This document shows positions 1 through 64,000 of a stretch of 64,000 nucleotides of DNA, in pieces (position 1 is the first letter of the stretch; each line of letters opens with the position of its first letter). Location: positions 1 through 64,000 of IMG/VR virus record IMGVR_UViG_3300041405_000166, one strand, 5' to 3'. The notes under the pieces were generated by a model. It worked only from the letters and a program-made list of their open reading frames with translations, had not been told where the DNA came from and made no database searches. Both the position numbers and the translations under genes were made by a program. This DNA comes from a virus.

Positions 1-464
1 CTTGCTCCCGATTCGGTGGGTTTGTTCTTCTCGATAGACTCTGCTAGCCAGCGCTGTAGCGATTCCTCGTAAATGGTTTCGCCCTCGCAGTGATCCAGCA
101 GGTAGCCAACGAATTGATCGAACACCTTGAGCTCCGCATTCCGCTGCTCGGCGGCTGTCAGGCTTTTCAGCAAGTGTTGTGAGCCCTCCTTGAAGTGGGC
201 CAGCTCTCCCCGCAGCGCAGCCATTTCAGCTTCTCGCTCGTCACCATGATCGCGCTGGTTTTGAAGCTCTTCGCGAAGTGCTGCTTCTCGACTCTTCACG
301 GCAGCCAGTTCGGATTGGGCGGCGTCGTAGTCGGATGCGCGAACCATTTTTGTCCAGGCAGAATTCGGATATGGACCGATCAGGCAGCGGTAGCGCTGCA
401 CTTCTGGTGTCGCAGTCTTACAACTACAGGCCAATCGGCCTTGGTTACAATCGCAAATACTCAT
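1..464 (-). CDS. Hypothetical phage protein, 3'-partial, coiled-coil (not in ORF track)
   Basis: Hand-translated from ATG 464: MSICDCNQGRLACSCK...AQSELAAV...AAEQRNAEL...KPTESGA; open to the window edge. ATGA overlap with the stop of 461..673. Confidence 0.7.
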   Translation of the reverse strand, partial: MSICDCNQGRLACSCKTATPEVQRYRCLIGPYPNSAWTKMVRASDYDAAQSELAAVKSREAALREELQNQRDHGDEREAEMAALRGELAHFKEGSQHLLKSLTAAEQRNAELKVFDQFVGYLLDHCEGETIYEESLQRWLAESIEKNKPTESGA

Positions 465-673
465 ATCCGAACAACTCCCTGGCAAGTGGTTTGTCTACTG
501 GCATGGACAGTGGCACCGTTACGGCTGACCAGCATCCCCTGGCAACCGCGGCAGATCCCGACCATCTGCTCACTGTCGGCCTGCTTTGCATATTGTGGCC
601 ACTTCTTGGCGGAACAGGTCGGGCAACCGCACTCCGTACCAGGTTCGCAGCGATCGCGGCAGCAGCGGATCAT
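461..673 (-). CDS. Small Cys-rich hypothetical protein
   Basis: 70 aa with several CxxC/CxC motifs; 4-bp ATGA overlaps with both neighbours. Confidence 0.6.
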   Translation of the reverse strand: MIRCCRDRCEPGTECGCPTCSAKKWPQYAKQADSEQMVGICRGCQGMLVSRNGATVHASRQTTCQGVVRI

Positions 674-1272
674 GGCTTCACCGAGATCGCTGGGCGCCAG
701 CCTGCATCGACAACACGCTCGAACATTTCAGCGTCCTCACGCGAGCAAATGCCAGGACGCCCAACCTCATGGGCCAGCTGACCTATGAGCTCTTCGCGAT
801 TCATCGTCAAAAAAAACCGAAGCGCTTCAGGCTCAGCTGGCTTGTACGGCTCAAGCGTCCGCAGCGCGTGGTGCATCGCCACCGCGTTGGATTTTGATGG
901 CTTGGTGAACAGAACCAGCGTTTGCAGGGCGGCTCTCAATTCGTTGCGCTGACGTTCCAGGTTAGCCACGCCGCCGGCTGTTGCATTGAGTTCCAGAACC
1001 TCAGTGCTGATGTCTTCGCAAGCCTTGAGGCAGGCGGCAATGCGCCGCTGGTCATCGGTTGTATCATCGGCGGCCCAGCCCATCACTTTGTATTTCAGGA
1101 AGTCGCCGGCCCGTGCAGCAACTTCGCAGTGGGCTTTATTGATGCCGTAGGTTGTGCAGTGCTCACCATGCGGATCTGGAGCGTCACCAACCTTGCGAGC
1201 TATAACGATCACCTGGTCGTAGCCGTAATCCTTGGCGATGCGCTCGGCGGCAGATATCGGAATTGTTTTCAT
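670..1272 (-). CDS. Hypothetical phage protein
   Basis: 200-aa ORF with AGAGGA RBS; coupled to the downstream gene. Confidence 0.75.
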   Translation of the reverse strand: MKTIPISAAERIAKDYGYDQVIVIARKVGDAPDPHGEHCTTYGINKAHCEVAARAGDFLKYKVMGWAADDTTDDQRRIAACLKACEDISTEVLELNATAGGVANLERQRNELRAALQTLVLFTKPSKSNAVAMHHALRTLEPYKPAEPEALRFFLTMNREELIGQLAHEVGRPGICSREDAEMFERVVDAGWRPAISVKP

Positions 1273-1301
1273 TGATCTTCCTCTACGTGGCAGCCCGGTT
1301 A

Positions 1302-1889
1302 TCAGGCGCTCAGTGCGTCCAACATCAGAATTTGTGCGTCGATCAGCTTGGCCACGGCCTTGACCTTGGCATTGCCGTACATCTCCAGCTGCTTGAACAC
1401 GGCGCAGTAATACCAGAGCGTCTGGTCACGGGTGCAGTTGAACAGGCTCATAACGTCCTCGCCCCGCTTCAGGCCTTCGACGCTATCGGTGATGTTGGCC
1501 AGCTTGTCGCAGGCGATGATCAGTAGCGCATCGCCCGGGTGGTTCTTGATCCCGTCGATGTAGTAGTTCTTCCGATCCTGCCAAGGGGCTTTGGCTTCAC
1601 CGGTGGCTGGCGTGCAGTCGCTGCAGGCCTGGACCAACCGCCGAACATGCTTGCCACAACTGAATTCGATCACCATCGCGTAATCAGCGCCGCAGTCCTC
1701 GATCACGTCGTGCAGCCAGGCCGCGGCGATCTGTTCCAGCGTTCCGCCGTGCTGCATCACCAGGGTGGCGACCTGCATTGGGTGGAGAATGTAAGGGGTG
1801 CTGCTCTGTTTCCGGGTCTGGCCGCTGTGCGCCCGAGCCGCGATCGCGATAGCGTTCTCGACGGTGTACTTCTTTTGAGTAGGGTTCAT
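1302..1889 (-). CDS. HD-domain small alarmone hydrolase, (p)ppGpp hydrolase of SpoT/Mesh1 type
   Basis: Motifs AHSGQTRK, PYILHP, AAWLHDVIED and ACDKLAN; no synthetase domain. Start ATG 1889 follows an AAGGA RBS. Confidence 0.85.
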   Translation of the reverse strand: MNPTQKKYTVENAIAIAARAHSGQTRKQSSTPYILHPMQVATLVMQHGGTLEQIAAAWLHDVIEDCGADYAMVIEFSCGKHVRRLVQACSDCTPATGEAKAPWQDRKNYYIDGIKNHPGDALLIIACDKLANITDSVEGLKRGEDVMSLFNCTRDQTLWYYCAVFKQLEMYGNAKVKAVAKLIDAQILMLDALSA

Positions 1890-1918
1890 GTCGCGTTCCT
1901 TTTTCTGTCTGTAGCGCC

Positions 1919-1947
1919 AATATATTGCACTCATAACAACAATGCAA
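1919..1947 (-). promoter_or_regulatory. Sigma70-like early promoter
   Basis: TTGCAT-17 nt-TATATT on the minus strand, upstream of the HD gene. Confidence 0.65.
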
Positions 1948-1959
1948 TTGTTTGCTGCG

Positions 1960-1974
1960 TCGTGACCATAAGGT
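1960..1974 (+). promoter_or_regulatory. Putative late promoter (TCGTGAC motif)
   Basis: TCGTGAC-ca-TAAGGT upstream of the MuF gene; the same motif recurs before 8 other putative late genes. Confidence 0.65.
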
Positions 1975-2000
1975 GCCTGGAGAACTCAAAGGACACCTGC

Positions 2001-3176
2001 ATGTCACAGTTTATCGACGTTTCAAGCGTTCCAGACCATGCCTTCGACCAGGGCATCGAGGCGATGTACAAGGCGATTGGCGAAGGTGGCGACGACGGCA
2101 CTACGCGACCGCACGAGTCCCCCTTTGTCCGTGAGCTGATCGAGCGTTTCACTCAGCGCGGCCTGTTGCAGATTCATGGCGTGCAGACTGAGCTGGACGA
2201 GTGGATCAAGGGCGAGCACTTCCGGCCAGGTGCTGAAGTGCCGGCCGCGTTTGCTGGCGGGATCCTGAAGTGGACGCCCGACGAGTTGCGCCTGGCGAAG
2301 CTCTACCTGGAATCAATTCCCCCGGCCCAGTTCGGCATTGAGGACTGGTCGCTGCTGGTCGACTACATTGCTCAGCGCTACCTTCCGCCGGAGTTCGCCC
2401 GTACCGCAGCCGAGTGGATGGCGACCAAGTCGACGATCATGGGCAAGGTGCAGGAAGCCAAACCAGAATTGGAGGCGCCGGCTGTGTCGGTGCTGCTGCC
2501 AGCGATCCCGGAAACGTCGGCGGCGGCTGAGGCGATGTTTGGTCTGAATCGCTCACAGCGGGCGATCATGGACTTCGGTCAGGCGCGCTGTGCTGAAAAC
2601 ATCACCGGATTGACCGACAGCCTTCGCCACCGGATCAAGCGCGTGATCCTGGCGCACCAAGAGGCAGAGTTCATCGGCGACTCCGCGGCGACCGCTTCCA
2701 GCCTGCAAACGCAGCTGCTCGACGAGTTCGGTCCGTTGAATCGCGACTGGCGCCGTATCGCCATGACCGAGGCGTCGGAAAACTCCAATCAGGGGTTTAT
2801 CGCGGCGCTGGATCCGGGAACCATGGTTCGGCGCCAGGAACGCTACCAGGGTGCGTGCGCGTTCTGCCGCAAGATCGACGGAAACGAGTTCAAGGTCGTT
2901 GACCCGGCGCAGAAGATCAAGAATCCGGAAACGGATGTGTGGGTGGGTAAAACCAACATCGGCCGGTCCGCTTCGCCAATGAAGCGCGTCAACGGTGCGC
3001 TGATGCCGCGAAACGCCGCTGAGCTGTGGTGGCCCGCTGCTGGGGTGCAGCATCCGCATTGTCGGGGAATCTGGATCATCATCAAGCAGCGCGAGAAGGC
3101 CGGCGACGCGAAGTTTAGCGCCTGGCTGGATGAAAAGCTGAAGGCGCCAGCCAGACCTGTCGTGATTGCAGACTAA
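2001..3176 (+). CDS. Phage minor head/morphogenesis protein (MuF / SPP1 gp7-like)
   Basis: WRRIAMTE, ACAFC and QHPHCRG motifs. True start is ATG 2001 (AAGGA RBS), not 1539. Confidence 0.75.
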   Translation: MSQFIDVSSVPDHAFDQGIEAMYKAIGEGGDDGTTRPHESPFVRELIERFTQRGLLQIHGVQTELDEWIKGEHFRPGAEVPAAFAGGILKWTPDELRLAKLYLESIPPAQFGIEDWSLLVDYIAQRYLPPEFARTAAEWMATKSTIMGKVQEAKPELEAPAVSVLLPAIPETSAAAEAMFGLNRSQRAIMDFGQARCAENITGLTDSLRHRIKRVILAHQEAEFIGDSAATASSLQTQLLDEFGPLNRDWRRIAMTEASENSNQGFIAALDPGTMVRRQERYQGACAFCRKIDGNEFKVVDPAQKIKNPETDVWVGKTNIGRSASPMKRVNGALMPRNAAELWWPAAGVQHPHCRGIWIIIKQREKAGDAKFSAWLDEKLKAPARPVVIAD

Positions 3177-3212
3177 CGTTCACAGTTTCGATCGGTCCGG
3201 GGATGCTCGCAG

Positions 3213-4610
3213 ATGAGTTTGGTACAGCAATTGGTAATGCCAATGGTGATCGGCCTCGTCATGCCGATTGACCGGGTGCGTGGCGGTGCCAGTCCACCGC
3301 CTGCACCGACCACTGCGTTTTTCACCTCAGCACAATTCTCCCCTGGCTTCAGCGGCTCGATCAGCACTACCAAGAACGCGGCCAAGGTCTACGCCCGCGG
3401 CGCGCTGACTCTGTGGTCTGGTTTCATCGCCGGTACCGAGGCCAAGCTTACCGCACCGACCGACGCTGGTGACTACGACGGTTCGTTGCAGGTCGCGATT
3501 GACGGCGGCGCCTTCACCAGCGCTGCTCGAGCCGGTTCGGTTTACACCCTGTTCACTGGTCTGGCGCACGCCAACCGTTTTGTCGAAGTCCGTTGGGTCG
3601 TGCAGATGGGCGATGCGCCCTATATTGCCTCGTCCGGCAACGTGCTCGAAGTCACCGGCCAACCTCCGTCGATCAATCCGTCGATCAACCGGGTAGAGGC
3701 TGGGGCCAGCTCGTCGACCGGACTCTTTTCTGGCGCGCTGATCCCTAACAGCGCCACCTACACGCCGCAATTGCAGGCACCGTCTGGCACGGTATACGGC
3801 TCCAACGTCGGGTCAATCAAGCTGCGTGGTGCCTTCACTCGGTTGGTGGTGTCGGTCAACGGCATCCGCAAGATCGGTGTCAGCAAGAACGGTGCAGCGC
3901 CGGTGTTCTACTCGGTAGCCGATGAAACCGATAGTCCAGTGCGGGTGATGGTCGTGCCATGTGACGGCTCAGATGCCATCTACAACGTCTGGGACAGCGG
4001 CAACATTTTAAACACTGGCGGTCACTTCTCGGTGTCGGGCAACTCGACGCTGCTCGACATTGGCCCGATGTGGCGGATGCACATGTTCGGCGATTCGATT
4101 GTCTCGGGGGCAGGGCCTGGCGCCACTGCGGTGGATTCTGAGGTAATGTCCCTCGCTGCTACCCTGGGCGGGGTCGGCACCACCATCGGAGTCGCCGGCC
4201 AGACCATCGCCGGCTGCATGACGATGCTCGACAATACCTTGCCCCTGCTGACGGTGGAGGATGACGACGTAGCGATCCTGTCTATCGGCGGCAACAGTGC
4301 CGCGGGCGGGATCGACGCACAGAAGAAGGCCGACTACCTGGCCTGCATCAACAAGCTACGGGCCAAGGCGTACCGCAAGATCATCTGTCGCGGCATCCTG
4401 CCAACGCCGGACGGCTCAGACACCCGCGCCATCTATAACGTCGAGCTGCAGTCGGTGGTGACGGCCTTGGGTGATCCGCGCGTGGTCTGGATGGACACCA
4501 GTACCTGGGTCGGCTATGCGACGGTGGATAACACCCATCCAACGAACGTCGGCTATCGAACGATCTATAGCTATGAACTGCCGGCCGTCGCGGCAATCTT
4601 GGGCCTTTGA
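3213..4610 (+). CDS. Virion-type protein with C-terminal SGNH/GDSL hydrolase domain
   Basis: SGNH blocks FGDS, GVAGQT, IGGNS and DNTHP; beta-rich N-terminal region. Confidence 0.75.
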   Translation: MSLVQQLVMPMVIGLVMPIDRVRGGASPPPAPTTAFFTSAQFSPGFSGSISTTKNAAKVYARGALTLWSGFIAGTEAKLTAPTDAGDYDGSLQVAIDGGAFTSAARAGSVYTLFTGLAHANRFVEVRWVVQMGDAPYIASSGNVLEVTGQPPSINPSINRVEAGASSSTGLFSGALIPNSATYTPQLQAPSGTVYGSNVGSIKLRGAFTRLVVSVNGIRKIGVSKNGAAPVFYSVADETDSPVRVMVVPCDGSDAIYNVWDSGNILNTGGHFSVSGNSTLLDIGPMWRMHMFGDSIVSGAGPGATAVDSEVMSLAATLGGVGTTIGVAGQTIAGCMTMLDNTLPLLTVEDDDVAILSIGGNSAAGGIDAQKKADYLACINKLRAKAYRKIICRGILPTPDGSDTRAIYNVELQSVVTALGDPRVVWMDTSTWVGYATVDNTHPTNVGYRTIYSYELPAVAAILGL

Positions 4611-4619
4611 GGAATCGAA

Positions 4620-4889
4620 ATGACTATTATCTTCGCAAGTAAAACCACCGTGGCGCCGTCTGCCGATCAGGATGCTGCCGGGCCGGTGGCCCTGATTGCC
4701 TCCGGCTCATTCGGCGGCGCAGTGCTATTGATTGAGGTCCGATCGGACAGTCAAGCGTATGTGCCGCTGTATCAGTTCACTGAGGCCGGCGCGGTTAAGT
4801 TGGCGATGGTGACCGGTCAGCAATGGCGAGCCAGCCTGAGCAATGTCAGTGCTCTGACCTCGGTTAACCTGTCCGCGCTGGCGGGGTGA
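4620..4889 (+). CDS. Small hypothetical (beta-rich, possibly structural) protein
   Basis: 89 aa, GAGGA RBS, in operon. Confidence 0.7.
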   Translation: MTIIFASKTTVAPSADQDAAGPVALIASGSFGGAVLLIEVRSDSQAYVPLYQFTEAGAVKLAMVTGQQWRASLSNVSALTSVNLSALAG

Positions 4890-4892
4890 CCA

Positions 4893-6161
4893 ATGTCTGA
4901 TTGGATGAAAGAAGGGTTCAGGGCGATCCTCATGCAGAATCGGCGCGCCCAAAATCCGGCATCGGCCCAGGTCGAAGCGCTGAGCTCCGTCGGCGGCAGT
5001 GTCCAGGCCGAAGGCGACACCAGCAAACTCAAGTTCGCCGGCTTCAACCTGGTGATCGAGAATCCGGCTGGGACCATCCGCGAAGGTGTGGACGAAACCG
5101 GCAAGGCCTGGCGGACTGAGTTTGCCCACGCCTATGGCGAGATCACCGGCAGCCTGGGCGTCGATGGTGATCCGGTGGACGTGTACGTGGGGCCAGACGA
5201 AGGCGCCACCGAGGTCTACATAGTCCGCCAGATGAAGCGCAAGCAGTGGGATCAGTTCGATGAGGACAAGTGCTTCATTGGCTTCGCCAGCATGGAAGAG
5301 GCGAAGATGGCCTACCTCAACCACTACGATGACCCTCGGTTCTTTGGCGGGATCATCGCCATGCCGATTGAGGAATTCAGGACCAAGGTCTACGCGACCA
5401 AGCACGCCCCGCAGATGATTAAGGCGCTGCTGTTTGTGAAGGCGCACGTCGCCGCACACACGCGCAAGCTGAAATCGGGCAAGGTAGTGAGCGTCGATGC
5501 GTACAGCACCAAGGTGGTGGCCCAGGCCAAACCTGGTGACACCAGCGGACATCCGGATCTCTTCGCACAAGCCCCAGCCAAAAAACCGCACGCGACCGAA
5601 ACCGAGGCTTTCCGTAAATGGTTCGGCGATAGCGTGGTGACTGATGATTGGGAGCAAGGTGGAAAACCCCGCGTTTTGTATCACGCAACCCCGCATGACT
5701 TTACGGAGTTCAAGCCAGGTGGCGGACCTCGTGAAGATGGGAAGTGGCTGAGTGGTCCTGCAATATTCCTGAGTCCAGATCCGAAGCGCCAGCCAGCCGC
5801 GCACAACATCGGCGGCTACCAGGGCAACTTCAAAGAGGGCACGCGGGTTATGCCGCTCTACGCCAGGATTGAAAACCCGCTCTACCTGGACGAGTTCAAT
5901 ATCCACGAGATGCGTGATCGCTGGACGAAGGATAACAAAGGTGAATTCCCTCAATGGATGTCGCCTACAACGGTCGACCACCTGAAGGCATCCGGATTCG
6001 ATGGCATCGTATATTTCAGAACCAGCCATGACGGGGAGGATCAGCACGAGGTGATTGTGTTCGATGCGAACCAGGTGAAGTCGGCGATCGGCAACAACGG
6101 CAATTTCGATCCGGCGCACCCTGACATGACCAAGGCGCTGATCGTCTGTCGCCGCGATTGA
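4893..6161 (+). CDS. Polyvalent protein: inorganic pyrophosphatase-like (InPase) domain + ADP-ribosyltransferase-like (ART-PolyVal type) domain
   Basis: N-half: IENPAG..R, YGEI..GVDGDPVDVYVG, DEDKCFIGF. C-half: FRKWFGDS..YHAT..F..F, IFLS, GFDGI, EVIVF..QVKSA.GNNG.F. Confidence 0.7.
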   Translation: MSDWMKEGFRAILMQNRRAQNPASAQVEALSSVGGSVQAEGDTSKLKFAGFNLVIENPAGTIREGVDETGKAWRTEFAHAYGEITGSLGVDGDPVDVYVGPDEGATEVYIVRQMKRKQWDQFDEDKCFIGFASMEEAKMAYLNHYDDPRFFGGIIAMPIEEFRTKVYATKHAPQMIKALLFVKAHVAAHTRKLKSGKVVSVDAYSTKVVAQAKPGDTSGHPDLFAQAPAKKPHATETEAFRKWFGDSVVTDDWEQGGKPRVLYHATPHDFTEFKPGGGPREDGKWLSGPAIFLSPDPKRQPAAHNIGGYQGNFKEGTRVMPLYARIENPLYLDEFNIHEMRDRWTKDNKGEFPQWMSPTTVDHLKASGFDGIVYFRTSHDGEDQHEVIVFDANQVKSAIGNNGNFDPAHPDMTKALIVCRRD

Positions 6162-6171
6162 CCTAACCCCT

Positions 6172-6186
6172 TCGTGACGGCACCAT
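6172..6186 (+). promoter_or_regulatory. Putative late promoter (TCGTGAC motif)
   Basis: TCGTGAC-gg-CACCAT upstream of ATG 6214. Confidence 0.65.
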
Positions 6187-6213
6187 CCCGCAACAAATCG
6201 GACTGGTGCCCTC

Positions 6214-9200
6214 ATGCTGCTTATTCTGTTCAAAGACCTCCTTAAAGCCCAGCAGCTTGGCCTATTCGCCAGTCCGACGCTGGTGGCGCCGCATGTCCGC
6301 AAGGACGGAACCCTGGTCAACGCGCACATTCGCGTGGTGAAGAAGCGCCCGACCGTGCCGCTGAAAGGCCGCATCACCTCAGCACCGCGCCCGCATACGC
6401 CTGATCTGTTCGCTACCCATGACGAGCCTGTGGTGATCGGCCACACCCGCGATTTGTTCGACAGTGCGCCAGCGCCCCGAGCTGCTCAACCTGACCTGTT
6501 CGCTCCCGCAGTAGAAGCCCCGAAAATCAAGGCACCTGAGGTCAAAACCCCCGAGCCCGCTCCCACGGCACCGGACGACGTAAAGTGGTTCGGTAGCCAG
6601 GAGAAAGCAGACGCCTGGATCGGCAAAAAGAAGCTGTCCGACACGCATGAAGTTGTCGCGGTTGGTCGTCGCTTCGAGATCCATCCGCGGGCAACTGTCA
6701 AGGAATCCTCGGTAGTTGCTCCAGTCGTCAAGCCTCAAGTGACAACTGAAGTGTCAACTGCTCGCCAGCCTGGCATCAATTACGACGGGCATTTTTCCCC
6801 TTCTTCTATCGCGCCGTTCGGCGTGAGCGCTGGTGTGACCAAGGGCGAGCGGATCCGCATCAACAACGAAGCGCACAGCCTGATCAATCGTGGCGGCCCA
6901 TTCAGCGACGATGAGCGCGTCACCCTGAGCCAGTACAGCGGCAACGGCGGCGTGGGCGATAGCCTCAACGAGTTCTACACCGATACGCGTGTGGCCGCCG
7001 GCATGTGGAAGGTGCTGCATGACCTGGGCCTGCCTGAAGGCGCGCAAGTCCTGGAGCCTTCGGTGGCCACCGGCGTGTTCATGCACACCGCGCCCGACGG
7101 CGTGAAAGTGGTGGGCGTGGAACTGGACGGCATCAGTTCTCGGATTGCCCGGGCACTGCACGGCGCTGACCATGAAGTAAACAACTCCAGCCTCGAGCGC
7201 TTCGCGACGCAGGACGATCGCCAGTTCGACGCCGTCATTGGTAACCCACCGTTCGGTCTGCGCGGGGCACTGATCAAGGACGACAAACCGCACCTGGCCA
7301 CCGCCGAACAATACTTCATCGACACCGCGCTCGATAAGACCAAGGCCGGTGGCGTGATCGCCCTGATCTTGCCGTCGGGCGTGATGGACTCGAAAACCGG
7401 CCGGGCTTTCCGCCAAACCATCCTGACCAAGGGCGAGTTCATCGGTGCCCAACGCATGCCGAACACCGCGTTCGAGCACGCGCACACCGGCGTGACCACC
7501 GACGTGCTGTATCTGCGCAAGCGTCCGGATGACGTGGCGATGGCGCTGGGCACGCTCGATGCCAGTCAGCTGCGTGAGCTCGGCGTGCTGGATGACGAAT
7601 TCCTGGCCGGCTCCTACTTCACCGGTACCGGCGCTGAGAATGTGTTGGGCACCATGACTGAAGGCTGGCGGGCCAAGGCCGGGATGGGCAACGACATCAC
7701 CGTCGAAGGTTCGATGCAGGGCGTGCCGGAGGCGATCGCCGCATTCAAGCCTGCGCCGGTAGCGGTCGGTCCGAGCATGGCTGACGTGCTGGCGGTGCTT
7801 CCCGAAGGCCAGGCCCGCGATCGCGCCTTGTCCGCTGCTGGGAAAAAGGCTTATGCCGAGGCCCGTGTCGGCGACACCAAGGTGGTCGATGGCGTGACCT
7901 ACGTCCTGCAGGGTGATCCACCGCGCTGGAATCGCATGGATGATCTGATGCAGAAACCGTCAGTGGCCGATGCGTTGCCACTGGCCGAGGACATTGATCG
8001 GCTGATGAATGGGCAAGCGGTCGATCGTCCGGCGCTGGAGGCCGCGGTGAATGCCTACATCGAAGCCTACGGAATCCCGTCCAAGAACAAAGACCTGATG
8101 ATGGCGGCCGGCTCCGACAAGCGACTGTATCGCCTGGTGGGCGCGATCAAGCCTGACGGCTCGCTGTCCGACGTGGTGACCGGTTCCACGCGCAAGCAGG
8201 AAGCCACGCTGGATGGTGCGGCGCAGGCGCTGGCAGTAGAGCACGGCACCTTCACGCCGGCTGAGCTGGCCGCACGCTGGGGCAAGGGTGACGCCGAGGA
8301 AGCGCTTGATCACCTGTACGCCTCGAAGTCCTACGCCTTGCTGCCCGACGGCAACTGGACCACCACCGACGCATACCTGTCAGGCGAGTTGTGGCCGAAG
8401 CTGGATGCTGCCCGGGCCGCCATGCTTAACAGCGAGCTGAGCCAGATCGACCGCGCCAAGTTCGAGCAGCAGGCGCAGCAGCTGGAAACCGTGATCGATC
8501 CGGCCTCGATCGATGACGTCGATATCGCCGTCAACCAGGCCTGGATCCCGCTGTCGATCATCAGCGAGTACTTCACCGAGAAAAACGCCAACGGCAACGA
8601 GTGGACCAAAAAACTGGCACCGGTCGAAGTGACCTATGCCGATGGCATCTACACCGTCAGCGGCGGCAACGAGTACGGCGAGACCAAGCTGCTCGACACC
8701 TACCTCAACCGCACCGGCGTGCGCAAGGATGACAAGGCCACGCTCGAGGCGATGAATCGCGACTTCAAAACCTGGGCCCTGACGTCCGGCCACCGCGACG
8801 AGCTCGAAGACCTGTACAACCGCAAGTTCCGCGGCTTTGCCGAACGCACCTATTCGGAAACCCCATTCGAGATCCCCGGCCTGAATGCTGACGGCCTGAA
8901 GACCTACCAATACGCCGGCCTTCGCTGGGCCATGGACACCGGCAAGGGCATCATTGCTGCCGACGTGGGCCTGGGCAAAACGGCGCGCGGTCTGATCCTG
9001 GCGAAGATGGCCAAGGCTGACGGCAAGGCTGAGCGGCCGATGATCGTCGTACCGAAATCGGTCCTGGCCAACTGGTATGCAGAAGCCGAGAAATGGTTCC
9101 CCGGTTCGCGTGTGCTGACCATCGGCGAGAGTTATTCGCGTGATGAGGACGGCAAGCTGATCGGCAAGCAGGACACCGTGGCCGAGCGCAAGCGCAAATA

Positions 9201-12162
9201 CCACGACATGACCCAGAACGATTACGACTTCATCCTGATCAGCCAGCCGGCGTTCGAGGAGGTCGACGTTTCGCCGGAGCTGAAGAACAACTACCTGGCC
9301 GATGATTTCTGGGTGCAGCGCGGCGACAAACTGGGCAACGCGGGCGACAAGCGCATCAAGAAGGTCCGCGAGGCCTACGAGCAGTCGGTCGCCGGCCGTG
9401 AGTTCCAGGACCGTACCGACGCGATCAGCTTCGAGGACCTGGGCGTCGATATGCTGATCCTCGACGAAGGCCACGCCTACAAGAACCTGTATGCGGCGCG
9501 TAACCGCTTCGGTGAGTCGCCGAAGTTCCTCGGTGGCCAGGGCCAGTCGAACCGCGCGTTCGATATGTCGTTTAAGACGCGCTACATCCGCGACAACAAC
9601 GACGGCAAGAACGTGTTCACCCTGACGGCCACACCGACCAAAAACAGCCCGCTGGAAATCTACAGCATGCTGTCCTACGTCGCGCCGGAAGCCTTCGAAA
9701 AGATCGGCATCCGCAACAGCGAGGACTTCCTCGATCGCTTCTGTGTGTTCACCACGGAAAACATCCTGAGCACCACTGGCGAGATCGAAGAGTCGTTGGT
9801 GACCAGCGGCTTCAAGAACATGGACGAGCTGCGCGAAATCATGCGCCGCTACATCCACCGGACCACTGCCGAGGACGTCGGCCTGGTGTTGCCGTCGCGC
9901 GATGACCGTATGCACACCGTTGACATGGACGAAGATCAGAAGGCCGCCTACGTCGATCTGCGCGCCCTGGCTGAGGAGTCGGCCAAGAAGGATGACGCCA
10001 CCGGCGACGGGCACATCTTCAGCATCATGGATAAGATGTCGAAAGCGTCGATGGACCTTGAGCTGCTGGATCCGGCGAAGTATGCCGGCCATGTCTCGCC
10101 GAAGTACCAGGCCGCGGCCAAGGAAATCACCAACGGCGCGCAGGATGGCGGTCAGGTGGTGTTCTCTGACTTCGTCGCCTCCCACGAGAAAATCGCCGCC
10201 GAGCTGGTCAAGCGTGGCATCCCGCGCAATGAAATCGCGATCATCAATGCCCAGGTGGCCAACAGTTCGCTGAAGCGTCAGCGCATCGCCGACGATTTCA
10301 ACGCCGGGAAAATCAAGGTGGTGATCGGCAACACGGCGACCATGGGCGAAGGTATCAACCTGCAGGTGGGTACGACCGACATTCACCACCTTGACTTGCC
10401 GTGGGAGCCAGCCTCGATCCAGCAACGCAACGGCCGCGGTCTGCGCCAGGGCAACATCAGCGAAGCGGTGCGGATCCATACCTACCTGTCCAAAGGCAGC
10501 TTTGACGGCTACAAATACCAGACCGTGGCCTCGAAGCGCGATTGGCAGGGCGACCTGTGGAATGGCGGCAACACCATCGCCAACCACAACCGTCCGGACA
10601 ACCTGGCGCGTGAGGACATGCTGATCATGTTGGCCGCCGATCCGGACGAAGCCCGCAAGCAGTTTGCCGAGAACAAGTCCGCGGCGCTCGAACGCCAAGG
10701 CAGCGAGAAACGTCGCGAAGTGGCCGTGCAGTTCACTCGCCTGCAAGGGCTCAAGCGCAGCTACTCGAAACTGGCGGGCAAGGGTGGTCGCAGCGCGATC
10801 AAGCTGGCGGCCGAGATCGAGAAGGCTCAGACCAACCTGGCGAGTTCGAAGTGGTTCACCGCCAAGGACCTGCTGACCAGCGACGCGCCTGCAGTGGTGC
10901 ATCCGGATACCGGCGCCGGGATTACCCTGGACACCGTGTTGCACCTCGGGCCGAAGTCCAAGATCAGTGGCGGCGGCGACTGGGTGGTGACTGGGGTCAA
11001 TCCTGAGGACGGCCGTCTGCGTCTGCGTCACTATGCCGGTACCCGCTCGATGGGCGTGGAGCTCGCCGAAGTCGGCAGCGACCTGACCGTCAGCAAGCTG
11101 GACCATTCCGTTGAAGCCACCGAAATGGCGCGTCGTGTTGAAGAGACCGTGACCGCTGGCGACAACGCGATTACCTCCCCGGCGCAGGTTGCGCAACTGC
11201 CGGCCGAGACGGTGAAGAAGCTTTACCCGCAGATCCAGGCGCAGCTGAAGGAAGCGCGCAAGGCTTACAAGATGGATCGCCAGTTTTCTGAAGGGCGCGT
11301 TGGTGTGCTAGGCGCCGATGGCGTGCCGAAGGTGATTGCCTACTTCCACGACAAAGGCGAGGACGATTACCTGCTCGCTACCGATGATCACCGGGCGAAG
11401 GTGCTCGATGCCTACGTCGGCGCCGAGCGAGGGAAAAAGTTTTCGATGGACTGGCAGTCGAACGGGCGCAAGAACAGTTCGGGCGGCACCTACGTGTTTC
11501 GCCAGAAGTACGACGGCGGCTGGGACTGGTACACCAACCCATGGGGCGAGGTCGGCAAGAAGCTGTTCGGCAGTGAGTTCGAGGCTGAGGCCATGCGCCG
11601 TGTCGCGCAGTCGGCGATCACTGACGGGCGCCACGCAAAGACGCTGGCCGAAGCCTACCAGGCGCTGAAACCCCTGGCGCAGGTCGCTGGATACGGAACG
11701 CCGAAGGTGACCATGCCGAAACGTGCCATCGCGACCCTGTACGCCCAAGCGAAGCGCGTCGATCTGCTGGGCCAGGTGAGCAAGTACGCCACCGGCGGTG
11801 ACCAGAAGGCTGACCACCAGATCCTCAATGCGGATCTCCCGCTGATCAGTGCGCTGATCGAACGGGCCAGCGTATCGGGCCATCAGGACCTGGCGGCGGC
11901 GATGGTGCTCGACCATTGGAAGGATCAGCCGAAAAAGGCGCTGGAAATGCTCGCCACCGTATCCGAGCAGCAGCATGACAGCCGCTATTCTGGAACTACC
12001 ACCGTGGTCTCGAAACAAGCCAAGCAGGCGATCCGCGTCCTGGTGGAAAACAATCCAGAGCTGGGTAAACTCAAAATCGACGAGCTCCCTTGGGCACTGA
12101 AGCATATCTATCCGGCACGCGCCGGAACCCTGGGTGAAGCCCTGCAGGAGAACGCAGCATGA
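6214..12162 (+). CDS. Giant DarB-like protein: N6-adenine DNA methyltransferase + SNF2-family helicase
   Basis: MTase: EFYT, VLEPSVATG, GVELD, IGNPPF. SF2 helicase: DVGLGKT, LDEGH, TATP, MGEGINLQ, QRNGRGLRQGN. Same architecture as P1 DarB. Confidence 0.85.
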   Translation: MLLILFKDLLKAQQLGLFASPTLVAPHVRKDGTLVNAHIRVVKKRPTVPLKGRITSAPRPHTPDLFATHDEPVVIGHTRDLFDSAPAPRAAQPDLFAPAVEAPKIKAPEVKTPEPAPTAPDDVKWFGSQEKADAWIGKKKLSDTHEVVAVGRRFEIHPRATVKESSVVAPVVKPQVTTEVSTARQPGINYDGHFSPSSIAPFGVSAGVTKGERIRINNEAHSLINRGGPFSDDERVTLSQYSGNGGVGDSLNEFYTDTRVAAGMWKVLHDLGLPEGAQVLEPSVATGVFMHTAPDGVKVVGVELDGISSRIARALHGADHEVNNSSLERFATQDDRQFDAVIGNPPFGLRGALIKDDKPHLATAEQYFIDTALDKTKAGGVIALILPSGVMDSKTGRAFRQTILTKGEFIGAQRMPNTAFEHAHTGVTTDVLYLRKRPDDVAMALGTLDASQLRELGVLDDEFLAGSYFTGTGAENVLGTMTEGWRAKAGMGNDITVEGSMQGVPEAIAAFKPAPVAVGPSMADVLAVLPEGQARDRALSAAGKKAYAEARVGDTKVVDGVTYVLQGDPPRWNRMDDLMQKPSVADALPLAEDIDRLMNGQAVDRPALEAAVNAYIEAYGIPSKNKDLMMAAGSDKRLYRLVGAIKPDGSLSDVVTGSTRKQEATLDGAAQALAVEHGTFTPAELAARWGKGDAEEALDHLYASKSYALLPDGNWTTTDAYLSGELWPKLDAARAAMLNSELSQIDRAKFEQQAQQLETVIDPASIDDVDIAVNQAWIPLSIISEYFTEKNANGNEWTKKLAPVEVTYADGIYTVSGGNEYGETKLLDTYLNRTGVRKDDKATLEAMNRDFKTWALTSGHRDELEDLYNRKFRGFAERTYSETPFEIPGLNADGLKTYQYAGLRWAMDTGKGIIAADVGLGKTARGLILAKMAKADGKAERPMIVVPKSVLANWYAEAEKWFPGSRVLTIGESYSRDEDGKLIGKQDTVAERKRKYHDMTQNDYDFILISQPAFEEVDVSPELKNNYLADDFWVQRGDKLGNAGDKRIKKVREAYEQSVAGREFQDRTDAISFEDLGVDMLILDEGHAYKNLYAARNRFGESPKFLGGQGQSNRAFDMSFKTRYIRDNNDGKNVFTLTATPTKNSPLEIYSMLSYVAPEAFEKIGIRNSEDFLDRFCVFTTENILSTTGEIEESLVTSGFKNMDELREIMRRYIHRTTAEDVGLVLPSRDDRMHTVDMDEDQKAAYVDLRALAEESAKKDDATGDGHIFSIMDKMSKASMDLELLDPAKYAGHVSPKYQAAAKEITNGAQDGGQVVFSDFVASHEKIAAELVKRGIPRNEIAIINAQVANSSLKRQRIADDFNAGKIKVVIGNTATMGEGINLQVGTTDIHHLDLPWEPASIQQRNGRGLRQGNISEAVRIHTYLSKGSFDGYKYQTVASKRDWQGDLWNGGNTIANHNRPDNLAREDMLIMLAADPDEARKQFAENKSAALERQGSEKRREVAVQFTRLQGLKRSYSKLAGKGGRSAIKLAAEIEKAQTNLASSKWFTAKDLLTSDAPAVVHPDTGAGITLDTVLHLGPKSKISGGGDWVVTGVNPEDGRLRLRHYAGTRSMGVELAEVGSDLTVSKLDHSVEATEMARRVEETVTAGDNAITSPAQVAQLPAETVKKLYPQIQAQLKEARKAYKMDRQFSEGRVGVLGADGVPKVIAYFHDKGEDDYLLATDDHRAKVLDAYVGAERGKKFSMDWQSNGRKNSSGGTYVFRQKYDGGWDWYTNPWGEVGKKLFGSEFEAEAMRRVAQSAITDGRHAKTLAEAYQALKPLAQVAGYGTPKVTMPKRAIATLYAQAKRVDLLGQVSKYATGGDQKADHQILNADLPLISALIERASVSGHQDLAAAMVLDHWKDQPKKALEMLATVSEQQHDSRYSGTTTVVSKQAKQAIRVLVENNPELGKLKIDELPWALKHIYPARAGTLGEALQENAA

Positions 12163-12485
12163 CCGTCTCGGCGCAAGAATACGCCGCCAACGTGCGGAAA
12201 CTGCTGGATGAGGATCCGAAGCGCTACCGGAACTTCGGCGTGTATTGGTTCTTCATCAAGGCGCTGCTGAAGAAGTTCTACGACCGCAACCAGATGCCGA
12301 TTCTGGGCCCTTACGTCGATCCTGAAGTGGTGGCGGCCATGCCGCACTACGACACGCTGGAGGCGGCATTAACAGCCGCGGCTGAGGAATATGGCCGGAA
12401 TGCCGTGTTCAATTTGGGCAGGGCGACGGTTATTGGCGAAAACGGTGAAGAAATAACGATATTTGATAACGATGTGGGGTTGTAA
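12159..12485 (+). CDS. Hypothetical protein coupled to the DarB-like gene
   Basis: 108 aa, ATGA overlap, AGGAG RBS. Confidence 0.75.
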   Translation: MTVSAQEYAANVRKLLDEDPKRYRNFGVYWFFIKALLKKFYDRNQMPILGPYVDPEVVAAMPHYDTLEAALTAAAEEYGRNAVFNLGRATVIGENGEEITIFDNDVGL

Positions 12486-12509
12486 TTCCTGTTGTCGTTG
12501 GTCTATTGT
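12480..12509 (+). promoter_or_regulatory. Putative promoter for the RNA island
   Basis: TTGTAA-18 nt-TATTGT; predicted +1 near 12516, where the first structured module begins. Confidence 0.45.
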
Positions 12510-12515
12510 GCACCC

Positions 12516-13024
12516 AGTGCGTGAGAACGTTGCTGCGGTGAAACCCGGCCAGCCGGGTCCGATGAAGCATGAATGTCCCTCCTTCCAGTCATGCGGATTT
12601 GGAGTGTGCTGGACACCAGGGCGTGGAGAGGGTGGCTGAAAATCCCACGCAGTACGGCACGGGGTCACTTCCATAAAGTGTTCCGCCCTGGGAGCCGTCC
12701 ATGAAAGTCGATAGACCTGTCGCAATGGGGTGACGGGATCGGTGAGTAGAGGTCGCTGACAGTCTGGAAAGACAGACACAACTTTTTATCAGTGTGGTCC
12801 TTGGTCTGGTTGAAGACTCACTCGTCCTGATGCACTCGTCAGGTCAGGGACCACAACTAATACAAAGAATCTCTCCCCGGTAGATGCATTGTGGGGATCC
12901 GTCCCGGAATACCGGATAGGGCGCTGTCATGGGCACGTATCAGCTCCGTTTGCCGTCCTGGCGCGGTAGGCCCCCATGAGGCAAGACGGCAAGAGGACTC
13001 GGAGCCTCATGAAAAATTCCGAGG
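12516..13024 (+). ncRNA. Structured non-coding RNA modules, 5' part of RNA island (family unassigned)
   Basis: No credible CDS. Many helices: cccggc/gccggg, gcatga/tcatgc, ccagggcg/cgccctgg, tgtggtcctt/agggaccaca, ttgccgtc/gacggcaa. Also the GACAGTCTGGAAAGACAGAC hairpin at 12758-12777. Confidence 0.6.
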
Positions 13025-13032
13025 CCTTTAAT

Positions 13033-13109
<77 letters not shown>

Positions 13110-13110
13110 T

Positions 13111-13917
13111 ATTGACGAGAGCGTTTGACGCGCCTCATGAACCGGTGGCCGTGGAATACGGGAACTTCTCAAGCTTGGCGAGTACGCCTCGAACCTTGGG
13201 ATGCGATACGGCAGGAGCATGCGGGTCAATGACAGGAGGGAAAGACCCCGCGAATTCGGCGAAAGCCAAAACGTAAAAGAGAGATGCGACCCTGGAATCT
13301 TTTTCAATAAGTCTGGATCGCGATTTTAACGACGGTATCTAAACACGTCGAGACAGCCGGAGAGACGGACCGATCGACTTCGCCGACCAGAATCAAGACT
13401 CCTTGGCGAGGCTGCATCGGAAGTTCCACGGTAACGCTTCGGCGCTAGCCGGCACTTGGGAGAAAGGGGCCTGGAGGCTTACAGAGCGAAACGCCGCGTG
13501 AGTAAGGCATTGACCCCGGCTATGTGGAACTTCCGATGCAGAAAGCTCGTGACAACTGAAACATGAGATCGCCCCCGCTTCGCACAGTGGGCTTAGGTTC
13601 CGTCCCTTTGGGGTTATCGCGGGCCAAGGGGCGACAGGTAACGAGTAGAGTTTTTTGTATCCCGGCACCTCGCAAGAGGCTGTATCGGAAACATCCCCTC
13701 GTGATAGCAGGCTGGCCAGCAGGCAACCGCACCCGAAAGGGTTGGATAGGACCTCACTGGGGATGTTTACCGATGCAGATGAATGTCCAGGCTGATGGGC
13801 GCCGATCTGGGTTCAATTCCCAGACCTCTGATTATGGGGAATTGCCTGAAGGCGGCGACCTTCCGAAACGCTGGTCGTCTAACAGTTAAAGCCGGAGATC
13901 AGCACCGGCCATCTGCA
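13111..13917 (+). ncRNA. Structured non-coding RNA modules, 3' part of RNA island (family unassigned)
   Basis: Perfect 18-bp stem 13412-13429/13524-13541; related stem 13680-13698/13759-13778; tRNA-like module 13774-13917; two more GACAG..GG(A/G)AGAC hairpins. Confidence 0.6.
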
Positions 13918-13951
13918 CACAATTCAACCCAAAAGCACGGATGAGTACTCG

Positions 13952-14227
13952 ATGAATAAGCAAGAATTGATTGACGCTGTAGCCGAACGCGCCGCCGTCA
14001 GCAAGGGCGTGGCAAAGGATGTTCTTGATTCGATTCTGCATGAAGTGCAGGACGCATTGGCTCACGGCCAGGAAGTCCTGCTGGTAGGCTTCGGCACGTT
14101 CAAAACGACTGCCCGTCCTGCTCGTGTTGGCCGCAATCCTCAGACCGGCGCCCCGTTGCAGATCGTGGCCGCCACCGTTCCAAAGTTCTCGCCTGGCACT
14201 GCGTTCAAGGCTGCTGTGAATCGCTGA
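13952..14227 (+). CDS. hup: HU family DNA-binding protein
   Basis: MNKQELIDAVA...VLLVGFGTF...ARVGRNPQTG...PKFSPG. Confidence 0.95.
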   Translation: MNKQELIDAVAERAAVSKGVAKDVLDSILHEVQDALAHGQEVLLVGFGTFKTTARPARVGRNPQTGAPLQIVAATVPKFSPGTAFKAAVNR

Positions 14228-14305
14228 TTCAACCAACGCCACCGATGCCGATCTGGCCAGCCCGCACATGCGGATAACCCTATCCCCGATTGAGAGGCAA
14301 GGCTA

Positions 14306-14611
14306 ATGCGAATGTTCCGAAGTTTGTCCATTATCTGCGCGATGGCTTTTGCCATGTGCGGTTTCCAGTTCGCCAGTGCCGCTGAAAGCATTGCTTATCA
14401 GATGTGCGCGGTGCCGGAGCTGAGCTATCACGCCAGCGTCGACAAGCTGCACGCCGAGTTGGCGTACAACGCCAGCGCGAAGGCGACGGTGACGTCTACG
14501 GTAAATTACGACCTGGCACGCGACAGTAATGGCTTCCGACAAACCTCTGCGATGGAAACCGGTGAAGGCATCGGCGTCGGTGAAGGCATCGCCAAGCCAA
14601 GTATCAGCTGA
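14306..14611 (+). CDS. Small exported hypothetical protein
   Basis: Signal-peptide-like N-terminus ending ASA; followed by a terminator. Confidence 0.65.
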   Translation: MRMFRSLSIICAMAFAMCGFQFASAAESIAYQMCAVPELSYHASVDKLHAELAYNASAKATVTSTVNYDLARDSNGFRQTSAMETGEGIGVGEGIAKPSIS

Positions 14612-14626
14612 TCGAACGTCGTTGTG

Positions 14627-14653
14627 AAAAACCCGCCAAGTGCGGGTTTTTTT
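14627..14653 (+). terminator. Rho-independent terminator (possibly bidirectional)
   Basis: AAAAACCCGC-caagt-GCGGGTTTTTTT. Confidence 0.85.
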
Positions 14654-14664
14654 ATGCCTGCTCG

Positions 14665-14679
14665 TCGTGACCGCACCAT
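14665..14679 (+). promoter_or_regulatory. Putative late promoter, leaderless
   Basis: TCGTGAC-cg-CACCAT, 5 nt before ATG 14685; no SD. Confidence 0.65.
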
Positions 14680-14684
14680 GCGGC

Positions 14685-17600
14685 ATGACCGAGAATATCA
14701 CGCACCGCCTCATCTTCCTGAAGGCCCTCGCTGAAGGCGAGCGCTGGATTACCGTAAAGGCCCCCGGCGCTGAAAAGGGTTCGCCCGTGCTCGTGCGCGA
14801 GAATCCGGATGGATCTGCATCCGTGATCGGCGGCGCCGGTGGCAAACTCAACCACTTGAAGCTGCGCGGCGTGAAGTCGAAAGAGCAGTACAAGAAGGAA
14901 GCCGGCGACAAGGAGAAATCCAAGCGCGAGGCGAAAAAGCAGGCGGTCACTGAGCAGCGCGCCAAGGACAAAGAGGCCGGGATTACCGGATCGAAAGCCC
15001 GAGTCCGCAAAGAGATCAAGGAACAGACTCACGCCGAAGAGCGCGAATACGTCAAGGCCACGGCCAAGGTCATGGGTTGGGACGAAAAGGATCTTGCGTT
15101 CGACGAAGAGAAACATGCCGACCTGTCTCCAGGGGCGGTGATCAAGCTGGCGCGTGAGCACCATCGCGAGCTGGTGAAGAAGGCCAACGAAGCCTACGAC
15201 CTGAACCGCCAAAGCCTGGCGATGGATTCCGAGGCGCGTCAGCAAGCGAACATCGGCGGCGCCACCTACAAGCCTGAAGACCCTGACAGTATTTCCGTTG
15301 CCGATCTGGACGTGACTGCTGGCCCGCCTACCGGCCTGGGATTCTCGGCCGACTATAAAGGTCGCGCTGAAGAAGCCGGGTTGACCGACGACGAGCTCGA
15401 AAAAGAAGCCGGCCAGGTCCGCGAAAAGAAAATGACGCAGATGTCCGATGGCGAGCGCAAATCTGCGATCAGCCGCGGGCAGTCGGCCAAGCTGGTTAAG
15501 CAGGAACTGCAGGGTGTTCGTGAAGAGGACCCGGGCAAGTCGGAACGACTGAAAGCGCACCTGGTGGAAGCGGACAAAGCGCTCGAGCTGATGAAGGCGA
15601 AAAAGCGTTTGGACCTGGCCCGCAAGAAAGCCTCCGACGCACTGAAGAGCGTGGACAAATCCAACGTCGAGCCGAAAGCGTACGTGATTGAGGTCGACAG
15701 CGCCGACGTGGATAGCGCGGTGGAAAACCAGGTTACCAACGATCTGCGCACCATCCGCACGCGTAATTTCCTGAGCGAAGCCGGGAAGGTCTCTGACAAG
15801 TCGATCGGCTCGCACGTCGCCAGTGGCGCGTTCAACTCGATCAATAGCCTGTCGCTGGCCGCAACGGGTGCCGGCCTGATGGATCGCAGCACCGTCGACG
15901 TACTCGGCGTGGCCGGTGCCGCTTCGGTCCTGGCGCGTCGCCTGCACACCGATCTGACGCCAGAGGAGATGGAGCAAGTCGCCGATGGCATGGAAGACTT
16001 CCACCAGCACCACTATATGGACCTGTCCAAGAAGTCGTTGGACGAAGCCAAGGCGCTGACGGACCAGGTTGAAAGCATGACGCTGCCAACTGCCGACAAT
16101 GGCGGGGACATGGCGGCGCTCCAAGAGATCAATGCTCGGCGCCGGGATGCGCTGAACGAATCGACGCGCATTCTCGGCACGGCCGCGGGCGAGATGGAAG
16201 CCAACGCCGCGCTGGTGCAGGCGCTTCGTGACAAGCCGGCCGATAAGCTGGAAATCCCCATGGGCAAGGCGCAGCCGGAGGCGATCATCCGCCAGGCCCG
16301 TGCGCTGGGCTTACAGCGGGGTGATTACTCGATCGATCCAGTAGGCGGGCAAACCTTCCTGACCATCACCGCCAGCGGCATGGACCGCCTGGCTGAGCCG
16401 GTCGATCGTGAATCGATGCAGCAGATTCGCCGAAACCTCGACATCATCGAAGGCAAGCAGGACGAAGACCAGTGGCTGCCGCAAGGCTTTGCCAATCGCC
16501 CCGACCTGGATCTCAAACCGAAACCCGGCGTCGCGGCCAAACTGGCCATCCCGTTCGAAGTCGGCGCCGATGCCGAACAGTCCCTGGCAGACTACATTGG
16601 TGGTCGGGCCGCTGACGGTGATTCGCCGGCCGATATCGTCGCTGACTTGCAGTCCGAGACCTTCATGCAGAAGGCTGGCGATCGCCGTGACCAATATATG
16701 CAAGCGTTGGACAAGCTGGCCCCGGCGCAAGATGCCGACGGCAAGCAGATCCGCAATGAATCGCTGCAATCGTCGTTCGAGAAAATGGCGGACGAGTTCG
16801 TCGAGAAACGCTACGGCGCCGAACTGACGCCGCTGCACAAGCAACAGTTCGAAATGAACCAGACTTCAGTCGATGCCTTGCACCGCGCACTGGCGGCCGA
16901 GCCTTCCGGGGTGGCGGCGTACAAGCCGATCGGCGAACTGGATCACAAAGACCAGCGCGCGCTGCGGGAGTACTTCGCCCGTGAGGTGGCGCACGAATCG
17001 CCGGAGGCTGGCGAGATCCGCCAGAAGCTGGACACGCTCGTGGCCAATGAGCCTGAGCAGCATGTGACCGATATGTTCGGCGAGCAGGCGAATAACCCTG
17101 AGTGGTTGGCCTGGAAGTCCGAGCGCGACGACCTGTCCGCCCAGCACAACAGCAGCAGTCTGAGCTGGGGAAAATACGTCAAGGCCATGGGCGGCACTGC
17201 CAAGGCTTACGAAGCGGCTCAAGACCTGATCCGCTCCAAGATCGCGAAGGGCTTCCACGAGAATTACAACACGCTGAATCCGAAAGGCGCCTTGAAGCTG
17301 GGCCACACGGTGATCCGCAACAACCTGGATCACCTGGACACGGTCGACCCGAAAGCCCGGGCCGCCAGGGAGGCGAAGGAAACCGCTCTGCGCGATGGTC
17401 TGCGTGAGCGCGTCGGCGGCAAGTACGCCAGTGGCAGCGTGATCGACAAGCTGGATCAGCAGCGTGAGCAACAGGCCGCGTTCGAGCAGTCGCAGCTGGG
17501 CATGTTCTCGTCTGAGGAAATGCCGGCCACCGAACAAGAGAAAGCCTTGGGCGCGGATGAGCGCTATACCTTGGGCCATTCAGCCGAGCAAAAGATCGCG

Positions 17601-19238
17601 AGCATGATGTCCGTCGTGGGAAAGAACTTCAAACCGGGCCAGGCGCTGAAACTGTGGCAGCCAACGATGAGCGGGTCCGGGGCGCCGCGGCAGCGCGCTA
17701 TCAAGCTCCTCGATGCAAACAAGCGGGTGGGCCTGGCGTTCGGTGTAGGCACTGGTAAAACCGCGATCGGCCTGGGTGGCTTCTCGCACCTGCACGAGCA
17801 AGGCAAGATCAAGAAGGGCCTGTTTGTCGTGCCATCGATCGTCCAGGGTCAGTTTGGCGGTGAGGCGCTGCGCTACCTGGAGCCTGGTAAGTTCAAGTGG
17901 CACGCTGAGCCCGGCGCGTCGTTCGATTCCCGATTGCAGGCCTATAAGGATCCGGAAAACAGCTTCACCGTGGTGACGCATCAGTCGTTCCGCGATGACA
18001 TGGTGAAACTCGGCGCACAGCACGCGGGCATTCCTGAGGACCAGATGAGCCAGAAGCTGGGCGAGATGAGCCGGGCCGATCGCAAGTCCTGGATCCGCGC
18101 TGTCATGGATAAGGAAGGCATCGACCACCAGTACATCATGGTCGACGAAGGCCACAACACGCTGAACCGCAAAGGCAAGGAAGACAGCGGCATGGCGAAC
18201 GTGATCGACGCCGCCACTGACAACAGCGAGTACTTCGTGAGCGCCACGGCGGATCCGGTCAAGAACGACCTGTCCGAGCTGCACGACGCCATGACCAAGC
18301 TGGCCGGCGGCAACTACATGGACCGCGATTCCTTTATGCGCAAATACGGCGTGGACACCGCGGCAAGTAAGGATTCGTTGCGTCGGGAAATGGCGCGCTA
18401 CTTCTACCCGTCGAAGATCGACCCGGAAACCGGCGCCAATCGTCAGGAGATCAAGGTCCAGCTCAACGACCAGCAGAAGACCGAACTAGAGAAGATCGAC
18501 CGCCACGCGTTGGCCCTGCGCCTGGCGCGTATGGGTGGTCGCGTCGATGTTGAGTCGGCCATGGCCCTGGCACCTGAGCAGTTCAACGGTGTGCCCGAGG
18601 CGCAGCACGAAGCGATCGCCAAGGCCCTGCAGAAGAACATCGGCCTACTGAAACGTCCGGCCGTGCGCCGGGTGATCAACAACCATCCGGACGGCGCCAA
18701 GTTTGAGGCCGCGGTGAACTACGCGCGTGAGCGCAAGGGCAAGCCCGGGGTATTCTTCACTCGCTCGCTCGAGGGTGTAGCCATCCTGAAAGCCCGTTTG
18801 GAAAAGGAAGGCTTCCGGGTGGCGACCATCACCGGCGCCGACAGCTCCAAGGAAAAGGAAGCCAAGCGGCAGATGTTCAACCCCGAGGGTGGTGCTGAAG
18901 CCCAGGCCGATATCCTGGTGGCGTCCGACGCAGCCGCGACCGGCATGAACATTCAACGTGGCCAGTGGCTGACCGCGATCGACACGCCAGAAACGGCGAT
19001 GACCCACGCCCAGCGCCAAGGCAGGATCTACCGTACCGGGCAGAAAAACGATGTGGAACTGGCTGACCTGGTGGCCGATCATCCGATGGAGCGGGCGGAC
19101 AGGGCCAGGCTTCAGACGAAATACGCGCTGCGGGATCTGGTCACCAGTCCGCTCGAAGGCCTGGATGACAGCGGCCTGGCGTATTTCCTCAAGCAGCGCC
19201 GTGATCGTCAACAAGAACAGTCTGGCAGCTTGTTTTAA
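14685..19238 (+). CDS. Giant protein with C-terminal SNF2-family helicase/translocase
   Basis: FGVGTGKT, MVDEGH, SATADP, ATGMNIQ and QRQGRIYRTGQ motifs; ~1000-aa helical N-terminus. Start moved to ATG 14685 because 14640 lies inside the terminator. Confidence 0.85.
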   Translation: MTENITHRLIFLKALAEGERWITVKAPGAEKGSPVLVRENPDGSASVIGGAGGKLNHLKLRGVKSKEQYKKEAGDKEKSKREAKKQAVTEQRAKDKEAGITGSKARVRKEIKEQTHAEEREYVKATAKVMGWDEKDLAFDEEKHADLSPGAVIKLAREHHRELVKKANEAYDLNRQSLAMDSEARQQANIGGATYKPEDPDSISVADLDVTAGPPTGLGFSADYKGRAEEAGLTDDELEKEAGQVREKKMTQMSDGERKSAISRGQSAKLVKQELQGVREEDPGKSERLKAHLVEADKALELMKAKKRLDLARKKASDALKSVDKSNVEPKAYVIEVDSADVDSAVENQVTNDLRTIRTRNFLSEAGKVSDKSIGSHVASGAFNSINSLSLAATGAGLMDRSTVDVLGVAGAASVLARRLHTDLTPEEMEQVADGMEDFHQHHYMDLSKKSLDEAKALTDQVESMTLPTADNGGDMAALQEINARRRDALNESTRILGTAAGEMEANAALVQALRDKPADKLEIPMGKAQPEAIIRQARALGLQRGDYSIDPVGGQTFLTITASGMDRLAEPVDRESMQQIRRNLDIIEGKQDEDQWLPQGFANRPDLDLKPKPGVAAKLAIPFEVGADAEQSLADYIGGRAADGDSPADIVADLQSETFMQKAGDRRDQYMQALDKLAPAQDADGKQIRNESLQSSFEKMADEFVEKRYGAELTPLHKQQFEMNQTSVDALHRALAAEPSGVAAYKPIGELDHKDQRALREYFAREVAHESPEAGEIRQKLDTLVANEPEQHVTDMFGEQANNPEWLAWKSERDDLSAQHNSSSLSWGKYVKAMGGTAKAYEAAQDLIRSKIAKGFHENYNTLNPKGALKLGHTVIRNNLDHLDTVDPKARAAREAKETALRDGLRERVGGKYASGSVIDKLDQQREQQAAFEQSQLGMFSSEEMPATEQEKALGADERYTLGHSAEQKIASMMSVVGKNFKPGQALKLWQPTMSGSGAPRQRAIKLLDANKRVGLAFGVGTGKTAIGLGGFSHLHEQGKIKKGLFVVPSIVQGQFGGEALRYLEPGKFKWHAEPGASFDSRLQAYKDPENSFTVVTHQSFRDDMVKLGAQHAGIPEDQMSQKLGEMSRADRKSWIRAVMDKEGIDHQYIMVDEGHNTLNRKGKEDSGMANVIDAATDNSEYFVSATADPVKNDLSELHDAMTKLAGGNYMDRDSFMRKYGVDTAASKDSLRREMARYFYPSKIDPETGANRQEIKVQLNDQQKTELEKIDRHALALRLARMGGRVDVESAMALAPEQFNGVPEAQHEAIAKALQKNIGLLKRPAVRRVINNHPDGAKFEAAVNYARERKGKPGVFFTRSLEGVAILKARLEKEGFRVATITGADSSKEKEAKRQMFNPEGGAEAQADILVASDAAATGMNIQRGQWLTAIDTPETAMTHAQRQGRIYRTGQKNDVELADLVADHPMERADRARLQTKYALRDLVTSPLEGLDDSGLAYFLKQRRDRQQEQSGSLF

Positions 19239-19311
19239 TGTCGGTGTTCCTGAATAATGCAGCTGCGAGCGCAAATTAGCGGCGCAGCTCATTAAATAGG
19301 GATAGCTGAAC

Positions 19312-19722
19312 ATGAAGGTTGTCTACGTCGCAGGTCCATACCGCCACGCCACCCGCGCTGGCATCGAACTCAATATCCAGTCGTCGATGAAGGTCGGCTG
19401 CCTGGTCGCCCAGAAGGGCTATTCGCCGATCATCCCGCACATGAACACCGCGCACATGGACGAAGTCATTCGCCCAGGCGACGAGCAGTTTTGGTTGGAT
19501 GCCACCATGGAGCTGATGCGCCGCTGCGATGCAGTCGTCCTGTGCCCGGGTTGGCAGATGTCCAGCGGCACCATCGGCGAGATCATCGAAGCGGTTCGCC
19601 TGGAAATCCCAGTGTACGAATCAGTCGAGGTACTCCCTTGCCCGACGGTGTTCGTCCGTGCTCCGCGCATCCCGAAGTTCATCCAGCGCGCGATCAAACA
19701 GGAGCTCGCTGCCAATGGCTGA
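19312..19722 (+). CDS. DUF1937/DUF4406-like (nucleoside deoxyribosyltransferase-fold) protein
   Basis: VYVAGPY, PIIPH, RRCDAVVL.PGW..S.GT..E motifs. Confidence 0.7.
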   Translation: MKVVYVAGPYRHATRAGIELNIQSSMKVGCLVAQKGYSPIIPHMNTAHMDEVIRPGDEQFWLDATMELMRRCDAVVLCPGWQMSSGTIGEIIEAVRLEIPVYESVEVLPCPTVFVRAPRIPKFIQRAIKQELAANG

Positions 19723-21349
19723 ATACACGCTGCACCTGGGCGATTGCCTGGATGTCATGCGCACATTGCCGGACAACTCGGTTGACAGCGTGGTGACGGA
19801 TCCGCCTTACGCGTTCCCTGGCGGATTCATGGCTAAGGAATGGGACAACTTCGATGGTCGGGAGGATGCTGGCTTTGGTTATTGGCTTGCAGGCTTCACC
19901 GATGGCGAGGGGCATTTCCGTGTCCAGAAGCATGAGCGCGGATCTCATACTTGCGTGTTTCAGATCAAAACACGGGATGATGATCGAGCCGTTTTAGAAA
20001 GAATCAAACGTTTTCTTGGTGTAGGTGTTATCTACGACATGGAAGGGAGCGGAAATGCAAATCCTCAATGTGCGTATATTGTTCAAGACAAGGATGGTTG
20101 TGCACGTATTGTTGCTCTGTTTCGAAAATATCCGCTGACTGCGAAGAAAGCGAACGACTTTGAAATTTGGGCAGAGGCAGTAGAGGAATGGCTAGAACGT
20201 CCACGCGGCAATCGCTGGATAGGCACGTCTGATCAGACTCGAGCGGCCTCCCTAAAAGCTCGAATTGAAGATGTCCGTCGTTATACAGGTATCCCATGGT
20301 CAGGTCACAAGTTCCAGGACTGGGTTCGTCAGTGGGCAAGCGAAGCCCTACGAGTGCTCAAGCCTGGCGGCCATTTATTAGCGTTCGGATCTCCTCGACA
20401 ATATCATCGGCTCGCGTGCGGTATTGAGGATGCGGGCTTTGAAATCCGCGATCAAATCCTTTGGGTATTTGGAACAGGATTTCCGAAAAGTCATAATCTC
20501 AAGGGCGATCATGAAGGCTGGGGCACTGCATTAAAACCAGCGCATGAACCGATCTGTATGGCGCGCAAGCCATTCGCCGATACTGTAGCGATGAACATGG
20601 CCGAGCATGGAGTTGGTGCGCTTCATATCGATGCTTGCCGAGTCAGTACCAATGATGCGCTGGGCGGCGGCGATCAGAATGCAAAGCCCAAGGTGGTTTC
20701 CGAAGGATGGGATCGACCATGGATGCAGGACCCAGAGCAGAAGGCAGCGCATGCTGCGCGCGTAAACCAGAACGTGGCGAAAGCGGAGGATCTTGGGCGA
20801 TGGCCGGCGAACCTGATTCATGACGGTTGCGCCGAGGTTGTCGCAATGTTTCCGGCCGAGGCCGGTGCAGCTGCGCCTGTGCATACGCGTGGATCTGATA
20901 AATTCAGAACTGCCTACGGTGCCTTTAGCGGAAATATTGATGAGGCTGGCAGCACTTTTCACAATGACAGTGGCAGTGCCGCACGCTTTTTTTACTGCTC
21001 CAAGGCCAGCCGCACAGATCGCCACGAAGGGTTGCTGAATCCTGGCCCTCAGTTCAAGCAGGGCACCACCTTGCGCAATGTCCAGACGGCTGAGCTGAAA
21101 GGCAACACACACCCGACGGTCAAGCCCACTGACCTGATGGCCTATCTTCTGCGCCTGGTCACTCCACCAGGTGGAACAACGCTCGACATGTTCGTTGGCT
21201 CCGGCAGCACGGGCAAGGCCGCCATGCTGGAAGGCTTCGACTTCATCGGTATCGACAACGATAAATCCTATCTGGCGATGGCTGAAGCGCGCATCTTGTA
21301 CGCCCAGCAGTTCGCCAAGGATGAGTCGAGTCAACTCTCGCTGATCTGA
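19715..21349 (+). CDS. DNA methyltransferase (N6A/N4C, beta class) with in-frame LAGLIDADG domain
   Basis: GDCLDVM, VTDPPY, LRVLKPGG, HPTVKP, DMFVGSGSTG; insert begins YWLAGFTDGEG. Start ATG 19715 after AGGAG. Confidence 0.85.
   Translation: MAEYTLHLGDCLDVMRTLPDNSVDSVVTDPPYAFPGGFMAKEWDNFDGREDAGFGYWLAGFTDGEGHFRVQKHERGSHTCVFQIKTRDDDRAVLERIKRFLGVGVIYDMEGSGNANPQCAYIVQDKDGCARIVALFRKYPLTAKKANDFEIWAEAVEEWLERPRGNRWIGTSDQTRAASLKARIEDVRRYTGIPWSGHKFQDWVRQWASEALRVLKPGGHLLAFGSPRQYHRLACGIEDAGFEIRDQILWVFGTGFPKSHNLKGDHEGWGTALKPAHEPICMARKPFADTVAMNMAEHGVGALHIDACRVSTNDALGGGDQNAKPKVVSEGWDRPWMQDPEQKAAHAARVNQNVAKAEDLGRWPANLIHDGCAEVVAMFPAEAGAAAPVHTRGSDKFRTAYGAFSGNIDEAGSTFHNDSGSAARFFYCSKASRTDRHEGLLNPGPQFKQGTTLRNVQTAELKGNTHPTVKPTDLMAYLLRLVTPPGGTTLDMFVGSGSTGKAAMLEGFDFIGIDNDKSYLAMAEARILYAQQFAKDESSQLSLI
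19847..20311 (+). mobile_element. LAGLIDADG homing-endonuclease domain embedded in the MTase
   Basis: Single LAGLIDADG motif (LAGFTDGEG) plus LERIKRFLGVG and YPLTAKKANDF; visibly more AT-rich. Boundaries approximate. Confidence 0.75.
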
Positions 21350-21357
21350 CCTTCAAG

Positions 21358-21397
21358 TCGTGACTTCATGATCCCCGCCACTGAGCGGGGATTTTTT
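21358..21397 (+). promoter_or_regulatory. Putative late promoter overlapping a terminator hairpin
   Basis: TCGTGAC-tt-CATGAT, then ATCCCCGC-cactga-GCGGGGAT-TTTTT. Confidence 0.6.
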
Positions 21398-21658
21398 ATG
21401 CGCGACACCATCGACAACGTGCACAAGCAACTGGCCAAAGTCGCCGGCCTGCATGCGCGCGTCCAGGCCACCGACGATCGTATCGGTCAATCAGCCAGCG
21501 AGCGCTTGGCCAAGGTTGACGAGATGCTCGCCGACCTGCGCCCGAAGGTGATCCTCGACAGCGACGCAGCAGACGAATACATGGCCCTGGTGCATGAGCG
21601 CGGTCAGCTCGTGACAACGCAGCAGGCAACACGCCAAGAGACTGGCTCGCAGTCGTGA
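21398..21658 (+). CDS. Hypothetical protein
   Basis: 86-aa helical ORF preceding the head genes. Confidence 0.65.
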   Translation: MRDTIDNVHKQLAKVAGLHARVQATDDRIGQSASERLAKVDEMLADLRPKVILDSDAADEYMALVHERGQLVTTQQATRQETGSQS

Positions 21659-21667
21659 CAGCAGAAT
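21653..21667 (+). promoter_or_regulatory. Putative late promoter, leaderless
   Basis: TCGTGAC-ag-CAGAAT, 7 nt before ATG 21675. Confidence 0.65.
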
Positions 21668-21674
21668 TCAGGCC

Positions 21675-22589
21675 ATGAACGACATAGGTGCAACGACGTT
21701 GACCGCGAATGATGAAGAACTGCTAGCGAACGTCCCGGGCTTTATCAGCGTGGGCGGATTGCTCAAAGCTACGCCGTCCAGTGAGGACGGGGAGCGCTTC
21801 ATCTATTTGGAAGCGAGCAATGAGGACGTCGATCACCAGAACGAAATCGTTCTGCAAAAGGCGCTCAAGGCTTCGTCTGACTACTACCTGCGTCACGGCA
21901 ACATCGACCTTTCGCACTACTCGATCATGGGGCCGAAAGCCGGCATCCCGAATCATCTTGAATACGAAATCGGAAAGCCGGTTGAAGTCAGGATGAATGG
22001 CAAGAAGACCTTCGTGAAGGCCCAGCTCTATCGCGGCGACTCGCCTCAGGCGCGCAATGCCAACATGGTCTGGGAAACCCTGACATCACAGCAACCCCCG
22101 ATGCGCTGGTATCCGTCCGTGGGTGGCGCCGTGCTGTCGAAGTCCGTGCAGTTCGATCCAAAGACGCAGCAGCGCGTTGCCGTCATTGAGGAAGTGCGCT
22201 GGAACAACATCGCCCTCGATCGCTGCCCGGTGAACAAAACAGTTTCCGAAATCAATACCGCTCCGATTGGCGTATTCGCCAAAGCGTTGAACGGTTTTGT
22301 CATGGCCAAGACGTTGGAGGCCGGTTACGGCACCGACTCGGCAACGCTTACTGGCGGCGGGGCCATGCGCACCCAAAGCCTGCACGGAGCTCCAGCCAAC
22401 TACTGGGACTTCCGCAACAAACTCGCCAGCGCCCTCAAAAACGGGAGTGCCGGTAAGAACCCTGGCGCGCGACAACTCGTTGAGTATGCCGCCAAGACGT
22501 TCGGAGTGTCGCTGGATGAAGCGGCGAAAACCGTAGAGCGCTTCATGCGCGACCTTAATACCGAGCTGAAAAACCGGAGTAAATCATGA
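21675..22589 (+). CDS. Prohead (capsid maturation) protease
   Basis: EASNEDVDHQNE, NIDLSH, IGKP, PSVGG, IAL..CPVN; positioned before scaffold and capsid. Confidence 0.7.
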   Translation: MNDIGATTLTANDEELLANVPGFISVGGLLKATPSSEDGERFIYLEASNEDVDHQNEIVLQKALKASSDYYLRHGNIDLSHYSIMGPKAGIPNHLEYEIGKPVEVRMNGKKTFVKAQLYRGDSPQARNANMVWETLTSQQPPMRWYPSVGGAVLSKSVQFDPKTQQRVAVIEEVRWNNIALDRCPVNKTVSEINTAPIGVFAKALNGFVMAKTLEAGYGTDSATLTGGGAMRTQSLHGAPANYWDFRNKLASALKNGSAGKNPGARQLVEYAAKTFGVSLDEAAKTVERFMRDLNTELKNRSKS

Positions 22590-23242
22590 CTGGCACTACT
22601 GTAAATGCGTTTGACGCGCTGCTCGCTGACTTGACCGCATTGAAAGATGACGGCGAAGCCATGCACAAATCCTATGCCCCTGCTGACGACAATGGTGACG
22701 ACAAAAACATCGCCGCTGCTGCCGATGACAAGGGTAATGGCGACCTGGACGACGACGGAACCAACGACAAAACCGGCAAGCCTGTCGTTAACAAGGAAGG
22801 CGAAGAAGCCCCTATGGGCAAATCGTTCGACCTGACTCTCGACGACGGCACCAAGGTTGAAGCCTTCGACGCCACCGAGCTGCTGAAGGCCATGGGTGTG
22901 CGCCAAGACGGCGTTGAAACCGCCCTGACCAAGGCGCTGGGCATCACCATCGACACCATCAAGGTGCAGGGTGATTTGATCAAGTCCCTGCAGGCCGACG
23001 TGACCCGTCTCGCCAATGCTGGCCGTGGTCGCAAAACCGCCGTGACCATCAACGACAAAATCGATCCGGCTTCGCTGGCGAAGTCCGAACCGACCGGTAT
23101 GTCTCCGGGTGAATTCATGGCGAAAGCACTGACCCTCCAAGAGGCGGGGAAACTCACCGGCCTGGAAGTGTCGCGTGCCGAGTCGTATCTGAACCGCGGT
23201 CTGGAAATCCCTGCGGATATTCGTTCCAAAGTAATGGCCTAA
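22586..23242 (+). CDS. Putative scaffold/head assembly protein
   Basis: Acidic low-complexity N-half, coiled coil, many hydrophobic-x-K-A/S repeats; lies between protease and capsid. Confidence 0.6.
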   Translation: MTGTTVNAFDALLADLTALKDDGEAMHKSYAPADDNGDDKNIAAAADDKGNGDLDDDGTNDKTGKPVVNKEGEEAPMGKSFDLTLDDGTKVEAFDATELLKAMGVRQDGVETALTKALGITIDTIKVQGDLIKSLQADVTRLANAGRGRKTAVTINDKIDPASLAKSEPTGMSPGEFMAKALTLQEAGKLTGLEVSRAESYLNRGLEIPADIRSKVMA

Positions 23243-23282
23243 ACCGGCTGCCAAACCTTAAATCCTGCAATAGGGGCAACAA

Positions 23283-24728
23283 ATGAACATCAATCTGCCA
23301 GATTTGGCTGCCGGTTCTTCGACCACCGGCGGTATGCAAATGGAAAGCGTCGCCGAGCTGCGTAAAGCGCTCGAAGCCGGTTACGGCACCGACGTTGCCA
23401 CGCTCACCGGCGGTGGCGCGCTGCGTATCCAGTCCCTGGATAAAACCATGATGGCGACCATCCAGGAGAACAAGCACTTCCGCCTGTTCAACCTGATCGC
23501 CAAGGGCAACGCAACGGCGACCGTGGACGAATGGACTGAACAATCCGGCGTCGGTGGTTTCCTGGGTGGTTCGACCAACACTGAATCCGGCACCATTGCC
23601 GCGGCTACCGGCGACTACGCTCGTCGCGTAGGTACTGTGAAGTACCTGATGACCCGTCGCGAAGTGACCCTGGTTCAATCGCTGCAAAACACCATTGCTG
23701 ACTCCGAAGCTGTGGAACAGCAAAACGGTGCCAAGCAACTGCTGACTGACGCCGAGTTCCTGTGCTTCGAGGGTGATTCCTCGGTAGTGAGCACCGAGTT
23801 CGACGGTATCGAAGTGCAGATCGCAAGCCTCGGCAGCTCCGATCACGTCCTGGATGCCCAAGGCGCAAGCCTGGCCTCTATCGACCTGATCAACAAAGCG
23901 GCCGCCACCATCAGTGGCTACGGCAACTTCGGTACGCCAACCCACTTGTTCATGTCCCAGTCGACTCAAAGCGACTTCGACACCGGCCTCGATCCAGCCT
24001 GGCGTGTAGCGCTGGACAACCAGCCGAACAGCATCATGCTGGGTTCGCCGGTTTCCGGCATCCGTACCAGCTGGGGCAACATTGCAGCCGTGCCGGACGT
24101 GTTCATCCGTGACGAAGCGCAGCAGATGCCGTTCCAGGTTGGTTTCGCAGCCCTGGCTGTTGCGAACGACACCTTCAAGCCTGCGAGCGTGACCCCGGTC
24201 GCGACCGTTGACAACGCCTCGTCCCAGTTCACTGCGGCGCGTGCGGGTCTCTACTACTACCTGGTTACTGGCGTTAACGCCAAGGGCCAGTCCACCGGTG
24301 TGATCTCCACCCAGGTGACGGTAGCAGCTGGCAAGCAGGTTGCTCTGACCATCGCAGCATCGGTCGGCGGCGCTGAAACTGGCTACGTGATCTACCGTGG
24401 TCGCCAGAACGGCACCAACGATGTGACTGACTTCCGTCAGATGGCTCGTGTGGCCAAGGCCGGCGCAACCACCGTCTACACCGACCTCAACCGCGACATC
24501 CCGGGCGCCACCAGCGCTTACATCCTCAACTGCAACCCAGGTGATTCCGCGATCAACTGGCGCCAGCTGTTGCCGATGTTGAAGTTCCCGCTGTACCCAA
24601 CCGTGAGCGCGACCATTCCTTGGGCCCAGCTGATGTTCGGCTACCTGCGGATCGCCAAGCGCAAGCACCACGTTGTGATCAAAAACATCGTGCCGAACGG
24701 TGCGGTCTGGCGTCCATTCACCGTCTAA
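23283..24728 (+). CDS. Major capsid protein
   Basis: 481 aa; N-terminal LRKALEAGYGTD..GGALRIQSL resembles A511/K-type capsid precursors; strongly biased codon usage. Confidence 0.8.
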   Translation: MNINLPDLAAGSSTTGGMQMESVAELRKALEAGYGTDVATLTGGGALRIQSLDKTMMATIQENKHFRLFNLIAKGNATATVDEWTEQSGVGGFLGGSTNTESGTIAAATGDYARRVGTVKYLMTRREVTLVQSLQNTIADSEAVEQQNGAKQLLTDAEFLCFEGDSSVVSTEFDGIEVQIASLGSSDHVLDAQGASLASIDLINKAAATISGYGNFGTPTHLFMSQSTQSDFDTGLDPAWRVALDNQPNSIMLGSPVSGIRTSWGNIAAVPDVFIRDEAQQMPFQVGFAALAVANDTFKPASVTPVATVDNASSQFTAARAGLYYYLVTGVNAKGQSTGVISTQVTVAAGKQVALTIAASVGGAETGYVIYRGRQNGTNDVTDFRQMARVAKAGATTVYTDLNRDIPGATSAYILNCNPGDSAINWRQLLPMLKFPLYPTVSATIPWAQLMFGYLRIAKRKHHVVIKNIVPNGAVWRPFTV

Positions 24729-24750
24729 CCACGGTGGCAGGATAGAATAG

Positions 24751-24774
24751 GAGCGCCCCGGCCGGGGCGTTCTT
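24751..24774 (+). terminator. Hairpin after capsid gene (weak terminator or mRNA stabiliser)
   Basis: GAGCGCCCCG-gc-CGGGGCGTTC-TT. Confidence 0.5.
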
Positions 24775-24789
24775 ACTGGGAGAAACCCG

Positions 24790-25113
24790 ATGACCAAAAT
24801 TCGTTGCACTTTGCCGAACGCCTCTGAAGAGATGAACGGCATCAAATTCGCGGTAGACGCTGGTGGCGGTGTTGTTTCCGTCGATGCGGTACCGGCTGAA
24901 ATGGCTGAGATTTTCCTGTCGATTCCCGGCTTCACTGCCGAGGTCAAGACAGCGGATGAGCCATTGCTCAAAGATGCCGCCAAGGCAACCAAAGGTGCCA
25001 AGGCAACCAAAGAAACTCCTGCAGCTGATGCTGACGCCAAGGCGCCAGAGTCGACTGAAGGTACCGAATCCACCAAGGCTGCCGAAAATGGCAAGCCAGA
25101 AGGCGAGGTCTAA
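24790..25113 (+). CDS. Hypothetical protein (A/K/E-rich tail)
   Basis: 107 aa, GGGAG RBS. Confidence 0.7.
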   Translation: MTKIRCTLPNASEEMNGIKFAVDAGGGVVSVDAVPAEMAEIFLSIPGFTAEVKTADEPLLKDAAKATKGAKATKETPAADADAKAPESTEGTESTKAAENGKPEGEV

Positions 25114-25116
25114 GTC

Positions 25117-25335
25117 ATGGGCACCAGTGCCGGCCGTAACGCACGCAATGCTGCGGACATGCTGAACAAGCTGTCTCCGACCACCGACTATGTAAAACTC
25201 GGCAACATCATGGATGAGCTGATCACCAAGCATAACGCCTTGTGCGCCAAGCTTGATGCTGATGCCGGTGTGACCGACACCAACTATGCCGCTAGCCTGG
25301 GCATTGCCACACTGCAATCCCGACTGGCGCCGTAA
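25117..25335 (+). CDS. Small hypothetical virion protein
   Basis: 72 aa, GAGG RBS. Confidence 0.65.
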   Translation: MGTSAGRNARNAADMLNKLSPTTDYVKLGNIMDELITKHNALCAKLDADAGVTDTNYAASLGIATLQSRLAP

Positions 25336-25339
25336 GCCT

Positions 25340-26113
25340 ATGTCCATCTTCGTAAAGGAAACAATCGTTGCGGAGATGCGCGAGTGGCTGGCTCCAGCCA
25401 TTCGCACTTATCTTGCTGGGATCGTGCTGTCGGATGATTTTATCTGGAGCAAGGTCCGTGCTGCCGAAGCGGATGCCGCACAGAAGCTGCGGGTCTTCCT
25501 CGAGCCTACCAAGGTTCTGCCGTTCGGACATGATCCGAGCGAGGAGCCAACCGACATGCCCTGGGCCGAAGAACCGGCCTACGATTATGACCCTGATTTT
25601 TTCGTGAACAATCGCTGGGGTTACATCATCACCCGGCAGAGTCCGATCATCGAAGTCGAAAAAATGGAGTTCGCTTACCCGGCTCCAACGCAGTCGATTC
25701 TGCGTGTGCCGAATGATTGGCTGCGCCTCGACAAGAAGTACGGGCATATCCGCCTGGTGCCTTCGAGTCAGGCATTCATGGCCCCACTCGGCGCCTACAT
25801 CATGCAGGCCCTGGGCGGTGGTCGCACCATCCCACACATGATCAGCGTGACCTACATTGCCGGCCTGAAGGATGTCTTCGAGGATTACCCGAACTTGATC
25901 GAGCTGATCAAGATGATGGCCGGGCTCAAGATCATCCTCGGCGCCTTCGTGCCGGCCAGCGGCAGTATCAGTGCTGACGGTCTGTCGCGATCGATGAGTG
26001 TCGACACGGCCAAGTTCCAGGACCAGATTGACTACGAACTCAACGGGCCAAAGGGTAGCAATGGTGGCCTGATGAGTGAAATTCACGGCATTCGCAGCAT
26101 GGTGATCATGTAA
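25340..26113 (+). CDS. Putative head-tail adaptor/neck protein
   Basis: 257 aa; VTYIAG and SISADGLSRS motifs; position after capsid. Confidence 0.6.
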   Translation: MSIFVKETIVAEMREWLAPAIRTYLAGIVLSDDFIWSKVRAAEADAAQKLRVFLEPTKVLPFGHDPSEEPTDMPWAEEPAYDYDPDFFVNNRWGYIITRQSPIIEVEKMEFAYPAPTQSILRVPNDWLRLDKKYGHIRLVPSSQAFMAPLGAYIMQALGGGRTIPHMISVTYIAGLKDVFEDYPNLIELIKMMAGLKIILGAFVPASGSISADGLSRSMSVDTAKFQDQIDYELNGPKGSNGGLMSEIHGIRSMVIM

Positions 26114-26283
26114 TGGACGCACGGCAGCTGGTTATCGGTGACGAAATCATTATGAATGGCCAGCGCTTGCGCTACATCGGCGATGGTCGTTTCGAGCCCA
26201 TCTACGAGCCGCTGGGAAAACGCTTTGATGTCGCTGACACCCAGCCACTGCACCGACCGTTGCCGGATGGTGGTGCGTTGTGA
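26113..26283 (+). CDS. Small hypothetical protein, 56 aa (not in ORF track)
   Basis: MDARQLVIGDEII...PDGGAL; TAATG and TGATG overlaps at either end. Confidence 0.6.
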   Translation: MDARQLVIGDEIIMNGQRLRYIGDGRFEPIYEPLGKRFDVADTQPLHRPLPDGGAL

Positions 26284-26927
26284 TGCACCTCAATCCTGAC
26301 GAGTTCAACGCGCACCTTAATGACCTGGGCCAGCTGTTCGGCTGGCGCCCATCATTCGTGTGTCCCTGCTCCGTCGCCGGGTATGGATCAGCTGATCCTG
26401 AATGCCCGAACTGCCTCGGCCGCGGTCATATCTGGGAAGCCGAGCAGCAAGGCATGTCGGGCATTGCCGGGATGAAGATCCAGCGCCAGTGGGCCGACTT
26501 CGGCGGTTTCCAGGCGGGCGACGTGGTGCTGACCATCCCGAGTGATTCGCCGCTGTACGATATCGGCGATTACGATCGGGCCACCATGCTGAACAGTTCC
26601 GAGCCGTTTTCCTTCGAGTTGACCCGTGGCGGCAATGACAAGCTGTGGTTTACCGTGGTGTCGATCCGGCGCGTGTTCTGGCTGGATGAAAACAAGGTGA
26701 TCGTTAACGGCGGCACTCCTGAAGTGGCCGAAGACGGTACGCTGACCTGGACCACGGGCGAGCCTCCGATCGGCGTCATGTACAGCATGACCGGGCGCCG
26801 GCTCCCGGAGTACTTCTGCTACCAGGATTTCCCCCAGGACCGCGCCCACCATTCCGGCGCACGTCTCCCGCGCAAAGTGGTGCTGCGTAAGTTTGACCTG
26901 TTGGGGCGGGTAGAGAACGGGGCCTAG
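26283..26927 (+). CDS. Putative neck/head-closure protein
   Basis: CPC..CPNC.GRG zinc motif; position in neck cluster. Confidence 0.55.
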   Translation: MHLNPDEFNAHLNDLGQLFGWRPSFVCPCSVAGYGSADPECPNCLGRGHIWEAEQQGMSGIAGMKIQRQWADFGGFQAGDVVLTIPSDSPLYDIGDYDRATMLNSSEPFSFELTRGGNDKLWFTVVSIRRVFWLDENKVIVNGGTPEVAEDGTLTWTTGEPPIGVMYSMTGRRLPEYFCYQDFPQDRAHHSGARLPRKVVLRKFDLLGRVENGA

Positions 26928-27772
26928 CCCCCGAAATCCAGTTTCACGGCTTCGCGGAACACTTCCTCTGCCAGTGGCGTCATGCGCTCGGCGACTTGCT
27001 TGGCCAAGAACAGGCCAGGCTTCGCCGGGATGATCCAGCCGCTTGAGCCTTCCATCATCACCCTGAACGTCATGTACGAGCTGCGGCTTTCGACGCCAGA
27101 ACTCGACTCCATGCGCACCATGCCCGCGTACTTGTTCTGTACGTCCTTGCCATGTTTGGCCAGGTCGCCAGACTTGAGTGCGCCTGCCCAGCGGTAATCG
27201 CGAGATGGCACGACGGAGCGGCCTTTGGTGTTCGGGTCCGAGGCAAACTGCGGTTGCTTGCGGGCGATCACCATGCCGGCCCCAGGGATCAGGTGCACGG
27301 TCTGCCCGGCCAGGCGCTCGCCTTTGCCGACAATCAGGGATTTGGCTAGGTCGCGGGCCTGCTGGTAAACACCGAAGGGCATGGCGCTCTTGCCATTGCC
27401 TGGTGTGTTGTGGCGAAACGGGATGATCAGAAAGCGTTTACCACTGGCGGTCCGGCGCACCTTGAGGCTCGTGTCGAGCATCTTCTTCAGGTCACGCTCG
27501 GCGCGTCCGGTTTCGATCGCCTCGGCGTTCTTGTAGGTGGCGACCACTTCAGCCGAGAACGCGCCTTTGTAGTCCCAGGTGATCGACCTGGCGTAGTCCT
27601 GGCGTTCCTTGGACCAGAGAGGGGCATTCATCACCGCTGACGTCCAGTCCCGGTGCGCCGCTGCGGCCACGGCGCCGACCGCTTCATGCAGGCGCGGGAA
27701 AATCTCCTTGCTGAGGTTCGGCGCAAGGTTCATCAGTTCGGACAAATCGACGTTAATGCTGAAGTAGGCCAT
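26924..27772 (-). CDS. Putative virion neck/tail-completion protein, inverted
   Basis: IETGRAERDLKK, FLIIPFRH, YMTFRVM, GWIIP motifs; has its own TCGTGAC promoter. Confidence 0.6.
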   Translation of the reverse strand: MAYFSINVDLSELMNLAPNLSKEIFPRLHEAVGAVAAAAHRDWTSAVMNAPLWSKERQDYARSITWDYKGAFSAEVVATYKNAEAIETGRAERDLKKMLDTSLKVRRTASGKRFLIIPFRHNTPGNGKSAMPFGVYQQARDLAKSLIVGKGERLAGQTVHLIPGAGMVIARKQPQFASDPNTKGRSVVPSRDYRWAGALKSGDLAKHGKDVQNKYAGMVRMESSSGVESRSSYMTFRVMMEGSSGWIIPAKPGLFLAKQVAERMTPLAEEVFREAVKLDFGG

Positions 27773-27778
27773 GGGTCT

Positions 27779-27813
27779 ATGTTCACGTCACGATCAGGTC
27801 GTGACCGCATCAT
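27779..27813. promoter_or_regulatory. Back-to-back divergent late promoters, both leaderless
   Basis: GTCACGA-tcagg-TCGTGAC. Minus: GAACAT then 6 nt to ATG 27772. Plus: CATCAT then 7 nt to ATG 27821. Confidence 0.7.
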
Positions 27814-27820
27814 CCTGCCC

Positions 27821-28648
27821 ATGATCTCATTCGCGCAATCCCTCGCCATTGGCAATGCTGTTCGCATTGTCCTCTCGCCACCAGCTGGTGCTACGCGTTG
27901 GCGCCTGCTGCGCAAAGCGACTGACACTTTCACCGGGCAGGATGATCCGGCGGCGCTGGTGGTGCTGGACAGCAAGCAGACCATCAGTGCAGTGGATCGC
28001 CAGTCGCTGACCAATACCAGTACCTATTTCTATCGCCTCTACTCCCTGACCGGTTCGACCTGGGCGCCTTCGGCGACGGTGCCGGTCACGGTGACTGCCG
28101 ATTACCAGGAAGTAACCGATGACGTCCTTACGATGGTGCTCGATCGCCTGAACCAGGGCCTGTTTGTCGAGCTCCAGCGCGGCAAGCTCAAACACCCGAA
28201 TAACCGTATTCCAGTGCTGTCCGCGTTCCCTTTCACGAAGGAAATTGCCTGGCCTGTCGTGACAGTACATTTGTCGTCGGATGGATCGGATGGTCGTGGC
28301 ATCGGTGAAACGCTGGCGCCAGATGAGTTTGATGGAGACGACTGGGAGGTCGGTGAAGGCTGGTTGTCCCGTGTACGCCTGGACATCATCGGCTGGTCGC
28401 AGAACGCGATCGAGCGTCAGTCACTGCGGCAAGCCATTCGCCGCGTGATCATCGCCAACCTTCCTGTCTTCGACAGCGCTGGGATGATCCAGATCGACCT
28501 GAGTCAGTCGGACACCGAAGAGCCGAACGGCGACAAGAACACCGTAATTTACAAAAGCGTGGGCAGTTTCTCCTGTGTTGCACCGGTGCAGATCGTCAGC
28601 AAGCAGGATGAAATCATCGACGTTGAATTGACTGTAACCATGCCGTAG
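27821..28648 (+). CDS. Putative tail terminator/structural protein with FN3-like N-terminus
   Basis: YFYRLY motif; just upstream of the sheath. Confidence 0.55.
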   Translation: MISFAQSLAIGNAVRIVLSPPAGATRWRLLRKATDTFTGQDDPAALVVLDSKQTISAVDRQSLTNTSTYFYRLYSLTGSTWAPSATVPVTVTADYQEVTDDVLTMVLDRLNQGLFVELQRGKLKHPNNRIPVLSAFPFTKEIAWPVVTVHLSSDGSDGRGIGETLAPDEFDGDDWEVGEGWLSRVRLDIIGWSQNAIERQSLRQAIRRVIIANLPVFDSAGMIQIDLSQSDTEEPNGDKNTVIYKSVGSFSCVAPVQIVSKQDEIIDVELTVTMP

Positions 28649-28678
28649 AGCGGCAAAACCCACCTAAAGGTGATCGCT

Positions 28679-28948
28679 ATGAGCAAGACCGAAGGAAAAG
28701 CCGCTCCGGCCCAACCCGCTGAAACAGCGGGCACTGGTGAGAGCGTAACTGCTGTGGCTCCGACCCAACCCAATGATGGCGACTTTCCGTTGACCCTCAC
28801 TGAGTTCTGCACGCAGCTGTCGAGCAAAGATAAACGCGTGGCCCTGATCGGTGGTTTTCATCACACCGAAACTGCGGCTGGCACCATCAAGGACACCGTA
28901 GCCGCGTTCACCACGCGCTATGAGGCCTTCATCAACCAACCTGCGTGA
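28679..28948 (+). CDS. Small hypothetical protein
   Basis: ATG after AAGGTG; precedes the sheath. Confidence 0.65.
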   Translation: MSKTEGKAAPAQPAETAGTGESVTAVAPTQPNDGDFPLTLTEFCTQLSSKDKRVALIGGFHHTETAAGTIKDTVAAFTTRYEAFINQPA

Positions 28949-28959
28949 GGGCCTGACAA

Positions 28960-30678
28960 ATGCCTGTTTTCTTTAATGGCCGGTTGTGGATCTCTCCGGC
29001 AACCATGAGTGTGGTGGATGATTCCGCCATGTTCAACCGCGGCCTATCGGTCGCCAACGTGCAAGCCATCATCGGTCGATCGGTGGCCGGTAAACCGAAT
29101 ACCGCTCTGCGGTTTGGCAGCCCATCCGAGGCCCGTGCCGCTCTTCAGGGTGGCGAAGGCTTGAAGGCCATCGAAAAGGCGTTTGATCCGTCGTCCCAGA
29201 CTGGTGCGGCATCGACGATCATTTTTGTTCGGGTCAACCCGGCTGTCCAAGCGACCTTGGACCTCAGCGACCTGACGCCGGTGACCGTGGTCAATCTCAA
29301 GTCGACCGACTATGGCCTGGTGGCAAACCAGGTGAAGTTCAAGATCGAGACGGCCACCAACCGCGGCATGAAGGTGTCGACTCAGCGCGGCGACGATTAC
29401 TACACTCAGGACGACGTTCACCGCGACGCCTTCCAAGTGCAGTACATCGGTGCGGCAGCTACTGGCGTCATGTCCATCACCGGAACCTCGGTGGTGTTGC
29501 AAGCGCCAACTGGCACTACCGTCGCGACCATCGACCTGAACACCTACAAATCGGTTCAGGAGCTTGTTGATCGCATCAATGCGGTTACCGGCTTCAGTGC
29601 TTCGGTGCTAGATGGCAACGCCAACAAGCCAGCGCTGAATGGTCTGGATTACATCAGTGTCCAGGACATCAAAACTGCGGCCTACACTGCCCGTGCCGAC
29701 CTCCAGGCCTTCGTTGATTACATCAACGGCACCGCTGAAGGGTTTGTCGATGCGGTCCGGGTAGCTGGTGTGGGTAGTCCGCCCGCGAACATCAACTGGA
29801 CCTACCTGTCCGGTGGTTCCGACGGTACCGTCACCAACCAGAACTGGTCGGATGCCTATGACGAAGTGCTGCAGGCTGAAGACGTGCAGTGGGTAACTCC
29901 GCTGAGCAGTGACCCAGCCATCCATGCGATGAACGACTCGCACTGCGCCTACATGTCGAACATCGCACGCATGGAGCGTCGCGGTACAGTCGGCACCGCT
30001 TTGGCCACCACGGATGATCTGGCGATTGCAGCGGCTAAGGCCCTGAATAGCGATCGCACCTCGCTGGTCCACCTCGGGTTCTACGATTACGACGACGCCG
30101 GCACGCTGACGCTGTTCGAACCGTACATCCTGGCAGCCCAGATTGCTGGTGCGTTCTGCGGCAGCAACCCTGGCACCGCCATGACCAACAAGGCGCTGAA
30201 GGTTCGCGGCCTGGAACGCAAGTTGCGCAACCCAACCGACACTGATCGCCTGATCACCGGCGGCGTGTTGTGCGTCGAGGATGTCCCGACCGGCTTCAAG
30301 GTTGTGCAGTCGATCAGCACCTGGTTGATCAACGACAACTACAACCGAGTCGAGCAATCGGTCGGTGTGGCGCTGGACTTCACCGCTCGCAACGTGCGTC
30401 AGGCGCTGGACGTGTTGCGCGGTGAGAAAGCCAACCCGATCACCATGGCTCGCGCCCGGACGATCGTGGAAAGCACGCTGCGCCAACTGGCCATGTCGGA
30501 GCCTCAAGGTCCGGGTGTGCTGGCCGGTGACGCCGAAAACCCGGCTTACAAAAACATCAAGGTGTCCATCGAGGGCGACGTCCTGCGCGTTGAGTTCCAG
30601 TGCAGCCCAGTCATTCCGGTGAACTACATTCCTGTCACCATCTTCGCGGTGCCGTTCAGCGGCAGCGCATCCGCGTAA
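28960..30678 (+). CDS. Tail sheath protein
   Basis: 572 aa; LSGGSDG and C-terminal SPVIPVNYI; followed by a tube-sized gene. Confidence 0.85.
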   Translation: MPVFFNGRLWISPATMSVVDDSAMFNRGLSVANVQAIIGRSVAGKPNTALRFGSPSEARAALQGGEGLKAIEKAFDPSSQTGAASTIIFVRVNPAVQATLDLSDLTPVTVVNLKSTDYGLVANQVKFKIETATNRGMKVSTQRGDDYYTQDDVHRDAFQVQYIGAAATGVMSITGTSVVLQAPTGTTVATIDLNTYKSVQELVDRINAVTGFSASVLDGNANKPALNGLDYISVQDIKTAAYTARADLQAFVDYINGTAEGFVDAVRVAGVGSPPANINWTYLSGGSDGTVTNQNWSDAYDEVLQAEDVQWVTPLSSDPAIHAMNDSHCAYMSNIARMERRGTVGTALATTDDLAIAAAKALNSDRTSLVHLGFYDYDDAGTLTLFEPYILAAQIAGAFCGSNPGTAMTNKALKVRGLERKLRNPTDTDRLITGGVLCVEDVPTGFKVVQSISTWLINDNYNRVEQSVGVALDFTARNVRQALDVLRGEKANPITMARARTIVESTLRQLAMSEPQGPGVLAGDAENPAYKNIKVSIEGDVLRVEFQCSPVIPVNYIPVTIFAVPFSGSASA

Positions 30679-30690
30679 GGGGCGTAGAAA

Positions 30691-31116
30691 ATGTCCAGAG
30701 AGAATCTACAAACGCGCACCGGTAACCGGATTGTCGTGCTGTTCGACGGCAAACAGGTTGGTCTGGTGCAGAGCGTGGGCATGAGTGATGACTATGCCCC
30801 TGAGCCAGCCAGCGGTATCGGTGACATCCATGTCGCCGAATACGTACCGACCATGGCCCGTCACTCGCTTAACGTGTCGGCCATGGTGTTGAACCGTGGT
30901 TCGCTGCGTGATGCGGGTATCAATGCCGAGAACGGTGACGATATGCTGCGCGGCCTGGTGTTCGACATCGTGGCATTGTCCAAGGATGACGGCACTCAGC
31001 TGCGTAAATACATCAGCTGCTCCTACGCTTCCGGTTCGATGGAAGTGTCGAAGCATGCGATCGTGATGGCCAACGCGACGTTCAACGCACTTGATGTAAC
31101 GGGTTCCGGCGGTTAA
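30691..31116 (+). CDS. Tail tube protein
   Basis: 141 aa directly after the sheath. Confidence 0.8.
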   Translation: MSRENLQTRTGNRIVVLFDGKQVGLVQSVGMSDDYAPEPASGIGDIHVAEYVPTMARHSLNVSAMVLNRGSLRDAGINAENGDDMLRGLVFDIVALSKDDGTQLRKYISCSYASGSMEVSKHAIVMANATFNALDVTGSGG

Positions 31117-31139
31117 TCGCTGGCCCGACTGATCTGACG

Positions 31140-31160
31140 CGGCCCTACGGGGCCGTTTTT
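31140..31160 (+). terminator. Rho-independent terminator
   Basis: CGGCCC-tacg-GGGCCG-TTTTT. Confidence 0.75.
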
Positions 31161-31162
31161 CC

Positions 31163-31585
31163 ATGAGTGATAAAAAGGATTACTCCATGCGTATCGAAAG
31201 CAGCAACGATTTCCCAGTAGCCGTCGAAGGTATCGGCACGTTCATGTTTGGCTATCGCAAGCTGGCCGATGAATTGCGGATCCAGGTCGAGTACGCCCGT
31301 ATTACCGAAGGAGTTCAGGCCACTGTTTGGCTGTTCAATCTGGCCACCTACCTGTCCGCGCTGCGGGTACTGATGGTCAAGGCGCCTAATGGCTGGGACC
31401 TTGAAGAGCTGGATCCGCTGGATGAAGACACCTTCATTCAAATCGAGCGAGTATTTACGGAGCTCCGCGCCAAGGAGGACTCTTTTCGTCCGAAACGCCG
31501 AAAAGCAGGCGAAGCGCCTGGCAAAGCAGATGTACCAGACGATGGGCTTTTGGTTCCGGAGAAAGTACAACCTGCCGCCGAATGA
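31163..31585 (+). CDS. Tail assembly chaperone (G-like); alternative start ATG 31187
   Basis: Between tube and tape measure; overlapped by a +1-frame ORF. Confidence 0.7.
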   Translation: MSDKKDYSMRIESSNDFPVAVEGIGTFMFGYRKLADELRIQVEYARITEGVQATVWLFNLATYLSALRVLMVKAPNGWDLEELDPLDEDTFIQIERVFTELRAKEDSFRPKRRKAGEAPGKADVPDDGLLVPEKVQPAAE

Positions 31586-31787
31586 TCCTCGTTACCTTGA
31601 GCTGACGGCCGATCAAATCATGGCCGAATATTGGGCGCATCAGTACGCGGAGAAAGGCATTCAGGACGAAGTCGAGGATGAAGATTTCGACATGGCTGCT
31701 GAAGTGGCGCGCATCAACGCTGAAGCTGAGGCTGAAGTGGCAAACATTCCGCCTGACCAATGGGAGCTTATAGACCTTGAGCAATGA
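31485..31787 (+). CDS. Tail assembly chaperone extension (T-like), probably reached by +1 frameshift
   Basis: FWFRRKYNLPPNDPRYL; entered at TCT TTT CGT C (31481-31490). Confidence 0.6.
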   Translation, partial: FVRNAEKQAKRLAKQMYQTMGFWFRRKYNLPPNDPRYLELTADQIMAEYWAHQYAEKGIQDEVEDEDFDMAAEVARINAEAEAEVANIPPDQWELIDLEQ

Positions 31788-34527
31788 CATTCGCATTGGC
31801 GTAAACGCCGACACCAGCAACACCACGTCTGGACTCTCGAGCGTCGAAACCGGTGCGAAAAAAGTCGTCGACAGGGTCAAGCAAATCGAGGAGGCGTCGA
31901 CCAAGGCCGGCGTCAGCCTCAAACGGCTTGAGGCGATCGCGGCAACCTTGTCCAAGGAAATGGGCCGGGCGATCAATCCCAAGCAGGCCGAAGAGTTCCT
32001 GCGTAACTTCGAAAAGATCCGCACGAATAGGAACATCAGTGGTGGGTCGAAGATCCGACAGTTCGGCAGCTTTGAGGACTGGCATGCGCAGAATCACACG
32101 CTGTTCCTGAATCGTCGCGATGCAGAAAACTACAAGCGGCGAGTGTTCAACTTTGCCGGTGGTGGTTTGCCCCTGGGCGCTGGTGCTGCACCGCCCCATT
32201 CCGCGAATCCGCATGTGGCGGCTAATACGCCTGGTTATGGTCGATCGCCTGCGTTTGGTGCTGCTGCCTCCTCAGGCATGAGCGGGTTGAAGATGGCTGC
32301 GGGTGCTGGCCTGGCCCTGGCCGGTATCACCAGCGTGATGGCGATGGCGGGGCGCGCGGTGGATCTGGCTCGCCAGGAGTCCACCAGCACGGACCAGTTG
32401 CTGCGCAGTGTCGGCGACTTGGATAAGACTTTCGATGATCTGCGCTCGCGGGTGCGCTCCTCGGGTGAGGGCCTTGGCGTCCTCTATACCGAGTCGGCGG
32501 CGCTGGCCAAGCAATACGCGAAAATCAACAATGGCGACGGCGGCGATATCGGCGGCAACGTCCGCACCGGCCTTGGGCTTGCGCGTGGTTATGGTCTTGA
32601 GCTCGGCGAGGGTGTTGGGTTCATGGCCCAGGCGCGGCACTTCGGCCAGGTGGGATCGGATGACAAGGACGGTCGCAAGTTCGCCTTGATGATCGCTGAG
32701 AGTATCGAGAAAGGCGGCAACACGGCCAAGGCCGGTGAAGTTCTGACGGCTGTCACCAACTTCAGCTCCCAGGTCGCCCGGTTAGCGCTGACGGCTCCGA
32801 ACGCGTCCGGGTTTGCCGGTGCGCTGGCTGGGCTTACATCGACGCATACGCCTGGCCTGGATCCGAACAACGCCGCTTCGATGCTGATGCAGGTGGATGG
32901 TGCGATTCGCCAGGGTGGCGGTATGGGTGAAGCCGGCTTGAACTTCACCTACGGCGCACTCTCCCGGGCAATGCCTGGGATTGATCCGATTATGGCCAAG
33001 GCGGTCATGGAGCAAGGTGCTTTCGGCTCCGGGATCTCGCCTCAGGTCGCCGAGTACGCCAAGCGCAACGGCATCAAAACACCGAACTTCAGCGGTCAGG
33101 ATAACCTGTCGTTGGTGATGGGTGAGATGGACAAGCAATACGGCAACAGCATGGCCAAGCTGGACGCGACCAAAAACTATTTTGGTTTGAACAGCCTGTC
33201 GCAAGCCGCGGCAATTTCCAACATGGACCGCAAAAAACTCGGCGGCCTGCAGGGTCTGATCGGCAACGACATCAGCAAGCTGAGCGCGTCGGGCATCCAG
33301 AACGTGGCGCGGATCGGTTCGGCTGACGATGGCGAACTAAAATCGATTGCCGCGAAGTTGCTGAAGGACGATCGCCTGACCGACACCGAGAAAGGTTCGA
33401 TCTCCAAGAACCTCGAAAGCGGCAACATGGACGACCTGCGCTCGACTATGGCCAAGGCTGTCGCCGTGCGCGAACAGGAAAAGAACATAGGCACCGAGAC
33501 GCGTGACGCTGTCGCCGAGCTCAACAACACGCTGACCAAGATTGGCGGCCAGATTCTACCGGTCATCAGCGGGATTCAGGAAGGTGTGGTGGCGATGGCG
33601 ATGGCGCTGTCGCCGACTTCTGATTACGCCAAAAAGATGAAATTGGAACAAGGCCTCGGCGTGTACCAGGCGCAGAAAGTCGACTTGGTGGCGGGGCATG
33701 GCCGGCAGATGGACCGGCTCGAGCAGAGTTTATCGGAGCGTGGGATTACTGGTCCGCGCCGTGAGCAGGCCATGAAAAACCTGAAGGACCTGCAGGCTGA
33801 AGAGCTCTACAAGTTCACGCGGGAAAACGGCGACTACGAAAAACTGATGCAGCAACAGTCAGCGTCTCCGGCCTCAGGTGGTGCAGCCTCTGACGCCAAT
33901 GGCGCGATCGATCTTGGTCCTCTGGATGAAAGTGCTTCGGCGGATGGTGGGGCGCAAGTCGGCAAGGTGAAGTTCACTGCTGACGAACTGAAGACCTTGG
34001 AAAAGGCCGCTGGTGGTGATCCGCGCAAACTGAGCATGATGAAGCGTCTACTGGCCATCGAAAACCGCGGCTTCGGCAAGCTGAACTATTCAGCGAACAG
34101 TCCTAAAGGGGCGGCCGGTCCGTTCCAGATCATGCCGGATACTGGCGCGGCCTACGGGGTGAAGGATCCGAACAACCTGGAGGACGCGGCGGGTGGTATG
34201 TCGAAGTTTATCGACGATCTCGGCAAGCAGTACAACTGGAACGAACAAGCCATGATGGCCCACTACAACGGCGGCACCAAAGCCGGTAAAGCAGTGGCGG
34301 ACGGTGGTCCAGCGCCTTACGCGGAAACACGGGATTACCTGGCCACCGCCGATGGCTTGACCGGGAATGTTCCCGCGGGTGGTTCTGCTGGTGGTGCCGA
34401 ACCAGTGCGCGTTGAGCTGAGCTTAAATGGTACGCTGCACGGCAATGGTGGTCAGGACAAGGTCGGTGATATCGAACCTCAACAGACCACCTTCTCCTTA
34501 CCGATGGCTGCCGGGGCGCGAAGATGA
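31777..34527 (+). CDS. Tape measure protein with C-terminal lytic transglycosylase (SLT) domain
   Basis: Long A/G-rich helical protein; SLT motifs AIEN, SPKGAAGPFQIMP, AHYNGG, ETRDY. TTG start. Confidence 0.85.
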   Translation: MSNDIRIGVNADTSNTTSGLSSVETGAKKVVDRVKQIEEASTKAGVSLKRLEAIAATLSKEMGRAINPKQAEEFLRNFEKIRTNRNISGGSKIRQFGSFEDWHAQNHTLFLNRRDAENYKRRVFNFAGGGLPLGAGAAPPHSANPHVAANTPGYGRSPAFGAAASSGMSGLKMAAGAGLALAGITSVMAMAGRAVDLARQESTSTDQLLRSVGDLDKTFDDLRSRVRSSGEGLGVLYTESAALAKQYAKINNGDGGDIGGNVRTGLGLARGYGLELGEGVGFMAQARHFGQVGSDDKDGRKFALMIAESIEKGGNTAKAGEVLTAVTNFSSQVARLALTAPNASGFAGALAGLTSTHTPGLDPNNAASMLMQVDGAIRQGGGMGEAGLNFTYGALSRAMPGIDPIMAKAVMEQGAFGSGISPQVAEYAKRNGIKTPNFSGQDNLSLVMGEMDKQYGNSMAKLDATKNYFGLNSLSQAAAISNMDRKKLGGLQGLIGNDISKLSASGIQNVARIGSADDGELKSIAAKLLKDDRLTDTEKGSISKNLESGNMDDLRSTMAKAVAVREQEKNIGTETRDAVAELNNTLTKIGGQILPVISGIQEGVVAMAMALSPTSDYAKKMKLEQGLGVYQAQKVDLVAGHGRQMDRLEQSLSERGITGPRREQAMKNLKDLQAEELYKFTRENGDYEKLMQQQSASPASGGAASDANGAIDLGPLDESASADGGAQVGKVKFTADELKTLEKAAGGDPRKLSMMKRLLAIENRGFGKLNYSANSPKGAAGPFQIMPDTGAAYGVKDPNNLEDAAGGMSKFIDDLGKQYNWNEQAMMAHYNGGTKAGKAVADGGPAPYAETRDYLATADGLTGNVPAGGSAGGAEPVRVELSLNGTLHGNGGQDKVGDIEPQQTTFSLPMAAGARR

Positions 34528-36128
34528 AAAATACCAGGACACCAATTCCGGTTCACGAACCACAAATCAGCGTGCTGCTGCTGAAGAACGTGGCGCGTGA
34601 TTATGTCGCCGGTGGTGACGGGCTTGGCACTGAGGCGCCGGCTTCTGGTCGTTTCCAGGGCGTACAGAACCGAATCGATCTGACGCCATACCTGGGCGAA
34701 GGTGGTGGTGTCCGGACGGCCAAGGGTGTCCGTGAGCCGGCGGGAAGCTTCACGGTGACGCTGGCGGACAAGATGTTCAATGGCGACAGCGCGCAGATGG
34801 AATCGTTGTACGGGCTCATTGAACCGATGGATGTCATTGAGATCCGTATGGCCCATGCGCCGACGAGCCCTGGAGTGGTCGTTGAATACCAGGGTCTGGC
34901 GGAACAGTTGCCAATCATCATGCGCGGCTTCGTCACGTCACCGCGCCGGGTCGAAAGCATAGATCCTAGTGGACGGCCTCAGCGCTCGATCACTATCACG
35001 GGGATGGATTACGGCAAGCTGTGGCAGATTATTCAGATTCGCTACCTGGCCAACTACGTGTTGGGTCAGGAGCTGCTGACCACGCTGAAGTTTGCGCAGA
35101 ACTACGGGGTCAACTCGAACGTCGATTTCACGCCCAATCAGTTCATTTATGAGGTGGTGCAGAGCGTGTTGAATTCGTTCACCACGAACATGCGCACCAA
35201 CTCGGGCATGGGCTTCGACGAGATGGGCGACAGCAATAGCCCGGTGCGTGACATCGAGGTTTTCGACCTGACGGTGCCGGATGCGCGCGTGTCGGCCTTC
35301 GGGGCGAACAGCTTCTCTGGCGGCACGCTGTACCAGATGCTCTGCCACTATGGCGACGTGGGTCCGTGGAACGAGTTGTACATGGAAGACCGTGAGGATG
35401 GCGTGGCGATCGTCTACCGCCCCAACCCGTTTTTCACGCCAGGCAATGACCTGGTGAATCCGCCGGCGGATCCCTACGAGCCGCCGGATGGCGAAGGCTT
35501 CGTGCAGGGCCTGGGCATCGTCACCATCGAGATCACCGATATCGACGTGATCAGTCTGAACACCGGGCGATCGGACGCGAATCTGGCCAACTACTACTGG
35601 GTGGATAACCCGTCGTTCTCGCTGATCCAGGGCGAGACGCTGCGCCTGCAAGCAGCTGGGCTCAACCCTGAAACCTATTTCATCGAAAACTACCGCAACA
35701 GTGCCCCCTGGCTGTATGGCTTGCGCATGATGCAGGTGCAGACCAATCAGGGTGGCCGCTTCGACTCGCAGAAAGAGCAGGAGCTGCTGGCCGGAAAAGG
35801 CGCATTGCAGTCCTGGTTAGATGAGCGCCGGGCGATCCTGGTGGCCAACAACCGGGACAACGTCGTGTTCGAGAACGGCCAGATGGTGCTCAAGGGTAAC
35901 GAGCAGATCAAGGCCGGCATGTACCTGCGCCTGTGGCGGGGCAACATGTACGCTGATTACTACCTGACCCGGGTCGAGCATTCGTTTATGCCGTTCCGAT
36001 CATTCATCACCACGGTGACGTTCGAGCGCGGTACCGGGTTCATCGAGCGGGCCAAACGTGGCAATGGGTTGCAGTCGCCGTATCTGGCGGAACTGAATGG
36101 TGACGGTGTCTACAGGAGCGTCGAATGA
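34524..36128 (+). CDS. Baseplate hub protein
   Basis: 534 aa after the tape measure; ITGMDYGK and YYLTRVEHSF..TT motifs. Confidence 0.65.
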   Translation: MKNTRTPIPVHEPQISVLLLKNVARDYVAGGDGLGTEAPASGRFQGVQNRIDLTPYLGEGGGVRTAKGVREPAGSFTVTLADKMFNGDSAQMESLYGLIEPMDVIEIRMAHAPTSPGVVVEYQGLAEQLPIIMRGFVTSPRRVESIDPSGRPQRSITITGMDYGKLWQIIQIRYLANYVLGQELLTTLKFAQNYGVNSNVDFTPNQFIYEVVQSVLNSFTTNMRTNSGMGFDEMGDSNSPVRDIEVFDLTVPDARVSAFGANSFSGGTLYQMLCHYGDVGPWNELYMEDREDGVAIVYRPNPFFTPGNDLVNPPADPYEPPDGEGFVQGLGIVTIEITDIDVISLNTGRSDANLANYYWVDNPSFSLIQGETLRLQAAGLNPETYFIENYRNSAPWLYGLRMMQVQTNQGGRFDSQKEQELLAGKGALQSWLDERRAILVANNRDNVVFENGQMVLKGNEQIKAGMYLRLWRGNMYADYYLTRVEHSFMPFRSFITTVTFERGTGFIERAKRGNGLQSPYLAELNGDGVYRSVE

Positions 36129-36904
36129 ACGGCAGCGGAATCAGTCTTGCGAAGGTCACTCGCGTGGTCCCTGGTGGCCATGCTGTCGACTTGCTGTTCA
36201 TGGACACTGGCGATCGCGTACCAGCCGTGCAGGTGATGACCGGATATGCCAGTGGTGATACAGGTCTGGTTGACCTGGTGCAGCCAGACCAAGGCGAGGA
36301 CCAGTGGGACCCGAGCCGTATTGGCGAGCGTGAGGTAATCGCCTGCGTCAGCTATTACAAAAACATCCCGGTGGTGATCGGCTTCCTGTTTCCTCAGGTC
36401 TGCCAAATGCTCTTCGATCGGCAGAACTTCAAGGTGGACCGGCACGCATCGGACGTTTACACGACGACCGATAATGACGGCAATCACGAGCTGTTCCATC
36501 CGTCCGGCACCTATCTGCGCATCGGCACGGCGCCAGCGCATGAGGACCTGACCGGGTTGGACTTCGACAAGAAGTGGGCGATCACTAAGAACACCGACAA
36601 GGCCGTGCATGTGCATTTGTCGGTGCGCAATGCAGGCGCTGAGGTGGCCAGTCTGGATATCGATCCGGCGGGCAATGTCACCCTTGGGCATTCCGGCAAC
36701 TACACGCAGAACGTCGGTGGTGATTACGCGCTGATCGTGGCTGGAAACTCGTCCAAGAACGTGACCGGCTCGGAAACGCTCACGGCCGATACAGTGCAGA
36801 TCAACAGCACCACGCTCAAGCACAACACCAAAAACATCGGCGATACGCACACCCATGGTAGCGGTGCAGTGATCACGGGTATCACGCCGGTTCCAAACGC
36901 TTAG
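36125..36904 (+). CDS. Baseplate central spike (gpV-like)
   Basis: N-terminal OB-like region, beta-helix repeats, C-terminal HTH iron-binding motif. Confidence 0.75.
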   Translation: MNGSGISLAKVTRVVPGGHAVDLLFMDTGDRVPAVQVMTGYASGDTGLVDLVQPDQGEDQWDPSRIGEREVIACVSYYKNIPVVIGFLFPQVCQMLFDRQNFKVDRHASDVYTTTDNDGNHELFHPSGTYLRIGTAPAHEDLTGLDFDKKWAITKNTDKAVHVHLSVRNAGAEVASLDIDPAGNVTLGHSGNYTQNVGGDYALIVAGNSSKNVTGSETLTADTVQINSTTLKHNTKNIGDTHTHGSGAVITGITPVPNA

Positions 36905-37581
36905 CGTATCTGCGCCTGCGGGATAAACCCCGGAACCACCTGGCCGCCCACCGGAGCCTCGACGGCATAAACCCTGTCGTTCGGCTCCCCCGTCACGGTG
37001 ATCATGTCGCCGGCGAATACCGGAGCACAGCCATTCTCCTGGATCAACATCTTGGCCCCCAGCGAATCACCGGCATCAAGGCGCGACTGATACAGCTCGG
37101 CGGCGATCGCCTGGCGGCACATGAACACCGTTTTCGTCAGCACCGTGGCCGCCTGAGCAGGCATCAGGTCAGGTGCTGGGGTCAACATCGGGGTCATGAA
37201 GTAGCCATCAATAACCTGGTCGTTGACGTTGCGCATCAGGCCGCGGGTGGTGTCGCCTTGGACGTCGGTCACCACCACCACAAACCCTTTGGGTGCCTTG
37301 CCGCAATTGCCAGCTCGAACCGTGGATAGATAGCCAGGGTAATCCTCGGCCATGATGCGCGCCTTGGCGGCCATGGTGATCTGCGCATCAGGGCAGTAGA
37401 AGGTATCGCGGGCAACACGATACGCCTCGACATCATCTGCGGCCTGGGCCGGGGTGATCATGCTCACCAGGGCGAAGGCGAACAGCAACGCGCCAGCGAT
37501 GGCGAAGGGCGTTGTGAGAATCGTCCAGGCCCGCTGACGGCGAGCTTCGAGGACAGTGTTGCGAGTGGCCTGGGATTTCAT
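36901..37581 (-). CDS. Membrane-anchored/exported protein with two Cys-pair repeats
   Basis: N-terminal hydrophobic segment ending AQA; tandem C...GxC domains. Confidence 0.65.
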   Translation of the reverse strand: MKSQATRNTVLEARRQRAWTILTTPFAIAGALLFAFALVSMITPAQAADDVEAYRVARDTFYCPDAQITMAAKARIMAEDYPGYLSTVRAGNCGKAPKGFVVVVTDVQGDTTRGLMRNVNDQVIDGYFMTPMLTPAPDLMPAQAATVLTKTVFMCRQAIAAELYQSRLDAGDSLGAKMLIQENGCAPVFAGDMITVTGEPNDRVYAVEAPVGGQVVPGFIPQAQIR

Positions 37582-37641
37582 GATGCGTTACCTCTTCAGG
37601 TGTGTGGTCTTCGTGGTGGACGGGTTAGATTTTCAAGCAGC

Positions 37642-38487
37642 CTATGCTGGTACTGCCGAGTCTGCAGATTCCTCGTCATCAGTCGTGCCAGACAGAAACC
37701 CCATGATGATCGGGGCGACCGTGGTGGCCTTGGTCACCAGGAACAAATGCCCGTCGTCGATGACGTGCAAGGTGGCGTCAGGGATCAGTGCGGCGATCAG
37801 GCGCATATTGACCAGTGGGATGATCGGATCATCATTGCCAGCCAGCACCAGTGTTGGCTGCTTGATCCGGCGCAGCCAATGCAGACTGGTCCAGAACCAA
37901 ACGGCCATTCCTTGGTAGGCATAACCGCGGCCACCAGTGGATTGCATCTTGGCGGCGTGGCTAGCGGCCAGCGCCTTGTCGTGGCGGAAAACTCCACCGT
38001 AGATTTCCGGTGCGATTTTGGCGCCGTACTCGGGGTCGGTATAACGTCGCGGGCTGGACATCAGCGCCAAGACTTTCGGGGACGGCATGACGCTCAGGAT
38101 TCCAGTCGAAGTCGCCGCGAGAATCAGTTTTGTGCAGCGCTGCGGGTAATCATTGGCGAATTGCTGAGCCAGGAAACCGCCCCACGAAACACCAATGACA
38201 TTGACTTGGTCGTATGCCAGGCAATCCAGCATCTTGGCCACGGTCTTGGCCAGGCCGCTGAACGTGTAAGGCAGGCGTGGCGTGGATGAGCCACCTACGC
38301 CTGGCACGTCGAAGGCAATCACTTCCTGATCATGATCCAGGGCCTGCACGAACGGGATCACCAGCTCAAGGCTGGCACCGATGCCGTTGAGCACCAGCAG
38401 CGGGGTGAGGTTTGGATTGCCTGGGCGCACCGCTGTTCTGATGGACTGGCCATCGACCATGACAGTGCGGAAAACAAATTCTTTCAT
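37642..38487 (-). CDS. phaZ: Poly(3-hydroxyalkanoate) depolymerase (intracellular mcl-PHA type)
   Basis: IRTAVRPG..LTPLL..NGIGA.LEL, AFDVPGVGGSSTP, lipase box GVSWGG, DDPIIPLVNM, DDGHLFL; closely resembles Pseudomonas PhaZ. Confidence 0.92.
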   Translation of the reverse strand: MKEFVFRTVMVDGQSIRTAVRPGNPNLTPLLVLNGIGASLELVIPFVQALDHDQEVIAFDVPGVGGSSTPRLPYTFSGLAKTVAKMLDCLAYDQVNVIGVSWGGFLAQQFANDYPQRCTKLILAATSTGILSVMPSPKVLALMSSPRRYTDPEYGAKIAPEIYGGVFRHDKALAASHAAKMQSTGGRGYAYQGMAVWFWTSLHWLRRIKQPTLVLAGNDDPIIPLVNMRLIAALIPDATLHVIDDGHLFLVTKATTVAPIIMGFLSGTTDDEESADSAVPA

Positions 38488-38536
38488 CTCTGTTGCTCCA
38501 TGCTGCTCGGCGTGCCGGGCGTTTCGGGTTTTTGTG

Positions 38537-38779
38537 CTGGCGAAGCCCGCACTGGGCGGGCTTGCTGTTATTGATCGCTGCGGCGGCGACCTTTGTTTTG
38601 GCGTTTCAGTTGAGCGCCATCAAGGTCATCGGCGCTGGAATACCAGACCAATAGTCCAGTCCCGACAATAGCGAGGATGATGACGAGCGCCAAAATAAGC
38701 AGCGGGATTATTTGGTCAAGCATGGCGACTCCTTGGGTTGGGCTTCCTTGGTACTGGCGAAGCCCCGATTAAGGGGCTT
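38537..38779 (-). repeat. Two copies of hairpin element AAGCCC-N-GGGCTTCGCCAG (38537-38563, 38754-38779)
   Basis: Each copy lies just after a stop codon in the moron operon. Confidence 0.65.
38568..38723 (-). CDS. Small single-pass membrane protein, 51 aa (not in ORF track)
   Basis: MLDQIIPLLILALVIILAIVGTGLLVWY...KGRRRSDQ; AAGGAG RBS. Confidence 0.7.
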   Translation of the reverse strand: MLDQIIPLLILALVIILAIVGTGLLVWYSSADDLDGAQLKRQNKGRRRSDQ

Positions 38780-38796
38780 AAGGTGGTCGGGGTTGG

Positions 38797-39051
38797 TTAT
38801 GCCGGGAAAAAGGCGGTGCCGCGTGTGATCGTGTAATGAACCTCGAAGGTGCCGTCTGAGTGCAGCGCTACAAGGCGATGCGGCGCACCGTTCTTATAAA
38901 GGTTCGCTTGCTCTTCCAAAGCGGCCAAGCCTTGCACACGGTTACGCGGTTTGATGTCGTCTTTTTGCAGCCATTCGGCGTGCTTGCTGGCCTCTTCAAT
39001 GTTGGACCAGTTGCCGCCAAAAACTTGTTGAATCTGGATGCGGTATTTCAT
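38797..39051 (-). CDS. Hypothetical protein
   Basis: 84 aa, GGAG RBS. Confidence 0.7.
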   Translation of the reverse strand: MKYRIQIQQVFGGNWSNIEEASKHAEWLQKDDIKPRNRVQGLAALEEQANLYKNGAPHRLVALHSDGTFEVHYTITRGTAFFPA

Positions 39052-39065
39052 CGCGTCTTGCTCCG

Positions 39066-39293
39066 TTACTTTGTGCGTTTGTTGAACAGTGCGGTCGCCG
39101 CTTCGAGCGTCATTTGCTGCTCGACGTAGCGCCAGGTTTTCACGTCACGGCCTGCGACGTAGTTGACGCAGAGCTTCCACACGCCATAACCAGCATCCTC
39201 GCCCCAATGGTTGGTCGACTTCATCAGTGCGAAAGTCGATTTGCCAGACTTGTTGGCCTTGACGGAGATCTTGGTGTGGGCGGCTTTGGTCAT
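39066..39293 (-). CDS. Hypothetical protein
   Basis: 75 aa from ATG 39293, GGAG RBS; first gene after the promoter. Confidence 0.7.
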   Translation of the reverse strand: MTKAAHTKISVKANKSGKSTFALMKSTNHWGEDAGYGVWKLCVNYVAGRDVKTWRYVEQQMTLEAATALFNKRTK

Positions 39294-39331
39294 GGCGGTG
39301 GCTCCGTGTTGTTCGTCTTGGCTACAACTTA

Positions 39332-39360
39332 AATATATCCATAGCTGCACATCTTTGCAA
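39332..39360 (-). promoter_or_regulatory. Sigma70-like promoter of the phaZ moron
   Basis: TTGCAA-17 nt-TATATT. Confidence 0.7.
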
Positions 39361-39389
39361 CTACAGATACAAAGTAATTTCACCGCTTG

Positions 39390-39404
39390 TCGTGACAGCA
39401 CCAT
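39390..39404 (+). promoter_or_regulatory. Putative late promoter, leaderless
   Basis: TCGTGAC-ag-CACCAT, 6 nt before ATG 39411. Confidence 0.65.
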
Positions 39405-39410
39405 CCTGTC

Positions 39411-40574
39411 ATGAGCACACCATCGTCCCAGAAATCAGACGTCCGCCCGATCAGCTTCCTGCTCCAGGACCTGAGCAACGGCAACGACCTGACCAGCGTC
39501 CCACTGAACATCCGCCCAGCTGATCTGACGCGGGTCGAGCCGTCGCGCGCCTCGGTGCAGCAGACCCTCGGCGGGGCCTGGCTGGATAACTGGGGGCCCG
39601 GCATTCGCCAGGTGAACATCAACGGGCATACCGGCTGGCGTGGCAGCAACTATGAGGACGGCATGGAGCTGTTCCGGACGCTGAACAACACCGTATTCAA
39701 GAGCTGGCACGAGAAACGGCGCCTGGCGATCAGTGCCGGCCGGGATCCTGAGTTGATTCAGCTGATCTTCGCCGACCTGCTCGATGACTTCGTGTACGTG
39801 GTTGCCCCGATGAACTTCACGCTGCGCCGGAGCAAGCAGAGCCCGCTGCTGATGCAATACCAGATCAGCATGCTGGTGCTGTCTGAGGACTTGGTCGACC
39901 TGAAGAACAAGCTACGTCCGCCAGCGATCTTGCCGGGTGACATCGCGGTACCTGAGGCGCTGAAAACCCTGAGGGAGATCCTTGGACGAATCCGCAACTT
40001 TGCCACCAGCGTGGGTAACTTCATCAACGGCACCATTGGTGCAGCCGTCCGATCGTTCATGAACCTGACGGCCGATGTCCTGGCGGTGACGGTCGAGACG
40101 ATCAGTTCGCTCAAAGGTTCGTTTGATGAGGTTGCCGGTCCGCTGCTGTCGGTAGCCACCGACCTGGCCCAGGCCGGGCGCAACATCATGTGCACCGTCG
40201 CCACCGTGCAATCGCTGGGGACCTTCGTCAAATCCAGGATCATGGAAATCAGCGGGGCCTTCACCTACGCCTTGTGCCTGCTGAAAAACGCTTTTGGTGG
40301 CGGCAAGAAATACCCGGACTATTCCGACTGGTACGGCGCGAGCAACTGTTCGTCCATCTCAGGTGGTCGTCCGCTGTCGCCGCTGCGCTTCGAAAACCCG
40401 TTCTACAAACTGACGCCGAGTCCGAGCACGCCGATCACCCAGACACCAGAAGCGCGCAATTCCATGAAGCTGCTGGTAGGCATGGATGTGTTATCGACCA
40501 CGCCGACCATGGACATGGAGTCGAATATCCGCTCGGTGAATGACGGCACGGCTGTCGTTGAGGCTATCGCATGA
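39411..40574 (+). CDS. Baseplate/tail-associated structural protein
   Basis: QQTLGGAWLDNWG..INGHTG; first gene of the second baseplate operon. Confidence 0.6.
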   Translation: MSTPSSQKSDVRPISFLLQDLSNGNDLTSVPLNIRPADLTRVEPSRASVQQTLGGAWLDNWGPGIRQVNINGHTGWRGSNYEDGMELFRTLNNTVFKSWHEKRRLAISAGRDPELIQLIFADLLDDFVYVVAPMNFTLRRSKQSPLLMQYQISMLVLSEDLVDLKNKLRPPAILPGDIAVPEALKTLREILGRIRNFATSVGNFINGTIGAAVRSFMNLTADVLAVTVETISSLKGSFDEVAGPLLSVATDLAQAGRNIMCTVATVQSLGTFVKSRIMEISGAFTYALCLLKNAFGGGKKYPDYSDWYGASNCSSISGGRPLSPLRFENPFYKLTPSPSTPITQTPEARNSMKLLVGMDVLSTTPTMDMESNIRSVNDGTAVVEAIA

Positions 40575-41194
40575 GTGAGTTTGACCGCCCCCTGATCGGT
40601 TACCGCCTGGTTGACACCTTGTACGGCGACACCTTGCAGAAGGTGGCTGCGCGTGAGCTGGGCAACGCGGACCGTTGGCCTGACCTGGCCAACATTAATA
40701 ACCTGATGCCGCCGTACATCACTGATGACGCCTCGATCGCGTCTGATCGGGTGCTGCTGTCTGGCAGCACGCTGATCGTCCCCGCGCAAAGCAAGCTGTC
40801 GGAGGCGTCCGACTCGACGGATCCGGACAAGATCTATCAGATGGACATGGGCCTAATCGATGGCGATATGTCCGCTGATGAAAATGGCGACTTTCTGGTG
40901 TTCAACGGTCGCGACAACCTCAAGCAGGCTTTGGAGCACCGTGTCGATGTCGAGCGCGGGGAGCTGATGTGGCATCCGGAATACGGCTCGCTGCACCGGG
41001 CGTTGATCGGCACGGTGAATGGGCCGACGGCGAGCACGCTGGCGGCCAAGTATGTAGACGCGACGCTGAAGGCCGATCCTCGCGTCCAATCGGTCAATAG
41101 CGTGGTCGCCACCGTCGTCGGCGATCAAATCAATGTGGTGGCGGACGTAATGCCCATCGTTGGCCGATCCATGAAAATCGAGGTAGGTATCTAA
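40571..41194 (+). CDS. Baseplate protein: LysM-like N-terminus + gp25/W-like wedge domain
   Basis: GDTLQKVAARELG..W..LA..N; HPEYGS; ADPRV. Confidence 0.7.
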   Translation: MSEFDRPLIGYRLVDTLYGDTLQKVAARELGNADRWPDLANINNLMPPYITDDASIASDRVLLSGSTLIVPAQSKLSEASDSTDPDKIYQMDMGLIDGDMSADENGDFLVFNGRDNLKQALEHRVDVERGELMWHPEYGSLHRALIGTVNGPTASTLAAKYVDATLKADPRVQSVNSVVATVVGDQINVVADVMPIVGRSMKIEVGI

Positions 41195-42321
41195 TGTTTC
41201 AAATCAAGGACTTCGTCTCGATTACGGCATCGATGATCAACCTCATGCGTGCCAGCACGAAGAAGATCACCGACTTCAACGTCGGCTCGGTAGCGCGGAC
41301 GCTGATCGAAGCGCCGGCATCCGAGCTTGATCAGCTGTACCAGGAAATGTTCCACGGCCTGAAGGAAGCGATTCCGGTCGCCACCTACAACACGTTTGAA
41401 TTTCCACTGCTCCCGGCGTCGGCCGCGACTGGTGTGCTGACGTTCTACGCCACGGGTGGTCATTCTGAAGACATCCTGATCGCCACTGGGACACTGGTGA
41501 AGAACCCGACCACGAACAAGGTCTACCGGACCATCCGTGACGTCTTCCTTGAGGTTGGCGATCCTCAGGTGTCCGTGGCGGGCGTGGCCGATACGGTTGG
41601 CGCTGATACCAACTGCGACGCCAACACCATTCTGGTGTTGATCGGTTCCATCACGGGTATCGCCGGGGTTTCCAACCTGACCGCTTTTTCCGGTGGGCGC
41701 GACATCGAAACGGATGACGAGCGCAAACTGCGATTCCAGGGCTTCATCAGTACGCTGCAGCGCGGCACCTTGGCGGCGATTCGCTACGGGGCCAGCACTG
41801 CGGTGGTGACCGACGTCAACGGAATCATCATTGAGCGAGTGGTGTTTATCGGGATCGTCGAGCCCTACGAAGTCGATCCGATCGCCAATGACCCGGGGTA
41901 CGTCGAGGTCTACGTGCACAACGGCGTGGGCGGTACCTCGCCGACGCTGGTGGACAACGTCCAGCTGATCATCGACGGCTATTACGATGAGGATGGTGTT
42001 CCAGTTCCTGGCTGGAAAGCCGCCGGAGTGGTGGTGGACTGTTTCGCTGCGACCGAAGTGCTCCAGGCCGTGACCGGATCTGTATATTTTTTACCTGGGT
42101 ATCAGAGCGCTACCGTGTTGGCTGAATGCACGACGGTGGTCCGTGCGTATCTTCTCTCGCTGAAGGTCGGCGAGAAGTCGGTGAAGAACGAAATCGTCGA
42201 ACGGATCATGGCCGTGCCTGGCGTGTACAACCTGGTGCTGGCCGCACCGACGGCGGACCTGGCGCCGATCGCCTCCGAGAAAATCATGCCGGGCGTCGTC
42301 ACGCTGACAGCTGGGGTGTAA
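41194..42321 (+). CDS. Baseplate J-like protein
   Basis: DFNVGSVARTL, GGRDIETDDE...RGT, VPGV. Confidence 0.85.
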   Translation: MFQIKDFVSITASMINLMRASTKKITDFNVGSVARTLIEAPASELDQLYQEMFHGLKEAIPVATYNTFEFPLLPASAATGVLTFYATGGHSEDILIATGTLVKNPTTNKVYRTIRDVFLEVGDPQVSVAGVADTVGADTNCDANTILVLIGSITGIAGVSNLTAFSGGRDIETDDERKLRFQGFISTLQRGTLAAIRYGASTAVVTDVNGIIIERVVFIGIVEPYEVDPIANDPGYVEVYVHNGVGGTSPTLVDNVQLIIDGYYDEDGVPVPGWKAAGVVVDCFAATEVLQAVTGSVYFLPGYQSATVLAECTTVVRAYLLSLKVGEKSVKNEIVERIMAVPGVYNLVLAAPTADLAPIASEKIMPGVVTLTAGV

Positions 42322-42325
42322 CCGT

Positions 42326-43441
42326 ATGAAGCTCACGCAAAAGCTCCTTGGCTACCTCAATCGGGCCTTCAGTCGCGATCCTGTCCAATTCATGGCGCTG
42401 CGTATCAGCTATGACGGCGCCATGGTCTGGACGATCGAGGACGCGGTGCTGACTACCACCGTCACTGGCGGCACGGGCACGAGCCATGTGGTGCAGCTCA
42501 GCGACTACAACCTGGCGCAGCTGGCAAACTACTTCGCTGCACTGCCAGGGTACTCGGTGCCATTCCAGATCTCCGGAACGGCATCAACGCTGAGCGCTCG
42601 CGTACTGATGGATGGCACTGGCGACCAGGTGTTATCGAACGGCGATCACCTGTACGCCTATACCTCGCTGACCTGGGCTTTCCTTGAGGCGAGCGCCTAC
42701 GAGCTCAAGCACGCTCGCGAACAGATTTACCAGATGCTGCGGCAAATGGTGGTGCCAACAGCAGAAGACGAGTGGCTGGATGAGATCGGTGGCTATTACA
42801 ACGTCAGGCGCCAGGATGGCGAGATCGATTCGACCTATGGTCCTCGAATCATTTATGAGGTGATTCGCCCGCGGAACAACAACAAGGCGATTGAACTGGC
42901 AATCAGTCAGGCCACTGGCGGCCTACCATCGAAGGTCACGGACGTGACAATCCCGGGTGATATCTCTCCGCTTTACAATGGGGATATCGACCATGATGGG
43001 TCTAGGCTGTATAACGCGACAGGTAAATATCGGCGAAACCTCTTCGATGTCGAGTATGCGTTTGACCTCGAAGGCGCTGAAGATATTGCCCCATTCCAAG
43101 CGCGTGTGCTTGGCATCATTGACCAATTCCGCTCGGCCGGCACGCACCTTCGGCAGATTTTGCTTCAGTCTGGTCAGCTGGTTGATACCGCCACTTACAA
43201 CTTCACAGACAGTCTGGATTTCGTCGGCACCGTGACGATGGAAGATTCGGTGGATGCCCAGACCGATGACATGGAACTCTCCGGAATTCTTGGTTTGACT
43301 GATACGGCTGTCATGCCTGCCGACGGTGATCTGGTCATTGAGTCGCTGAGCGTTCACACCTACAACGGCGTCCATTTCTATGGCGGTTCTGGCCGTGTGG
43401 TGAATTACGACAGCGGCGAAACCGTGATCGAGACGCTGTAG
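42326..43441 (+). CDS. Baseplate wedge / tail protein I-like
   Basis: TAEDEWLDEIG.YY.V.R..GE.D..Y..RI; follows baseplate J. Confidence 0.65.
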   Translation: MKLTQKLLGYLNRAFSRDPVQFMALRISYDGAMVWTIEDAVLTTTVTGGTGTSHVVQLSDYNLAQLANYFAALPGYSVPFQISGTASTLSARVLMDGTGDQVLSNGDHLYAYTSLTWAFLEASAYELKHAREQIYQMLRQMVVPTAEDEWLDEIGGYYNVRRQDGEIDSTYGPRIIYEVIRPRNNNKAIELAISQATGGLPSKVTDVTIPGDISPLYNGDIDHDGSRLYNATGKYRRNLFDVEYAFDLEGAEDIAPFQARVLGIIDQFRSAGTHLRQILLQSGQLVDTATYNFTDSLDFVGTVTMEDSVDAQTDDMELSGILGLTDTAVMPADGDLVIESLSVHTYNGVHFYGGSGRVVNYDSGETVIETL

Positions 43442-43445
43442 TCGG

Positions 43446-43478
43446 TCGTGACATTACCCTCCTCTCATTAAAGGAGGG
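43446..43478 (+). promoter_or_regulatory. Putative late promoter with SD-sequestering hairpin
   Basis: TCGTGAC-at-TACCCT; CCCTCCT (43457-43463) pairs with AGGAGGG (43472-43478). Confidence 0.65.
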
Positions 43479-43487
43479 CATCCCCCC

Positions 43488-43952
43488 ATGATCCAACTCA
43501 TTGACGACGTGAATTACGGTGACCCCGAGTATCGGCCTACCGGTATTTTTACGCTGAATATTTACCGTAAAGGCGTGTTGGTCGAAGTCTATGAAGACGC
43601 CAATCTGGTGGTTGATCTATCGAAGCAACAGCTCGCTCGATTGATCGGTGGCGACGTCACCAACCGATCGTTGACCAAGATTGGTTTCGGTACGTCCGGC
43701 ACTGCGCCGGCCGCTGGGAACACGTCATTGACTGGTGCCTATGTGAATGCCCTTGGCGCTGTTACCTATCCCGCCACGAACTCCGTTCAATACGCCTTCA
43801 CCCTCGGCACCTCTGAGGCCAACGGCCTGTCGATCATGGAATTCGGTCTGTTCACTGCCGGCGATGTTCTCTTCGCTCGAAAAACGCGCGCCGGCGTCAT
43901 TGTGAAAGACTCCGACCTTTCGCTCGCTGGCACCTGGCGCATCAACTTTTAA
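43488..43952 (+). CDS. Tail fibre-associated structural protein
   Basis: IGFGTSG, EANG..I.EFGLF...LFARK. Confidence 0.65.
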   Translation: MIQLIDDVNYGDPEYRPTGIFTLNIYRKGVLVEVYEDANLVVDLSKQQLARLIGGDVTNRSLTKIGFGTSGTAPAAGNTSLTGAYVNALGAVTYPATNSVQYAFTLGTSEANGLSIMEFGLFTAGDVLFARKTRAGVIVKDSDLSLAGTWRINF

Positions 43953-43963
43953 GGGGCTGGTAA

Positions 43964-44917
43964 ATGTCTAACGTTCCAGAATCCGCCGTTTATGATGCCG
44001 GTATTTACCAGATCGAAATCGTCGATGCTGTAATCGGCGGCGTCAACGGTATTTCCAACCTGCAGGCCAAAGGGTTGGCAAACCGGACCACTTGGCTTAA
44101 GCAGCAGGTCGATGCGCTCAATTTGCTGAAAGGTACTGGTGTCGCCATCTTCAGTGCGGCGAACAGCTACACGGGTGGTCAGCAGGTGATCTACCAGAAG
44201 AACATCTGGCAGGCCAACACCGCGATTAGCCCTGGCGCCTTCAACCCAGCTAACTGGACTCGACAGCTCGGCGTGGCCGCTGAAAGTGCGCTGGCCGACG
44301 CTGTTCCTCAGCAGGACGGAGTGGCCGCCGTCGGCACCTCGACTGATGTGGCTCGCGAAGATCACGTTCATCCAGTCGACACGAGTCGGGTCGCTGTAAG
44401 TGACCTTGCTTCTCAAGCAGAAGGTGAGGCGGGCACAAACAACACAAAATGGATGAGCTCGCTTAGGGTGGCTCAATTTGTCGCCGCAAAAATAGTACAG
44501 GCTACCGAGAGTCTCTTTGGTTGGGCGAAGGTGGCAACTCAAACACAGACTAATGCGGGCACTGACGATACAACAATCGTAACCCCTAAGAAGTTGAGAG
44601 CAGGGTTTTCAATTTCTCTGTCGGTAAACGGATGGATTGCGTTTCCAACATGGATGAGTGGCCTGATTATTCAGTGGGGGAAAACAGGTCCAGGCGTTGT
44701 CCCAGCCGGCGGTCAGAGCGTAAATCCTTCGTGGCCAATGGCGTTCCCTACCGCGGTCATTTATGCAGGCGCATCCTGCGATGCGACTGGTTCTACTGCC
44801 AACGTTTTGGGGACAACCGTTTATAACGTTGGACTGACAACCGTCGGGGTGACCGTGACGAACACCGGTGCTGGTCAGAACACCAACGGAACCTACTACT
44901 TGGGTATCGGTTACTAA
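43964..44917 (+). CDS. Tail fibre protein
   Basis: SNLQAK.LANRT.WLK anchor; CBM5/12-like YTGGQQVIYQ..WQA; VATQ..T repeats; GLIIQWG..PMAFP C-terminal domain. Confidence 0.8.
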   Translation: MSNVPESAVYDAGIYQIEIVDAVIGGVNGISNLQAKGLANRTTWLKQQVDALNLLKGTGVAIFSAANSYTGGQQVIYQKNIWQANTAISPGAFNPANWTRQLGVAAESALADAVPQQDGVAAVGTSTDVAREDHVHPVDTSRVAVSDLASQAEGEAGTNNTKWMSSLRVAQFVAAKIVQATESLFGWAKVATQTQTNAGTDDTTIVTPKKLRAGFSISLSVNGWIAFPTWMSGLIIQWGKTGPGVVPAGGQSVNPSWPMAFPTAVIYAGASCDATGSTANVLGTTVYNVGLTTVGVTVTNTGAGQNTNGTYYLGIGY

Positions 44918-44928
44918 GGAGAAAATCC

Positions 44929-45456
44929 ATGTTCGCGTCCAGGTCTACTCGTGGTTTCTACTATCCGGGGGTCAATGTTTCCATGCCGGCCGATGTGGTA
45001 ACTCTCCCAGAAGGCCTGTATGCCGAAATAATGGCCGGTCAATCTGAAGGCAAGATTATCGAATGGGCCGAGAATGGGTTTCCATTTTTGAGTGACGCCC
45101 CGCCGCCGACGACCGACCAGATGTGGAATAAAATAAAGTTCGAGCGTGACCGTCGTAAAGATCTCGGTGTGCTGGCTGCCGGGCATTGGTTTCACTCCGA
45201 TTCGGCGAGCCGGATCCAGCAATTGGCTCTCGTAATCATGGGTGCCAACATGCCCGCCGGCATCCAGTGGAAAACCATGGGTGATGAATATGTCCTGATG
45301 ACACCGACGCTGGCCGGGCAGATCTTTAATGCGACGGCAACGCTCGATCAGGTCCTGTTCAGTAATGCCACCGCCCACCGTACCGCCATGCTGGCCGCTG
45401 CCGTTCCCAGCGAATACGACTTCTCTACCGGCTGGCCTGATTTCTACCAGGAGTAA
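44929..45456 (+). CDS. Tail fibre assembly protein (DUF4376-like)
   Basis: GFY, IKFERDRR, WFHSD..SRIQ, WKTM, DFSTGWP. Confidence 0.75.
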   Translation: MFASRSTRGFYYPGVNVSMPADVVTLPEGLYAEIMAGQSEGKIIEWAENGFPFLSDAPPPTTDQMWNKIKFERDRRKDLGVLAAGHWFHSDSASRIQQLALVIMGANMPAGIQWKTMGDEYVLMTPTLAGQIFNATATLDQVLFSNATAHRTAMLAAAVPSEYDFSTGWPDFYQE

Positions 45457-45462
45457 CCTGTC

Positions 45463-45900
45463 ATGCAGCTCGCTTTCTATCGAGGTAAGACCAGGCTGTT
45501 CAACATCCTCACCGCCTGGTGGACCCGTGGGCCTTTCTCACACTGCGAGCTGATCGTTGGGTATGACGACAAAGGCTTTGCCGAGTGCTGGTCGGCGTCG
45601 TTTATGGATGGCGGCGTGCGCCGTAAAATGATCGAGCTGGATCCAGCGCACTGGGTCATCGTGCCGACCACGTTATCACCGGAAGATGAGGCCGCTGCGG
45701 TGGCCTGGTTCGCCGAGCACAACGGTAAAAAATACGACACGCTGGGTCTGGTGGGATTCTTGTGGCGCCCGTTCTCCGGCAGTGGATCGAAGTGGTTTTG
45801 CTCTGAGGCTCTGGCCGCGGCCCTGGGCTTCCAGGACTCGTGGCGGTTCTGCCCGAACACCCTGCACGCCTCGGTAACGCGCAAGGCGACTTTCGAATGA
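45463..45900 (+). CDS. Permuted papain-like (NlpC/P60-related) protein
   Basis: FSHCEL, GKKYD, KWFCSE. Confidence 0.6.
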   Translation: MQLAFYRGKTRLFNILTAWWTRGPFSHCELIVGYDDKGFAECWSASFMDGGVRRKMIELDPAHWVIVPTTLSPEDEAAAVAWFAEHNGKKYDTLGLVGFLWRPFSGSGSKWFCSEALAAALGFQDSWRFCPNTLHASVTRKATFE

Positions 45901-46388
45901 TCACCTTCGAGCGCATGCGCACCGCCATGGTGTTGTGCCTGATGCTGGCCTTGGCCGTGCTGTGCAACCTGGCGCCAGATGAATCAAAGCCTTGGCATAT
46001 CGCTCAGCTGCTCATGGTCGGCGGCGTGTACATCGCTCGCGACTACCTGCAAACGCTGATCGGTGATTACCTGGTGCTGATCCCCATGGGGTTGCTGGTG
46101 CTGATCATCTGGTCGGCCTCGGAAAACCCTTATGCCTCCTCGAGCGGCTTCCTTATCGGGTTGACGTTTGGCTGGGCCATATTCTCGCAGTCGCATCAAA
46201 CGTCTGTGCTTAAACGGATGCTTTCATCCGTGCTGGTGGCTTGTGCGGTCGATAGCGGGATCTACCTATCCGCAATCGGGCGAATGGATGGATTCGTTTC
46301 TGATACGGCCATGAAGGTCGTGCCATTAGCATTGTTGTATACCGTAGTGAGGACACGACAGTGCCTGAAGACCAACAAGAGACTGTAG
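45897..46388 (+). CDS. Multi-pass membrane protein, VUT (queuosine-precursor transporter)-like
   Basis: G.VYIARD..Q..IG, AS..GFL, R.LSS.......DS.IYL pattern; divergent. Confidence 0.45.
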   Translation: MITFERMRTAMVLCLMLALAVLCNLAPDESKPWHIAQLLMVGGVYIARDYLQTLIGDYLVLIPMGLLVLIIWSASENPYASSSGFLIGLTFGWAIFSQSHQTSVLKRMLSSVLVACAVDSGIYLSAIGRMDGFVSDTAMKVVPLALLYTVVRTRQCLKTNKRL

Positions 46389-46735
46389 GACATCCCGAGA
46401 GCGACATTGAGTCGTTACGTCGTGAAGTCGTCAACAACTCAAACCTGATCAAGGAAGTGGTACATCTTCATCGCCGTTTGACGGACAACTTTCAGGAAAT
46501 GGTGAGGCTGGATACCAAGGTATCCGACGTTACTGAGTCGATCGTCGAGATGCAGCAGTTGCTGAGTCGTCAGCAGACGATGCTCGACATCCTGATGACC
46601 TGGCACAACAACCAGAAAGCCGTGCGCAGCGCGCTGGGCTGGCTGATCGACAAAGCCCCAACGCTGGCCGCGGTCGCGGTCTTTATGTTCTGGGTGCTTG
46701 ACCAATGGCAGAACAAAAAGGGCGGTGGCAGCTGA
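46361..46735 (+). CDS. Coiled-coil protein with C-terminal TM segment (lysis-cassette associated)
   Basis: GTG start after GAGGA; precedes holin and endolysin. Confidence 0.6.
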   Translation: MPEDQQETVGHPESDIESLRREVVNNSNLIKEVVHLHRRLTDNFQEMVRLDTKVSDVTESIVEMQQLLSRQQTMLDILMTWHNNQKAVRSALGWLIDKAPTLAAVAVFMFWVLDQWQNKKGGGS

Positions 46736-46971
46736 TGAAAATTATCCCCGAGTGGCGTGAAGCCTGGCGCTTTACCAGTGTGCAGGCGCTGTTGTTGTTG
46801 CAGTTTTTGCCGGAGCTGATCAGCACCTTTATCGACTATGCGCCGGAGACCATGGACCTGACGATTTACCGTGTGGCCCTGGCCATTGCGTTGATCGCCA
46901 GGTTCATCTATCAGCCAAAAGCCCGCGAAGCCACTGCGAGTGATGATGATGCCGCCAATCAAGAAGGGTAA
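46735..46971 (+). CDS. Putative holin
   Basis: 78 aa, two hydrophobic segments, WREAWRFTSVQ; directly upstream of the endolysin. Confidence 0.6.
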   Translation: MKIIPEWREAWRFTSVQALLLLQFLPELISTFIDYAPETMDLTIYRVALAIALIARFIYQPKAREATASDDDAANQEG

Positions 46972-47488
46972 CCGTAAGTCGTGGCTCAGCGGTGCGGTGC
47001 TAGCGCTGGTGGCCGCGGGTGCCAGTGCTCCGGCGATCCTCGATCAGCTGACCATGGAGCGTGAAAGCGGTGGCCGGTATGAGCTCAAGGCGTATCAGGA
47101 TGGCGCCAGGGTCTGGACCGTATGCGACGGCAAAACCGCTGGCGTCACGGCCACCACCACCATGACCAAAGAACAGTGCGACGCCTGGCGCGAATCTGAG
47201 ATCGGACGGCGTCTGACGTTCGCGCACAACACCATCAGAGTACCGATGAGTGAGCCGGCCTGGGCCGCGTTTGGGCGGTTCTGCTACAACATCGGTAACA
47301 CCGGCTGCGCTGGTTCGAACACCGCCAAGCTAATCAACCAGGGCCGTCATGCTGAGGGCTGCAAGGCCATGCTCAACTGGCGCTACATCACGCGCGATGG
47401 CAAGAAGGTTGATTGCTCGACTGAGCAGCCATGGTGCAAAGGCTTGTGGGAAGACCGCCAGGCCACCGCCGAGCTGTGCTTGCTGTGA
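46940..47488 (+). CDS. Endolysin, GH24 lysozyme, probable SAR type (start may be any of 46940-46949)
   Basis: N-terminal A/G-rich hydrophobic segment; E..AYQD...VWTVCDGKT; FCYNIG. Confidence 0.88.
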   Translation: MMMMPPIKKGNRKSWLSGAVLALVAAGASAPAILDQLTMERESGGRYELKAYQDGARVWTVCDGKTAGVTATTTMTKEQCDAWRESEIGRRLTFAHNTIRVPMSEPAWAAFGRFCYNIGNTGCAGSNTAKLINQGRHAEGCKAMLNWRYITRDGKKVDCSTEQPWCKGLWEDRQATAELCLL

Positions 47489-47994
47489 GCGCCTTGTTCA
47501 AGCTGGTGCCAATCTGGGTGTGGGTTGCCGTCGCCGCTGCGGTTGGCTTGTTCGTGCAGCACTCGATGCTAAGTGCTGTCCAGGCTGAACGTGATCGGTT
47601 TGAGGACCAGGCGAGCCAGGCACAGGCTCGAGTGACCTCGTTGCAGTCCACGGCCAAGTTGCAACGCCAGCTCACTGCCGATACGGAAAAGCGGGCCAAC
47701 GATTACGATGGGGAATTGAAGAATGCCAATGCCGAACGCGACACACTGGTTGCTGGCCTCGATGCTGCTACTCACAGCCTGCAAGTCAGGGCCCATTGGG
47801 TGCCTGCCGCCAGAAAGTCAGGCGCCAATGTCAGCGCCACCGACGAACCTGATGGCGGATCCTGCCGACTTGATGCCTCTGCTGAACAAGCTTATCCAAG
47901 TCTCGAAGCCGGAATCAAAACCCAGCGGGCCCAAATAATCGGCCTGCAGGGTTACGTGCGCGATCTGCTCAAAGCCTGCAAAATCGGTCCGTGA
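47485..47994 (+). CDS. Rz: i-spanin
   Basis: N-terminal TM, coiled coil, C-terminal GLQGYV; GTG start overlaps the endolysin stop. Confidence 0.8.
   Translation: MSALFKLVPIWVWVAVAAAVGLFVQHSMLSAVQAERDRFEDQASQAQARVTSLQSTAKLQRQLTADTEKRANDYDGELKNANAERDTLVAGLDAATHSLQVRAHWVPAARKSGANVSATDEPDGGSCRLDASAEQAYPSLEAGIKTQRAQIIGLQGYVRDLLKACKIGP
47723..47938 (+). CDS. Rz1: o-spanin lipoprotein, embedded in Rz
   Basis: Lipobox LLLTAC, Pro-rich, nested in the +1 frame. Confidence 0.8.
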   Translation: MPMPNATHWLLASMLLLTACKSGPIGCLPPESQAPMSAPPTNLMADPADLMPLLNKLIQVSKPESKPSGPK

Positions 47995-48063
47995 TGCTAT
48001 AGTCCAGGTTCCTTGTGAGTGATCCGCAACGAACCCTGAGGGCATCATCATGTGAACCACAAC

Positions 48064-48088
48064 AAAAAAGGCCCCGCGGGGCCTTTTT
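48064..48088. terminator. Bidirectional terminator
   Basis: AAAAAAGGCCCC-gc-GGGGCCTTTTT between convergent operons. Confidence 0.85.
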
Positions 48089-48104
48089 CAATATGTGAGT
48101 GGTA

Positions 48105-48383
48105 TCAATTCAAGGCGCTGCGGATCTGCTTGGCCGGGATGAACTTCACGGCGACGGTTTCCGGGATCTCGCCCATAGTCCCCTGCTGAATGTCATACCC
48201 CTTGCGGGCTTTTCGGTTGTATTTCTTCAAGGTGCCGACGCCGGGCAATACGGCCTTGCCGTCGGCGAGCAGGGTGTGGGCCAGGTCATTCATCATCTCG
48301 GTGAAAATGCTGTTGGCGGCCTTTTGCGTGTAACCGCGCGAGGTCAGGCTGTAAATGCACCGGTCTCTCAAATCATTCGACAT
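48105..48383 (-). CDS. Divergent HU/IHF-family DNA-binding protein
   Basis: VLPGVGTL...RKARKG.....G...I.....VKF.PAK; start ATG 48383. Confidence 0.8.
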   Translation of the reverse strand: MSNDLRDRCIYSLTSRGYTQKAANSIFTEMMNDLAHTLLADGKAVLPGVGTLKKYNRKARKGYDIQQGTMGEIPETVAVKFIPAKQIRSALN

Positions 48384-48411
48384 CTGCTGCATCCTTTGTG
48401 CGGGTGGGTGG

Positions 48412-48753
48412 CTAGAACGGCACGTCATCATCTTTGTTCGGTGGTCGCTGTTGTGGTGGCTGTTGCGGGCGCGGTTGTTGTGGTGTTGGTCGCTGGGCTG
48501 GTGCTCGTTGTGCTTGCGGGGCTGTTGCTGGTGCCCGCATATCCTTCGGATCGAACATCGACACCAGCAACGAAGCTCGGCCATCAGGGTTAGGCACGCC
48601 GGCCGGATTGAAATAGCGATCCAGCATCAGGTATTGACCGCCCTTCCCATCATCCATCAGCGCCCCGACGTTGTGCCACCTGCTCTTTTTTTCACCCTGT
48701 GATTCATATTCTCCGACCTTGACGGCCAGGTCCTTTAATTTTGTGTGAGCCAC
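48412..48753 (-). CDS. Putative single-stranded DNA-binding protein
   Basis: KKSRWHNVG, P/Q-rich linker, acidic DDDVPF C-terminal tip. Confidence 0.7.
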   Translation of the reverse strand: MAHTKLKDLAVKVGEYESQGEKKSRWHNVGALMDDGKGGQYLMLDRYFNPAGVPNPDGRASLLVSMFDPKDMRAPATAPQAQRAPAQRPTPQQPRPQQPPQQRPPNKDDDVPF

Positions 48754-48860
48754 GGATTTCCCCTTGCTCTATCGAGATACCCAATTCTGCTGGCACGACT
48801 ACCTGGGTACTCTTTCCATTGGCATAACGGGCGCCGACGTCCTGGCGCCCGACAACAATG

Positions 48861-50564
48861 CTACGCAGCTACCGCGGTGGAACGCTCGACGACCTCGCCG
48901 TCCTCGATCCAGTAAGAGTTGCCCTTGCCCGTTTTGCCAAGGTCTGGGAGATCCGCGACGGATGCCAGCGACATGAACAGCAGGGTATCAATGCCGGACT
49001 TCATCAGCATCTTGACCAGGCTGTTGCGGCCGGTGCGCATCAGGATGTCGGCCGCATCGATCACCATCACCGTGTCGCCGAGCTTCATCGCCATGGCTGT
49101 CTGGAGTACCACGCGGACAATGTATTTTTCCGCCTCTGACAGCATCAGGTAGACGCGATCGCCCAAGGTCAGTGACAGCTCGCGGTCGATCGCCACGGAC
49201 GGGAAGCCTGAAGCCTTGATCAATGGCTTGACCCACTCATCGCAGAACTGGCGCACGGCGGCGTACAGGACGGTGAGGCGCAGACCATTCGGGGCCAGGA
49301 TATCGACCGCCAGCTGGTTTTTCTCGATCGCGGCGTGGATCCGGTCGGCATCGTGTTTCTTCTTGAATGAGGTAAAGCGCGCCTCGGCTCCGGCCAGGTT
49401 GGCGCGAGCGCCTTCGACGTCTACCTCGTTTTTGTCTTCACCTTGAGCTTCGGCAGCGTCGTCGATATCGGAGACTTGTTTTTGCGCGGCTTTAGCCTCG
49501 TTGAGTTTCGACTGCGCGACGCTGTGCTCGCCGCCGATGGTTTGCGACAACTCGCGGGCGGTGGCGGCAGCGTTGCGGGCGTCCATGTGGGCCGTCTGCA
49601 TCTCGGCGAATTTCTCCGGCGACAAGGTGTCCTCGACCTTGTGCAACTGGCCACCGCGAACGATGACCGGTTTCGCGCAGTGCGGGCAGTCCACGGTGGT
49701 CGGACGGGCCGACGGCATCGGGTTGTCGGTCACCGCCTGGTTGGCGAGGTCTTCGGCTTCGCGGGCGGCCTTCAAGCGACCGGCGATTTCATCCAGTGCA
49801 TCATGCAGCGTCGTTTCGGTGGCGGCCAGCTCTTGCAGGCGGGTGTACTCCGCAAAGTCGACGGCACTGGCGGCGATCGCCGACTCCAGCTCGGCCTTGT
49901 AGTTGTCGACGTCAGCTTGCAGCTGTTCGAGGCTGGTGCCGTCCTTGTCGAGCTCGTAATCCCAGTCGGCCGGAACATAGCTTTCGCCTTTTTTGCTGCC
50001 CCAGTTTTCACCGGTGATGTTCTTCCACTGGAATTTGTAATCCTTGCCTTTATCGCGGGCCTTGCGCTCGGATTCCTCCCAGCCAAACTCGGTGATCATG
50101 GCCCACAACTGTTCGGTGGCCTTCTCGGAAATTTCCGCCTTCTTCAGTTCGACGGCCAGGTCAGCTTTGCTCGGTACCGCTTGCAGGAAATCGGTCAGTG
50201 CGACGCTGCGCTCGGTTGGCTCCATGTGCGCCAGGCTGATCAGGCCGGCCGCCCACTCAGTAGCGGTCGGTGGTCGCGGGCCTTCAGTGGACACTTCGGC
50301 TTTCGGCCAGTTGATCCGCACCATGCTTTCGTTGTCGTCGGTGGCGATTTCAACAAACGCCTTGGTAGCGCCACTGCGCACCAGCAAGCCGGCCATGGCC
50401 TTGGTCATGCCTTTGAGTGGTAGCGGTCGCCCGGTCAATGCTGCGCCCACGGCCTGGGCCAGTGACGATTTACCGGCGTAGTTGTCAGCGCCGATCAGCG
50501 TCAAGCCTTTGATCTGGAAGTCGCCCCGGCGAATCCCACGGAAATTTTCGATTCTGGCTAGCAT
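48861..50564 (-). CDS. Rad50/SbcC-like ABC ATPase
   Basis: IENFRGI, Walker A GADNYAGKSS, coiled coil with CPHC hook, signature LSEAEK, Walker B VMVIDAAD. Confidence 0.8.
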   Translation of the reverse strand: MLARIENFRGIRRGDFQIKGLTLIGADNYAGKSSLAQAVGAALTGRPLPLKGMTKAMAGLLVRSGATKAFVEIATDDNESMVRINWPKAEVSTEGPRPPTATEWAAGLISLAHMEPTERSVALTDFLQAVPSKADLAVELKKAEISEKATEQLWAMITEFGWEESERKARDKGKDYKFQWKNITGENWGSKKGESYVPADWDYELDKDGTSLEQLQADVDNYKAELESAIAASAVDFAEYTRLQELAATETTLHDALDEIAGRLKAAREAEDLANQAVTDNPMPSARPTTVDCPHCAKPVIVRGGQLHKVEDTLSPEKFAEMQTAHMDARNAAATARELSQTIGGEHSVAQSKLNEAKAAQKQVSDIDDAAEAQGEDKNEVDVEGARANLAGAEARFTSFKKKHDADRIHAAIEKNQLAVDILAPNGLRLTVLYAAVRQFCDEWVKPLIKASGFPSVAIDRELSLTLGDRVYLMLSEAEKYIVRVVLQTAMAMKLGDTVMVIDAADILMRTGRNSLVKMLMKSGIDTLLFMSLASVADLPDLGKTGKGNSYWIEDGEVVERSTAVAA

Positions 50565-50626
50565 TCAGGTGTTCCCCCGCGCCAGCCGGGCGTCATGCCC
50601 GGCGGTGCTGATGATGGATGGTGGTG

Positions 50627-51766
50627 TTAGAACGGTGAATCGTCGTCGCCTTCCGGTGCGTCTGGATCAGTGTTGGGTGTGTCGTCACCGCCGAACATCT
50701 CACCGAGTTCGTCCACTGGATCTTTCGGCGCTTGATCGCCGGTATCATCCTGCTGTTGTTCAAGGACTGGCTCAATGACCAAGGCCTCGTTTTTCTCCAG
50801 CTCTGGTTCCGGGTCCGCTGGCTTGTCGGCGGGTTTGGTTTGACGCGGTCTCCGGCCGCTGGGCGGTGCCGGATCCTTGATCGCGCCGCCAGTCGTTGCC
50901 CCAGCACTGTCAGTGCTGGTGGTTTCAGGTTTCGACTGTGTCGGTTCCTTAACCAGTGGCTGTTCGGTTTTCGCTTCGAACGCCTCGGAGGCTGAGACGT
51001 TACCGTCCTTGACCGAGTTGTAGATGCCGATCAGCAGGACGATATCGTCCGGCATGATGTCGACCAGCTTTTTGCCCAGGCGCGTTTCGATGTGCTTTTG
51101 GGTGACGCCATACGGGGCGAACTTGGTCAGCATGCCTTTAACGCGTTCGCTGAGCGGGATACCGGCGCCGCCCTGCAGGGTCAGACGGCAACGCTCTTCG
51201 GCAGCCTTGACGATATCGGCCGGCAGCACCGCCAAGATACGGGCACGCATACGCCGCGCGCCCATGTTGGCCCCCAGCTCGTAGATGTCACGCTGATCAG
51301 TCAGGGCATAACCGCCAGCCTTGGTATCACGCTTGTGGTGCACGGTGAATCGCTGGGTGGTCAGGGTGTTGGTTTCCAGATCCCAGGCATACGCCTCGAG
51401 TTCGGTCACGCCGTCCTTGTTCGACAGCTCACGCATGCCGTAGTCGATGTTGCCCCAGGCGCTGGCCAAGGCTTCCGCCAGGCGGATCGACGGGCCGGTG
51501 ACTTCTTGCCCGCCACGCTTGTAGGAGTAGAACGCCGCTTCGGCCATCCCCGGCAAGGAACACGCCTTCATGACTTTTTCCCAGGCAGCAACCGGATCAC
51601 GCGGCATGGATTTGGCGATCATCAGCTTGGCCTGGACTTCGGCGATCGCACGTTGCACCTCGATCGTCACGGTACCGGCGTTCACGCCATCAGGCAGACG
51701 GTTACCACCCGCTTGAACAGCGTAGGGGTTGACCATCTGGTTAGTTGTTGCCACGTCTTTGCTCAT
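50627..51766 (-). CDS. Putative single-strand annealing/recombination protein
   Basis: GPSIRLAE..A..WGNI, AWDLETN; long disordered acidic tail ending DDSPF; next to an exonuclease. Confidence 0.55.
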   Translation of the reverse strand: MSKDVATTNQMVNPYAVQAGGNRLPDGVNAGTVTIEVQRAIAEVQAKLMIAKSMPRDPVAAWEKVMKACSLPGMAEAAFYSYKRGGQEVTGPSIRLAEALASAWGNIDYGMRELSNKDGVTELEAYAWDLETNTLTTQRFTVHHKRDTKAGGYALTDQRDIYELGANMGARRMRARILAVLPADIVKAAEERCRLTLQGGAGIPLSERVKGMLTKFAPYGVTQKHIETRLGKKLVDIMPDDIVLLIGIYNSVKDGNVSASEAFEAKTEQPLVKEPTQSKPETTSTDSAGATTGGAIKDPAPPSGRRPRQTKPADKPADPEPELEKNEALVIEPVLEQQQDDTGDQAPKDPVDELGEMFGGDDTPNTDPDAPEGDDDSPF

Positions 51767-52623
51767 ACAGGGAAATCCTCATCTTTAGGTTTGGCGGCCT
51801 GATATTTCCAGGCGTTACAGAACTCGGTGCCGTGCGCCGGGCAATACTTGTCCGAACACAGCATGCTCATCGGGTTAGCCGGGAAGGACTGATACAAGCG
51901 GTCGGGGTCCTGGCGAAACAGCCCAACGTCCATTTTAATGCGCTGAATCACCTGATAGGCGTCTGTCTGCGCTTGTTGCAGGGGATAGGTGGTGGTGGTT
52001 ACTGGTGGTTGGTGCTTCGTTTTGCCGACTCGCGGGATCCAGTCGACATTAAGGCTGTTCACTTCGTGGCCGGCCGAGACTGCCAGTAAGGCGTATCCGC
52101 CCAGTTGCAGCCAGAACTGGCCTTCCCGTGCGCCGTACTTCTCGTCACGGATCGCGCCGTTGTGTTCCAGGATGTCGATGTGGCCGGCCAGTGTAAACCC
52201 ATCGCCGATATCGGCGGATAGGGAAATCTCCACGGCCTTAGGGTCCAGCATCGCGGCCATCGGCATATAAGCCTGTACCTGGCGGCGCAGCTGAATGATG
52301 GCGGCGTTCAGGCTTGGGGTGGTGTCGTCCCAGATCACACCGTCGGTGATTTCCTCGCTGAATTTATCAACGGCGGCGTTGCAGGCGTCTTCAACGCTGC
52401 CCAGCTGACCGTTATAGATTTTGTTGGTCAGCACGACCTCAATGCCGTAGTGCGCTGACGTGCCCAAGGCCGAACCGACCGAGGCGGCGAGCTGACGCAG
52501 TTCATAGCCCGCGGCTTCGACTTCGGACTGAAACAGCTTGGCCGCTGCCCGGCGGTTGCAGTCCATATAAGCAGGTAACCCGCTGCACCTGATGATCGTT
52601 TCTTCTCTGGCCACGTTTTGCAC
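51763..52623 (-). CDS. PD-(D/E)XK exonuclease (Cas4/RecB-like)
   Basis: GTSAH, E..L, GHIDI, DEK, QLGGY; C-terminal CSDKYC..C plus N-terminal Cys. Confidence 0.75.
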   Translation of the reverse strand: MQNVAREETIIRCSGLPAYMDCNRRAAAKLFQSEVEAAGYELRQLAASVGSALGTSAHYGIEVVLTNKIYNGQLGSVEDACNAAVDKFSEEITDGVIWDDTTPSLNAAIIQLRRQVQAYMPMAAMLDPKAVEISLSADIGDGFTLAGHIDILEHNGAIRDEKYGAREGQFWLQLGGYALLAVSAGHEVNSLNVDWIPRVGKTKHQPPVTTTTYPLQQAQTDAYQVIQRIKMDVGLFRQDPDRLYQSFPANPMSMLCSDKYCPAHGTEFCNAWKYQAAKPKDEDFPV

Positions 52624-52654
52624 CCATAATTCAAATTAGTCCCGACTGGCGCAG

Positions 52655-52735
52655 ATTATGGCGAACAGCTTTACACCTTGCAAGCTAGTTTTTTGATGTT
52701 AGCGTTTGCAAATTGTAAATCTGTTGGCCCATAAT
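52655..52735. promoter_or_regulatory. Divergent twin sigma70-like promoters
   Basis: Minus: TTGCAA-17-CATAAT (52683-52655). Plus: TTGCAA-18-CATAAT (52706-52735). Confidence 0.7.
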
Positions 52736-52785
52736 CGTTAAACCATGGTGCCACCGGCATCAGGGTAAATACTGGAAAAGACAAG

Positions 52786-53100
52786 GTGAAAATCATGAAC
52801 TTGGCATCTGATCTACTGCAAAAGGTGGACAGCGCAGGATTCCCTGTAAAGGAAGTTTGTGTGCTGGCCGGTGTATCTCCGTCGACGATCGCTGTATTGC
52901 GTCGGCAAAAAACTGGGTGCAGTCAACGCACCTATGACCTGATGATCGGCGCGCTGATCAAAATGGTGCAACAACGTAACCAGAACATGATCGAAGCGCA
53001 TCTGGTGCAGTTGGACCTGATCAACTCCGCTGATACGGAGGAATCGCTTGCTCGCAATAAAGAGCGTGATGCTGAGGGGGAACAGGGGCACCACGCATGA
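52786..53100 (+). CDS. Cro-like HTH transcriptional regulator
   Basis: VKEVCVLAGVSPSTIAVLRR; first gene after the divergent promoter. Confidence 0.65.
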   Translation: MKIMNLASDLLQKVDSAGFPVKEVCVLAGVSPSTIAVLRRQKTGCSQRTYDLMIGALIKMVQQRNQNMIEAHLVQLDLINSADTEESLARNKERDAEGEQGHHA

Positions 53101-54569
53101 GTTCGATTCAGCTCAGGCCGTACCAGGCTGCCGGGGTTGAAGCGATCCGCGCTTCGTTCAAGGCAAAAAATCGGGCAGTGCTGTATGTGTTGCCCACCGG
53201 CGGCGGGAAAACTTTCACGTTCAGTTACGTGGCAGATGGAGCGACCAAGAAGCAAAACAAGGTTCTGATCCTGGTCCACCGTAAAGAGCTGTTGATGCAG
53301 GCATCGATGTCGTTGGCGAAGATGGGGCTCAAACATTGCCTGATCGCCCAGACCGAGCATATCCGCGAGATCCAGCACCAGCAGCTCAGTGAGCTGGGTC
53401 GGTTGTACTTGAGCGAGACGGCGAAAATCGCGATCGCCAGCGTAGGGACTTTGGTCAATCGGCTGTCGACCACCTGGTCGCCTGATCTGATCATCCCGGA
53501 CGAAGCGCACCACTGTCAGAAGGATAACACCTGGGGCAAGATCCTCGGCTTCTATGATCAGGCGCGCATCCTTGGCGTGACCGCGACACCAATCCGCTCT
53601 GATGGTAAGGGTATGGGCGTCGACTTCGGTGGCCTGTTCAATGACCTGGTGGTTGGGCCGTCCATGAGCGAGTTGATCGCGCTGGGCTATCTGTTGCCGT
53701 CGACCGTGTACGCACCGCCGACCGCCTTGGATCTGACCGGAGTGCGTTACGGCAGCGGCGGCAAGGACTTCATTCAAAAGGAGTTGGTAGAAGCGGTGGA
53801 CAAGCCCGTGATCACCGGCTCTGCGGTCAAGCACTATGGCAAGTTGTGCCCGGGCCTTCAGGCGCTGGCGTTCTGCGTCTCGGTCTCGCACGCCGAGCAC
53901 GTCGCGGCCGACTTCCGTGCCGCCGGCTGGAAATTCCAGTCGATCGACGGGACCATGCACAGTGCCCAGCGCCGCTCGTTGATTCACGGTCTGACCACTG
54001 GGCGCCTGGATGGCTTGAGCAGCTGCGACATCGTTTCCGAAGGTACGGACATTCCGGTAGTGGGTTGCGGGATTCTGCTGCGGCCAACACAGAGTACTGG
54101 TCTGCATATGCAGCAAGTTGGGCGGATCCTTCGACCGTTTGAAGGTCAGGACCGGGCGATCGTGCTGGACCACGTTGGCAACTGCGCCAAGCATGGCTTG
54201 CCCGAAGAGGACCGCGAGTGGTCCTTGAGCGGTGAAGTGAAACGCGGCGGCAAGAAAAACGAAGTGAATATCCGTGTGCTGCAATGCGATACCTGCTGGG
54301 TTACCTTTGCCCCCGCACCGCAATGCCCGAACTGCGGAACGGCGGTAGAATTCAAGGGTCGTGTGGTCGATGAGGTTGACGGTGAGCTGCAGCGGGTCGA
54401 GGCCGAGCAGGCGATGCAGATGAAGCGCAATCGGGCCTTTGAGCAGAGTCAGGCCAAAACACTCGAGGAGCTGGTCGAGCTGGCCAAGTCGAAACGCTAC
54501 AAGAATCCGCACGCGTGGGCCCGGCACATTCTTCACGGGCGCAAAGCAAAACAGGGTGCTAGGGCATGA
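53097..54569 (+). CDS. SF2 DEAH-box helicase
   Basis: LRPYQ, LPTGGGKT, DEAHH, TATP, EGTDIP, QQVGRILR; C-terminal CxxC pairs. Confidence 0.9.
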   Translation: MSSIQLRPYQAAGVEAIRASFKAKNRAVLYVLPTGGGKTFTFSYVADGATKKQNKVLILVHRKELLMQASMSLAKMGLKHCLIAQTEHIREIQHQQLSELGRLYLSETAKIAIASVGTLVNRLSTTWSPDLIIPDEAHHCQKDNTWGKILGFYDQARILGVTATPIRSDGKGMGVDFGGLFNDLVVGPSMSELIALGYLLPSTVYAPPTALDLTGVRYGSGGKDFIQKELVEAVDKPVITGSAVKHYGKLCPGLQALAFCVSVSHAEHVAADFRAAGWKFQSIDGTMHSAQRRSLIHGLTTGRLDGLSSCDIVSEGTDIPVVGCGILLRPTQSTGLHMQQVGRILRPFEGQDRAIVLDHVGNCAKHGLPEEDREWSLSGEVKRGGKKNEVNIRVLQCDTCWVTFAPAPQCPNCGTAVEFKGRVVDEVDGELQRVEAEQAMQMKRNRAFEQSQAKTLEELVELAKSKRYKNPHAWARHILHGRKAKQGARA

Positions 54570-55006
54570 GTGAAATTAACGTCGTAAAAGCCATCATGCT
54601 GCACTGCTCGCAGGGGGCGTCGAGGCTGTTCAAGTTGACCACCGGCCAGGGCTGGGTCGGCAATTTCAAACGGGTGAAAGGCATGTTGGTGGCGACGGAC
54701 TTCCGTCCGCTGCGTGCGGGCCTGGTGAAGTCGGACAACGAGCTGGTGGATGGCGCCAGCGACCTGAATGGCTGGACCACCATCACCATGACGCCGGAGT
54801 GGGCCGAACGGCTGATGGGCAAGAAGATCGCCATTTACACGGTGATCGAAGTGAAGGACCTGAAGGGCTCTGCGCAGAAGAACCAGAAGTCATTCGTGGC
54901 CCGGTTGCGCTTGTTCGGTGCCATTGCCGGTTTCGCCAAAACTCCCGAGCAGGCTCAGGCCGTCATTGACGCCTGGCCATACGACGACCAACAACAAGGG
55001 AAGTAG
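54566..55006 (+). CDS. VRR-NUC-like nuclease
   Basis: GASDLNG, IEVK, Q..F...L...GAIAG. Confidence 0.7.
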   Translation: MSEINVVKAIMLHCSQGASRLFKLTTGQGWVGNFKRVKGMLVATDFRPLRAGLVKSDNELVDGASDLNGWTTITMTPEWAERLMGKKIAIYTVIEVKDLKGSAQKNQKSFVARLRLFGAIAGFAKTPEQAQAVIDAWPYDDQQQGK

Positions 55007-55010
55007 CGTC

Positions 55011-57800
55011 ATGGCACGAAAAGAGCTACCCCGCATTGACCGGGACAAAATCCTGGCCGCGGTCGATATCGTTGAAGTGATCACCGGCTACGGCGTGGGT
55101 CTGAAGAAGTCCGGCAAAGAGTGGGAGGCCTGCTGCCCGTTCCACAAAGAGCGCACGCCGAGCTTCAAGGTCGTTCCGGACAAACAAATTTATTACTGCC
55201 ACGGCTGCGGCGCGGGCGGTGACGCGATTCGGTTTGTCACTGACTTCGAGCAGATGAGTTTCGTCGACGCCTGCAAGGTGCTGTCGGGCGGCGATCTGCG
55301 CCAGGTGAACAATCTGACGCCAGTGCAGCGCGACTCGGTAAAGGTGAATGCCCAGCCGGAATGGGAGCCGATTATTCCTGTGCCTGAAGGCGTGCCGGAT
55401 GCGACCTTCATTTACCGCCGGATGATCGATGGCGAGTGGCAGGAATTCCCGATCCAAACGATTTACCCATACCGCGACATGGGCAGTCAGCTGATCGGCT
55501 ATGTCGTGCGCTTCCTGCATCCAGTCACTGGAAAAAAGGAACTGATGCCGCTGGTGTGGGCCCGCAACACCGAGGACAACCGCGAGGCCTGGCGTTGGCT
55601 GTCGTTCCCGAAACCACGCCCGCTGTACGGCCTTGATCGGCTGGTGCAGTTCGACAGCAAGGTTCCCGTGCTGCTGGTCGAGGGCGAGAAGTGCGTCGAC
55701 GTAGGCGCCAGTGTCGTCCATCAGATCCCAATCGTGTCCTGGCCGGGCGGCGGTAAAGCGATTCGTTATGTCGATTTCAGTCCGCTGGCGGGGCGCAAGG
55801 TCATTCTGTGGCGGGATGCCGACATCCCGGGCTACCAGACCACCTACGGCTGGTTTAGCGAAGACGGCGAGCTGAACAAAGGCCTGGTGCAGCTGCTGCA
55901 AGAAGCCGGCGTGGCCGGGATCATGTGTGTCGAACCGCCTGATGGTTCGCCAGATGGCTGGGATATCGCCGACGCGATCGAGGTCGACGGCTGGGACAAT
56001 GCGCACACGCTGGCCTATATCAAGGCGCATGCGGGAAAACCACTCGAGCCGCTGCCGCACTATGACGGTAACGATGAAGAAATCCCGGACCTGTACGAAG
56101 GTGAGGCCGAAGGCGCCAGCGTCGATGAAGAGGAAGAATTCAAGGACCCGGTCAGCGACGAATACATTGAAGTGTTCGACGACGAAGATGATCCGTACCG
56201 CCCATTGGGTTATGACCATGGTTCGTTCTTCTACTTGGCCAAGGGTTCGCGCCAGGTGCATGAACTGACCGCGTCGGGCCACTCGAAACAGGCGCTACTG
56301 GCCATGGCTCCGTTGTCACACTGGGAAGCGCGCTACCCAGGCGCTACCAGCCGCGTATCCTGGGACATGGCGATCAATGCCCTGATGCGAATGTGTGAGG
56401 CCGAGGGCATCTATGACCCTGACCGCATTCGCGGGCGTGGCGCCTGGTGGGACAGTGGGCGCTCGGTGTTGCACCTCGGTTCGCACCTGATCGTGGACGG
56501 CACCGTTTGCCAGCTGCGCGACGTGGACGGCTGGCACATTTACGAGCATTCGCGCGCCATGCTGGTGGACATCGACCATCCATTGAGCGCCCGCGAAGCG
56601 TACAAGGTGATCGAGATCTGCAAGATGATGCAGTGGGAAAAACCGATCGATGCTTACCTGTTCGCCGGCTTCATCATGCTGGCGGCGATTTGCGGCTCGC
56701 TGGACTGGCGCCCGCATATCTGGCTCACGGGCGGTGGCGGTACCGGTAAATCCTGGGCGATCACTAACATCCTGTCGCGGTGCCTGGATGGGTTCGCGCT
56801 GAATGCGCTGTCATCGACCACCGAAGCGGGTATCCGTCAGGCCCTGGGACACGACGCGCGCCCGGTGATCTTCGACGAAGCCGAAGGCGAGGACGCTGGA
56901 GCTCAGCAGCGGATCCAGAACATCATGCAGCTGATGCGTCAGGCTTCCAGTGAATCCGGCGGCGAGATCCTGAAAGGCAGCGCCGGGGGTAAACACCAGT
57001 CGTTCCGCATCCGTTCGATGTTCGCGTTCTCCTCGATCGGCGTCGCGGTGCACCAGTACTCCGACAAAACCCGGGTATCGGTCCTGCAGCTGCGCGTAGA
57101 TCAATCCCAAAGCCAGGAAGCCCGTGCGGAGCAGTTCTCCAAACTGGAAGAGCTGACCTTTGGCACGCTGACCGATGAGTTCGTGCAAAGCCTGCATGCT
57201 CGTTCGATTCGCATGATCGGGATCATTCGCGAAAACGCGAAGACCTTCGCCAAGGCCGGTGCCCGTGTTTTGGGTCAGCAACGGCTGGGCGACCAGATTG
57301 GGGCCTTGCTCGCCGGTGCCTATGCGTTGCACTCGAACAACGTGGTCACCATTGAAGAAGCGCAGAAGTGGATTGAAGGCCAGGAGTGGGAAGAAGAAAA
57401 CAGCCTGAACGAGCAGCGCGACGAGTTCTCGCTGATGGCCAGGCTGATGAGCCAGCAAGTGAAAGTGCTCGGCGCGCAAGGCAGCAACCTGGATCGAACC
57501 TTGGGCGAGTTGGTCGGCCTGGCGTCTGGGATGGAAACCGATCCTGAGGTCTATGTGCAGACGGCGAAAGAGTCGTTGATGCGCTACGGCGTCAAGCTGT
57601 CGGACGACCGCTCCGGCGTGATCATCTCCAACCAGCATGATGCGATCGGCAAGATTCTGCGCGACAGTCCATGGCCTAACAACTGGGGCAAGATCATCAA
57701 GCGGATACCGGGCGCAGTTCCTACGACCAAGACCGAATATTTCGGCGTTGGCGCTGTCTCACGAGCGGTAATGGTGCCAATTACGGCGCTGATGGGATGA
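55011..57800 (+). CDS. DNA primase-helicase (CHC2 zinc finger + TOPRIM + P-loop ATPase)
   Basis: CPFHKERTPSF..YCHGC, LVEGEK, DAD, GWDIAD, GGGGTGKS, IFDEAE; start ATG 55011. Confidence 0.88.
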   Translation: MARKELPRIDRDKILAAVDIVEVITGYGVGLKKSGKEWEACCPFHKERTPSFKVVPDKQIYYCHGCGAGGDAIRFVTDFEQMSFVDACKVLSGGDLRQVNNLTPVQRDSVKVNAQPEWEPIIPVPEGVPDATFIYRRMIDGEWQEFPIQTIYPYRDMGSQLIGYVVRFLHPVTGKKELMPLVWARNTEDNREAWRWLSFPKPRPLYGLDRLVQFDSKVPVLLVEGEKCVDVGASVVHQIPIVSWPGGGKAIRYVDFSPLAGRKVILWRDADIPGYQTTYGWFSEDGELNKGLVQLLQEAGVAGIMCVEPPDGSPDGWDIADAIEVDGWDNAHTLAYIKAHAGKPLEPLPHYDGNDEEIPDLYEGEAEGASVDEEEEFKDPVSDEYIEVFDDEDDPYRPLGYDHGSFFYLAKGSRQVHELTASGHSKQALLAMAPLSHWEARYPGATSRVSWDMAINALMRMCEAEGIYDPDRIRGRGAWWDSGRSVLHLGSHLIVDGTVCQLRDVDGWHIYEHSRAMLVDIDHPLSAREAYKVIEICKMMQWEKPIDAYLFAGFIMLAAICGSLDWRPHIWLTGGGGTGKSWAITNILSRCLDGFALNALSSTTEAGIRQALGHDARPVIFDEAEGEDAGAQQRIQNIMQLMRQASSESGGEILKGSAGGKHQSFRIRSMFAFSSIGVAVHQYSDKTRVSVLQLRVDQSQSQEARAEQFSKLEELTFGTLTDEFVQSLHARSIRMIGIIRENAKTFAKAGARVLGQQRLGDQIGALLAGAYALHSNNVVTIEEAQKWIEGQEWEEENSLNEQRDEFSLMARLMSQQVKVLGAQGSNLDRTLGELVGLASGMETDPEVYVQTAKESLMRYGVKLSDDRSGVIISNQHDAIGKILRDSPWPNNWGKIIKRIPGAVPTTKTEYFGVGAVSRAVMVPITALMG

Positions 57801-57837
57801 TTTACCTGTTGCATATCTTTGCACTTGCGATAGCATA

Positions 57838-58473
57838 ATGAAAACGGAGCGCGTTATGTCAGAGGTTACGATGCGGATCTATTCGGGCGACAATGAGGAC
57901 CGCGCGTTCCTGAAGGGGGACATCATCCAGCACACGCACGGTCATGTGCTAATGGTGAATGTCGTCCGCTGTGGCTCGCACCTGCTTAAATGCTCAAAGC
58001 TGAATATCGAGGAACGCTGTGCTATCTCGCGCAGCACAACGGACGATCCTTGGCTGCCGGCCGATCAGTGCTGGTTGCTGATGCGCCCGAGCGATTTGTC
58101 GATTGGTTCGGCTGAGTTCATTGCTGCGCACGGTGAGTTTTTCCCGGATAACAGCGGAAAACCGACGCGCTACAAAAGCTGGCTCGAAGTCTATCGCGAT
58201 GAAGAAACGGGCGAAGTCTGTGCCGATCTGATGGGCCGACACTTCGATAAGCTGCTCGATGCGGTCGTATTCCTTGAGCAAATGTCGGATGAGGCCAGGG
58301 CCGCGTTGGCGCTGATCGCCAACAATTCCGACAAGCCAGGTACCACCAAGTTTTGTGGCGAGTGCGGCTGTTTGCAGCTGGTGATGCTCAGTTCTCAAAA
58401 CGAAAAGCACTGTTCATCCTGCGGGCACGTCATGACGTGGGAATTAGCAGCTGGCCAGAAACCGGCCATTTAA
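57838..58473 (+). CDS. Hypothetical protein with C-terminal zinc ribbon
   Basis: CGEC...CSSC. Confidence 0.65.
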   Translation: MKTERVMSEVTMRIYSGDNEDRAFLKGDIIQHTHGHVLMVNVVRCGSHLLKCSKLNIEERCAISRSTTDDPWLPADQCWLLMRPSDLSIGSAEFIAAHGEFFPDNSGKPTRYKSWLEVYRDEETGEVCADLMGRHFDKLLDAVVFLEQMSDEARAALALIANNSDKPGTTKFCGECGCLQLVMLSSQNEKHCSSCGHVMTWELAAGQKPAI

Positions 58474-58506
58474 CGGGCAAAGCCCATATAAAACGGAGCA
58501 CTACCT

Positions 58507-58941
58507 ATGTCGAAGTACTGGAAGTTCACGAACCGGATTTTATTCACCCTGGCGCTGGTCGCGCTGCCGGCGATTAACTTCTTTACCGGTTCCGAGCTGG
58601 CGGGGAATCTGGCCAATTTCGTGTTGGCCCTGTTGATTGTGCTGCTGTGTATGGGCATTGGCACAACCTTGGATGAAAGCACCAAGGCGGCCAGTGGTTC
58701 GCTGAGCGAAGAGAAATTGGTCAAGTTTGTGGAGACCTTCAGGCCGCTCGATGACATTGAACAAACCCTGTTCAAGTTGTCCAGAGCGGCCTGGGTTGTT
58801 GGTCTGCTCGTGATGGCTGCCTGCGGTTACGAGTGGTTCGCCGGTTTCATCCTGGTGACATGGCTGTTCTGGGTGACATCGATGTCGATTGCTCGTGACC
58901 GTGCCGACGCTCTTCGTTCTAACGTTTCGAAGGCGGCCTGA
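58507..58941 (+). CDS. Hypothetical membrane protein
   Basis: About four hydrophobic segments; GGAG RBS. Confidence 0.7.
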   Translation: MSKYWKFTNRILFTLALVALPAINFFTGSELAGNLANFVLALLIVLLCMGIGTTLDESTKAASGSLSEEKLVKFVETFRPLDDIEQTLFKLSRAAWVVGLLVMAACGYEWFAGFILVTWLFWVTSMSIARDRADALRSNVSKAA

Positions 58942-58943
58942 TC

Positions 58944-59876
58944 ATGAACTTCACTCATCTGAAAAACGCGATCGTCTTCAAAGCGGAACTGCCGAACGCC
59001 AAGGACCTGGAAACGCACCTGCTCGAGCGCCCGTTCGATGAGCTGCCGGAAAACATGCTGTCGCGCTCGGGCTTCGTGCCGAACAGCTTTACCGGTGAGT
59101 TGGTGACCACGTTCGAGGGCGGTTACGCCTTCACCCTGCGCGAAGACAGCAAGGTCTTGCCGATGAACCTGGTCAAGGCCGAGGCCACCAGGATCGTCAA
59201 GGAAGCCGAAAAGAGCAGTGGCGTCCGGCTGAAGAAGGTTGAGCGCGACGCGATCGCCGAGCAGACCCTGGCCTTGATGTGCAAAAAGGCCCTGGTCGAA
59301 TCCCAGTACACGACGTGCTTCTATCACATTGGCGAAAAGCTGCTGATCGTACCCACGGCCGGCAAGGCGATGGCCCGCATGATCGTCGGTGTGCTGGTAC
59401 ATGTGGTGGGGTCGGTGAAGACCACCACCATCCATATCAGCGACATCAAAAACGGCCTGACCACGCGCCTGAAAAACCACCTGGAAGGCCAGCCGCAAGC
59501 GTTCGGCGAACTGCTGCTGGGTAACCTGGTTGAGCTGAAGAAGAAGGGCCAAAAAAGCCAGAAGGTCAGCTACCAGCTCGACGACCTGGCGGCGGGTAAA
59601 ACCGGCCTGATCGAGGCGCTGGAAAACAAACTTGAGGTCCATTCGATCCGCTTCGAGCACGGCGAGATCGAGTTCAAGTTGAATGATGAGTTCCAGTTCA
59701 GCAGCATCAATTTCGCCAGCGATCCGGAGTACGACAGCAGCGAGCTGGAAGACACCGCGCACGTCTGGAGACATGAGGCATCGATTCAGCTGCTGGAGCT
59801 GGTCGGCGCGATCACTCACATCTGCGACCTGCTGGGCTACAAACCGCCAGTGGACGAAGAGGACGAAGCGGCATGA
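58944..59876 (+). CDS. rdgC: Recombination-associated protein RdgC (phage type)
   Basis: KNAIVF, RSGFVP, R.D.KVLP...VK; ~310 aa. Confidence 0.8.
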   Translation: MNFTHLKNAIVFKAELPNAKDLETHLLERPFDELPENMLSRSGFVPNSFTGELVTTFEGGYAFTLREDSKVLPMNLVKAEATRIVKEAEKSSGVRLKKVERDAIAEQTLALMCKKALVESQYTTCFYHIGEKLLIVPTAGKAMARMIVGVLVHVVGSVKTTTIHISDIKNGLTTRLKNHLEGQPQAFGELLLGNLVELKKKGQKSQKVSYQLDDLAAGKTGLIEALENKLEVHSIRFEHGEIEFKLNDEFQFSSINFASDPEYDSSELEDTAHVWRHEASIQLLELVGAITHICDLLGYKPPVDEEDEAA

Positions 59877-60190
59877 GGATCGATCATAAGAACAGGTTTG
59901 CTGGGATCCTGTTGAGTAATGGCCGGGTGATGAAGCCAGAAGATATTCATGCTCGACTCGACGACGAACTGCATAAGCTGATCATCCGTGACGGTGTTGG
60001 CCCTGTCGCGACCGCCATCATTGATCTGCTGTGCGATCACAACCGCATGCAAAAAACCCTCAGCGATTTATCATCCGCTGCGGCTACAATGGCTGCCGCA
60101 TCCGAACTGGTTCACGACGTTATCGAGAGCCGAACCCACCGCGCCCACCTTCCGGCTGGCGTGACCGAAGACAAGGAAATTTTATCTTGA
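59873..60190 (+). CDS. Hypothetical protein
   Basis: 105 aa, ATGA overlap. Confidence 0.65.
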   Translation: MRIDHKNRFAGILLSNGRVMKPEDIHARLDDELHKLIIRDGVGPVATAIIDLLCDHNRMQKTLSDLSSAAATMAAASELVHDVIESRTHRAHLPAGVTEDKEILS

Positions 60191-60651
60191 GCGAACATCT
60201 CTACTACATCCCGTACACCGCGATTCGCCCAGGCACTGCCGCGGTAGCAGCCGTTGAAGCCACCGATGAGCAGGAAGGTTCACCGGCTATCCCGGCCATG
60301 GCCACCCATCGCATCTTCAGCGCGATCAATATTGCGTTGGACGAAGCTATCAGCGACGGCATGCAACTGGTGCAGATCGCCGCCATGATCAACGAGCAGG
60401 ACGGCGTTCTCGATGCCACGCCGCAAGGCTTCTTCCTGTTGCGCGGTGCTGAGCAGGCCTTGGCCCTGGAAGCGCTGGCCGGTGATGTTCGCCAGCTGAT
60501 CATCGACGGTTACATGGGCGGCCTGGCCGCGGCCAAGTCGGAGTTCGCCGGTCCTAAGACGGCTGAGGTCTGGGCCGACAAGGCACTGTCTGGCTTCAGC
60601 AAGCAAGCACCGGCTGAAGAAGTCCAGGAAGTTGAACATCAGCCGGTATAA
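60187..60651 (+). CDS. Hypothetical protein
   Basis: TTG start after AAGGA, overlapping the previous stop; ends before a terminator. Confidence 0.6.
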   Translation: MSEHLYYIPYTAIRPGTAAVAAVEATDEQEGSPAIPAMATHRIFSAINIALDEAISDGMQLVQIAAMINEQDGVLDATPQGFFLLRGAEQALALEALAGDVRQLIIDGYMGGLAAAKSEFAGPKTAEVWADKALSGFSKQAPAEEVQEVEHQPV

Positions 60652-60667
60652 ATACCGACAGCAGGAC

Positions 60668-60696
60668 AAAAAACCCGGTTAATCGCCGGGTTTTTT
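60668..60696 (+). terminator. Rho-independent terminator
   Basis: AAAAAACCCGG-ttaatcg-CCGGGTTTTTT. Confidence 0.85.
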
Positions 60697-60767
60697 CATG
60701 TCTGTGTGTTTGCTTTTTGATGTTATGGCTGTAAGCTTCCACAACGGCACAATGAAAAGGCGTCAGC

Positions 60768-60920
60768 ATGTCCCGCATGATCATCGACAGAAGAGGCCGC
60801 AAGGCCGTGTCAGCGTTGCAGCGCATGCGGGTGACGTACTGCCCTGTTTGCCAGACGAACTATGCGCAGCTGCACCACGCAAGCTGCCCAACCTGTAAGG
60901 AGAAAGCCAAAGATGAATGA
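60768..60920 (+). CDS. Small zinc-ribbon protein, 50 aa (not in ORF track)
   Basis: MSRMIIDRRGRK...CPVC...CPTCKEKAKDE; AAGG RBS. Confidence 0.65.
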   Translation: MSRMIIDRRGRKAVSALQRMRVTYCPVCQTNYAQLHHASCPTCKEKAKDE

Positions 60921-61581
60921 GAAACCGATTTTGTTCAGTGGGGCGATGGTGCGGGCCATTATGGAAGGCCGGAAGACAGTGACGCGCCGTCCTCATGGGC
61001 TTGATGAGTTGAACCTGAATATGCCTGACATCTACAGGCTTGAAGGGGTTGGCAAAAAATCTGGTACCGCTGAGTTTTCTCACGGTGAAGAATTTGAGCA
61101 TCGCTTTGATGTTCGTTGCCCGTTTGGTGAGGTGGGCGATCGCCTGTGGGTCCGCGAGTCGTATCAGGTCAGCAAAAAATACGATGACGTGCCGCCTCGC
61201 GATATCCCTTGGGATCGCGGTGTCAGCACCTACTTTGCCGCCGGTGGTTCCCGTGCACATGACGATACCGGGGCCTATGTGAATGAGGACACCATCTGTT
61301 TTCCGGACTGGGTAGGCAAGATGCGGCCTTCTATTCATATGCCGCGCTTGGCGTGCCGGACCGTGCTCGAAGTGGTGAGTGTCAAGGTCGAGCGCCTGCA
61401 GGACATCAGCAACGAACAGGCCGAGGCCGAAGGTGTCGACTTTCTGCGTGCCGCGCCTGACTGCGATGAAACGCTGACGGCCGCTCAGCTGTTCGATTGT
61501 CTCTGGTCATCCATCAACGGCGATGAAAGTTGGGCCGCTAATCCATGGGTGTGGGTCGTCGAATTCAAGGTGGTCGCATGA
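60913..61581 (+). CDS. ASCH/PUA-like conserved phage protein
   Basis: PILFSGAMVRAI..GRKTVTRR, CPFG..GDRLWVRE, PSIHMPR, NPWVWVVEF. Confidence 0.75.
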   Translation: MNEKPILFSGAMVRAIMEGRKTVTRRPHGLDELNLNMPDIYRLEGVGKKSGTAEFSHGEEFEHRFDVRCPFGEVGDRLWVRESYQVSKKYDDVPPRDIPWDRGVSTYFAAGGSRAHDDTGAYVNEDTICFPDWVGKMRPSIHMPRLACRTVLEVVSVKVERLQDISNEQAEAEGVDFLRAAPDCDETLTAAQLFDCLWSSINGDESWAANPWVWVVEFKVVA

Positions 61582-62384
61582 GCGAGCTATTTCCTTGGAA
61601 GGCGGACGACGTCTGCGCAGCCTTGCGCCTGCGGTACCCGACCACCGAATATGCGATCGCCTTCGAGGTTCCTCACGAAGTCGGCGGCGGTAATCGTCGG
61701 GCCGATTGCGTGGTGATGAACCTGTGGCGTTCCCGCGGGTTGGAAATCATCGGCTTCGAGGTCAAGGTCAGTCGCAGCGATTGGCTGAGCGAACTGAAGA
61801 AGCCGGAAAAGGCCGATTCCCTGGCGCGCTACTGCGATCGCTGGTACCTGGTGATCAGCGACATGAAGATTATCAAGGACGGCGAGCTGCCACCGGCCTG
61901 GGGATTGTTGTGCCGCAAGGGCGATCGCCTGGTGGAAGTGGTGAAGGCGCCGAAACAGAAACCGGTATCGCTTGATCGCCCGTTTCTCGCGTCCATGCTG
62001 CGGGCCAACGGTGGTGCTTCAGCCGAAGAGATAAAGGCCCTGGTCAATGCGCAGCTGAAGGAAGCGGTTGACCGCCAGACCGGCTACCAGGAAGGCATGA
62101 CCAAGCGCGTGCAGCAGGAACTGGACGAGTTGCGCAACGTCGTCAAAGAGTTCGAGCAGCACAGTGGGCTCACCATTCACGGCAAATACCGATGGAACAA
62201 TTCCGCCGAGAAGACCGGCGCAGCGGTGAAGTTTCTGGTCGAGGGCGGCATGGACAGGGTGCCCGCCAGCCTGGCCCAGGTCGAAAGCACCGTTCAATCC
62301 TTGTTGGCCAGCATTCAATCGGCACGCGCAGCGGTCGAGATCACCACCGAACAAACAGGAGCACCATCCGATGGCACAAATTGA
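61578..62384 (+). CDS. PD-(D/E)XK nuclease-like (MmcB-like) protein
   Basis: FEV, RADC, GFEVKVSRSDW..EL..P.K, ELP..WGL. Confidence 0.7.
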   Translation: MSELFPWKADDVCAALRLRYPTTEYAIAFEVPHEVGGGNRRADCVVMNLWRSRGLEIIGFEVKVSRSDWLSELKKPEKADSLARYCDRWYLVISDMKIIKDGELPPAWGLLCRKGDRLVEVVKAPKQKPVSLDRPFLASMLRANGGASAEEIKALVNAQLKEAVDRQTGYQEGMTKRVQQELDELRNVVKEFEQHSGLTIHGKYRWNNSAEKTGAAVKFLVEGGMDRVPASLAQVESTVQSLLASIQSARAAVEITTEQTGAPSDGTN

Positions 62385-63303
62385 GCGCAGCGGGAAGATC
62401 ACCAAAAGCGAAGCCAGCCTGCATATCCTCGAGGAAGGTCGTCCTAGTGATTTCAGGGAAGGCGAGGCCTGGGAGCACATATATAAAAATCAGGTATTCA
62501 AGCGCGTCGTGTGGATGTTGAATCAGCTTGGCTGGACATTGACCATGCCGGAGGTAGAGCCGTATGCGAAGAAGGCCTATGGTAAGTACGCGATCGAATC
62601 CGCTAGGCGCAAGCGTTTCTGCCAGAAAGGCGACCTGAAAGCCGATCTTGAAATGTCGCACCAATCGATCGAGCTGAAGTTCTTTCAAAGCCTAAACACG
62701 CCGGACCGGGCTGACCATGAAGGCCGGTACCAGAATGACAAAGAGCTGCACATGACCTACATGATGCGCCTGGAGATGGAGCGCACGCGCAATCGGATCA
62801 CCACCTACCTGTGCAATGTGTTCACTGGTTACCAGGTTGAACAGGAGTACCGGCCGAAGGTCGGGCCGAAGGGAATCACCGCGCTCGAATGGAAAGACAT
62901 GGAAATCCGGCGCAGTGGGCACTTTGTCGAGGCGCTCGGCCACGCGCGCATCCACTGCAAGCGCAGCGAGACCGGTCGAGACGGCGGTACCATTGTTCAC
63001 GGGGCGACCGTCTGGTTCAGGGACTGGCGGACCAAGCGGGTTTTCCGTGGGACCGCGTTCTATAGCCTGAATGATTCGTGGAAGATCATTTACGGGAAAT
63101 ACGCGTACACCGTGTGCCAGATCCAGGACATCTATACCAAGCCGCCGGAGACCTTACGGATTCGCTGCGAGCGTGCGCGGGCTTCTCGGCTCAAGAGTGA
63201 AATCAGCACTGCGGTCAAGGCCATGAATTATGAGCGGGCGGCGAAGCTGCGCGACATCCTGTATCCGGATGGCGTGCCAGTCAAAGAAGGAGACGCGGCA
63301 TGA
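62371..63303 (+). CDS. Hypothetical protein with C-terminal UVR-like motif
   Basis: AVKAMNYERAAKLRD. Confidence 0.7.
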   Translation: MAQIERSGKITKSEASLHILEEGRPSDFREGEAWEHIYKNQVFKRVVWMLNQLGWTLTMPEVEPYAKKAYGKYAIESARRKRFCQKGDLKADLEMSHQSIELKFFQSLNTPDRADHEGRYQNDKELHMTYMMRLEMERTRNRITTYLCNVFTGYQVEQEYRPKVGPKGITALEWKDMEIRRSGHFVEALGHARIHCKRSETGRDGGTIVHGATVWFRDWRTKRVFRGTAFYSLNDSWKIIYGKYAYTVCQIQDIYTKPPETLRIRCERARASRLKSEISTAVKAMNYERAAKLRDILYPDGVPVKEGDAA

Positions 63304-63833
63304 TGACCATCGAGGAGCGTAAAGCGTTCGCCAAACTGATCAGGCCGGCAGTAAAGGGCCAGTCGGACAAATTCAGTTGGCGGCTATTTCAGCGCGAGTC
63401 GATCCGCGGTAAAGAGCGGGTGTATATCATGGCCTACCACCTGGTCACTGGGATGCCGCGCACTCCTGACCTGGAGGCCTTGAAGGTCGGCGACGGTTCG
63501 CAGATGAGCCTGCTGATGGTTGGCGAAAAAATCGAAGAGTCCGGTTGGTTCCATGGCTCGCAGCTGCAGCATGTTGTTCGAAAGGGAATGCAGAAGGTCG
63601 ACCAGTCGTGGGCCTATGGCCCGATGTTCAACACGAAGAACTGGCTCGATATCACCGATTGGTTTTGGACGCAGTACATGCTGCGCGGACGGTGCATCTT
63701 TATGCACGACGTCCATGCTCACTCGTGGATCAAAATCAATAAGAATGCCCGCAAGTGCGAATGGTGCAGTCAGCACCAGCGCCGCACCGTGGTCACCGAA
63801 AAAACAATCACTCGAAAGGAACGTTGGTCATGA
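63300..63833 (+). CDS. Hypothetical protein
   Basis: 177 aa, ATGA overlaps, C-terminal CEWC. Confidence 0.65.
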   Translation: MMTIEERKAFAKLIRPAVKGQSDKFSWRLFQRESIRGKERVYIMAYHLVTGMPRTPDLEALKVGDGSQMSLLMVGEKIEESGWFHGSQLQHVVRKGMQKVDQSWAYGPMFNTKNWLDITDWFWTQYMLRGRCIFMHDVHAHSWIKINKNARKCEWCSQHQRRTVVTEKTITRKERWS

Positions 63834-64000
63834 GCGAGAAAGCAGTAGTAATTGATCTGGATGCGATCGAGAAGGCGGCGAAGGCGGCACTGCAAGAGCC
63901 GGTGTCTACGGCGTTCCTGGTGAAGACGAACGATGAACTGAATGCCTGGATGGGTTCGTTCTACGCGGACGATGCCGAGACTGATGCTTACCGGCTCCAT
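63830..64000 (+). CDS. Hypothetical protein, 3'-partial (Ead/Ea22-like N-terminus)
   Basis: MSEKAVVIDLDAIEKAAKAA..., open to the window end. Confidence 0.55.
   Translation, partial: MSEKAVVIDLDAIEKAAKAALQEPVSTAFLVKTNDELNAWMGSFYADDAETDAYRLH

Follow-up and report, generated by a model that had tools for sequence, protein, structure and literature searches.

A probable phage-specific promoter class with a proximal box and a bare -10 element in a family of about 90-kb proteobacterial phages

The late promoters of bacteriophage P1 (LPmat, LPpro, LPlyz, LPdar, LPs, LPsit, LP23, LP26 and LPpac), which are activated by Lpa and depend on the host protein SspA, have in the annotated P1 record the form AAGTGACTT-N4-TAnnnT. 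A second arrangement was described in the Lalka-group Thermus phages, whose late promoters lack a -35 and combine a particular -10 with one conserved base farther upstream; their transcripts are mostly leaderless, and the existence of a phage factor was inferred, although the factor was not identified (bioRxiv 10.64898/2026.04.20.719267).

The viral genome studied here (IMG/VR record IMGVR_UViG_3300041405_000166; 90,791 bp), whose first 64,000 nucleotides constitute the window of this analysis, contains the heptamer TCGTGAC followed after 2 nt by a hexamer of the form NANNNT. An earlier note had read this pattern as an activator- or sigma-dependent late promoter class analogous to that of P1. 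The analogy is right in its logic, since the P1 late promoters also combine a proximal box with a -10, but it extends neither to the geometry nor to the activator, as P1 Lpa gave no match by tblastn and phrog_1704 matched nothing in the six frames of the complete genome. Both sets of promoters lack a -35, contain a sigma70-type -10 and a proximal box including GTGAC, serve genes of morphogenesis and packaging as well as cargo genes of the Dar type, and comprise a back-to-back divergent pair. However, the P1 box is a 9-bp near-palindrome (AAGTGACTT) located 4 nt from the -10, whereas here the box is the 8-bp (G)TCGTGAY at 2 nt; the distance between the GTGAC core and the -10 is thus 6 nt in P1 and 2 nt here, a shift of 4 bp. 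Moreover, the P1 sites shown have leaders, while here the ATG often coincides with the predicted +1. The possibility that this phage is a relative of P1 was rejected, as only DarB, HrdC and PmgT match P1 proteins and Lpa does not.

Enrichment and conservation of the motif

The nine exact copies of the motif listed in the earlier note, at 1960, 6172, 14665, 21358, 21653, 27793 (minus strand), 27799, 39390 and 43446, are all present, and independent gene calls place every one of them at a gene boundary; a tenth exact copy, overlooked there, is intragenic (28257). Within the window, 10 matches to the composite pattern TCGTGAC-N2-NANNNT were counted where 0.49 would be expected, and none of 100 window shuffles reached this number; when TCGTGAT is also allowed, the whole genome contains 15 sites against 1.31 expected (300 shuffles, the largest count being 5), so that the motif is enriched over background. 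The heptamer on its own shows no enrichment (14 copies, 10 expected), which indicates that the signal resides in the composite pattern, in its strand and in its position. A co-directional gene start lies within 60 nt of 10 of the 15 genome sites, versus a background of 4% (P = 3e-11).

A promoter matrix was built from 61 sites of six phages. It contains zero information from -40 to -23, and the absence of a -35 box, already proposed from this genome, therefore holds across the whole set. The conserved box is the 8-bp G-TCGTGAY, spanning -22 to -15 and separated by 2 nt from the -10, and nothing is conserved farther upstream than -22. The hexamer consensus is CAnaAT, where A-11 and T-7 are set by the search pattern itself and A-8 is found in 41/61 sites. 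Position -15 is occupied by C in 43 sites; the T-15 G-14 pair of the classical extended -10 is present in just 12/61, and membership in the TGn sigma70 class was discarded on this ground.

In Touem01, PHB04, Dolphis, ST4 and Mecenats66, with capsid identities of just 47-52%, the same signal marks the orthologous genes; it is also found in an alphaproteobacterial Rhodovastum phage-plasmid (capsid identity 56%), which carries 7 exact sites in 41 kb. The box is nearly invariant across the family, with TC in 75 of 96 leaderless contexts, and it is constant over hosts of three proteobacterial classes; a search for co-variation between box and protein (GC, TG or TA replacing TC) found the box too invariant to reveal any. 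Megablast of 5 kb against phage records gave no match, the word "promoter" is absent from the Mecenats66 and Touem01 papers, and a full-text literature search for the heptamer returned mainly primer sequences. The motif offers a rule for locating transcription units in a family of about 90-kb phages infecting Pseudomonas, Bordetella, Aeromonas, Morganella and Rhodovastum; the rule probably extends to family members of Yersinia, Enterobacter and E. coli.

Placement of the sites and predicted transcription starts

Four divergent intergenic regions of the genome must contain a rightward promoter, and a correctly placed copy is found in all four (1960, 27793/27799, 39390 and, outside the window, 83766). 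The first of these sites, TCGTGAC-ca-TAAGGT (1960..1974, +), faces a conserved head-associated gene (2001-3176) with a predicted leader of about 20 nt. The 48-bp region 27772-27821 consists of two back-to-back copies and little else: the leftward half, TCGTGAC-gt-GAACAT (27779..27793, -), has the ATG of gene 26924-27772 (-) 6 nt past its hexamer, and the rightward half, TCGTGAC-cg-CATCAT (27799..27813, +), has an ATG (27821) at 7 nt and heads an operon extending to the tail sheath. TCGTGAC-ag-CACCAT (39390..39404, +) is located in the divergent region past an opposite-strand cassette, and the ATG of a baseplate/virion gene (39411) follows its hexamer by 6 nt.

Two further sites have the same close spacing. 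TCGTGAC-cg-CACCAT (14665..14679, +) lies immediately 3' of a terminator, and the ATG of a 1517-aa SNF2-type helicase (14685) is found 5 nt after the hexamer, from which a leaderless mRNA is predicted; the same prediction applies to TCGTGAC-ag-CAGAAT (21653..21667, +), where the head maturation protease starts with an ATG (21675) 7 nt past the hexamer and the operon continues to the major capsid protein. Among the 61 sites, an ATG occurs 5, 6 or 7 nt past the hexamer in 4, 18 and 8 cases, respectively (30/61; P = 7e-24). Since 5-7 nt is the customary spacing between -10 and +1, the mRNAs starting at these sites should be leaderless. Several of these starts are missed in deposited annotations, as for the ST4 portal and PHB04 gp14, and the motif can be used to correct them.

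At the leadered sites, the promoter is linked with the ribosome site by a hairpin, which RNA beginning at +1 no longer has. TCGTGAC-gg-CACCAT (6172..6186, +) precedes a 1982-aa DarB-like methyltransferase-helicase (6214-12162) and a Ulx-like gene; in read-through RNA its -10 region base-pairs with the stretch immediately 5' of the ATG. TCGTGAC-at-TACCCT (43446..43460, +), upstream of gene 43488 and of a tail-fibre gene, has a discriminator, CCTCC, that pairs with the Shine-Dalgarno GGAGG solely in read-through RNA. TCGTGAC-tt-CATGAT (21358..21372, +) adjoins the 5' side of a terminator hairpin, with the predicted +1 inside the 5' arm of the hairpin and the gene start at 21398.

The remaining sites are less secure. 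The variant TCGTGAT-tg-CAGACT reported at 3160 (3160..3174, +) is indeed present; it overlaps the final codons of the upstream gene, 38 nt from the ATG at 3213, and is a weaker candidate. A second TCGTGAT variant, TCGTGAT-ag-CAGGCT (13699..13713, +), is located in a 1.4-kb non-coding island, 3' of a tRNA and 238 nt upstream of an HU-like gene. The intragenic copy TCGTGAC-ag-TACATT (28257..28271, +), within gene 27821-28648, may be a chance match or an internal promoter. The CCGTGAT variant exists as reported and is followed by gc-TATAGT, at the 3' end of gene 47485-47994, but its first base is 47989 and not 47990 (47989..48003, +). No target gene is evident for the sites at 28257, 13699, 47989 and 67077.

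Three observations support a promoter: the motif is conserved at orthologous genes, it lies in short intergenic regions between divergent genes, and the ATG often falls on the predicted +1. That it forms the core of a phage-specific class of promoters is an explanation in which, taken as a whole, we have good confidence. A role other than that of a promoter, either as an RNA element loading ribosomes on internal cistrons or as a DNA methylation, packaging or partition site, would account for the fixed distance between box and ATG in half of the sites, and the phage does encode several DNA methyltransferases. However, the leadered sites have their own Shine-Dalgarno 25-27 nt downstream, so that the distance between box and ribosome site is not fixed there; the divergent regions require promoters and contain no other element; the orientation of the motif always follows that of the downstream gene, and its A-11/T-7 spacing is typical of a -10; and four sites directly follow or overlap terminators. 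Such a role is accordingly very improbable.

In the proposed mechanism, the hexamer CAnaAT would be a -10 element read by the host sigma70-type RNA polymerase, while the G-TCGTGAY box (-22 to -15) would substitute for the absent -35, with a phage-encoded factor that binds the box or helps to read it. Transcription would start 6-7 nt past the hexamer. At half of the sites the start base would be the A of the ATG and the first gene would be translated from a leaderless mRNA; at the majority of the remaining sites, the message would have a leader of about 20 nt, with the ribosome site free only in transcripts begun at the same promoter. The class would serve head, neck, tail, baseplate, fibre, portal, terminase and capsid-cargo genes, that is, late genes. 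Gene function and the analogy with P1 DarB suggest that the two giant enzymes may likewise be late products and virion cargo, as the earlier note had supposed. Replication and recombination operons would use ordinary promoters instead: their divergent region contains -35/-10 promoter-like sites (TTGCAA-17/18-CATAAT, 52655..52741), and the TCGTGAC box is absent from it.

Leaderless translation is considered inefficient in Gammaproteobacteria. The phage encodes an initiator-type tRNA-Met(CAT) (13033..13109, +), possibly tied to the leaderless translation of late genes. In Proteobacteria, where leaderless expression is considered rare, the motif suggests that virion genes are systematically expressed in this way.

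A cysteine-rich candidate for the promoter factor

The earlier note had seen no obvious activator in the window, and none was found there by the present analysis; the best candidate is encoded outside it, at genome position 68454-69014, by the first gene after a long AT-rich control region. Its product is a basic protein of 186 aa (pI 9.6) with 8 invariant cysteines. Among the phage records searched, homologues occur in exactly the 10 that have this capsid. The 80 viral loci encoding the family contain 133 exact sites versus 10.5 expected, and the family is encoded by 15 of 16 near-complete viral records bearing the motif. The small plasmids L215 and L216, which have only the domain of this protein in common with the phage, contain two exact sites each, at gene boundaries. 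The co-occurrence of protein and motif is in part due to shared ancestry. On balance, this clade-wide protein appears to be the most likely promoter factor, and it provides, for the first time here, one named candidate gene for the missing reader of the promoter.

The family is large, with more than 800 cluster representatives, and has neither Pfam nor PHROG relatives, nor a structural analogue. In the PDB, a profile search of the sequences was as unconvincing as the fold searches with the candidate (best hits: Foldseek, E 1.8; VIA-align, Z 3.1), and no DNA-binding or polymerase-binding fold is recognisable in the protein. In BFVD the sole match is an unnamed 90-aa viral protein, the ESM Atlas returned only "hypothetical" clusters, and the longer, fused homologues showed no informative additional domain. 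Other genes were considered as well. A 169-aa zinc-ribbon protein (genome 82100-82609) was set aside, as only two relatives have one, and so was a 379-aa protein (50627-51766), which is widespread in unrelated phages; the remaining conserved non-structural genes are methyltransferase and replication genes or are, like the latter, common in unrelated phages.

The host polymerase could also act alone, with sigma70, a stationary-phase sigma or another alternative sigma recognising all 15-16 bp as an extended -10 promoter of unusual form, and a phage factor would then be unnecessary. The hexamer retains two key -10 bases, the ordinary phage promoters are likewise CATAAT, with C at -12, and the invariance of the box over three proteobacterial classes is what would be expected of a conserved host reading surface; moreover, the 12 sites with TGn at -15/-14 suggest that some promoters may function without a factor. 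On the other hand, a -35 and TGn are both missing from 49 of the 61 sites, and the box, which does not occur in the replication and recombination operons, follows the phage and plasmid protein family rather than the host taxon. P1, which has the same host range and lacks the family, contains one chance match. This explanation is therefore considered unlikely.

Slightly less probable still is that a divergent phage sigma, either the cysteine-rich protein or the product of another gene, reads box and hexamer as a single extended -10-type element, as T4 gp55 reads TATAAATA; SPO1 gp28/gp34 and phiEco32 gp36 are further phage-encoded sigma factors that read promoters. The element is compact, without a -35, and resembles T4 late promoters; furthermore, Pfam models miss divergent phage sigmas, and the candidate family has no assigned fold. 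However, sigma70 regions 2 and 4 (PF04542, PF08281) matched nothing at E <= 1 in six frames of the complete genome, a search that very divergent sigmas could escape; the hexamer is like the -10 of the ordinary phage promoters, which fits one host sigma for both classes; and the model of the 186-aa zinc protein has no helical sigma-like regions. The T7-type polymerase model PF00940 had no match in the complete genome, and likewise matched no control genome; every open reading frame of a size that would suit such a polymerase has an assignment.

Returning to the cysteine-rich family as the reader of the box, we tentatively propose that it might constitute promoter-specificity factors of a new kind, forming with the bare -10 a portable transcription module common to myoviruses of about 90 kb, phage-plasmids and small satellite-like plasmids in Alpha-, Beta- and Gammaproteobacteria. 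Through leaderless ATGs or ribosome sites masked by the promoter, the module would couple translation to its own initiation, with the addition, in this phage, of its own initiator tRNA. If true, this would be a new transcription factor family with a compact 16-bp orthogonal promoter, potentially useful in engineering, and it would explain how small plasmids or satellites could join the same circuit.

Comparison with other known systems

The Lalka-group phage is a distant capsid relative of this phage (about 36% identity). Its late motif is TAGGGT with a C at -25, compared with TCGTGAY-N2-CAnaAT here, and a search of Lalka-group phages for the cysteine-rich protein gave no homologue at E 1e-3. 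Leaderless mRNAs are general in Thermus, while the hosts considered here are not known for them.

The activators Ogr of P2, Delta of P4 and B of 186 are small zinc-binding phage proteins that switch on late operons, as is proposed here, and they too have relatives on small, satellite-like elements, like the candidate family. Activators of the Ogr/Delta type bind a dyad far upstream, near -55. The class is defined by a PF04606 activator together with this dyad, and neither was found here: PF04606 had no match in the genome or in 62 members of the candidate family. A profile comparison of the family with Lpa gave a probability of 0.1.

In the middle promoters of T4, the MotA box is centred near -30, while here nothing is conserved upstream of -22. 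Apart from this position, the T4 system, with the MotA box and AsiA, resembles the arrangement proposed for the present phages, in which the host sigma70 would read the -10 and a phage protein would read the box that replaces the -35.

The phage and the distribution of the motif

The viral record is a complete genome of 90,791 bp (58.8% G+C) with terminal repeats; the window is its first 64 kb. It encodes a contractile-tailed phage with a head protease, an SPO1-type major capsid protein, sheath and baseplate proteins and a tape measure that contains a lysin domain. Putative cargo genes in the window code for a 1982-aa DarB-like methyltransferase-helicase, followed by a Ulx-like gene, and for a 1517-aa SNF2-type helicase; the portal and large terminase genes are located outside the window, farther along the genome. 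Gene coordinates were obtained with our own codon-usage caller and cross-checked with PHROG hits; a 606-aa methyltransferase reading frame with an HNH/LAGLIDADG-type insert (19529-21349) was split by the caller. The nearest named relatives by capsid protein (43-56% identity) are Pseudomonas phages Touem01, Dolphis and Jeremy, Morganella phage Mecenats66, Bordetella phage PHB04, Aeromonas phage ST4, three enterobacterial phages and a 112-kb plasmid of Rhodovastum. Kinship with P1 was ruled out, since only DarB, HrdC and PmgT match that phage.

The window contains 10 copies of TCGTGAC-N2-NANNNT versus 0.49 expected, while the heptamer by itself is not enriched there. All nine exact copies reported in the earlier note are present; that list overlooked a tenth, intragenic copy at 28257. 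Allowing TCGTGAT, the whole genome has 15 sites versus 1.3 in shuffles, 14 of them on the + strand, and 10 of the 15 have a co-directional start within 60 nt (P = 3e-11). Three sites lie outside the window: the one at 83766 belongs to the portal, that at 73475 heads an operon whose last gene is the terminase, and the third is at 67077. This third site has no clear target, nor have those at 13699, 28257 and 47989 in the window.

Evidence for a proposed late promoter

Each of the four divergent intergenic regions that need a rightward promoter has a correctly placed copy, and two back-to-back copies occupy the 48-bp gap between genes 26924-27772(-) and 27821-28648(+). The motif is conserved at orthologous sites even though the phages concerned share only 30-60% protein identity. 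In Touem01, PHB04, Dolphis, ST4 and Mecenats66, copies lie ahead of the portal, the protease and the same divergent pair, as well as baseplate genes, giant cargo genes and the terminase; the alphaproteobacterial Rhodovastum element carries 7 exact copies in 41 kb. The word "promoter" is absent from the papers on Mecenats66 and Touem01. In a 61-site matrix the box spans -21 to -15, with G at -22 in 47/61 sites; the hexamer has C at -12 in 34/61 and A at -8 in 41/61, and no position from -40 to -23 holds any information. A classical TGn extended -10 is formed in 12 of the 61 sites, which may be partially independent from any factor.

The motif has no copy at the recombination and replication operons, which display -35/-10 sites instead, e.g. 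TTGCAA-17-CATAAT; the genome is thus split by function between two promoter classes, so that "late" would be a fair label for the motif class. The divergent regions, orthologous conservation, the matrix, this split of operons and the ATG spacing described below argue from sequence that TCGTGAY-N2-hexamer is a promoter.

Predicted leaderless and hairpin-masked starts

The distance from the hexamer to the ATG of the downstream gene is 5, 6 or 7 nt at 4, 18 and 8 sites, respectively (30/61 in total; P = 7e-24). As 5-7 nt is the normal spacing between a -10 element and +1, messages from these 30 sites should begin with AUG and are predicted to be leaderless; in this genome they would include those of the helicase, the protease, both genes of the divergent pair and the first baseplate gene. 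At most remaining sites the hexamer and the ATG are 25-27 nt apart. Of 13 sites of this kind, 9-10 have a hairpin linking the hexamer or discriminator to the Shine-Dalgarno or start region, as at 6172-6216, 21358-21400 and 43446-43490 in the window, at genome 83766-83809 and at PHB04, ST4 and Dolphis loci. In read-through RNA these hairpins have energies of -11 to -23 kcal/mol; in RNA from +1 the value is mostly about 0 to -2 kcal/mol (-6.0 at 43446). With either a leaderless ATG or hairpin masking, the first gene would be translated solely from RNA initiated at its own promoter, a restriction common to both designs that supports the predicted start site.

In some leadered promoters, the hairpin partner of the Shine-Dalgarno/start region is the box itself. 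The predicted +1 of the 21358 promoter, like that in Dolphis gp28, is located within a terminator stem, hence the terminator would act on read-through RNA only. The deposited starts of the ST4 portal (14915-14940 of the ST4 locus) and of PHB04 gp14 (24862-24886 of the PHB04 locus) are downstream of the leaderless ATG predicted from the promoter, and start codons across the phage family probably need revision. The phage also has a tRNA-Met(CAT) at 13033-13109 (+), with an encoded CCA end, a U1-U72 mismatch, a GGG/CCC anticodon stem and 89.5% identity to the E. coli tRNA-Met whose median number of loci per genome is four. It looks like an initiator, and its presence beside many predicted leaderless late genes may not be a coincidence.

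A candidate reader and comparison with known systems

Six-frame profile searches of the complete genome gave no match to sigma70 regions 2 and 4, to Lpa or Ogr/Delta, or to a T7-type polymerase. All 115 called genes were compared with three complete relatives; beyond structural, packaging, methyltransferase and replication genes, two were conserved in all three. One (50627-51766) was set aside, being widespread in unrelated phages. The other, P0001 (genome 68454-69014), codes for a basic protein of 186 aa (pI 9.6) with eight invariant cysteines in CxxC-type pairs, which had no matches in Pfam or PHROGs and no convincing one among PDB sequences and fold libraries, though its model is confident (pLDDT 91). 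Its gene is the first after a 670-bp AT-rich region; just upstream, about 300 bp (68100-68450) are strikingly AT-rich, with repeated TATAGGG/CCCTATA-like words, and may be an early control region or origin. Beside this region, a perfect copy of the promoter precedes a strong intrinsic terminator by about 50 nt (67077-67160); the predicted product is a small RNA of some 60 nt with no obvious antisense target.

The P0001 family has 865 cluster representatives (E <= 0.001); in a set of 50,697 phage records, those that encode it are exactly the ten with this capsid. Eighty viral loci found through P0001 (41-71% G+C) contain 133 exact sites versus 10.5 expected, 47 of them with ATG at +1; in the reverse search, which started from the motif, the family is encoded in 15 of 16 near-complete viral records. 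The domain is also found on small plasmids (10-27 kb) of E. coli, Citrobacter and Atlantibacter. Two of them (NZ_OP242302 and NZ_OW969907) have nothing else in common with the phage and carry two exact sites each, at gene boundaries; two further plasmids have a motif copy upstream of the P0001-family gene itself. The distribution among phage records, the two-way co-occurrence in viruses and the small plasmids tie P0001 to the motif by co-occurrence and designate it, with moderate confidence, as the candidate factor reading the promoter. Four small, non-mobilizable enterobacterial plasmids combine the cysteine-rich domain with TCGTGAC promoters (NZ_CP018944, NZ_OP242302, NZ_OW969907, NZ_CP100496); some also have an integrase, a primase and genes resembling those for a small terminase and tape measures, so the plasmids may represent phage satellites or mini phage-plasmids. 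One carries blaCTX-M-14.

The nearest capsid lineage with no detected P0001 homologue, the Thermus Lalka phages, has a late promoter that differs from the TCGTGAC class (bioRxiv 10.64898/2026.04.20.719267). In the annotated P1 record, AAGTGACTT-N4-TAnnnT occurs at eleven late promoters. The analogy with P1 drawn in the earlier note holds for the promoter logic, which is the same and includes a common GTGAC core; it does not extend to membership of the P1 system, as in P1 the core is 4 bp farther from the -10, and Lpa has no cysteines and is unrelated in sequence to P0001. By analogy, the motif class would work like a P1 late promoter, outside the P1 system.

Follow-up and report, generated by a model that had tools for sequence, protein, structure and literature searches.

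In phage T4, the genes e, soc, 49 and I-TevI carry a hairpin that sequesters the ribosome-binding site (RBS), and the late promoter lies inside the 5' arm of that hairpin (PMC3014915). In the Thermus phage phiYS40, middle and late mRNAs are leaderless (PMC3594737), and a '-10 adjacent to ORF' pattern has been described in Deinococcus-Thermus (PMC12340547). The late promoters of P1 lack a -35 box and are served by Lpa together with host SspA (PMC1891329). An additional parallel is cI of lambda, which in a proteobacterial phage is translated from a leaderless mRNA that starts at the AUG when transcribed from PRM. Leaderless mRNAs are rare and poorly translated in Proteobacteria, and the efficient leaderless translation of major structural proteins would, to our knowledge, be unusual there.

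The DNA analysed here (the window) comprises the first 64,000 nt of a phage genome of about 91 kb (90.8 kb). It seems fairly probable, judging from the arrangement of its promoter-like motifs, that translation of each motif-headed gene is tied to the firing of its own promoter through two architectures, a leaderless start and a hairpin over the RBS. By analogy both designs are of known kinds, the T4 e/soc hairpins and the phiYS40 leaderless late mRNAs. The initial annotation had described a two-way translational lock on late genes, of which the geometry, the complementarity and the switching between designs hold up, while the hairpin at 1960 is weak, that at 21358 is a terminator and several sites lack upstream read-through.

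The likeness to T4 lies in a stem-loop that would hide the SD and/or AUG on upstream transcripts and leave own-promoter transcripts open, and sites 6172 and 43446 share the T4 geometry. The promoter differs, however, since TCGTGAC accompanies a sigma70-like -10 here, whereas T4 uses TATAAATA, which is read by gp55. Furthermore, T4 has a handful of cases directed against early read-through, whereas the predicted hairpins here concern about half of the leadered putative late promoters family-wide and often lie between genes of the same class. As in phiYS40, a -10 lies a few nt before an SD-less ATG in whole classes of apparent late genes, but the hosts here are Proteobacteria (Pseudomonas, Bordetella, Aeromonas) and a conserved heptamer stands beside the -10. 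P1 late and T4 middle (MotA/AsiA) promoters likewise combine a sigma70-type -10 with a phage-specific upstream element that replaces the -35, and P1 late promoters also head late structural and lysis genes; in contrast to both, the element here is separated from the -10 by only 2 nt and spans -21 to -15. The corresponding boxes are centred near -22 in P1 and near -30 for MotA, and we know of no P1 late gene that is leaderless. Unlike lambda cI, a single low-level regulatory gene, the presumed leaderless genes here include an abundant virion class.

The TCGTGAC motif and its putative reader

By itself the heptamer TCGTGAC shows no enrichment (14 matches in the window, about 10 expected), and the composite TCGTGAC-N2-nAnnnT (that is, TCGTGAC-N3-A-N3-T) occurs ten times against 0.49 expected, a count that none of 100 shuffles reaches. 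Throughout the 90.8-kb genome, nAnnnT lies exactly 2 nt 3' of the heptamer in 13 of 19 cases. Relatives, which were reached by protein searches (a 5-kb megablast query had no match in the phage collection), hold 11, 11, 2 and 9 motif matches against 0-1 for a reversed control, and the motif is present too in the phages PHB04, Dolphis and Touem01. Within the hexamer, A-11 and T-7 are invariant and the PHB04 consensus is nACAAT, which supports a promoter-like element with a sigma70-type -10. The motif is strand-specific and always just 5' of start codons, with between 5 and more than 30 nt separating hexamer and ATG; downstream of site 67077 come some 60 nt and then a terminator, and no ORF.

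All nine exact-motif sites counted by the initial annotation were confirmed, but it had missed a tenth exact site and the TCGTGAT variants at 3160 and 13699. The tenth (28257..28271, plus strand) lies inside the 27821-28648 CDS, is kept in two relatives (G001, G002) and is a possible internal promoter for the sheath gene. The variant TCGTGAT-TG-CAGACT at 3160..3174 (plus strand) lies 5' of ATG 3213. The genes headed by the motif are particle, packaging, lysis and giant-enzyme genes, and the promoter is for this reason probably late.

The composite would thus be a promoter without a -35 box, apparently specific to contractile-tailed phages of about 90 kb that infect Proteobacteria. It is probably read by the host RNA polymerase, through the sigma70-type -10 and with a candidate phage factor on TCGTGAC (about -21 to -15), and transcription would be expected to start 6-8 nt past the hexamer. 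We infer from sequence and comparison where transcription starts (the transcription start site, TSS), that it is late, what reads the motif and how translation is affected.

If this reading is true, a previously unrecognised factor that reads TCGTGAC is implied. The Sigma70_r2 and r4_2 Pfam models found no match in six frames, and Pfam and PHROGs scans of 30 proteins, a subset of the ORFs, gave no Lpa-, MotA-, AsiA- or gp55-like match. Candidate-regulator scans gave only a weak HTH at 65649-66371. A conserved, unassigned Cys-rich protein of 186 aa (68454-69014; model pLDDT 68; no match in a PDB search) is a candidate reader; since it occurs in every family member, even those lacking the exact motif, its phylogenetic profile is non-discriminating. 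A search of the literature gave nothing relevant on TCGTGAC in phage promoters, the Mecenats66 paper, which treats PHB04 and Dolphis, does not mention promoters, and leaderless mRNAs go unmentioned in a paper on cappable-seq of Pseudomonas phages.

Start codons beside the -10 hexamer

Five promoters stand immediately before an ATG. On the plus strand, 14665..14687 leads after 5 nt to ATG 14685 of a 1517-aa helicase, whose PHB04 orthologue (gp025) has the same design; 21653..21677 leads after 7 nt to ATG 21675 of the head maturation protease (phrog_1028) and is kept in a relative (G002), PHB04 and Dolphis; 27799..27823 leads after 7 nt to ATG 27821, with which orthologue N-termini (MI...) agree; and 39390..39413 leads after 6 nt to ATG 39411 of a tail-tube-initiator/baseplate gene and is kept in eight relatives. 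On the minus strand, 27770..27793 leads after 6 nt to ATG 27772 of a 282-aa gene, and this promoter and that of 27821 are arranged back-to-back in a 48-bp intergenic region. The TGA within the 21653 motif is also the stop codon of the upstream gene.

These gaps confirm that five promoters lie 5-7 nt before an ATG without an SD, as had been claimed, and so do the duplex energies of -2.1 to -3.4 kcal/mol, compared with -5 to -10 in most genes. All five starts are ATG. They are fixed by the N-termini of orthologues, which align from the first residue, and by the in-frame stop that the TGA of the motif forms at -18. Across three genomes, 18 of 43 sites have, 5-7 nt past the hexamer, the ATG of an ORF with 100 or more codons, against a background of 1.1% (p 4e-24), with a mode of 6 nt. 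Such ATGs match the independent RefSeq/GenBank starts in PHB04, Dolphis and Touem01, and the first 40 nt are less structured in leaderless-type than in SD-led genes (p 0.0017). The design recurs in the Bordetella phage PHB04, the Pseudomonas phages Dolphis and Touem01 and four metagenomic relatives, and its geometry is kept across phages at only 35-45% protein identity.

The promoter thus stands so near the start of many particle genes that their messages probably begin at the start codon itself. In this first architecture (14685, 21675, 27772 on the minus strand, 27821 and 39411), the A of the ATG would be the predicted first base of a leaderless mRNA without an SD, and on any longer RNA the same ATG would be internal and lack a ribosome site. 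If true, abundant virion proteins would be efficiently translated from leaderless mRNAs in Proteobacteria, perhaps through a reprogrammed host initiation.

Promoter segments complementary to ribosome sites

In the second architecture (6172, 43446, 21358 and, weakly, 1960), the promoter would be followed by a leader of about 20 nt with a ribosome site complementary to the promoter DNA. RNA arriving from upstream is predicted to fold over the ribosome site, or to terminate at 21358, and RNA started at the promoter would lack the 5' arm and stay open. All four features lie on the plus strand, and the coordinates given previously are correct within 1 nt, the 3' arm at 1960 ending at 1997 and not 1998.

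The strongest case is the motif at 6172..6186, 5' of a 1982-aa methylase/SNF2 gene (ATG 6214). Its hairpin (6173..6216) has a free energy of -21.7 kcal/mol (z -5.5; ddG 11.2) and pairs the promoter segments CGUGA and GGCACCA with UCAUG and UGGUGCC, respectively, so that the extended stem joins the motif to the start region and takes in the AUG and the -10..-4 region. The motif at 43446..43460 precedes ATG 43488 of a 154-aa gene, and its hairpin (CCCTCCT/AGGAGGG, 43457..43478; -12.3 kcal/mol, z -2.2, ddG 8.2) overlaps the -10 with its 5' arm and pairs the SD AGGAGGG, which is the 3' arm; none of 23 promoter swaps reaches this ddG. The motif at 21358..21372 lies 5' of ATG 21398 of an 86-aa gene. 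Here the hairpin (-17.3 kcal/mol, z -4.0) overlaps the -10 with its 5' arm and pairs the GGGGA that its 3' arm carries before the ATG. It is first of all an intrinsic terminator, as had been noted: the terminator scan finds nine pairs, six of them GC, followed by TTTTT (21393-21397), within 21370-21397. At 1960..1974, the promoter TCGTGAC-CA-TAAGGT precedes ATG 2001 with a predicted leader of about 20 nt, and the N-termini of PHB04 gp030 and Dolphis gp6 fit this start. The hairpin AGGTGCCT/AGGACACCT (1971..1997) overlaps the -10 and covers the SD AAGGA; at -11 kcal/mol (z -1.2) it is not significant alone, and it is weakened in two relatives (L062 and L063) that are 93-96% identical. Its ddG of opening, 8.4 kcal/mol, is nevertheless in the top 1.5% of controls and is reached by none of 23 swaps. 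Thus, the four hairpins with a 5' arm over the -10 and a 3' arm over the RBS region were all found at their sites, but that at 1960 is weak.

Controls support the conclusion that at leadered sites the promoter segment is specifically complementary to the RBS of its own gene. The energy needed to open the RBS is higher in the long than in the short transcript by a mean of 6.4 kcal/mol over 18 sites, versus 1.35 in 199 control genes (p 8e-5). The four hairpin sites of the initial annotation rank in the top 1-2% of these controls and beat 22-23 of 23 promoter swaps, and native promoters exceed swapped ones in RBS complementarity (Wilcoxon p 0.001). A distant relative (G004) has at least 7.5 kcal/mol at four of six sites. 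In the window phage, the RBS becomes easier to open as soon as the 5' end lies beyond the -10, and the 5' arms share bases with the -10 hexamer or TCGTGAC, which on the predicted TSS is the T4-type arm placement. The 5' arms of PHB04, Dolphis and G004 fall in the 6 nt after the -10, and unlocking there would therefore hinge on the exact TSS.

Sequestration is absent at 3160 (ddG 0.1), at the 83766 inverted repeat and at several PHB04 and Dolphis sites. The claim that the lock logic appears at all nine exact-motif promoters was overstated, and the motif sites 3160 and 28257 show none. The inverted repeat TCGTGAC/GTCACGA at 83766-83804 was considered as a fifth lock and rejected, as it is absent from the minimum-energy fold and fails both controls.

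Comparison of orthologues supports a switching of genes between leaderless and hairpin designs. Among the orthologues of gene 43488 there are six anti-SD/SD hairpins unrelated to one another and, in one case, a leaderless start; the portal gene and gene 2001 have leaders here and none in PHB04 and Dolphis, and the PHB04 site orthologous to 6172 carries an unrelated 11-bp hairpin. The combined terminator/promoter design of 21358 is found also at the PHB04 holin and Dolphis gp28 promoters, with T-runs. Covariation in homologous phages had been suggested as a check; the orthologous sites turned out to hold unrelated hairpins or leaderless starts instead, and the hairpins are too unlike to be aligned in register for a formal count.

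Genomic context and competing readings

At four of the nine sites (1960, 27772, 27821 and 39411), the upstream genes are divergent or none is co-directional, and there is thus little read-through to lock out. The 14665 promoter is already shielded by a terminator-like hairpin with a T-run (14628..14654, plus strand) 10 nt upstream, which comes from direct reading of the sequence and is absent from the terminator-scan list. The genes upstream of 6172 and 43446 use promoters of this same class, which leaves a temporal lock without an obvious purpose at these sites. Their stop codons (6159-6161, with the 5' arm from 6173, and 43439-43441, with the arm from 43457) are so placed that ribosomes terminating 12-16 nt upstream may melt the hairpins and couple translation rather than forbid it.

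Part of this context favours an unlikely alternative, in which the promoter and the leaderless starts are read correctly and the hairpins are translational-coupling or insulation devices and terminators, not locks. A ribosome ending the upstream gene, at a stop codon that precedes the 5' arm by 12-16 nt or falls within the promoter (in the -10 itself at 73475), would melt the stem; on polycistronic RNA the downstream gene would then be translated 1:1 with the gene before it, and RNA from its own promoter would be translated freely, while hairpins with T-runs (21358, PHB04 holin, Dolphis gp28) would merely end upstream transcripts. However, 1960 and 83766 have no co-directional upstream gene to couple, coupling requires no complementarity aimed at the promoter segment, and the swap with leaderless starts better fits dependence on the own promoter. 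A TSS further upstream or downstream seems a good deal less probable still; genes with the motif near the ATG would then carry short leaders without an SD, served by 70S scanning or reinitiation, and the hairpins would be 5' stem-loops, which are known mRNA stabilisers. The hairpins of PHB04, Dolphis and G004 do start right after the -10, and the TSS is a predicted one, but in the window phage the 5' arms overlap the -10 or TCGTGAC and so could not be wholly transcribed from that promoter, and a transcript with a full 21358-type terminator would abort itself. The modal gap of 6 nt, moreover, equals the canonical -10 to +1 distance, and leaderless 5' ends are selectively unstructured.

We regard it as very improbable that TCGTGAC and the hexamer form an RNA-level signal, such as a translational operator, a processing site or an alternative ribosome-binding element, and not a promoter. 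The strand-specific position just 5' of starts and the lack of a recognised reading factor in the Pfam/PHROGs scans would suit such a signal; against it, the 48 bp between the divergent genes 27772 and 27821 contain nothing but the two back-to-back motifs, so that their promoters must sit there, site 67077 precedes about 60 nt and a terminator but no ORF, A-11/T-7 and nACAAT are -10 hallmarks, and the distance to the ATG varies from 5 to more than 30 nt. For own-promoter dependence, the wider form of the preferred reading is tentative and could well prove wrong: that a family of myoviruses of about 90 kb (Pseudomonas, Bordetella, Aeromonas) hard-wires late-gene translation to the own promoter, interchangeably by a 5'-terminal AUG or by a promoter-encoded anti-RBS arm.

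If confirmed, PHB04/Bordetella bronchiseptica, Dolphis/Pseudomonas putida and Touem01/Pseudomonas syringae would form a cultured, tractable set, and questions would be raised about how leaderless mRNAs reach efficient translation in Proteobacteria, about whether the phage changes host initiation and about the reader of an element that abuts the -10. The 21-bp promoter, with or without a self-masking leader, might serve as a compact part with an output that depends on the transcript 5' end. For annotation, gene finders that demand an SD set several Dolphis and PHB04 starts too far downstream.

Composition and spread of the promoter motif

The virus record behind the window comprises 90,791 bp with direct terminal repeats, and the window represents its bases 1-64000. 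Protein identity is 35-45% with such named relatives as Bordetella phage PHB04, Pseudomonas phages Dolphis, Jeremy and Touem01, Aeromonas phage ST4, Yersinia phage fHe-Yen8-01 and Morganella phage Mecenats66, and closer kin are found in IMG/VR (G001, 92%; G002, 90% and complete; G003, 65%; G004, 40%). Pfam and PHROGs identify plus-strand genes for a 1982-aa N6-methylase/SNF2 protein (6214), a 1517-aa SF2 helicase (14685), the head maturation protease (21675) and a tail-tube-initiator/baseplate protein (39411). Between the promoters at 1960 and 6172 lie genes for a protein with a GDSL-lipase domain (3213-4610) and for one that carries InPase and ART-PolyVal domains (4893-6161), which are typical 'polyvalent protein' modules adjoining the giant methylase/helicase.

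The bare heptamer TCGTGAC is not enriched in the window (14 seen, ~10 expected); a hexamer nAnnnT lies exactly 2 nt 3' of it in 13 of the 19 copies of the whole genome, and the resulting composite motif occurs 10 times in the window against 0.49 expected, a count reached in none of 100 shuffles. The motif is equally enriched in relatives (G001 11, G002 11, G003 2 and G004 9; reversed control 0-1), and it is also present in PHB04, Dolphis and Touem01. The PHB04 hexamer consensus, nACAAT, is evidently a sigma70-type -10. All coordinates of the initial annotation proved correct to within 1 nt on re-checking. The divergent genes 27772(-) and 27821 are separated by a 48-bp spacer holding only two back-to-back motifs, which therefore must be their promoters.

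Some motifs lie in unusual surroundings. Promoters are packed into the final codons of preceding genes at 21653, where the TGA of TCGTGAC (21656-21658) doubles as the stop codon of gene 21398-21658, and at 73475 of the whole genome, where the preceding stop (73486-73488) falls within the -10 hexamer. G001 and G002 retain the exact motif at 28257-28271, within CDS 27821-28648. It may act as an internal promoter by which the sheath (28960) and tube genes are transcribed more strongly, or it may head a 55-codon ORF in an alternative frame. A variant, TCGTGAT-AG-CAGGCT (13699-13713), lies in a stretch at 12.5-13.9 kb with no credible CDS, between the two giant enzyme genes, and in PHB04 a motif at 25934 is likewise followed by ~260 nt of non-coding DNA before the helicase promoter. 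Beyond the window, at 67077-67160 of the genome (L040:3077-3160), the exact motif TCGTGAC-GC-TATGCT precedes ~60 nt without an ORF, ending in a strong terminator (CCGCC...GGCGG plus T8), a layout identical in G002; this is a candidate small RNA of the late-promoter class, converging on the minus-strand gene 67163-67978.

Start codons adjoining the promoter

The hexamer is followed by an ATG after 5 nt at 14685, 6 nt at 27772(-) and 39411, and 7 nt at 21675 and 27821, and Shine-Dalgarno (SD) pairing is absent at these starts (-2.1 to -3.4 versus -5 to -10 kcal/mol for most genes), which bears out the initial report of five TCGTGAC promoters placed 5-7 nt before an ATG without an SD. With canonical spacing between T(-7) and +1, transcription would begin on the A of the ATG. 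Most of these ATGs are the earliest possible start in their own frame, in many of the genes the motif's own TGA closes the frame at -18, and the N-termini align from residue 1 with PHB04 and Dolphis orthologues, so the start codons are fixed. Of 43 motif sites counted over three genomes, 18 are followed, 5-7 nt past the hexamer (mode 6), by an ATG that begins an ORF of 100 codons or more (background 1.1%, binomial p = 4e-24). At equal G+C, the first 40 nt are less structured in the leaderless class than in SD-led genes (-5.5 versus -8.0 kcal/mol, p = 0.0017), and such weak structure would be what a 5'-terminal AUG needs.

The order motif-N2-hexamer-N6-ATG is kept at the 39411 orthologue in G001, G002, G003, G004, PHB04, Dolphis and Touem01, and the 6 nt separating hexamer from ATG vary. 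In the enterobacterial relatives fHe-Yen8-01 (L044) and Mecenats66 (L045) this orthologue, at about 180-200, is a standard cistron led by an SD and lacks a promoter ahead of it, which confines the leaderless design to one branch of the family; Mecenats66 lacks the exact motif. Many promoter-proximal ATGs are independently annotated starts in PHB04, Dolphis and Touem01 (portal and protease; terminase in Dolphis). The deposited starts of Dolphis gp25 and gp15 (23688 versus 23748; 14320 versus 14482) lie downstream of an ATG 6-7 nt past the hexamer, as does that of PHB04 gp014 (13976 versus 13967); homology reaches the upstream ATG in all three, and these starts were probably misplaced by gene finders that require an SD.

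Hairpins overlapping the promoter

The sites at 1960, 6172, 21358 and 43446 have predicted leaders of 19-21 nt. When the segment from motif to ATG is folded, the hairpin at 6172, in which CGUGA and GGCACCA of the promoter pair with UGGUGCC and UCAUG, reaches -21.7 kcal/mol (z -5.5), followed by those at 21358 (-17.3 kcal/mol, z -4.0), 43446 (-12.3 kcal/mol, z -2.2) and 1960 (-11 kcal/mol, z -1.2, not significant alone). Masking was quantified by comparing a long RNA (60 nt upstream) with an RNA from the predicted +1 in how much energy it takes to free positions -15 to +2 about the start codon. Over 18 leadered sites from three genomes the two RNAs differ by 6.4 kcal/mol on average, versus 1.35 kcal/mol in 199 SD-led control genes cut at equal distance (Mann-Whitney p = 8e-5); the four sites rank in the top 1-2% of controls, and in G004, a distant relative, at least 7.5 kcal/mol is seen at four of the six sites. 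When promoter segments are exchanged among 24 sites, no more than 1 of the 23 foreign promoters equals the native segment in masking at each of the four (Wilcoxon p = 0.001 overall). A scan of 5' ends in this genome reveals that masking vanishes once the 5' end passes the -10, a loss robust to the exact transcription start site (TSS); in PHB04, Dolphis and G004 it is lost within the next 6 nt and thus depends on the canonical TSS. The hairpin at 21358 is also an intrinsic terminator, a design common to the promoters of the PHB04 holin and of Dolphis gp28, and as a consequence the promoter's own transcripts would escape termination.

Among orthologues of gene 43488, the stem CCCTCCT/AGGAGGG of this phage is replaced by TTACCCTC/GAGGGTAA in L048, CCCTCCTTT/AAAGGAGGG in G002, CCTCCGT/ACGGAGG in PHB04 and GAACCTC/GAGGTTC in G004, while the relative represented by L050 has a long terminator-like hairpin enclosing TCGTGAC and that represented by L051 a leaderless start. 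The PHB04 orthologue of 6214 carries an unrelated 11-bp hairpin that begins where the -10 ends and takes in the first two bases of the AUG, and the 1960 hairpin is eroded in relatives 93-96% identical. In this phage gene 2001 and the portal gene have leaders, which their PHB04 and Dolphis counterparts lack. Such interchange, as read from sequence comparison, provides the best support for a possible equivalence of the two designs.

A possible translational lock and known late-gene control

We infer the TSS, timing and translation of the motif-driven genes. The initial annotation had proposed that all nine exact-motif promoters lock late-gene translation, through leaderless mRNA or a hidden ribosome-binding site; its observations are confirmed, and the lock itself is partly supported. 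About half of the leadered sites comply, mainly those with 14-24-nt leaders, and masking is absent at 3160, 28257, 83766 and several PHB04 and Dolphis sites. Little read-through is expected at 1960, 27772, 27821 and 39411, which have no adjacent co-directional upstream gene, or at the 14665 promoter, which lies 10 nt downstream of a terminator, and the genes preceding 6172 and 43446 share the promoter class, leaving a T4-like temporal lock without obvious use. The stop codons of upstream genes, 12-16 nt ahead of the 5' arms, place terminating ribosomes where they could melt the stems, suggesting coupling instead of prohibition. We consider the architecture of promoter, leaderless start and hairpin highly probable, and only tentatively assign it the role of a translational lock.

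The hairpin class shares the design of the T4 e, soc, 49 and I-TevI hairpins (PMC3014915). Leaderless late mRNAs are known in Thermus phage phiYS40 (PMC3594737), leaderless genes of Deinococcus-Thermus are marked by a -10 adjoining the ORF (PMC12340547), and P1 late promoters combine a -10 with a phage-specific element replacing the -35, using Lpa with host SspA (PMC1891329). The architecture is a variation on known kinds of phage late-gene control; a literature search found no published account of the TCGTGAC promoter or of transcription in these phages, and what this analysis contributes is the class of hairpins and the way they alternate with leaderless starts.

As for the factor reading the promoter, a six-frame search found no sigma domain, and no known late activator was recognised among 30 scanned proteins. 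A 186-aa Cys-rich protein (68454-69014; L040:4454-5014) is only a candidate: it has no Pfam or PHROG match, and its predicted model (pLDDT 68) has no PDB match. Its gene opens an operon adjoining a divergent control region, and the protein, with three invariant CxxC pairs and two more invariant Cys, is retained by all the family members examined, among them PHB04, Dolphis, ST4, Touem01, fHe-Yen8-01, Mecenats66 and G004.

Follow-up and report, generated by a model that had tools for sequence, protein, structure and literature searches.

What does a phage gain from a gene for an intracellular-type PHA depolymerase, phaZ, when its genome encodes no PHA synthase? Under nutrient limitation, PHA can account for a considerable part of the dry mass of Pseudomonas cells. 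The PhaZ of P. putida sits on the PHA granule and releases 3-hydroxyacid monomers, which either enter beta-oxidation or are re-polymerised (PMC4834554). The gene analysed here lies in a window of 64,000 nucleotides, positions 1 to 64,000 of the IMG/VR record IMGVR_UViG_3300041405_000166, and coordinates refer to this window unless stated otherwise. The whole record is 90,791 bp long, has direct terminal repeats and is 100% complete according to CheckV. No members of the phaC (PhaC_N, PF07167), phasin or AMP-binding (FadD-type) acyl-CoA synthetase families were detected in this complete genome.

The virion genes of the phage are found on both sides of the phaZ locus and include those for a head protease, the major capsid protein, the tail sheath, a lytic tail protein, tube and sheath initiators and baseplate wedge proteins. 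The sheath is 66% identical to that of Bordetella phage PHB04 and 58% identical to those of Pseudomonas phages Touem01, Dolphis and Jeremy. Identity of the capsid protein to those of the nearest cultured relatives, which are myoviruses of 90–95 kb, is 47–52%. The tyrosine integrase family is absent from the complete genome, so a virulent lifestyle is likely, and the phage is probably a virulent myovirus of ~91 kb. A megablast search with the 16 kb around phaZ retrieved no match among GenBank phages. Of the 401 genomes of the phylum that were sampled, only those of the Pseudomonas type yielded full-scoring members of the PhaZ family, and the best 80 genome matches belonged nearly all to Pseudomonas and genera split off from it, such as Metapseudomonas and Ectopseudomonas. 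On these two grounds the host is most likely a member of Pseudomonadaceae; the closest cultured backbone by sheath identity infects Bordetella. The GC content of phaZ is 58.7%, compared with 58.8% for the phage genome and 61–69% for Pseudomonas phaZ genes.

The phaZ product matched the NCBIfam equivalog profile TIGR02240, poly(3-hydroxyalkanoate) depolymerase, with an E-value of 1.9e-127; the score of 424.4 bits exceeds the cut-off of 250.6, and the match spans profile positions 2–264 of 276. A six-frame search of the genome gave 423.8 bits. The second-best NCBIfam profile, for a PcaD-type enol-lactonase, reached only 122 bits. Pfam retrieved a complete Abhydrolase_1 domain (7e-36), and PHROGs assigned the protein only the label 'esterase/lipase' (phrog_789). 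In a BLASTP alignment with the P. putida PhaZ (Q8KQ22), identity was 67% over 265 residues with no gaps. A structural homology search with the phage protein retrieved only generic alpha/beta hydrolases, with at most 30% identity in the PDB and at most 22% in BFVD.

The closest known system is PhaZKT of P. putida KT2440/KT2442, a member of TIGR02240, for which a 2025 study described a catalytic triad of Ser102, Asp221 and His248, a lid spanning residues 133–192, an FNGIG loop, an essential Asn35 and a YYWQLF hinge (residues 190–195) that is needed for activity (PMC12504323). The phage protein contains the motifs GVSWGG (Ser101), NDDPII (Asp220) and DDGHLF (His247), and these three residues align without gaps with the PhaZKT triad, with an offset of one residue. 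The equivalents of Asn35 (Asn34) and Ser184 (Ser183) are retained, while the loop reads LNGIG instead of FNGIG. The lid, at approximately residues 132–191, has the same length as in PhaZKT: all 60 positions align without gaps, and 32 are identical. An AlphaFold model (pLDDT 88.5, pTM 0.89) displayed an alpha/beta-hydrolase core with a helical lid (helices 137–197) and an acidic, disordered C-terminal tail. The alignment with the intracellular PhaZKT begins at residue 2, with neither an N-terminal extension nor a hydrophobic leader; the phage PhaZ is therefore like PhaZKT in lacking any N-terminal signal and is predicted to be a cytoplasmic enzyme. A preliminary description of this DNA, made from the letters alone, had proposed a full-length PhaZ with serine, aspartate and histidine motifs, and the open reading frame, the TIGR02240 match, the three motifs and the gap-free triad bear this out.

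The phage protein also departs from PhaZKT in several respects. Its hinge reads YAYQGM in place of YYWQLF, which is present in 40 of the 42 bacterial sequences aligned, and the hinge is variable among phage copies (YKLQGM, YYYQMA and others). Its TIGR02240 score, 424 bits, is lower than the ~610 bits obtained for Pseudomonas PhaZ. It carries the acidic disordered tail, is not flanked by phaC1 and phaC2, falls outside the Pseudomonadaceae clade and differs at eight diagnostic positions (see below). The triad is nevertheless invariant in all 38 phage or metagenome sequences and in the 42 bacterial ones, and Asn35 is invariant in the former 38.

In the genome, phaZ is the fourth gene of a five-gene minus-strand cassette (39292/39404 down to 36901) located within a plus-strand tail/baseplate operon (Table 1). 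The start of the first cassette gene was placed at 39292, where a GGAGC ribosome-binding site (RBS) and ATGACC are the ones conserved in G009, a related phage genome from IMG/VR. The 226-aa protein encoded by the last gene retrieved no match in Pfam, PHROGs or NCBIfam. A language-model comparison indicated a weak likeness of this protein to Sap1 surface-attachment proteins (score 0.90, 164 shared features). We rejected it as part of a PhaZ system, as the Sap1-like lead is weak and there is no linkage to phaZ in G009.

Table 1. Features of the phaZ locus, with positions in the window.
Feature	Position	Strand	Remarks
Left flank, tail/baseplate-module gene	36125..36904	+	Orthologue of PHB04 gp006
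Cassette gene 5, 226-aa protein	36901..37581	-	N-terminal signal or anchor; 60 nt downstream of phaZ
Segment without counterpart at the G009 site	37600..38567	.	Hairpin and phaZ; ~1 kb
phaZ CDS (cassette gene 4)	37642..38487	-	281 aa, ATG start; intracellular-type mcl-PHA depolymerase homologue
RBS GGAG	38496..38499	-	8 nt before the phaZ ATG
GC-rich 8-bp hairpin	38543..38563	-	In the gap between phaZ and the 51-aa gene; not followed by a U-tract on the coding strand; within the segment absent from G009
Cassette gene 3, 51-aa single-pass membrane protein	38568..38723	-	Directly upstream of phaZ; G009 orthologue of 52 aa
Cassette gene 2, 84-aa ORF	38797..39051	-	No family match
Cassette gene 1	39066..39292	-	Mechanical ORF reaches 39404; no family match
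Sigma-70-like match TTGCAA-17-TATATT, 9/12	39332..39360	-	Cassette head, 845 nt upstream of phaZ; candidate promoter
Right flank, tail-tube-initiator-like virion protein	39411..40574	+	Orthologue of PHB04 gp005; 90% identical in G009

Two comparisons indicate how phaZ reached this position. Only 43 bp separate the orthologues of the two plus-strand flanking genes in PHB04, and Dolphis also lacks the cassette, so the 2.5-kb cassette is an insertion relative to these two phages. The G009 genome (a record of 85,776 bp with terminal repeats) is collinear with this one at ~75–88% nucleotide identity and carries the genes for the 52-aa membrane protein and the 226-aa protein as neighbours, with no phaZ and 234 bp of unrelated sequence between them. 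Going downstream, the two genomes are homologous up to a point just past the 51-aa gene's stop codon, and they align again from the RBS of the 226-aa gene onwards. Therefore, phaZ and the hairpin preceding it constitute a ~1-kb single-gene indel in an older accessory cassette. The term moron, used in the preliminary description, is consistent with this moron-like insertion.

G009 encodes a PhaZ of its own (303 aa; positions 38737–40043 of its record), at another site and in the opposite orientation relative to the backbone. This second site lies between the orthologues of genes found in our phage at 65649–66371 and 66735–67082 of the complete record, beyond the window; here the site is empty (66371–66735), and the two genes are 364 bp apart. 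Together, the two synteny comparisons reveal reciprocal empty sites, each sister phage lacking phaZ where the other has it. In G009, phaZ adjoins a 132-aa cysteine-rich (zinc-finger-like) ORF. The two PhaZ proteins are ~72–74% identical, and the backbone proteins compared are 71–96% identical, with 96% for the primase/helicase and 90% for the tail gene beside the cassette. In a careful tree, the PhaZ of the window was placed in a subgroup (support 90/92) that excludes the PhaZ of G009. An AU test of a hypothesis that came from synteny, carried out after a quick tree had been inspected, rejected the two proteins as sisters (lnL difference 28.8, p=0.016). The two sister phages acquired non-sister phaZ genes independently at two sites.

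We then compared the distribution of the gene across phages. Among 50,697 GenBank phage records, close homologues were found only in Ralstonia phages RP12 and RP31, with 49% identity. A profile-guided scan of IMG/VR retrieved 50 PhaZ loci with 36–75% identity, on at least 10 backbones ranging from 48 to 307 kb. The suggestion that phaZ is not a common phage gene thus holds for GenBank phages and fails to describe IMG/VR, where the gene recurs on many backbones. The flanks of these loci have only phaZ in common with the window, except for one locus, L014, which is G009. The loci comprise ~20 siphovirus contigs, several groups of 48–54 kb, three genomes of 85–86 kb, a pair of 104 kb and three jumbo genomes. 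Their neighbours are phage genes, encoding RecE-like exonuclease, methyltransferase, helicase, ligase, thymidylate synthase and virion proteins. PhaC_N was found in none of 31 PhaZ-carrying viral records (this genome and 30 others), 16 of which are at least 90% complete, whereas in control Pseudomonas genomes phaZ is flanked by phaC on both sides. The preliminary description had set a phage phaZ without phaC against the Pseudomonas arrangement between phaC1 and phaC2, and this contrast was confirmed.

Some of these loci show features of their own. In the ~20 siphovirus contigs (L002, L003, L017–L031, L035 and L045), phaZ is reversed between the major-capsid/decoration and head-tail connector genes, where morons are classically found, and small variable ORFs often come after it. 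The jumbo genomes L033, L034 and L036 (307, 228 and 284 kb, respectively) are complete and carry PhaZ. In L034, eight consecutive ORFs of ~310 aa, possibly paralogues, lie beside phaZ.

The cultured-phage homologues, RP12 ORF269 and RP31 ORF266, were listed in passing as 'poly(3-hydroxyalkanoate) depolymerase', with no analysis (Matsui et al. 2017, PMC5468394). In RefSeq they are named 'esterase/lipase'. Like the phaZ studied here, they are single genes without phaC, and they are the only close homologues in cultured phages. In contrast, they lie on a deep, long branch and belong to phiKZ-like jumbo phages of a betaproteobacterium. The RP12 gene (L004/L049) is located at 256412–257227 of its record, and the host is Ralstonia solanacearum. 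Ralstonia is known to store PHB rather than mcl-PHA. The presence of the gene in a phage of a PHB-storing host raises the question of the substrate of the deep-branching phage copies.

The preliminary description had proposed a phylogeny against host PhaZ, and in our trees the phage copies were not nested in the Pseudomonadaceae clade. In a first tree of 92 sequences, with relatives scoring below the cut-off as outgroup, all 42 Pseudomonadaceae PhaZ fell into one clade (SH-aLRT 97), which includes Halopseudomonas, Zestomonas and Atopomonas. Phage and unnamed metagenome sequences were placed outside this clade, on longer branches, with RP12 and one other sequence deeper still. The careful tree, of 38 sequences, separated bacterial from phage PhaZ with support of 100/95. 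Eight substitutions, defined as positions where at least 95% of bacterial sequences have one residue and the phage copies another, are diagnostic of the phage group (N40S, A106F, G136P, K137S, S154E, V182M, G197V and D219N in PhaZKT numbering). Phage PhaZ is under purifying selection: dN/dS (NG86) was 0.10–0.17 in six phage pairs with dS of 0.19–1.0, and 0.13–0.18 in the window's own pairs, which are saturated (dS >1). The position in the tree, the GC content and the dN/dS values speak against recent acquisition from the pha cluster of a host and favour a phage-resident lineage maintained by selection.

With regard to expression, the preliminary description had assigned the phaZ moron a sigma70 promoter of its own, which did not hold as stated. 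A consensus scan found no sigma-70-like site within 80 nt upstream of phaZ, and the only candidate is a putative promoter of the whole cassette (39360–39332), whose -35 hexamer and surroundings are conserved in G009. Another site, 38719–38692, was rejected as a phaZ promoter since it falls within the 51-aa ORF and lacks conservation in G009. The region contains three sigma-70 consensus matches versus 1.1 expected by chance, which is weak evidence for promoters. No terminator was found between phaZ and the 226-aa gene, so the two are probably co-transcribed. Two similar GC-rich hairpins (AAGCCC...GGGCTT) occur on the minus strand at 38537–38563 and 38754–38786, each immediately after a stop codon and followed by CGCCAG. 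The 12-mer GGGCTTCGCCAG has exact copies in the window only at these two hairpins, which may mark transcript ends or processing sites in the cassette.

Taken as a whole, we consider it fairly probable that phaZ encodes an active, cytoplasmic, lid-bearing serine esterase of the PhaZ family, that it belongs to a phage-mobile lineage and was inserted as a single gene, and that it serves to mobilise host PHA during infection. An auxiliary metabolic role is a reasonable inference from the retention of the gene, the selection acting on it and its repeated acquisition. The existence of a distinct lineage in many unrelated phages suggests that phages tap the PHA store during infection. In such a scheme, the phage enzyme would bind to the PHA granules of the infected host and release (R)-3-hydroxyalkanoic acids by hydrolysis of the polyester. 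From these monomers, the acyl-CoA synthetase and beta-oxidation of the host would then produce acetyl-CoA and reducing power, which would fuel phage replication in carbon-loaded, nutrient-starved cells. A depolymerase delivered without a synthase would tip the PHA cycle towards mobilisation. Since the phage lacks an acyl-CoA synthetase, and also phasin, the process would depend fully on host enzymes.

A more far-reaching version of this proposal, which we put forward tentatively and hold to be possible though somewhat doubtful, is that an old phage-resident PhaZ has travelled from phage to phage between unrelated backbones as different as those of siphoviruses and 300-kb jumbo phages, being picked up repeatedly because it pays. 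Under this version, the altered hinge would make the enzyme a deregulated depolymerase that uses up the PHA granules of the host and fuels replication in starved, carbon-loaded cells. Phages would then act as an unrecognised sink for bacterial storage polyester in PHA bioreactors, soil and the rhizosphere.

Two known systems provide points of comparison for host-PHA mobilisation by a phage. PhaZBd of Bdellovibrio bacteriovorus HD100 is likewise an mcl-PHA depolymerase that an invader brings along against the PHA of Pseudomonas (PMC4834554). However, PhaZBd is of the extracellular type and belongs to another depolymerase class, its bearer is a cellular predator and its activity was demonstrated experimentally. 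On the other hand, PHA-synthesis genes (phaC, phbB, fadD and others) have been described in phages of PHA-producing mixed cultures and, as here, phage genes of the PHA pathway were read as auxiliary (Yao et al. 2025, PMC12013262). Those genes represent the synthesis side of the pathway, and neither a depolymerase nor phaZ is mentioned anywhere in that study.

The assignment of the substrate is where the main reading meets a competitor, in which the enzymes of the phage clade have come to act as general esterases/lipases on some other ester, such as a lipid, a small-molecule ester or an acylated surface polymer; 'esterase/lipase' is also the only label under which PHROGs files the protein. Of the eight clade-specific substitutions, A106F lies by the nucleophile elbow and G136P and K137S at the start of the lid; the hinge is variable, the TIGR02240 score is below that of bacterial PhaZ and the host of RP12 stores PHB. 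Furthermore, a single mutation in the lid hinge is enough to make PhaZKT lose its depolymerase activity and gain in esterase activity (PMC12504323), so the substrate range or regulation may have changed. Nevertheless, the score of the phage protein is far above the equivalog cut-off, the high identity to PhaZKT comes without any indel in the lid, the essential asparagine and the triad are conserved throughout the phage and metagenome copies, and no solved esterase structure exceeds 30% identity. Such a drift to another substrate is therefore unlikely in our view. Alternatively, PHA might be degraded for a gain other than energy, such as clearing granules that hinder assembly or lysis, or perturbing PHA-linked stress physiology. 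This would draw on the same sequence evidence as energy supply; no gene in the genome extends the catabolic pathway, and a cassette of small membrane and secreted proteins is typical of host-interaction morons. These cassette neighbours, however, are unlinked to phaZ in G009 and in the other backbones, and we also judge this explanation improbable.

The remaining two explanations deny the gene a role or a place in the phage. Morons can hitch-hike, and phaZ is absent from the cultured relatives of this phage, as would be expected of a neutral passenger recently picked up from a host pha cluster. Such a passenger would hardly fall outside the bacterial clade, share the GC content of the phage rather than that of Pseudomonas phaZ, have a dN/dS well below 1, occur as non-sister copies at two sites in sister phages and be kept by many complete phages, which makes this explanation very unlikely. 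As the record is metagenome-derived, an assembly chimera or host contamination at the locus also has to be considered, and the preliminary description had raised the former. On both sides of the locus, gene order follows that of G009, PHB04 and Dolphis, each junction coincides exactly with a gene boundary, the composition is uniform and the direct terminal repeats are in place; the probability of an artefact is thus negligible.

Neither the protein family nor the idea of auxiliary metabolic genes is new, and the RP12/RP31 homologue received its name in 2017. Our literature search found no analysis of a phage PhaZ, the only items being the RP12/RP31 listing (PMC5468394) and a PHB depolymerase in a Gloeobacter prophage, and no paper on phages handling or using PHA. 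Neither the phage PhaZ lineage, nor its spread over many backbones, nor any test of its role was found in the literature searched. The present analysis adds the comparison of sister phages with reciprocal empty phaZ sites. Should phages indeed mobilise host PHA through PhaZ, the raiding of carbon stores would join the list of functions of phage auxiliary genes. A testable prediction concerns burst size in PHA-loaded versus PHA-free hosts. The gene may be relevant to phage losses in industrial PHA production, and the phage copies provide natural lid variants of an enzyme under engineering for bioplastic recycling.

Two additional observations were made in the window. The heptamer TCGTGAC was considered as a late-promoter motif and rejected, as it has no minus-strand copy near the cassette and its 14 copies in the window do not exceed the chance expectation (a mean of 10 in shuffled sequences, with 14 reached in 12 of 100). 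Thirteen of the 14 copies are on the plus strand, several of them just before gene starts, such as the one at 39390 before the gene at 39411. Finally, a plus-strand gene at 19529–21349 encodes a DNA methyltransferase (phrog_67) in which residues ~119–246 weakly match an HNH-endonuclease PHROG, which suggests that an endonuclease domain has been inserted in-frame in the methyltransferase.
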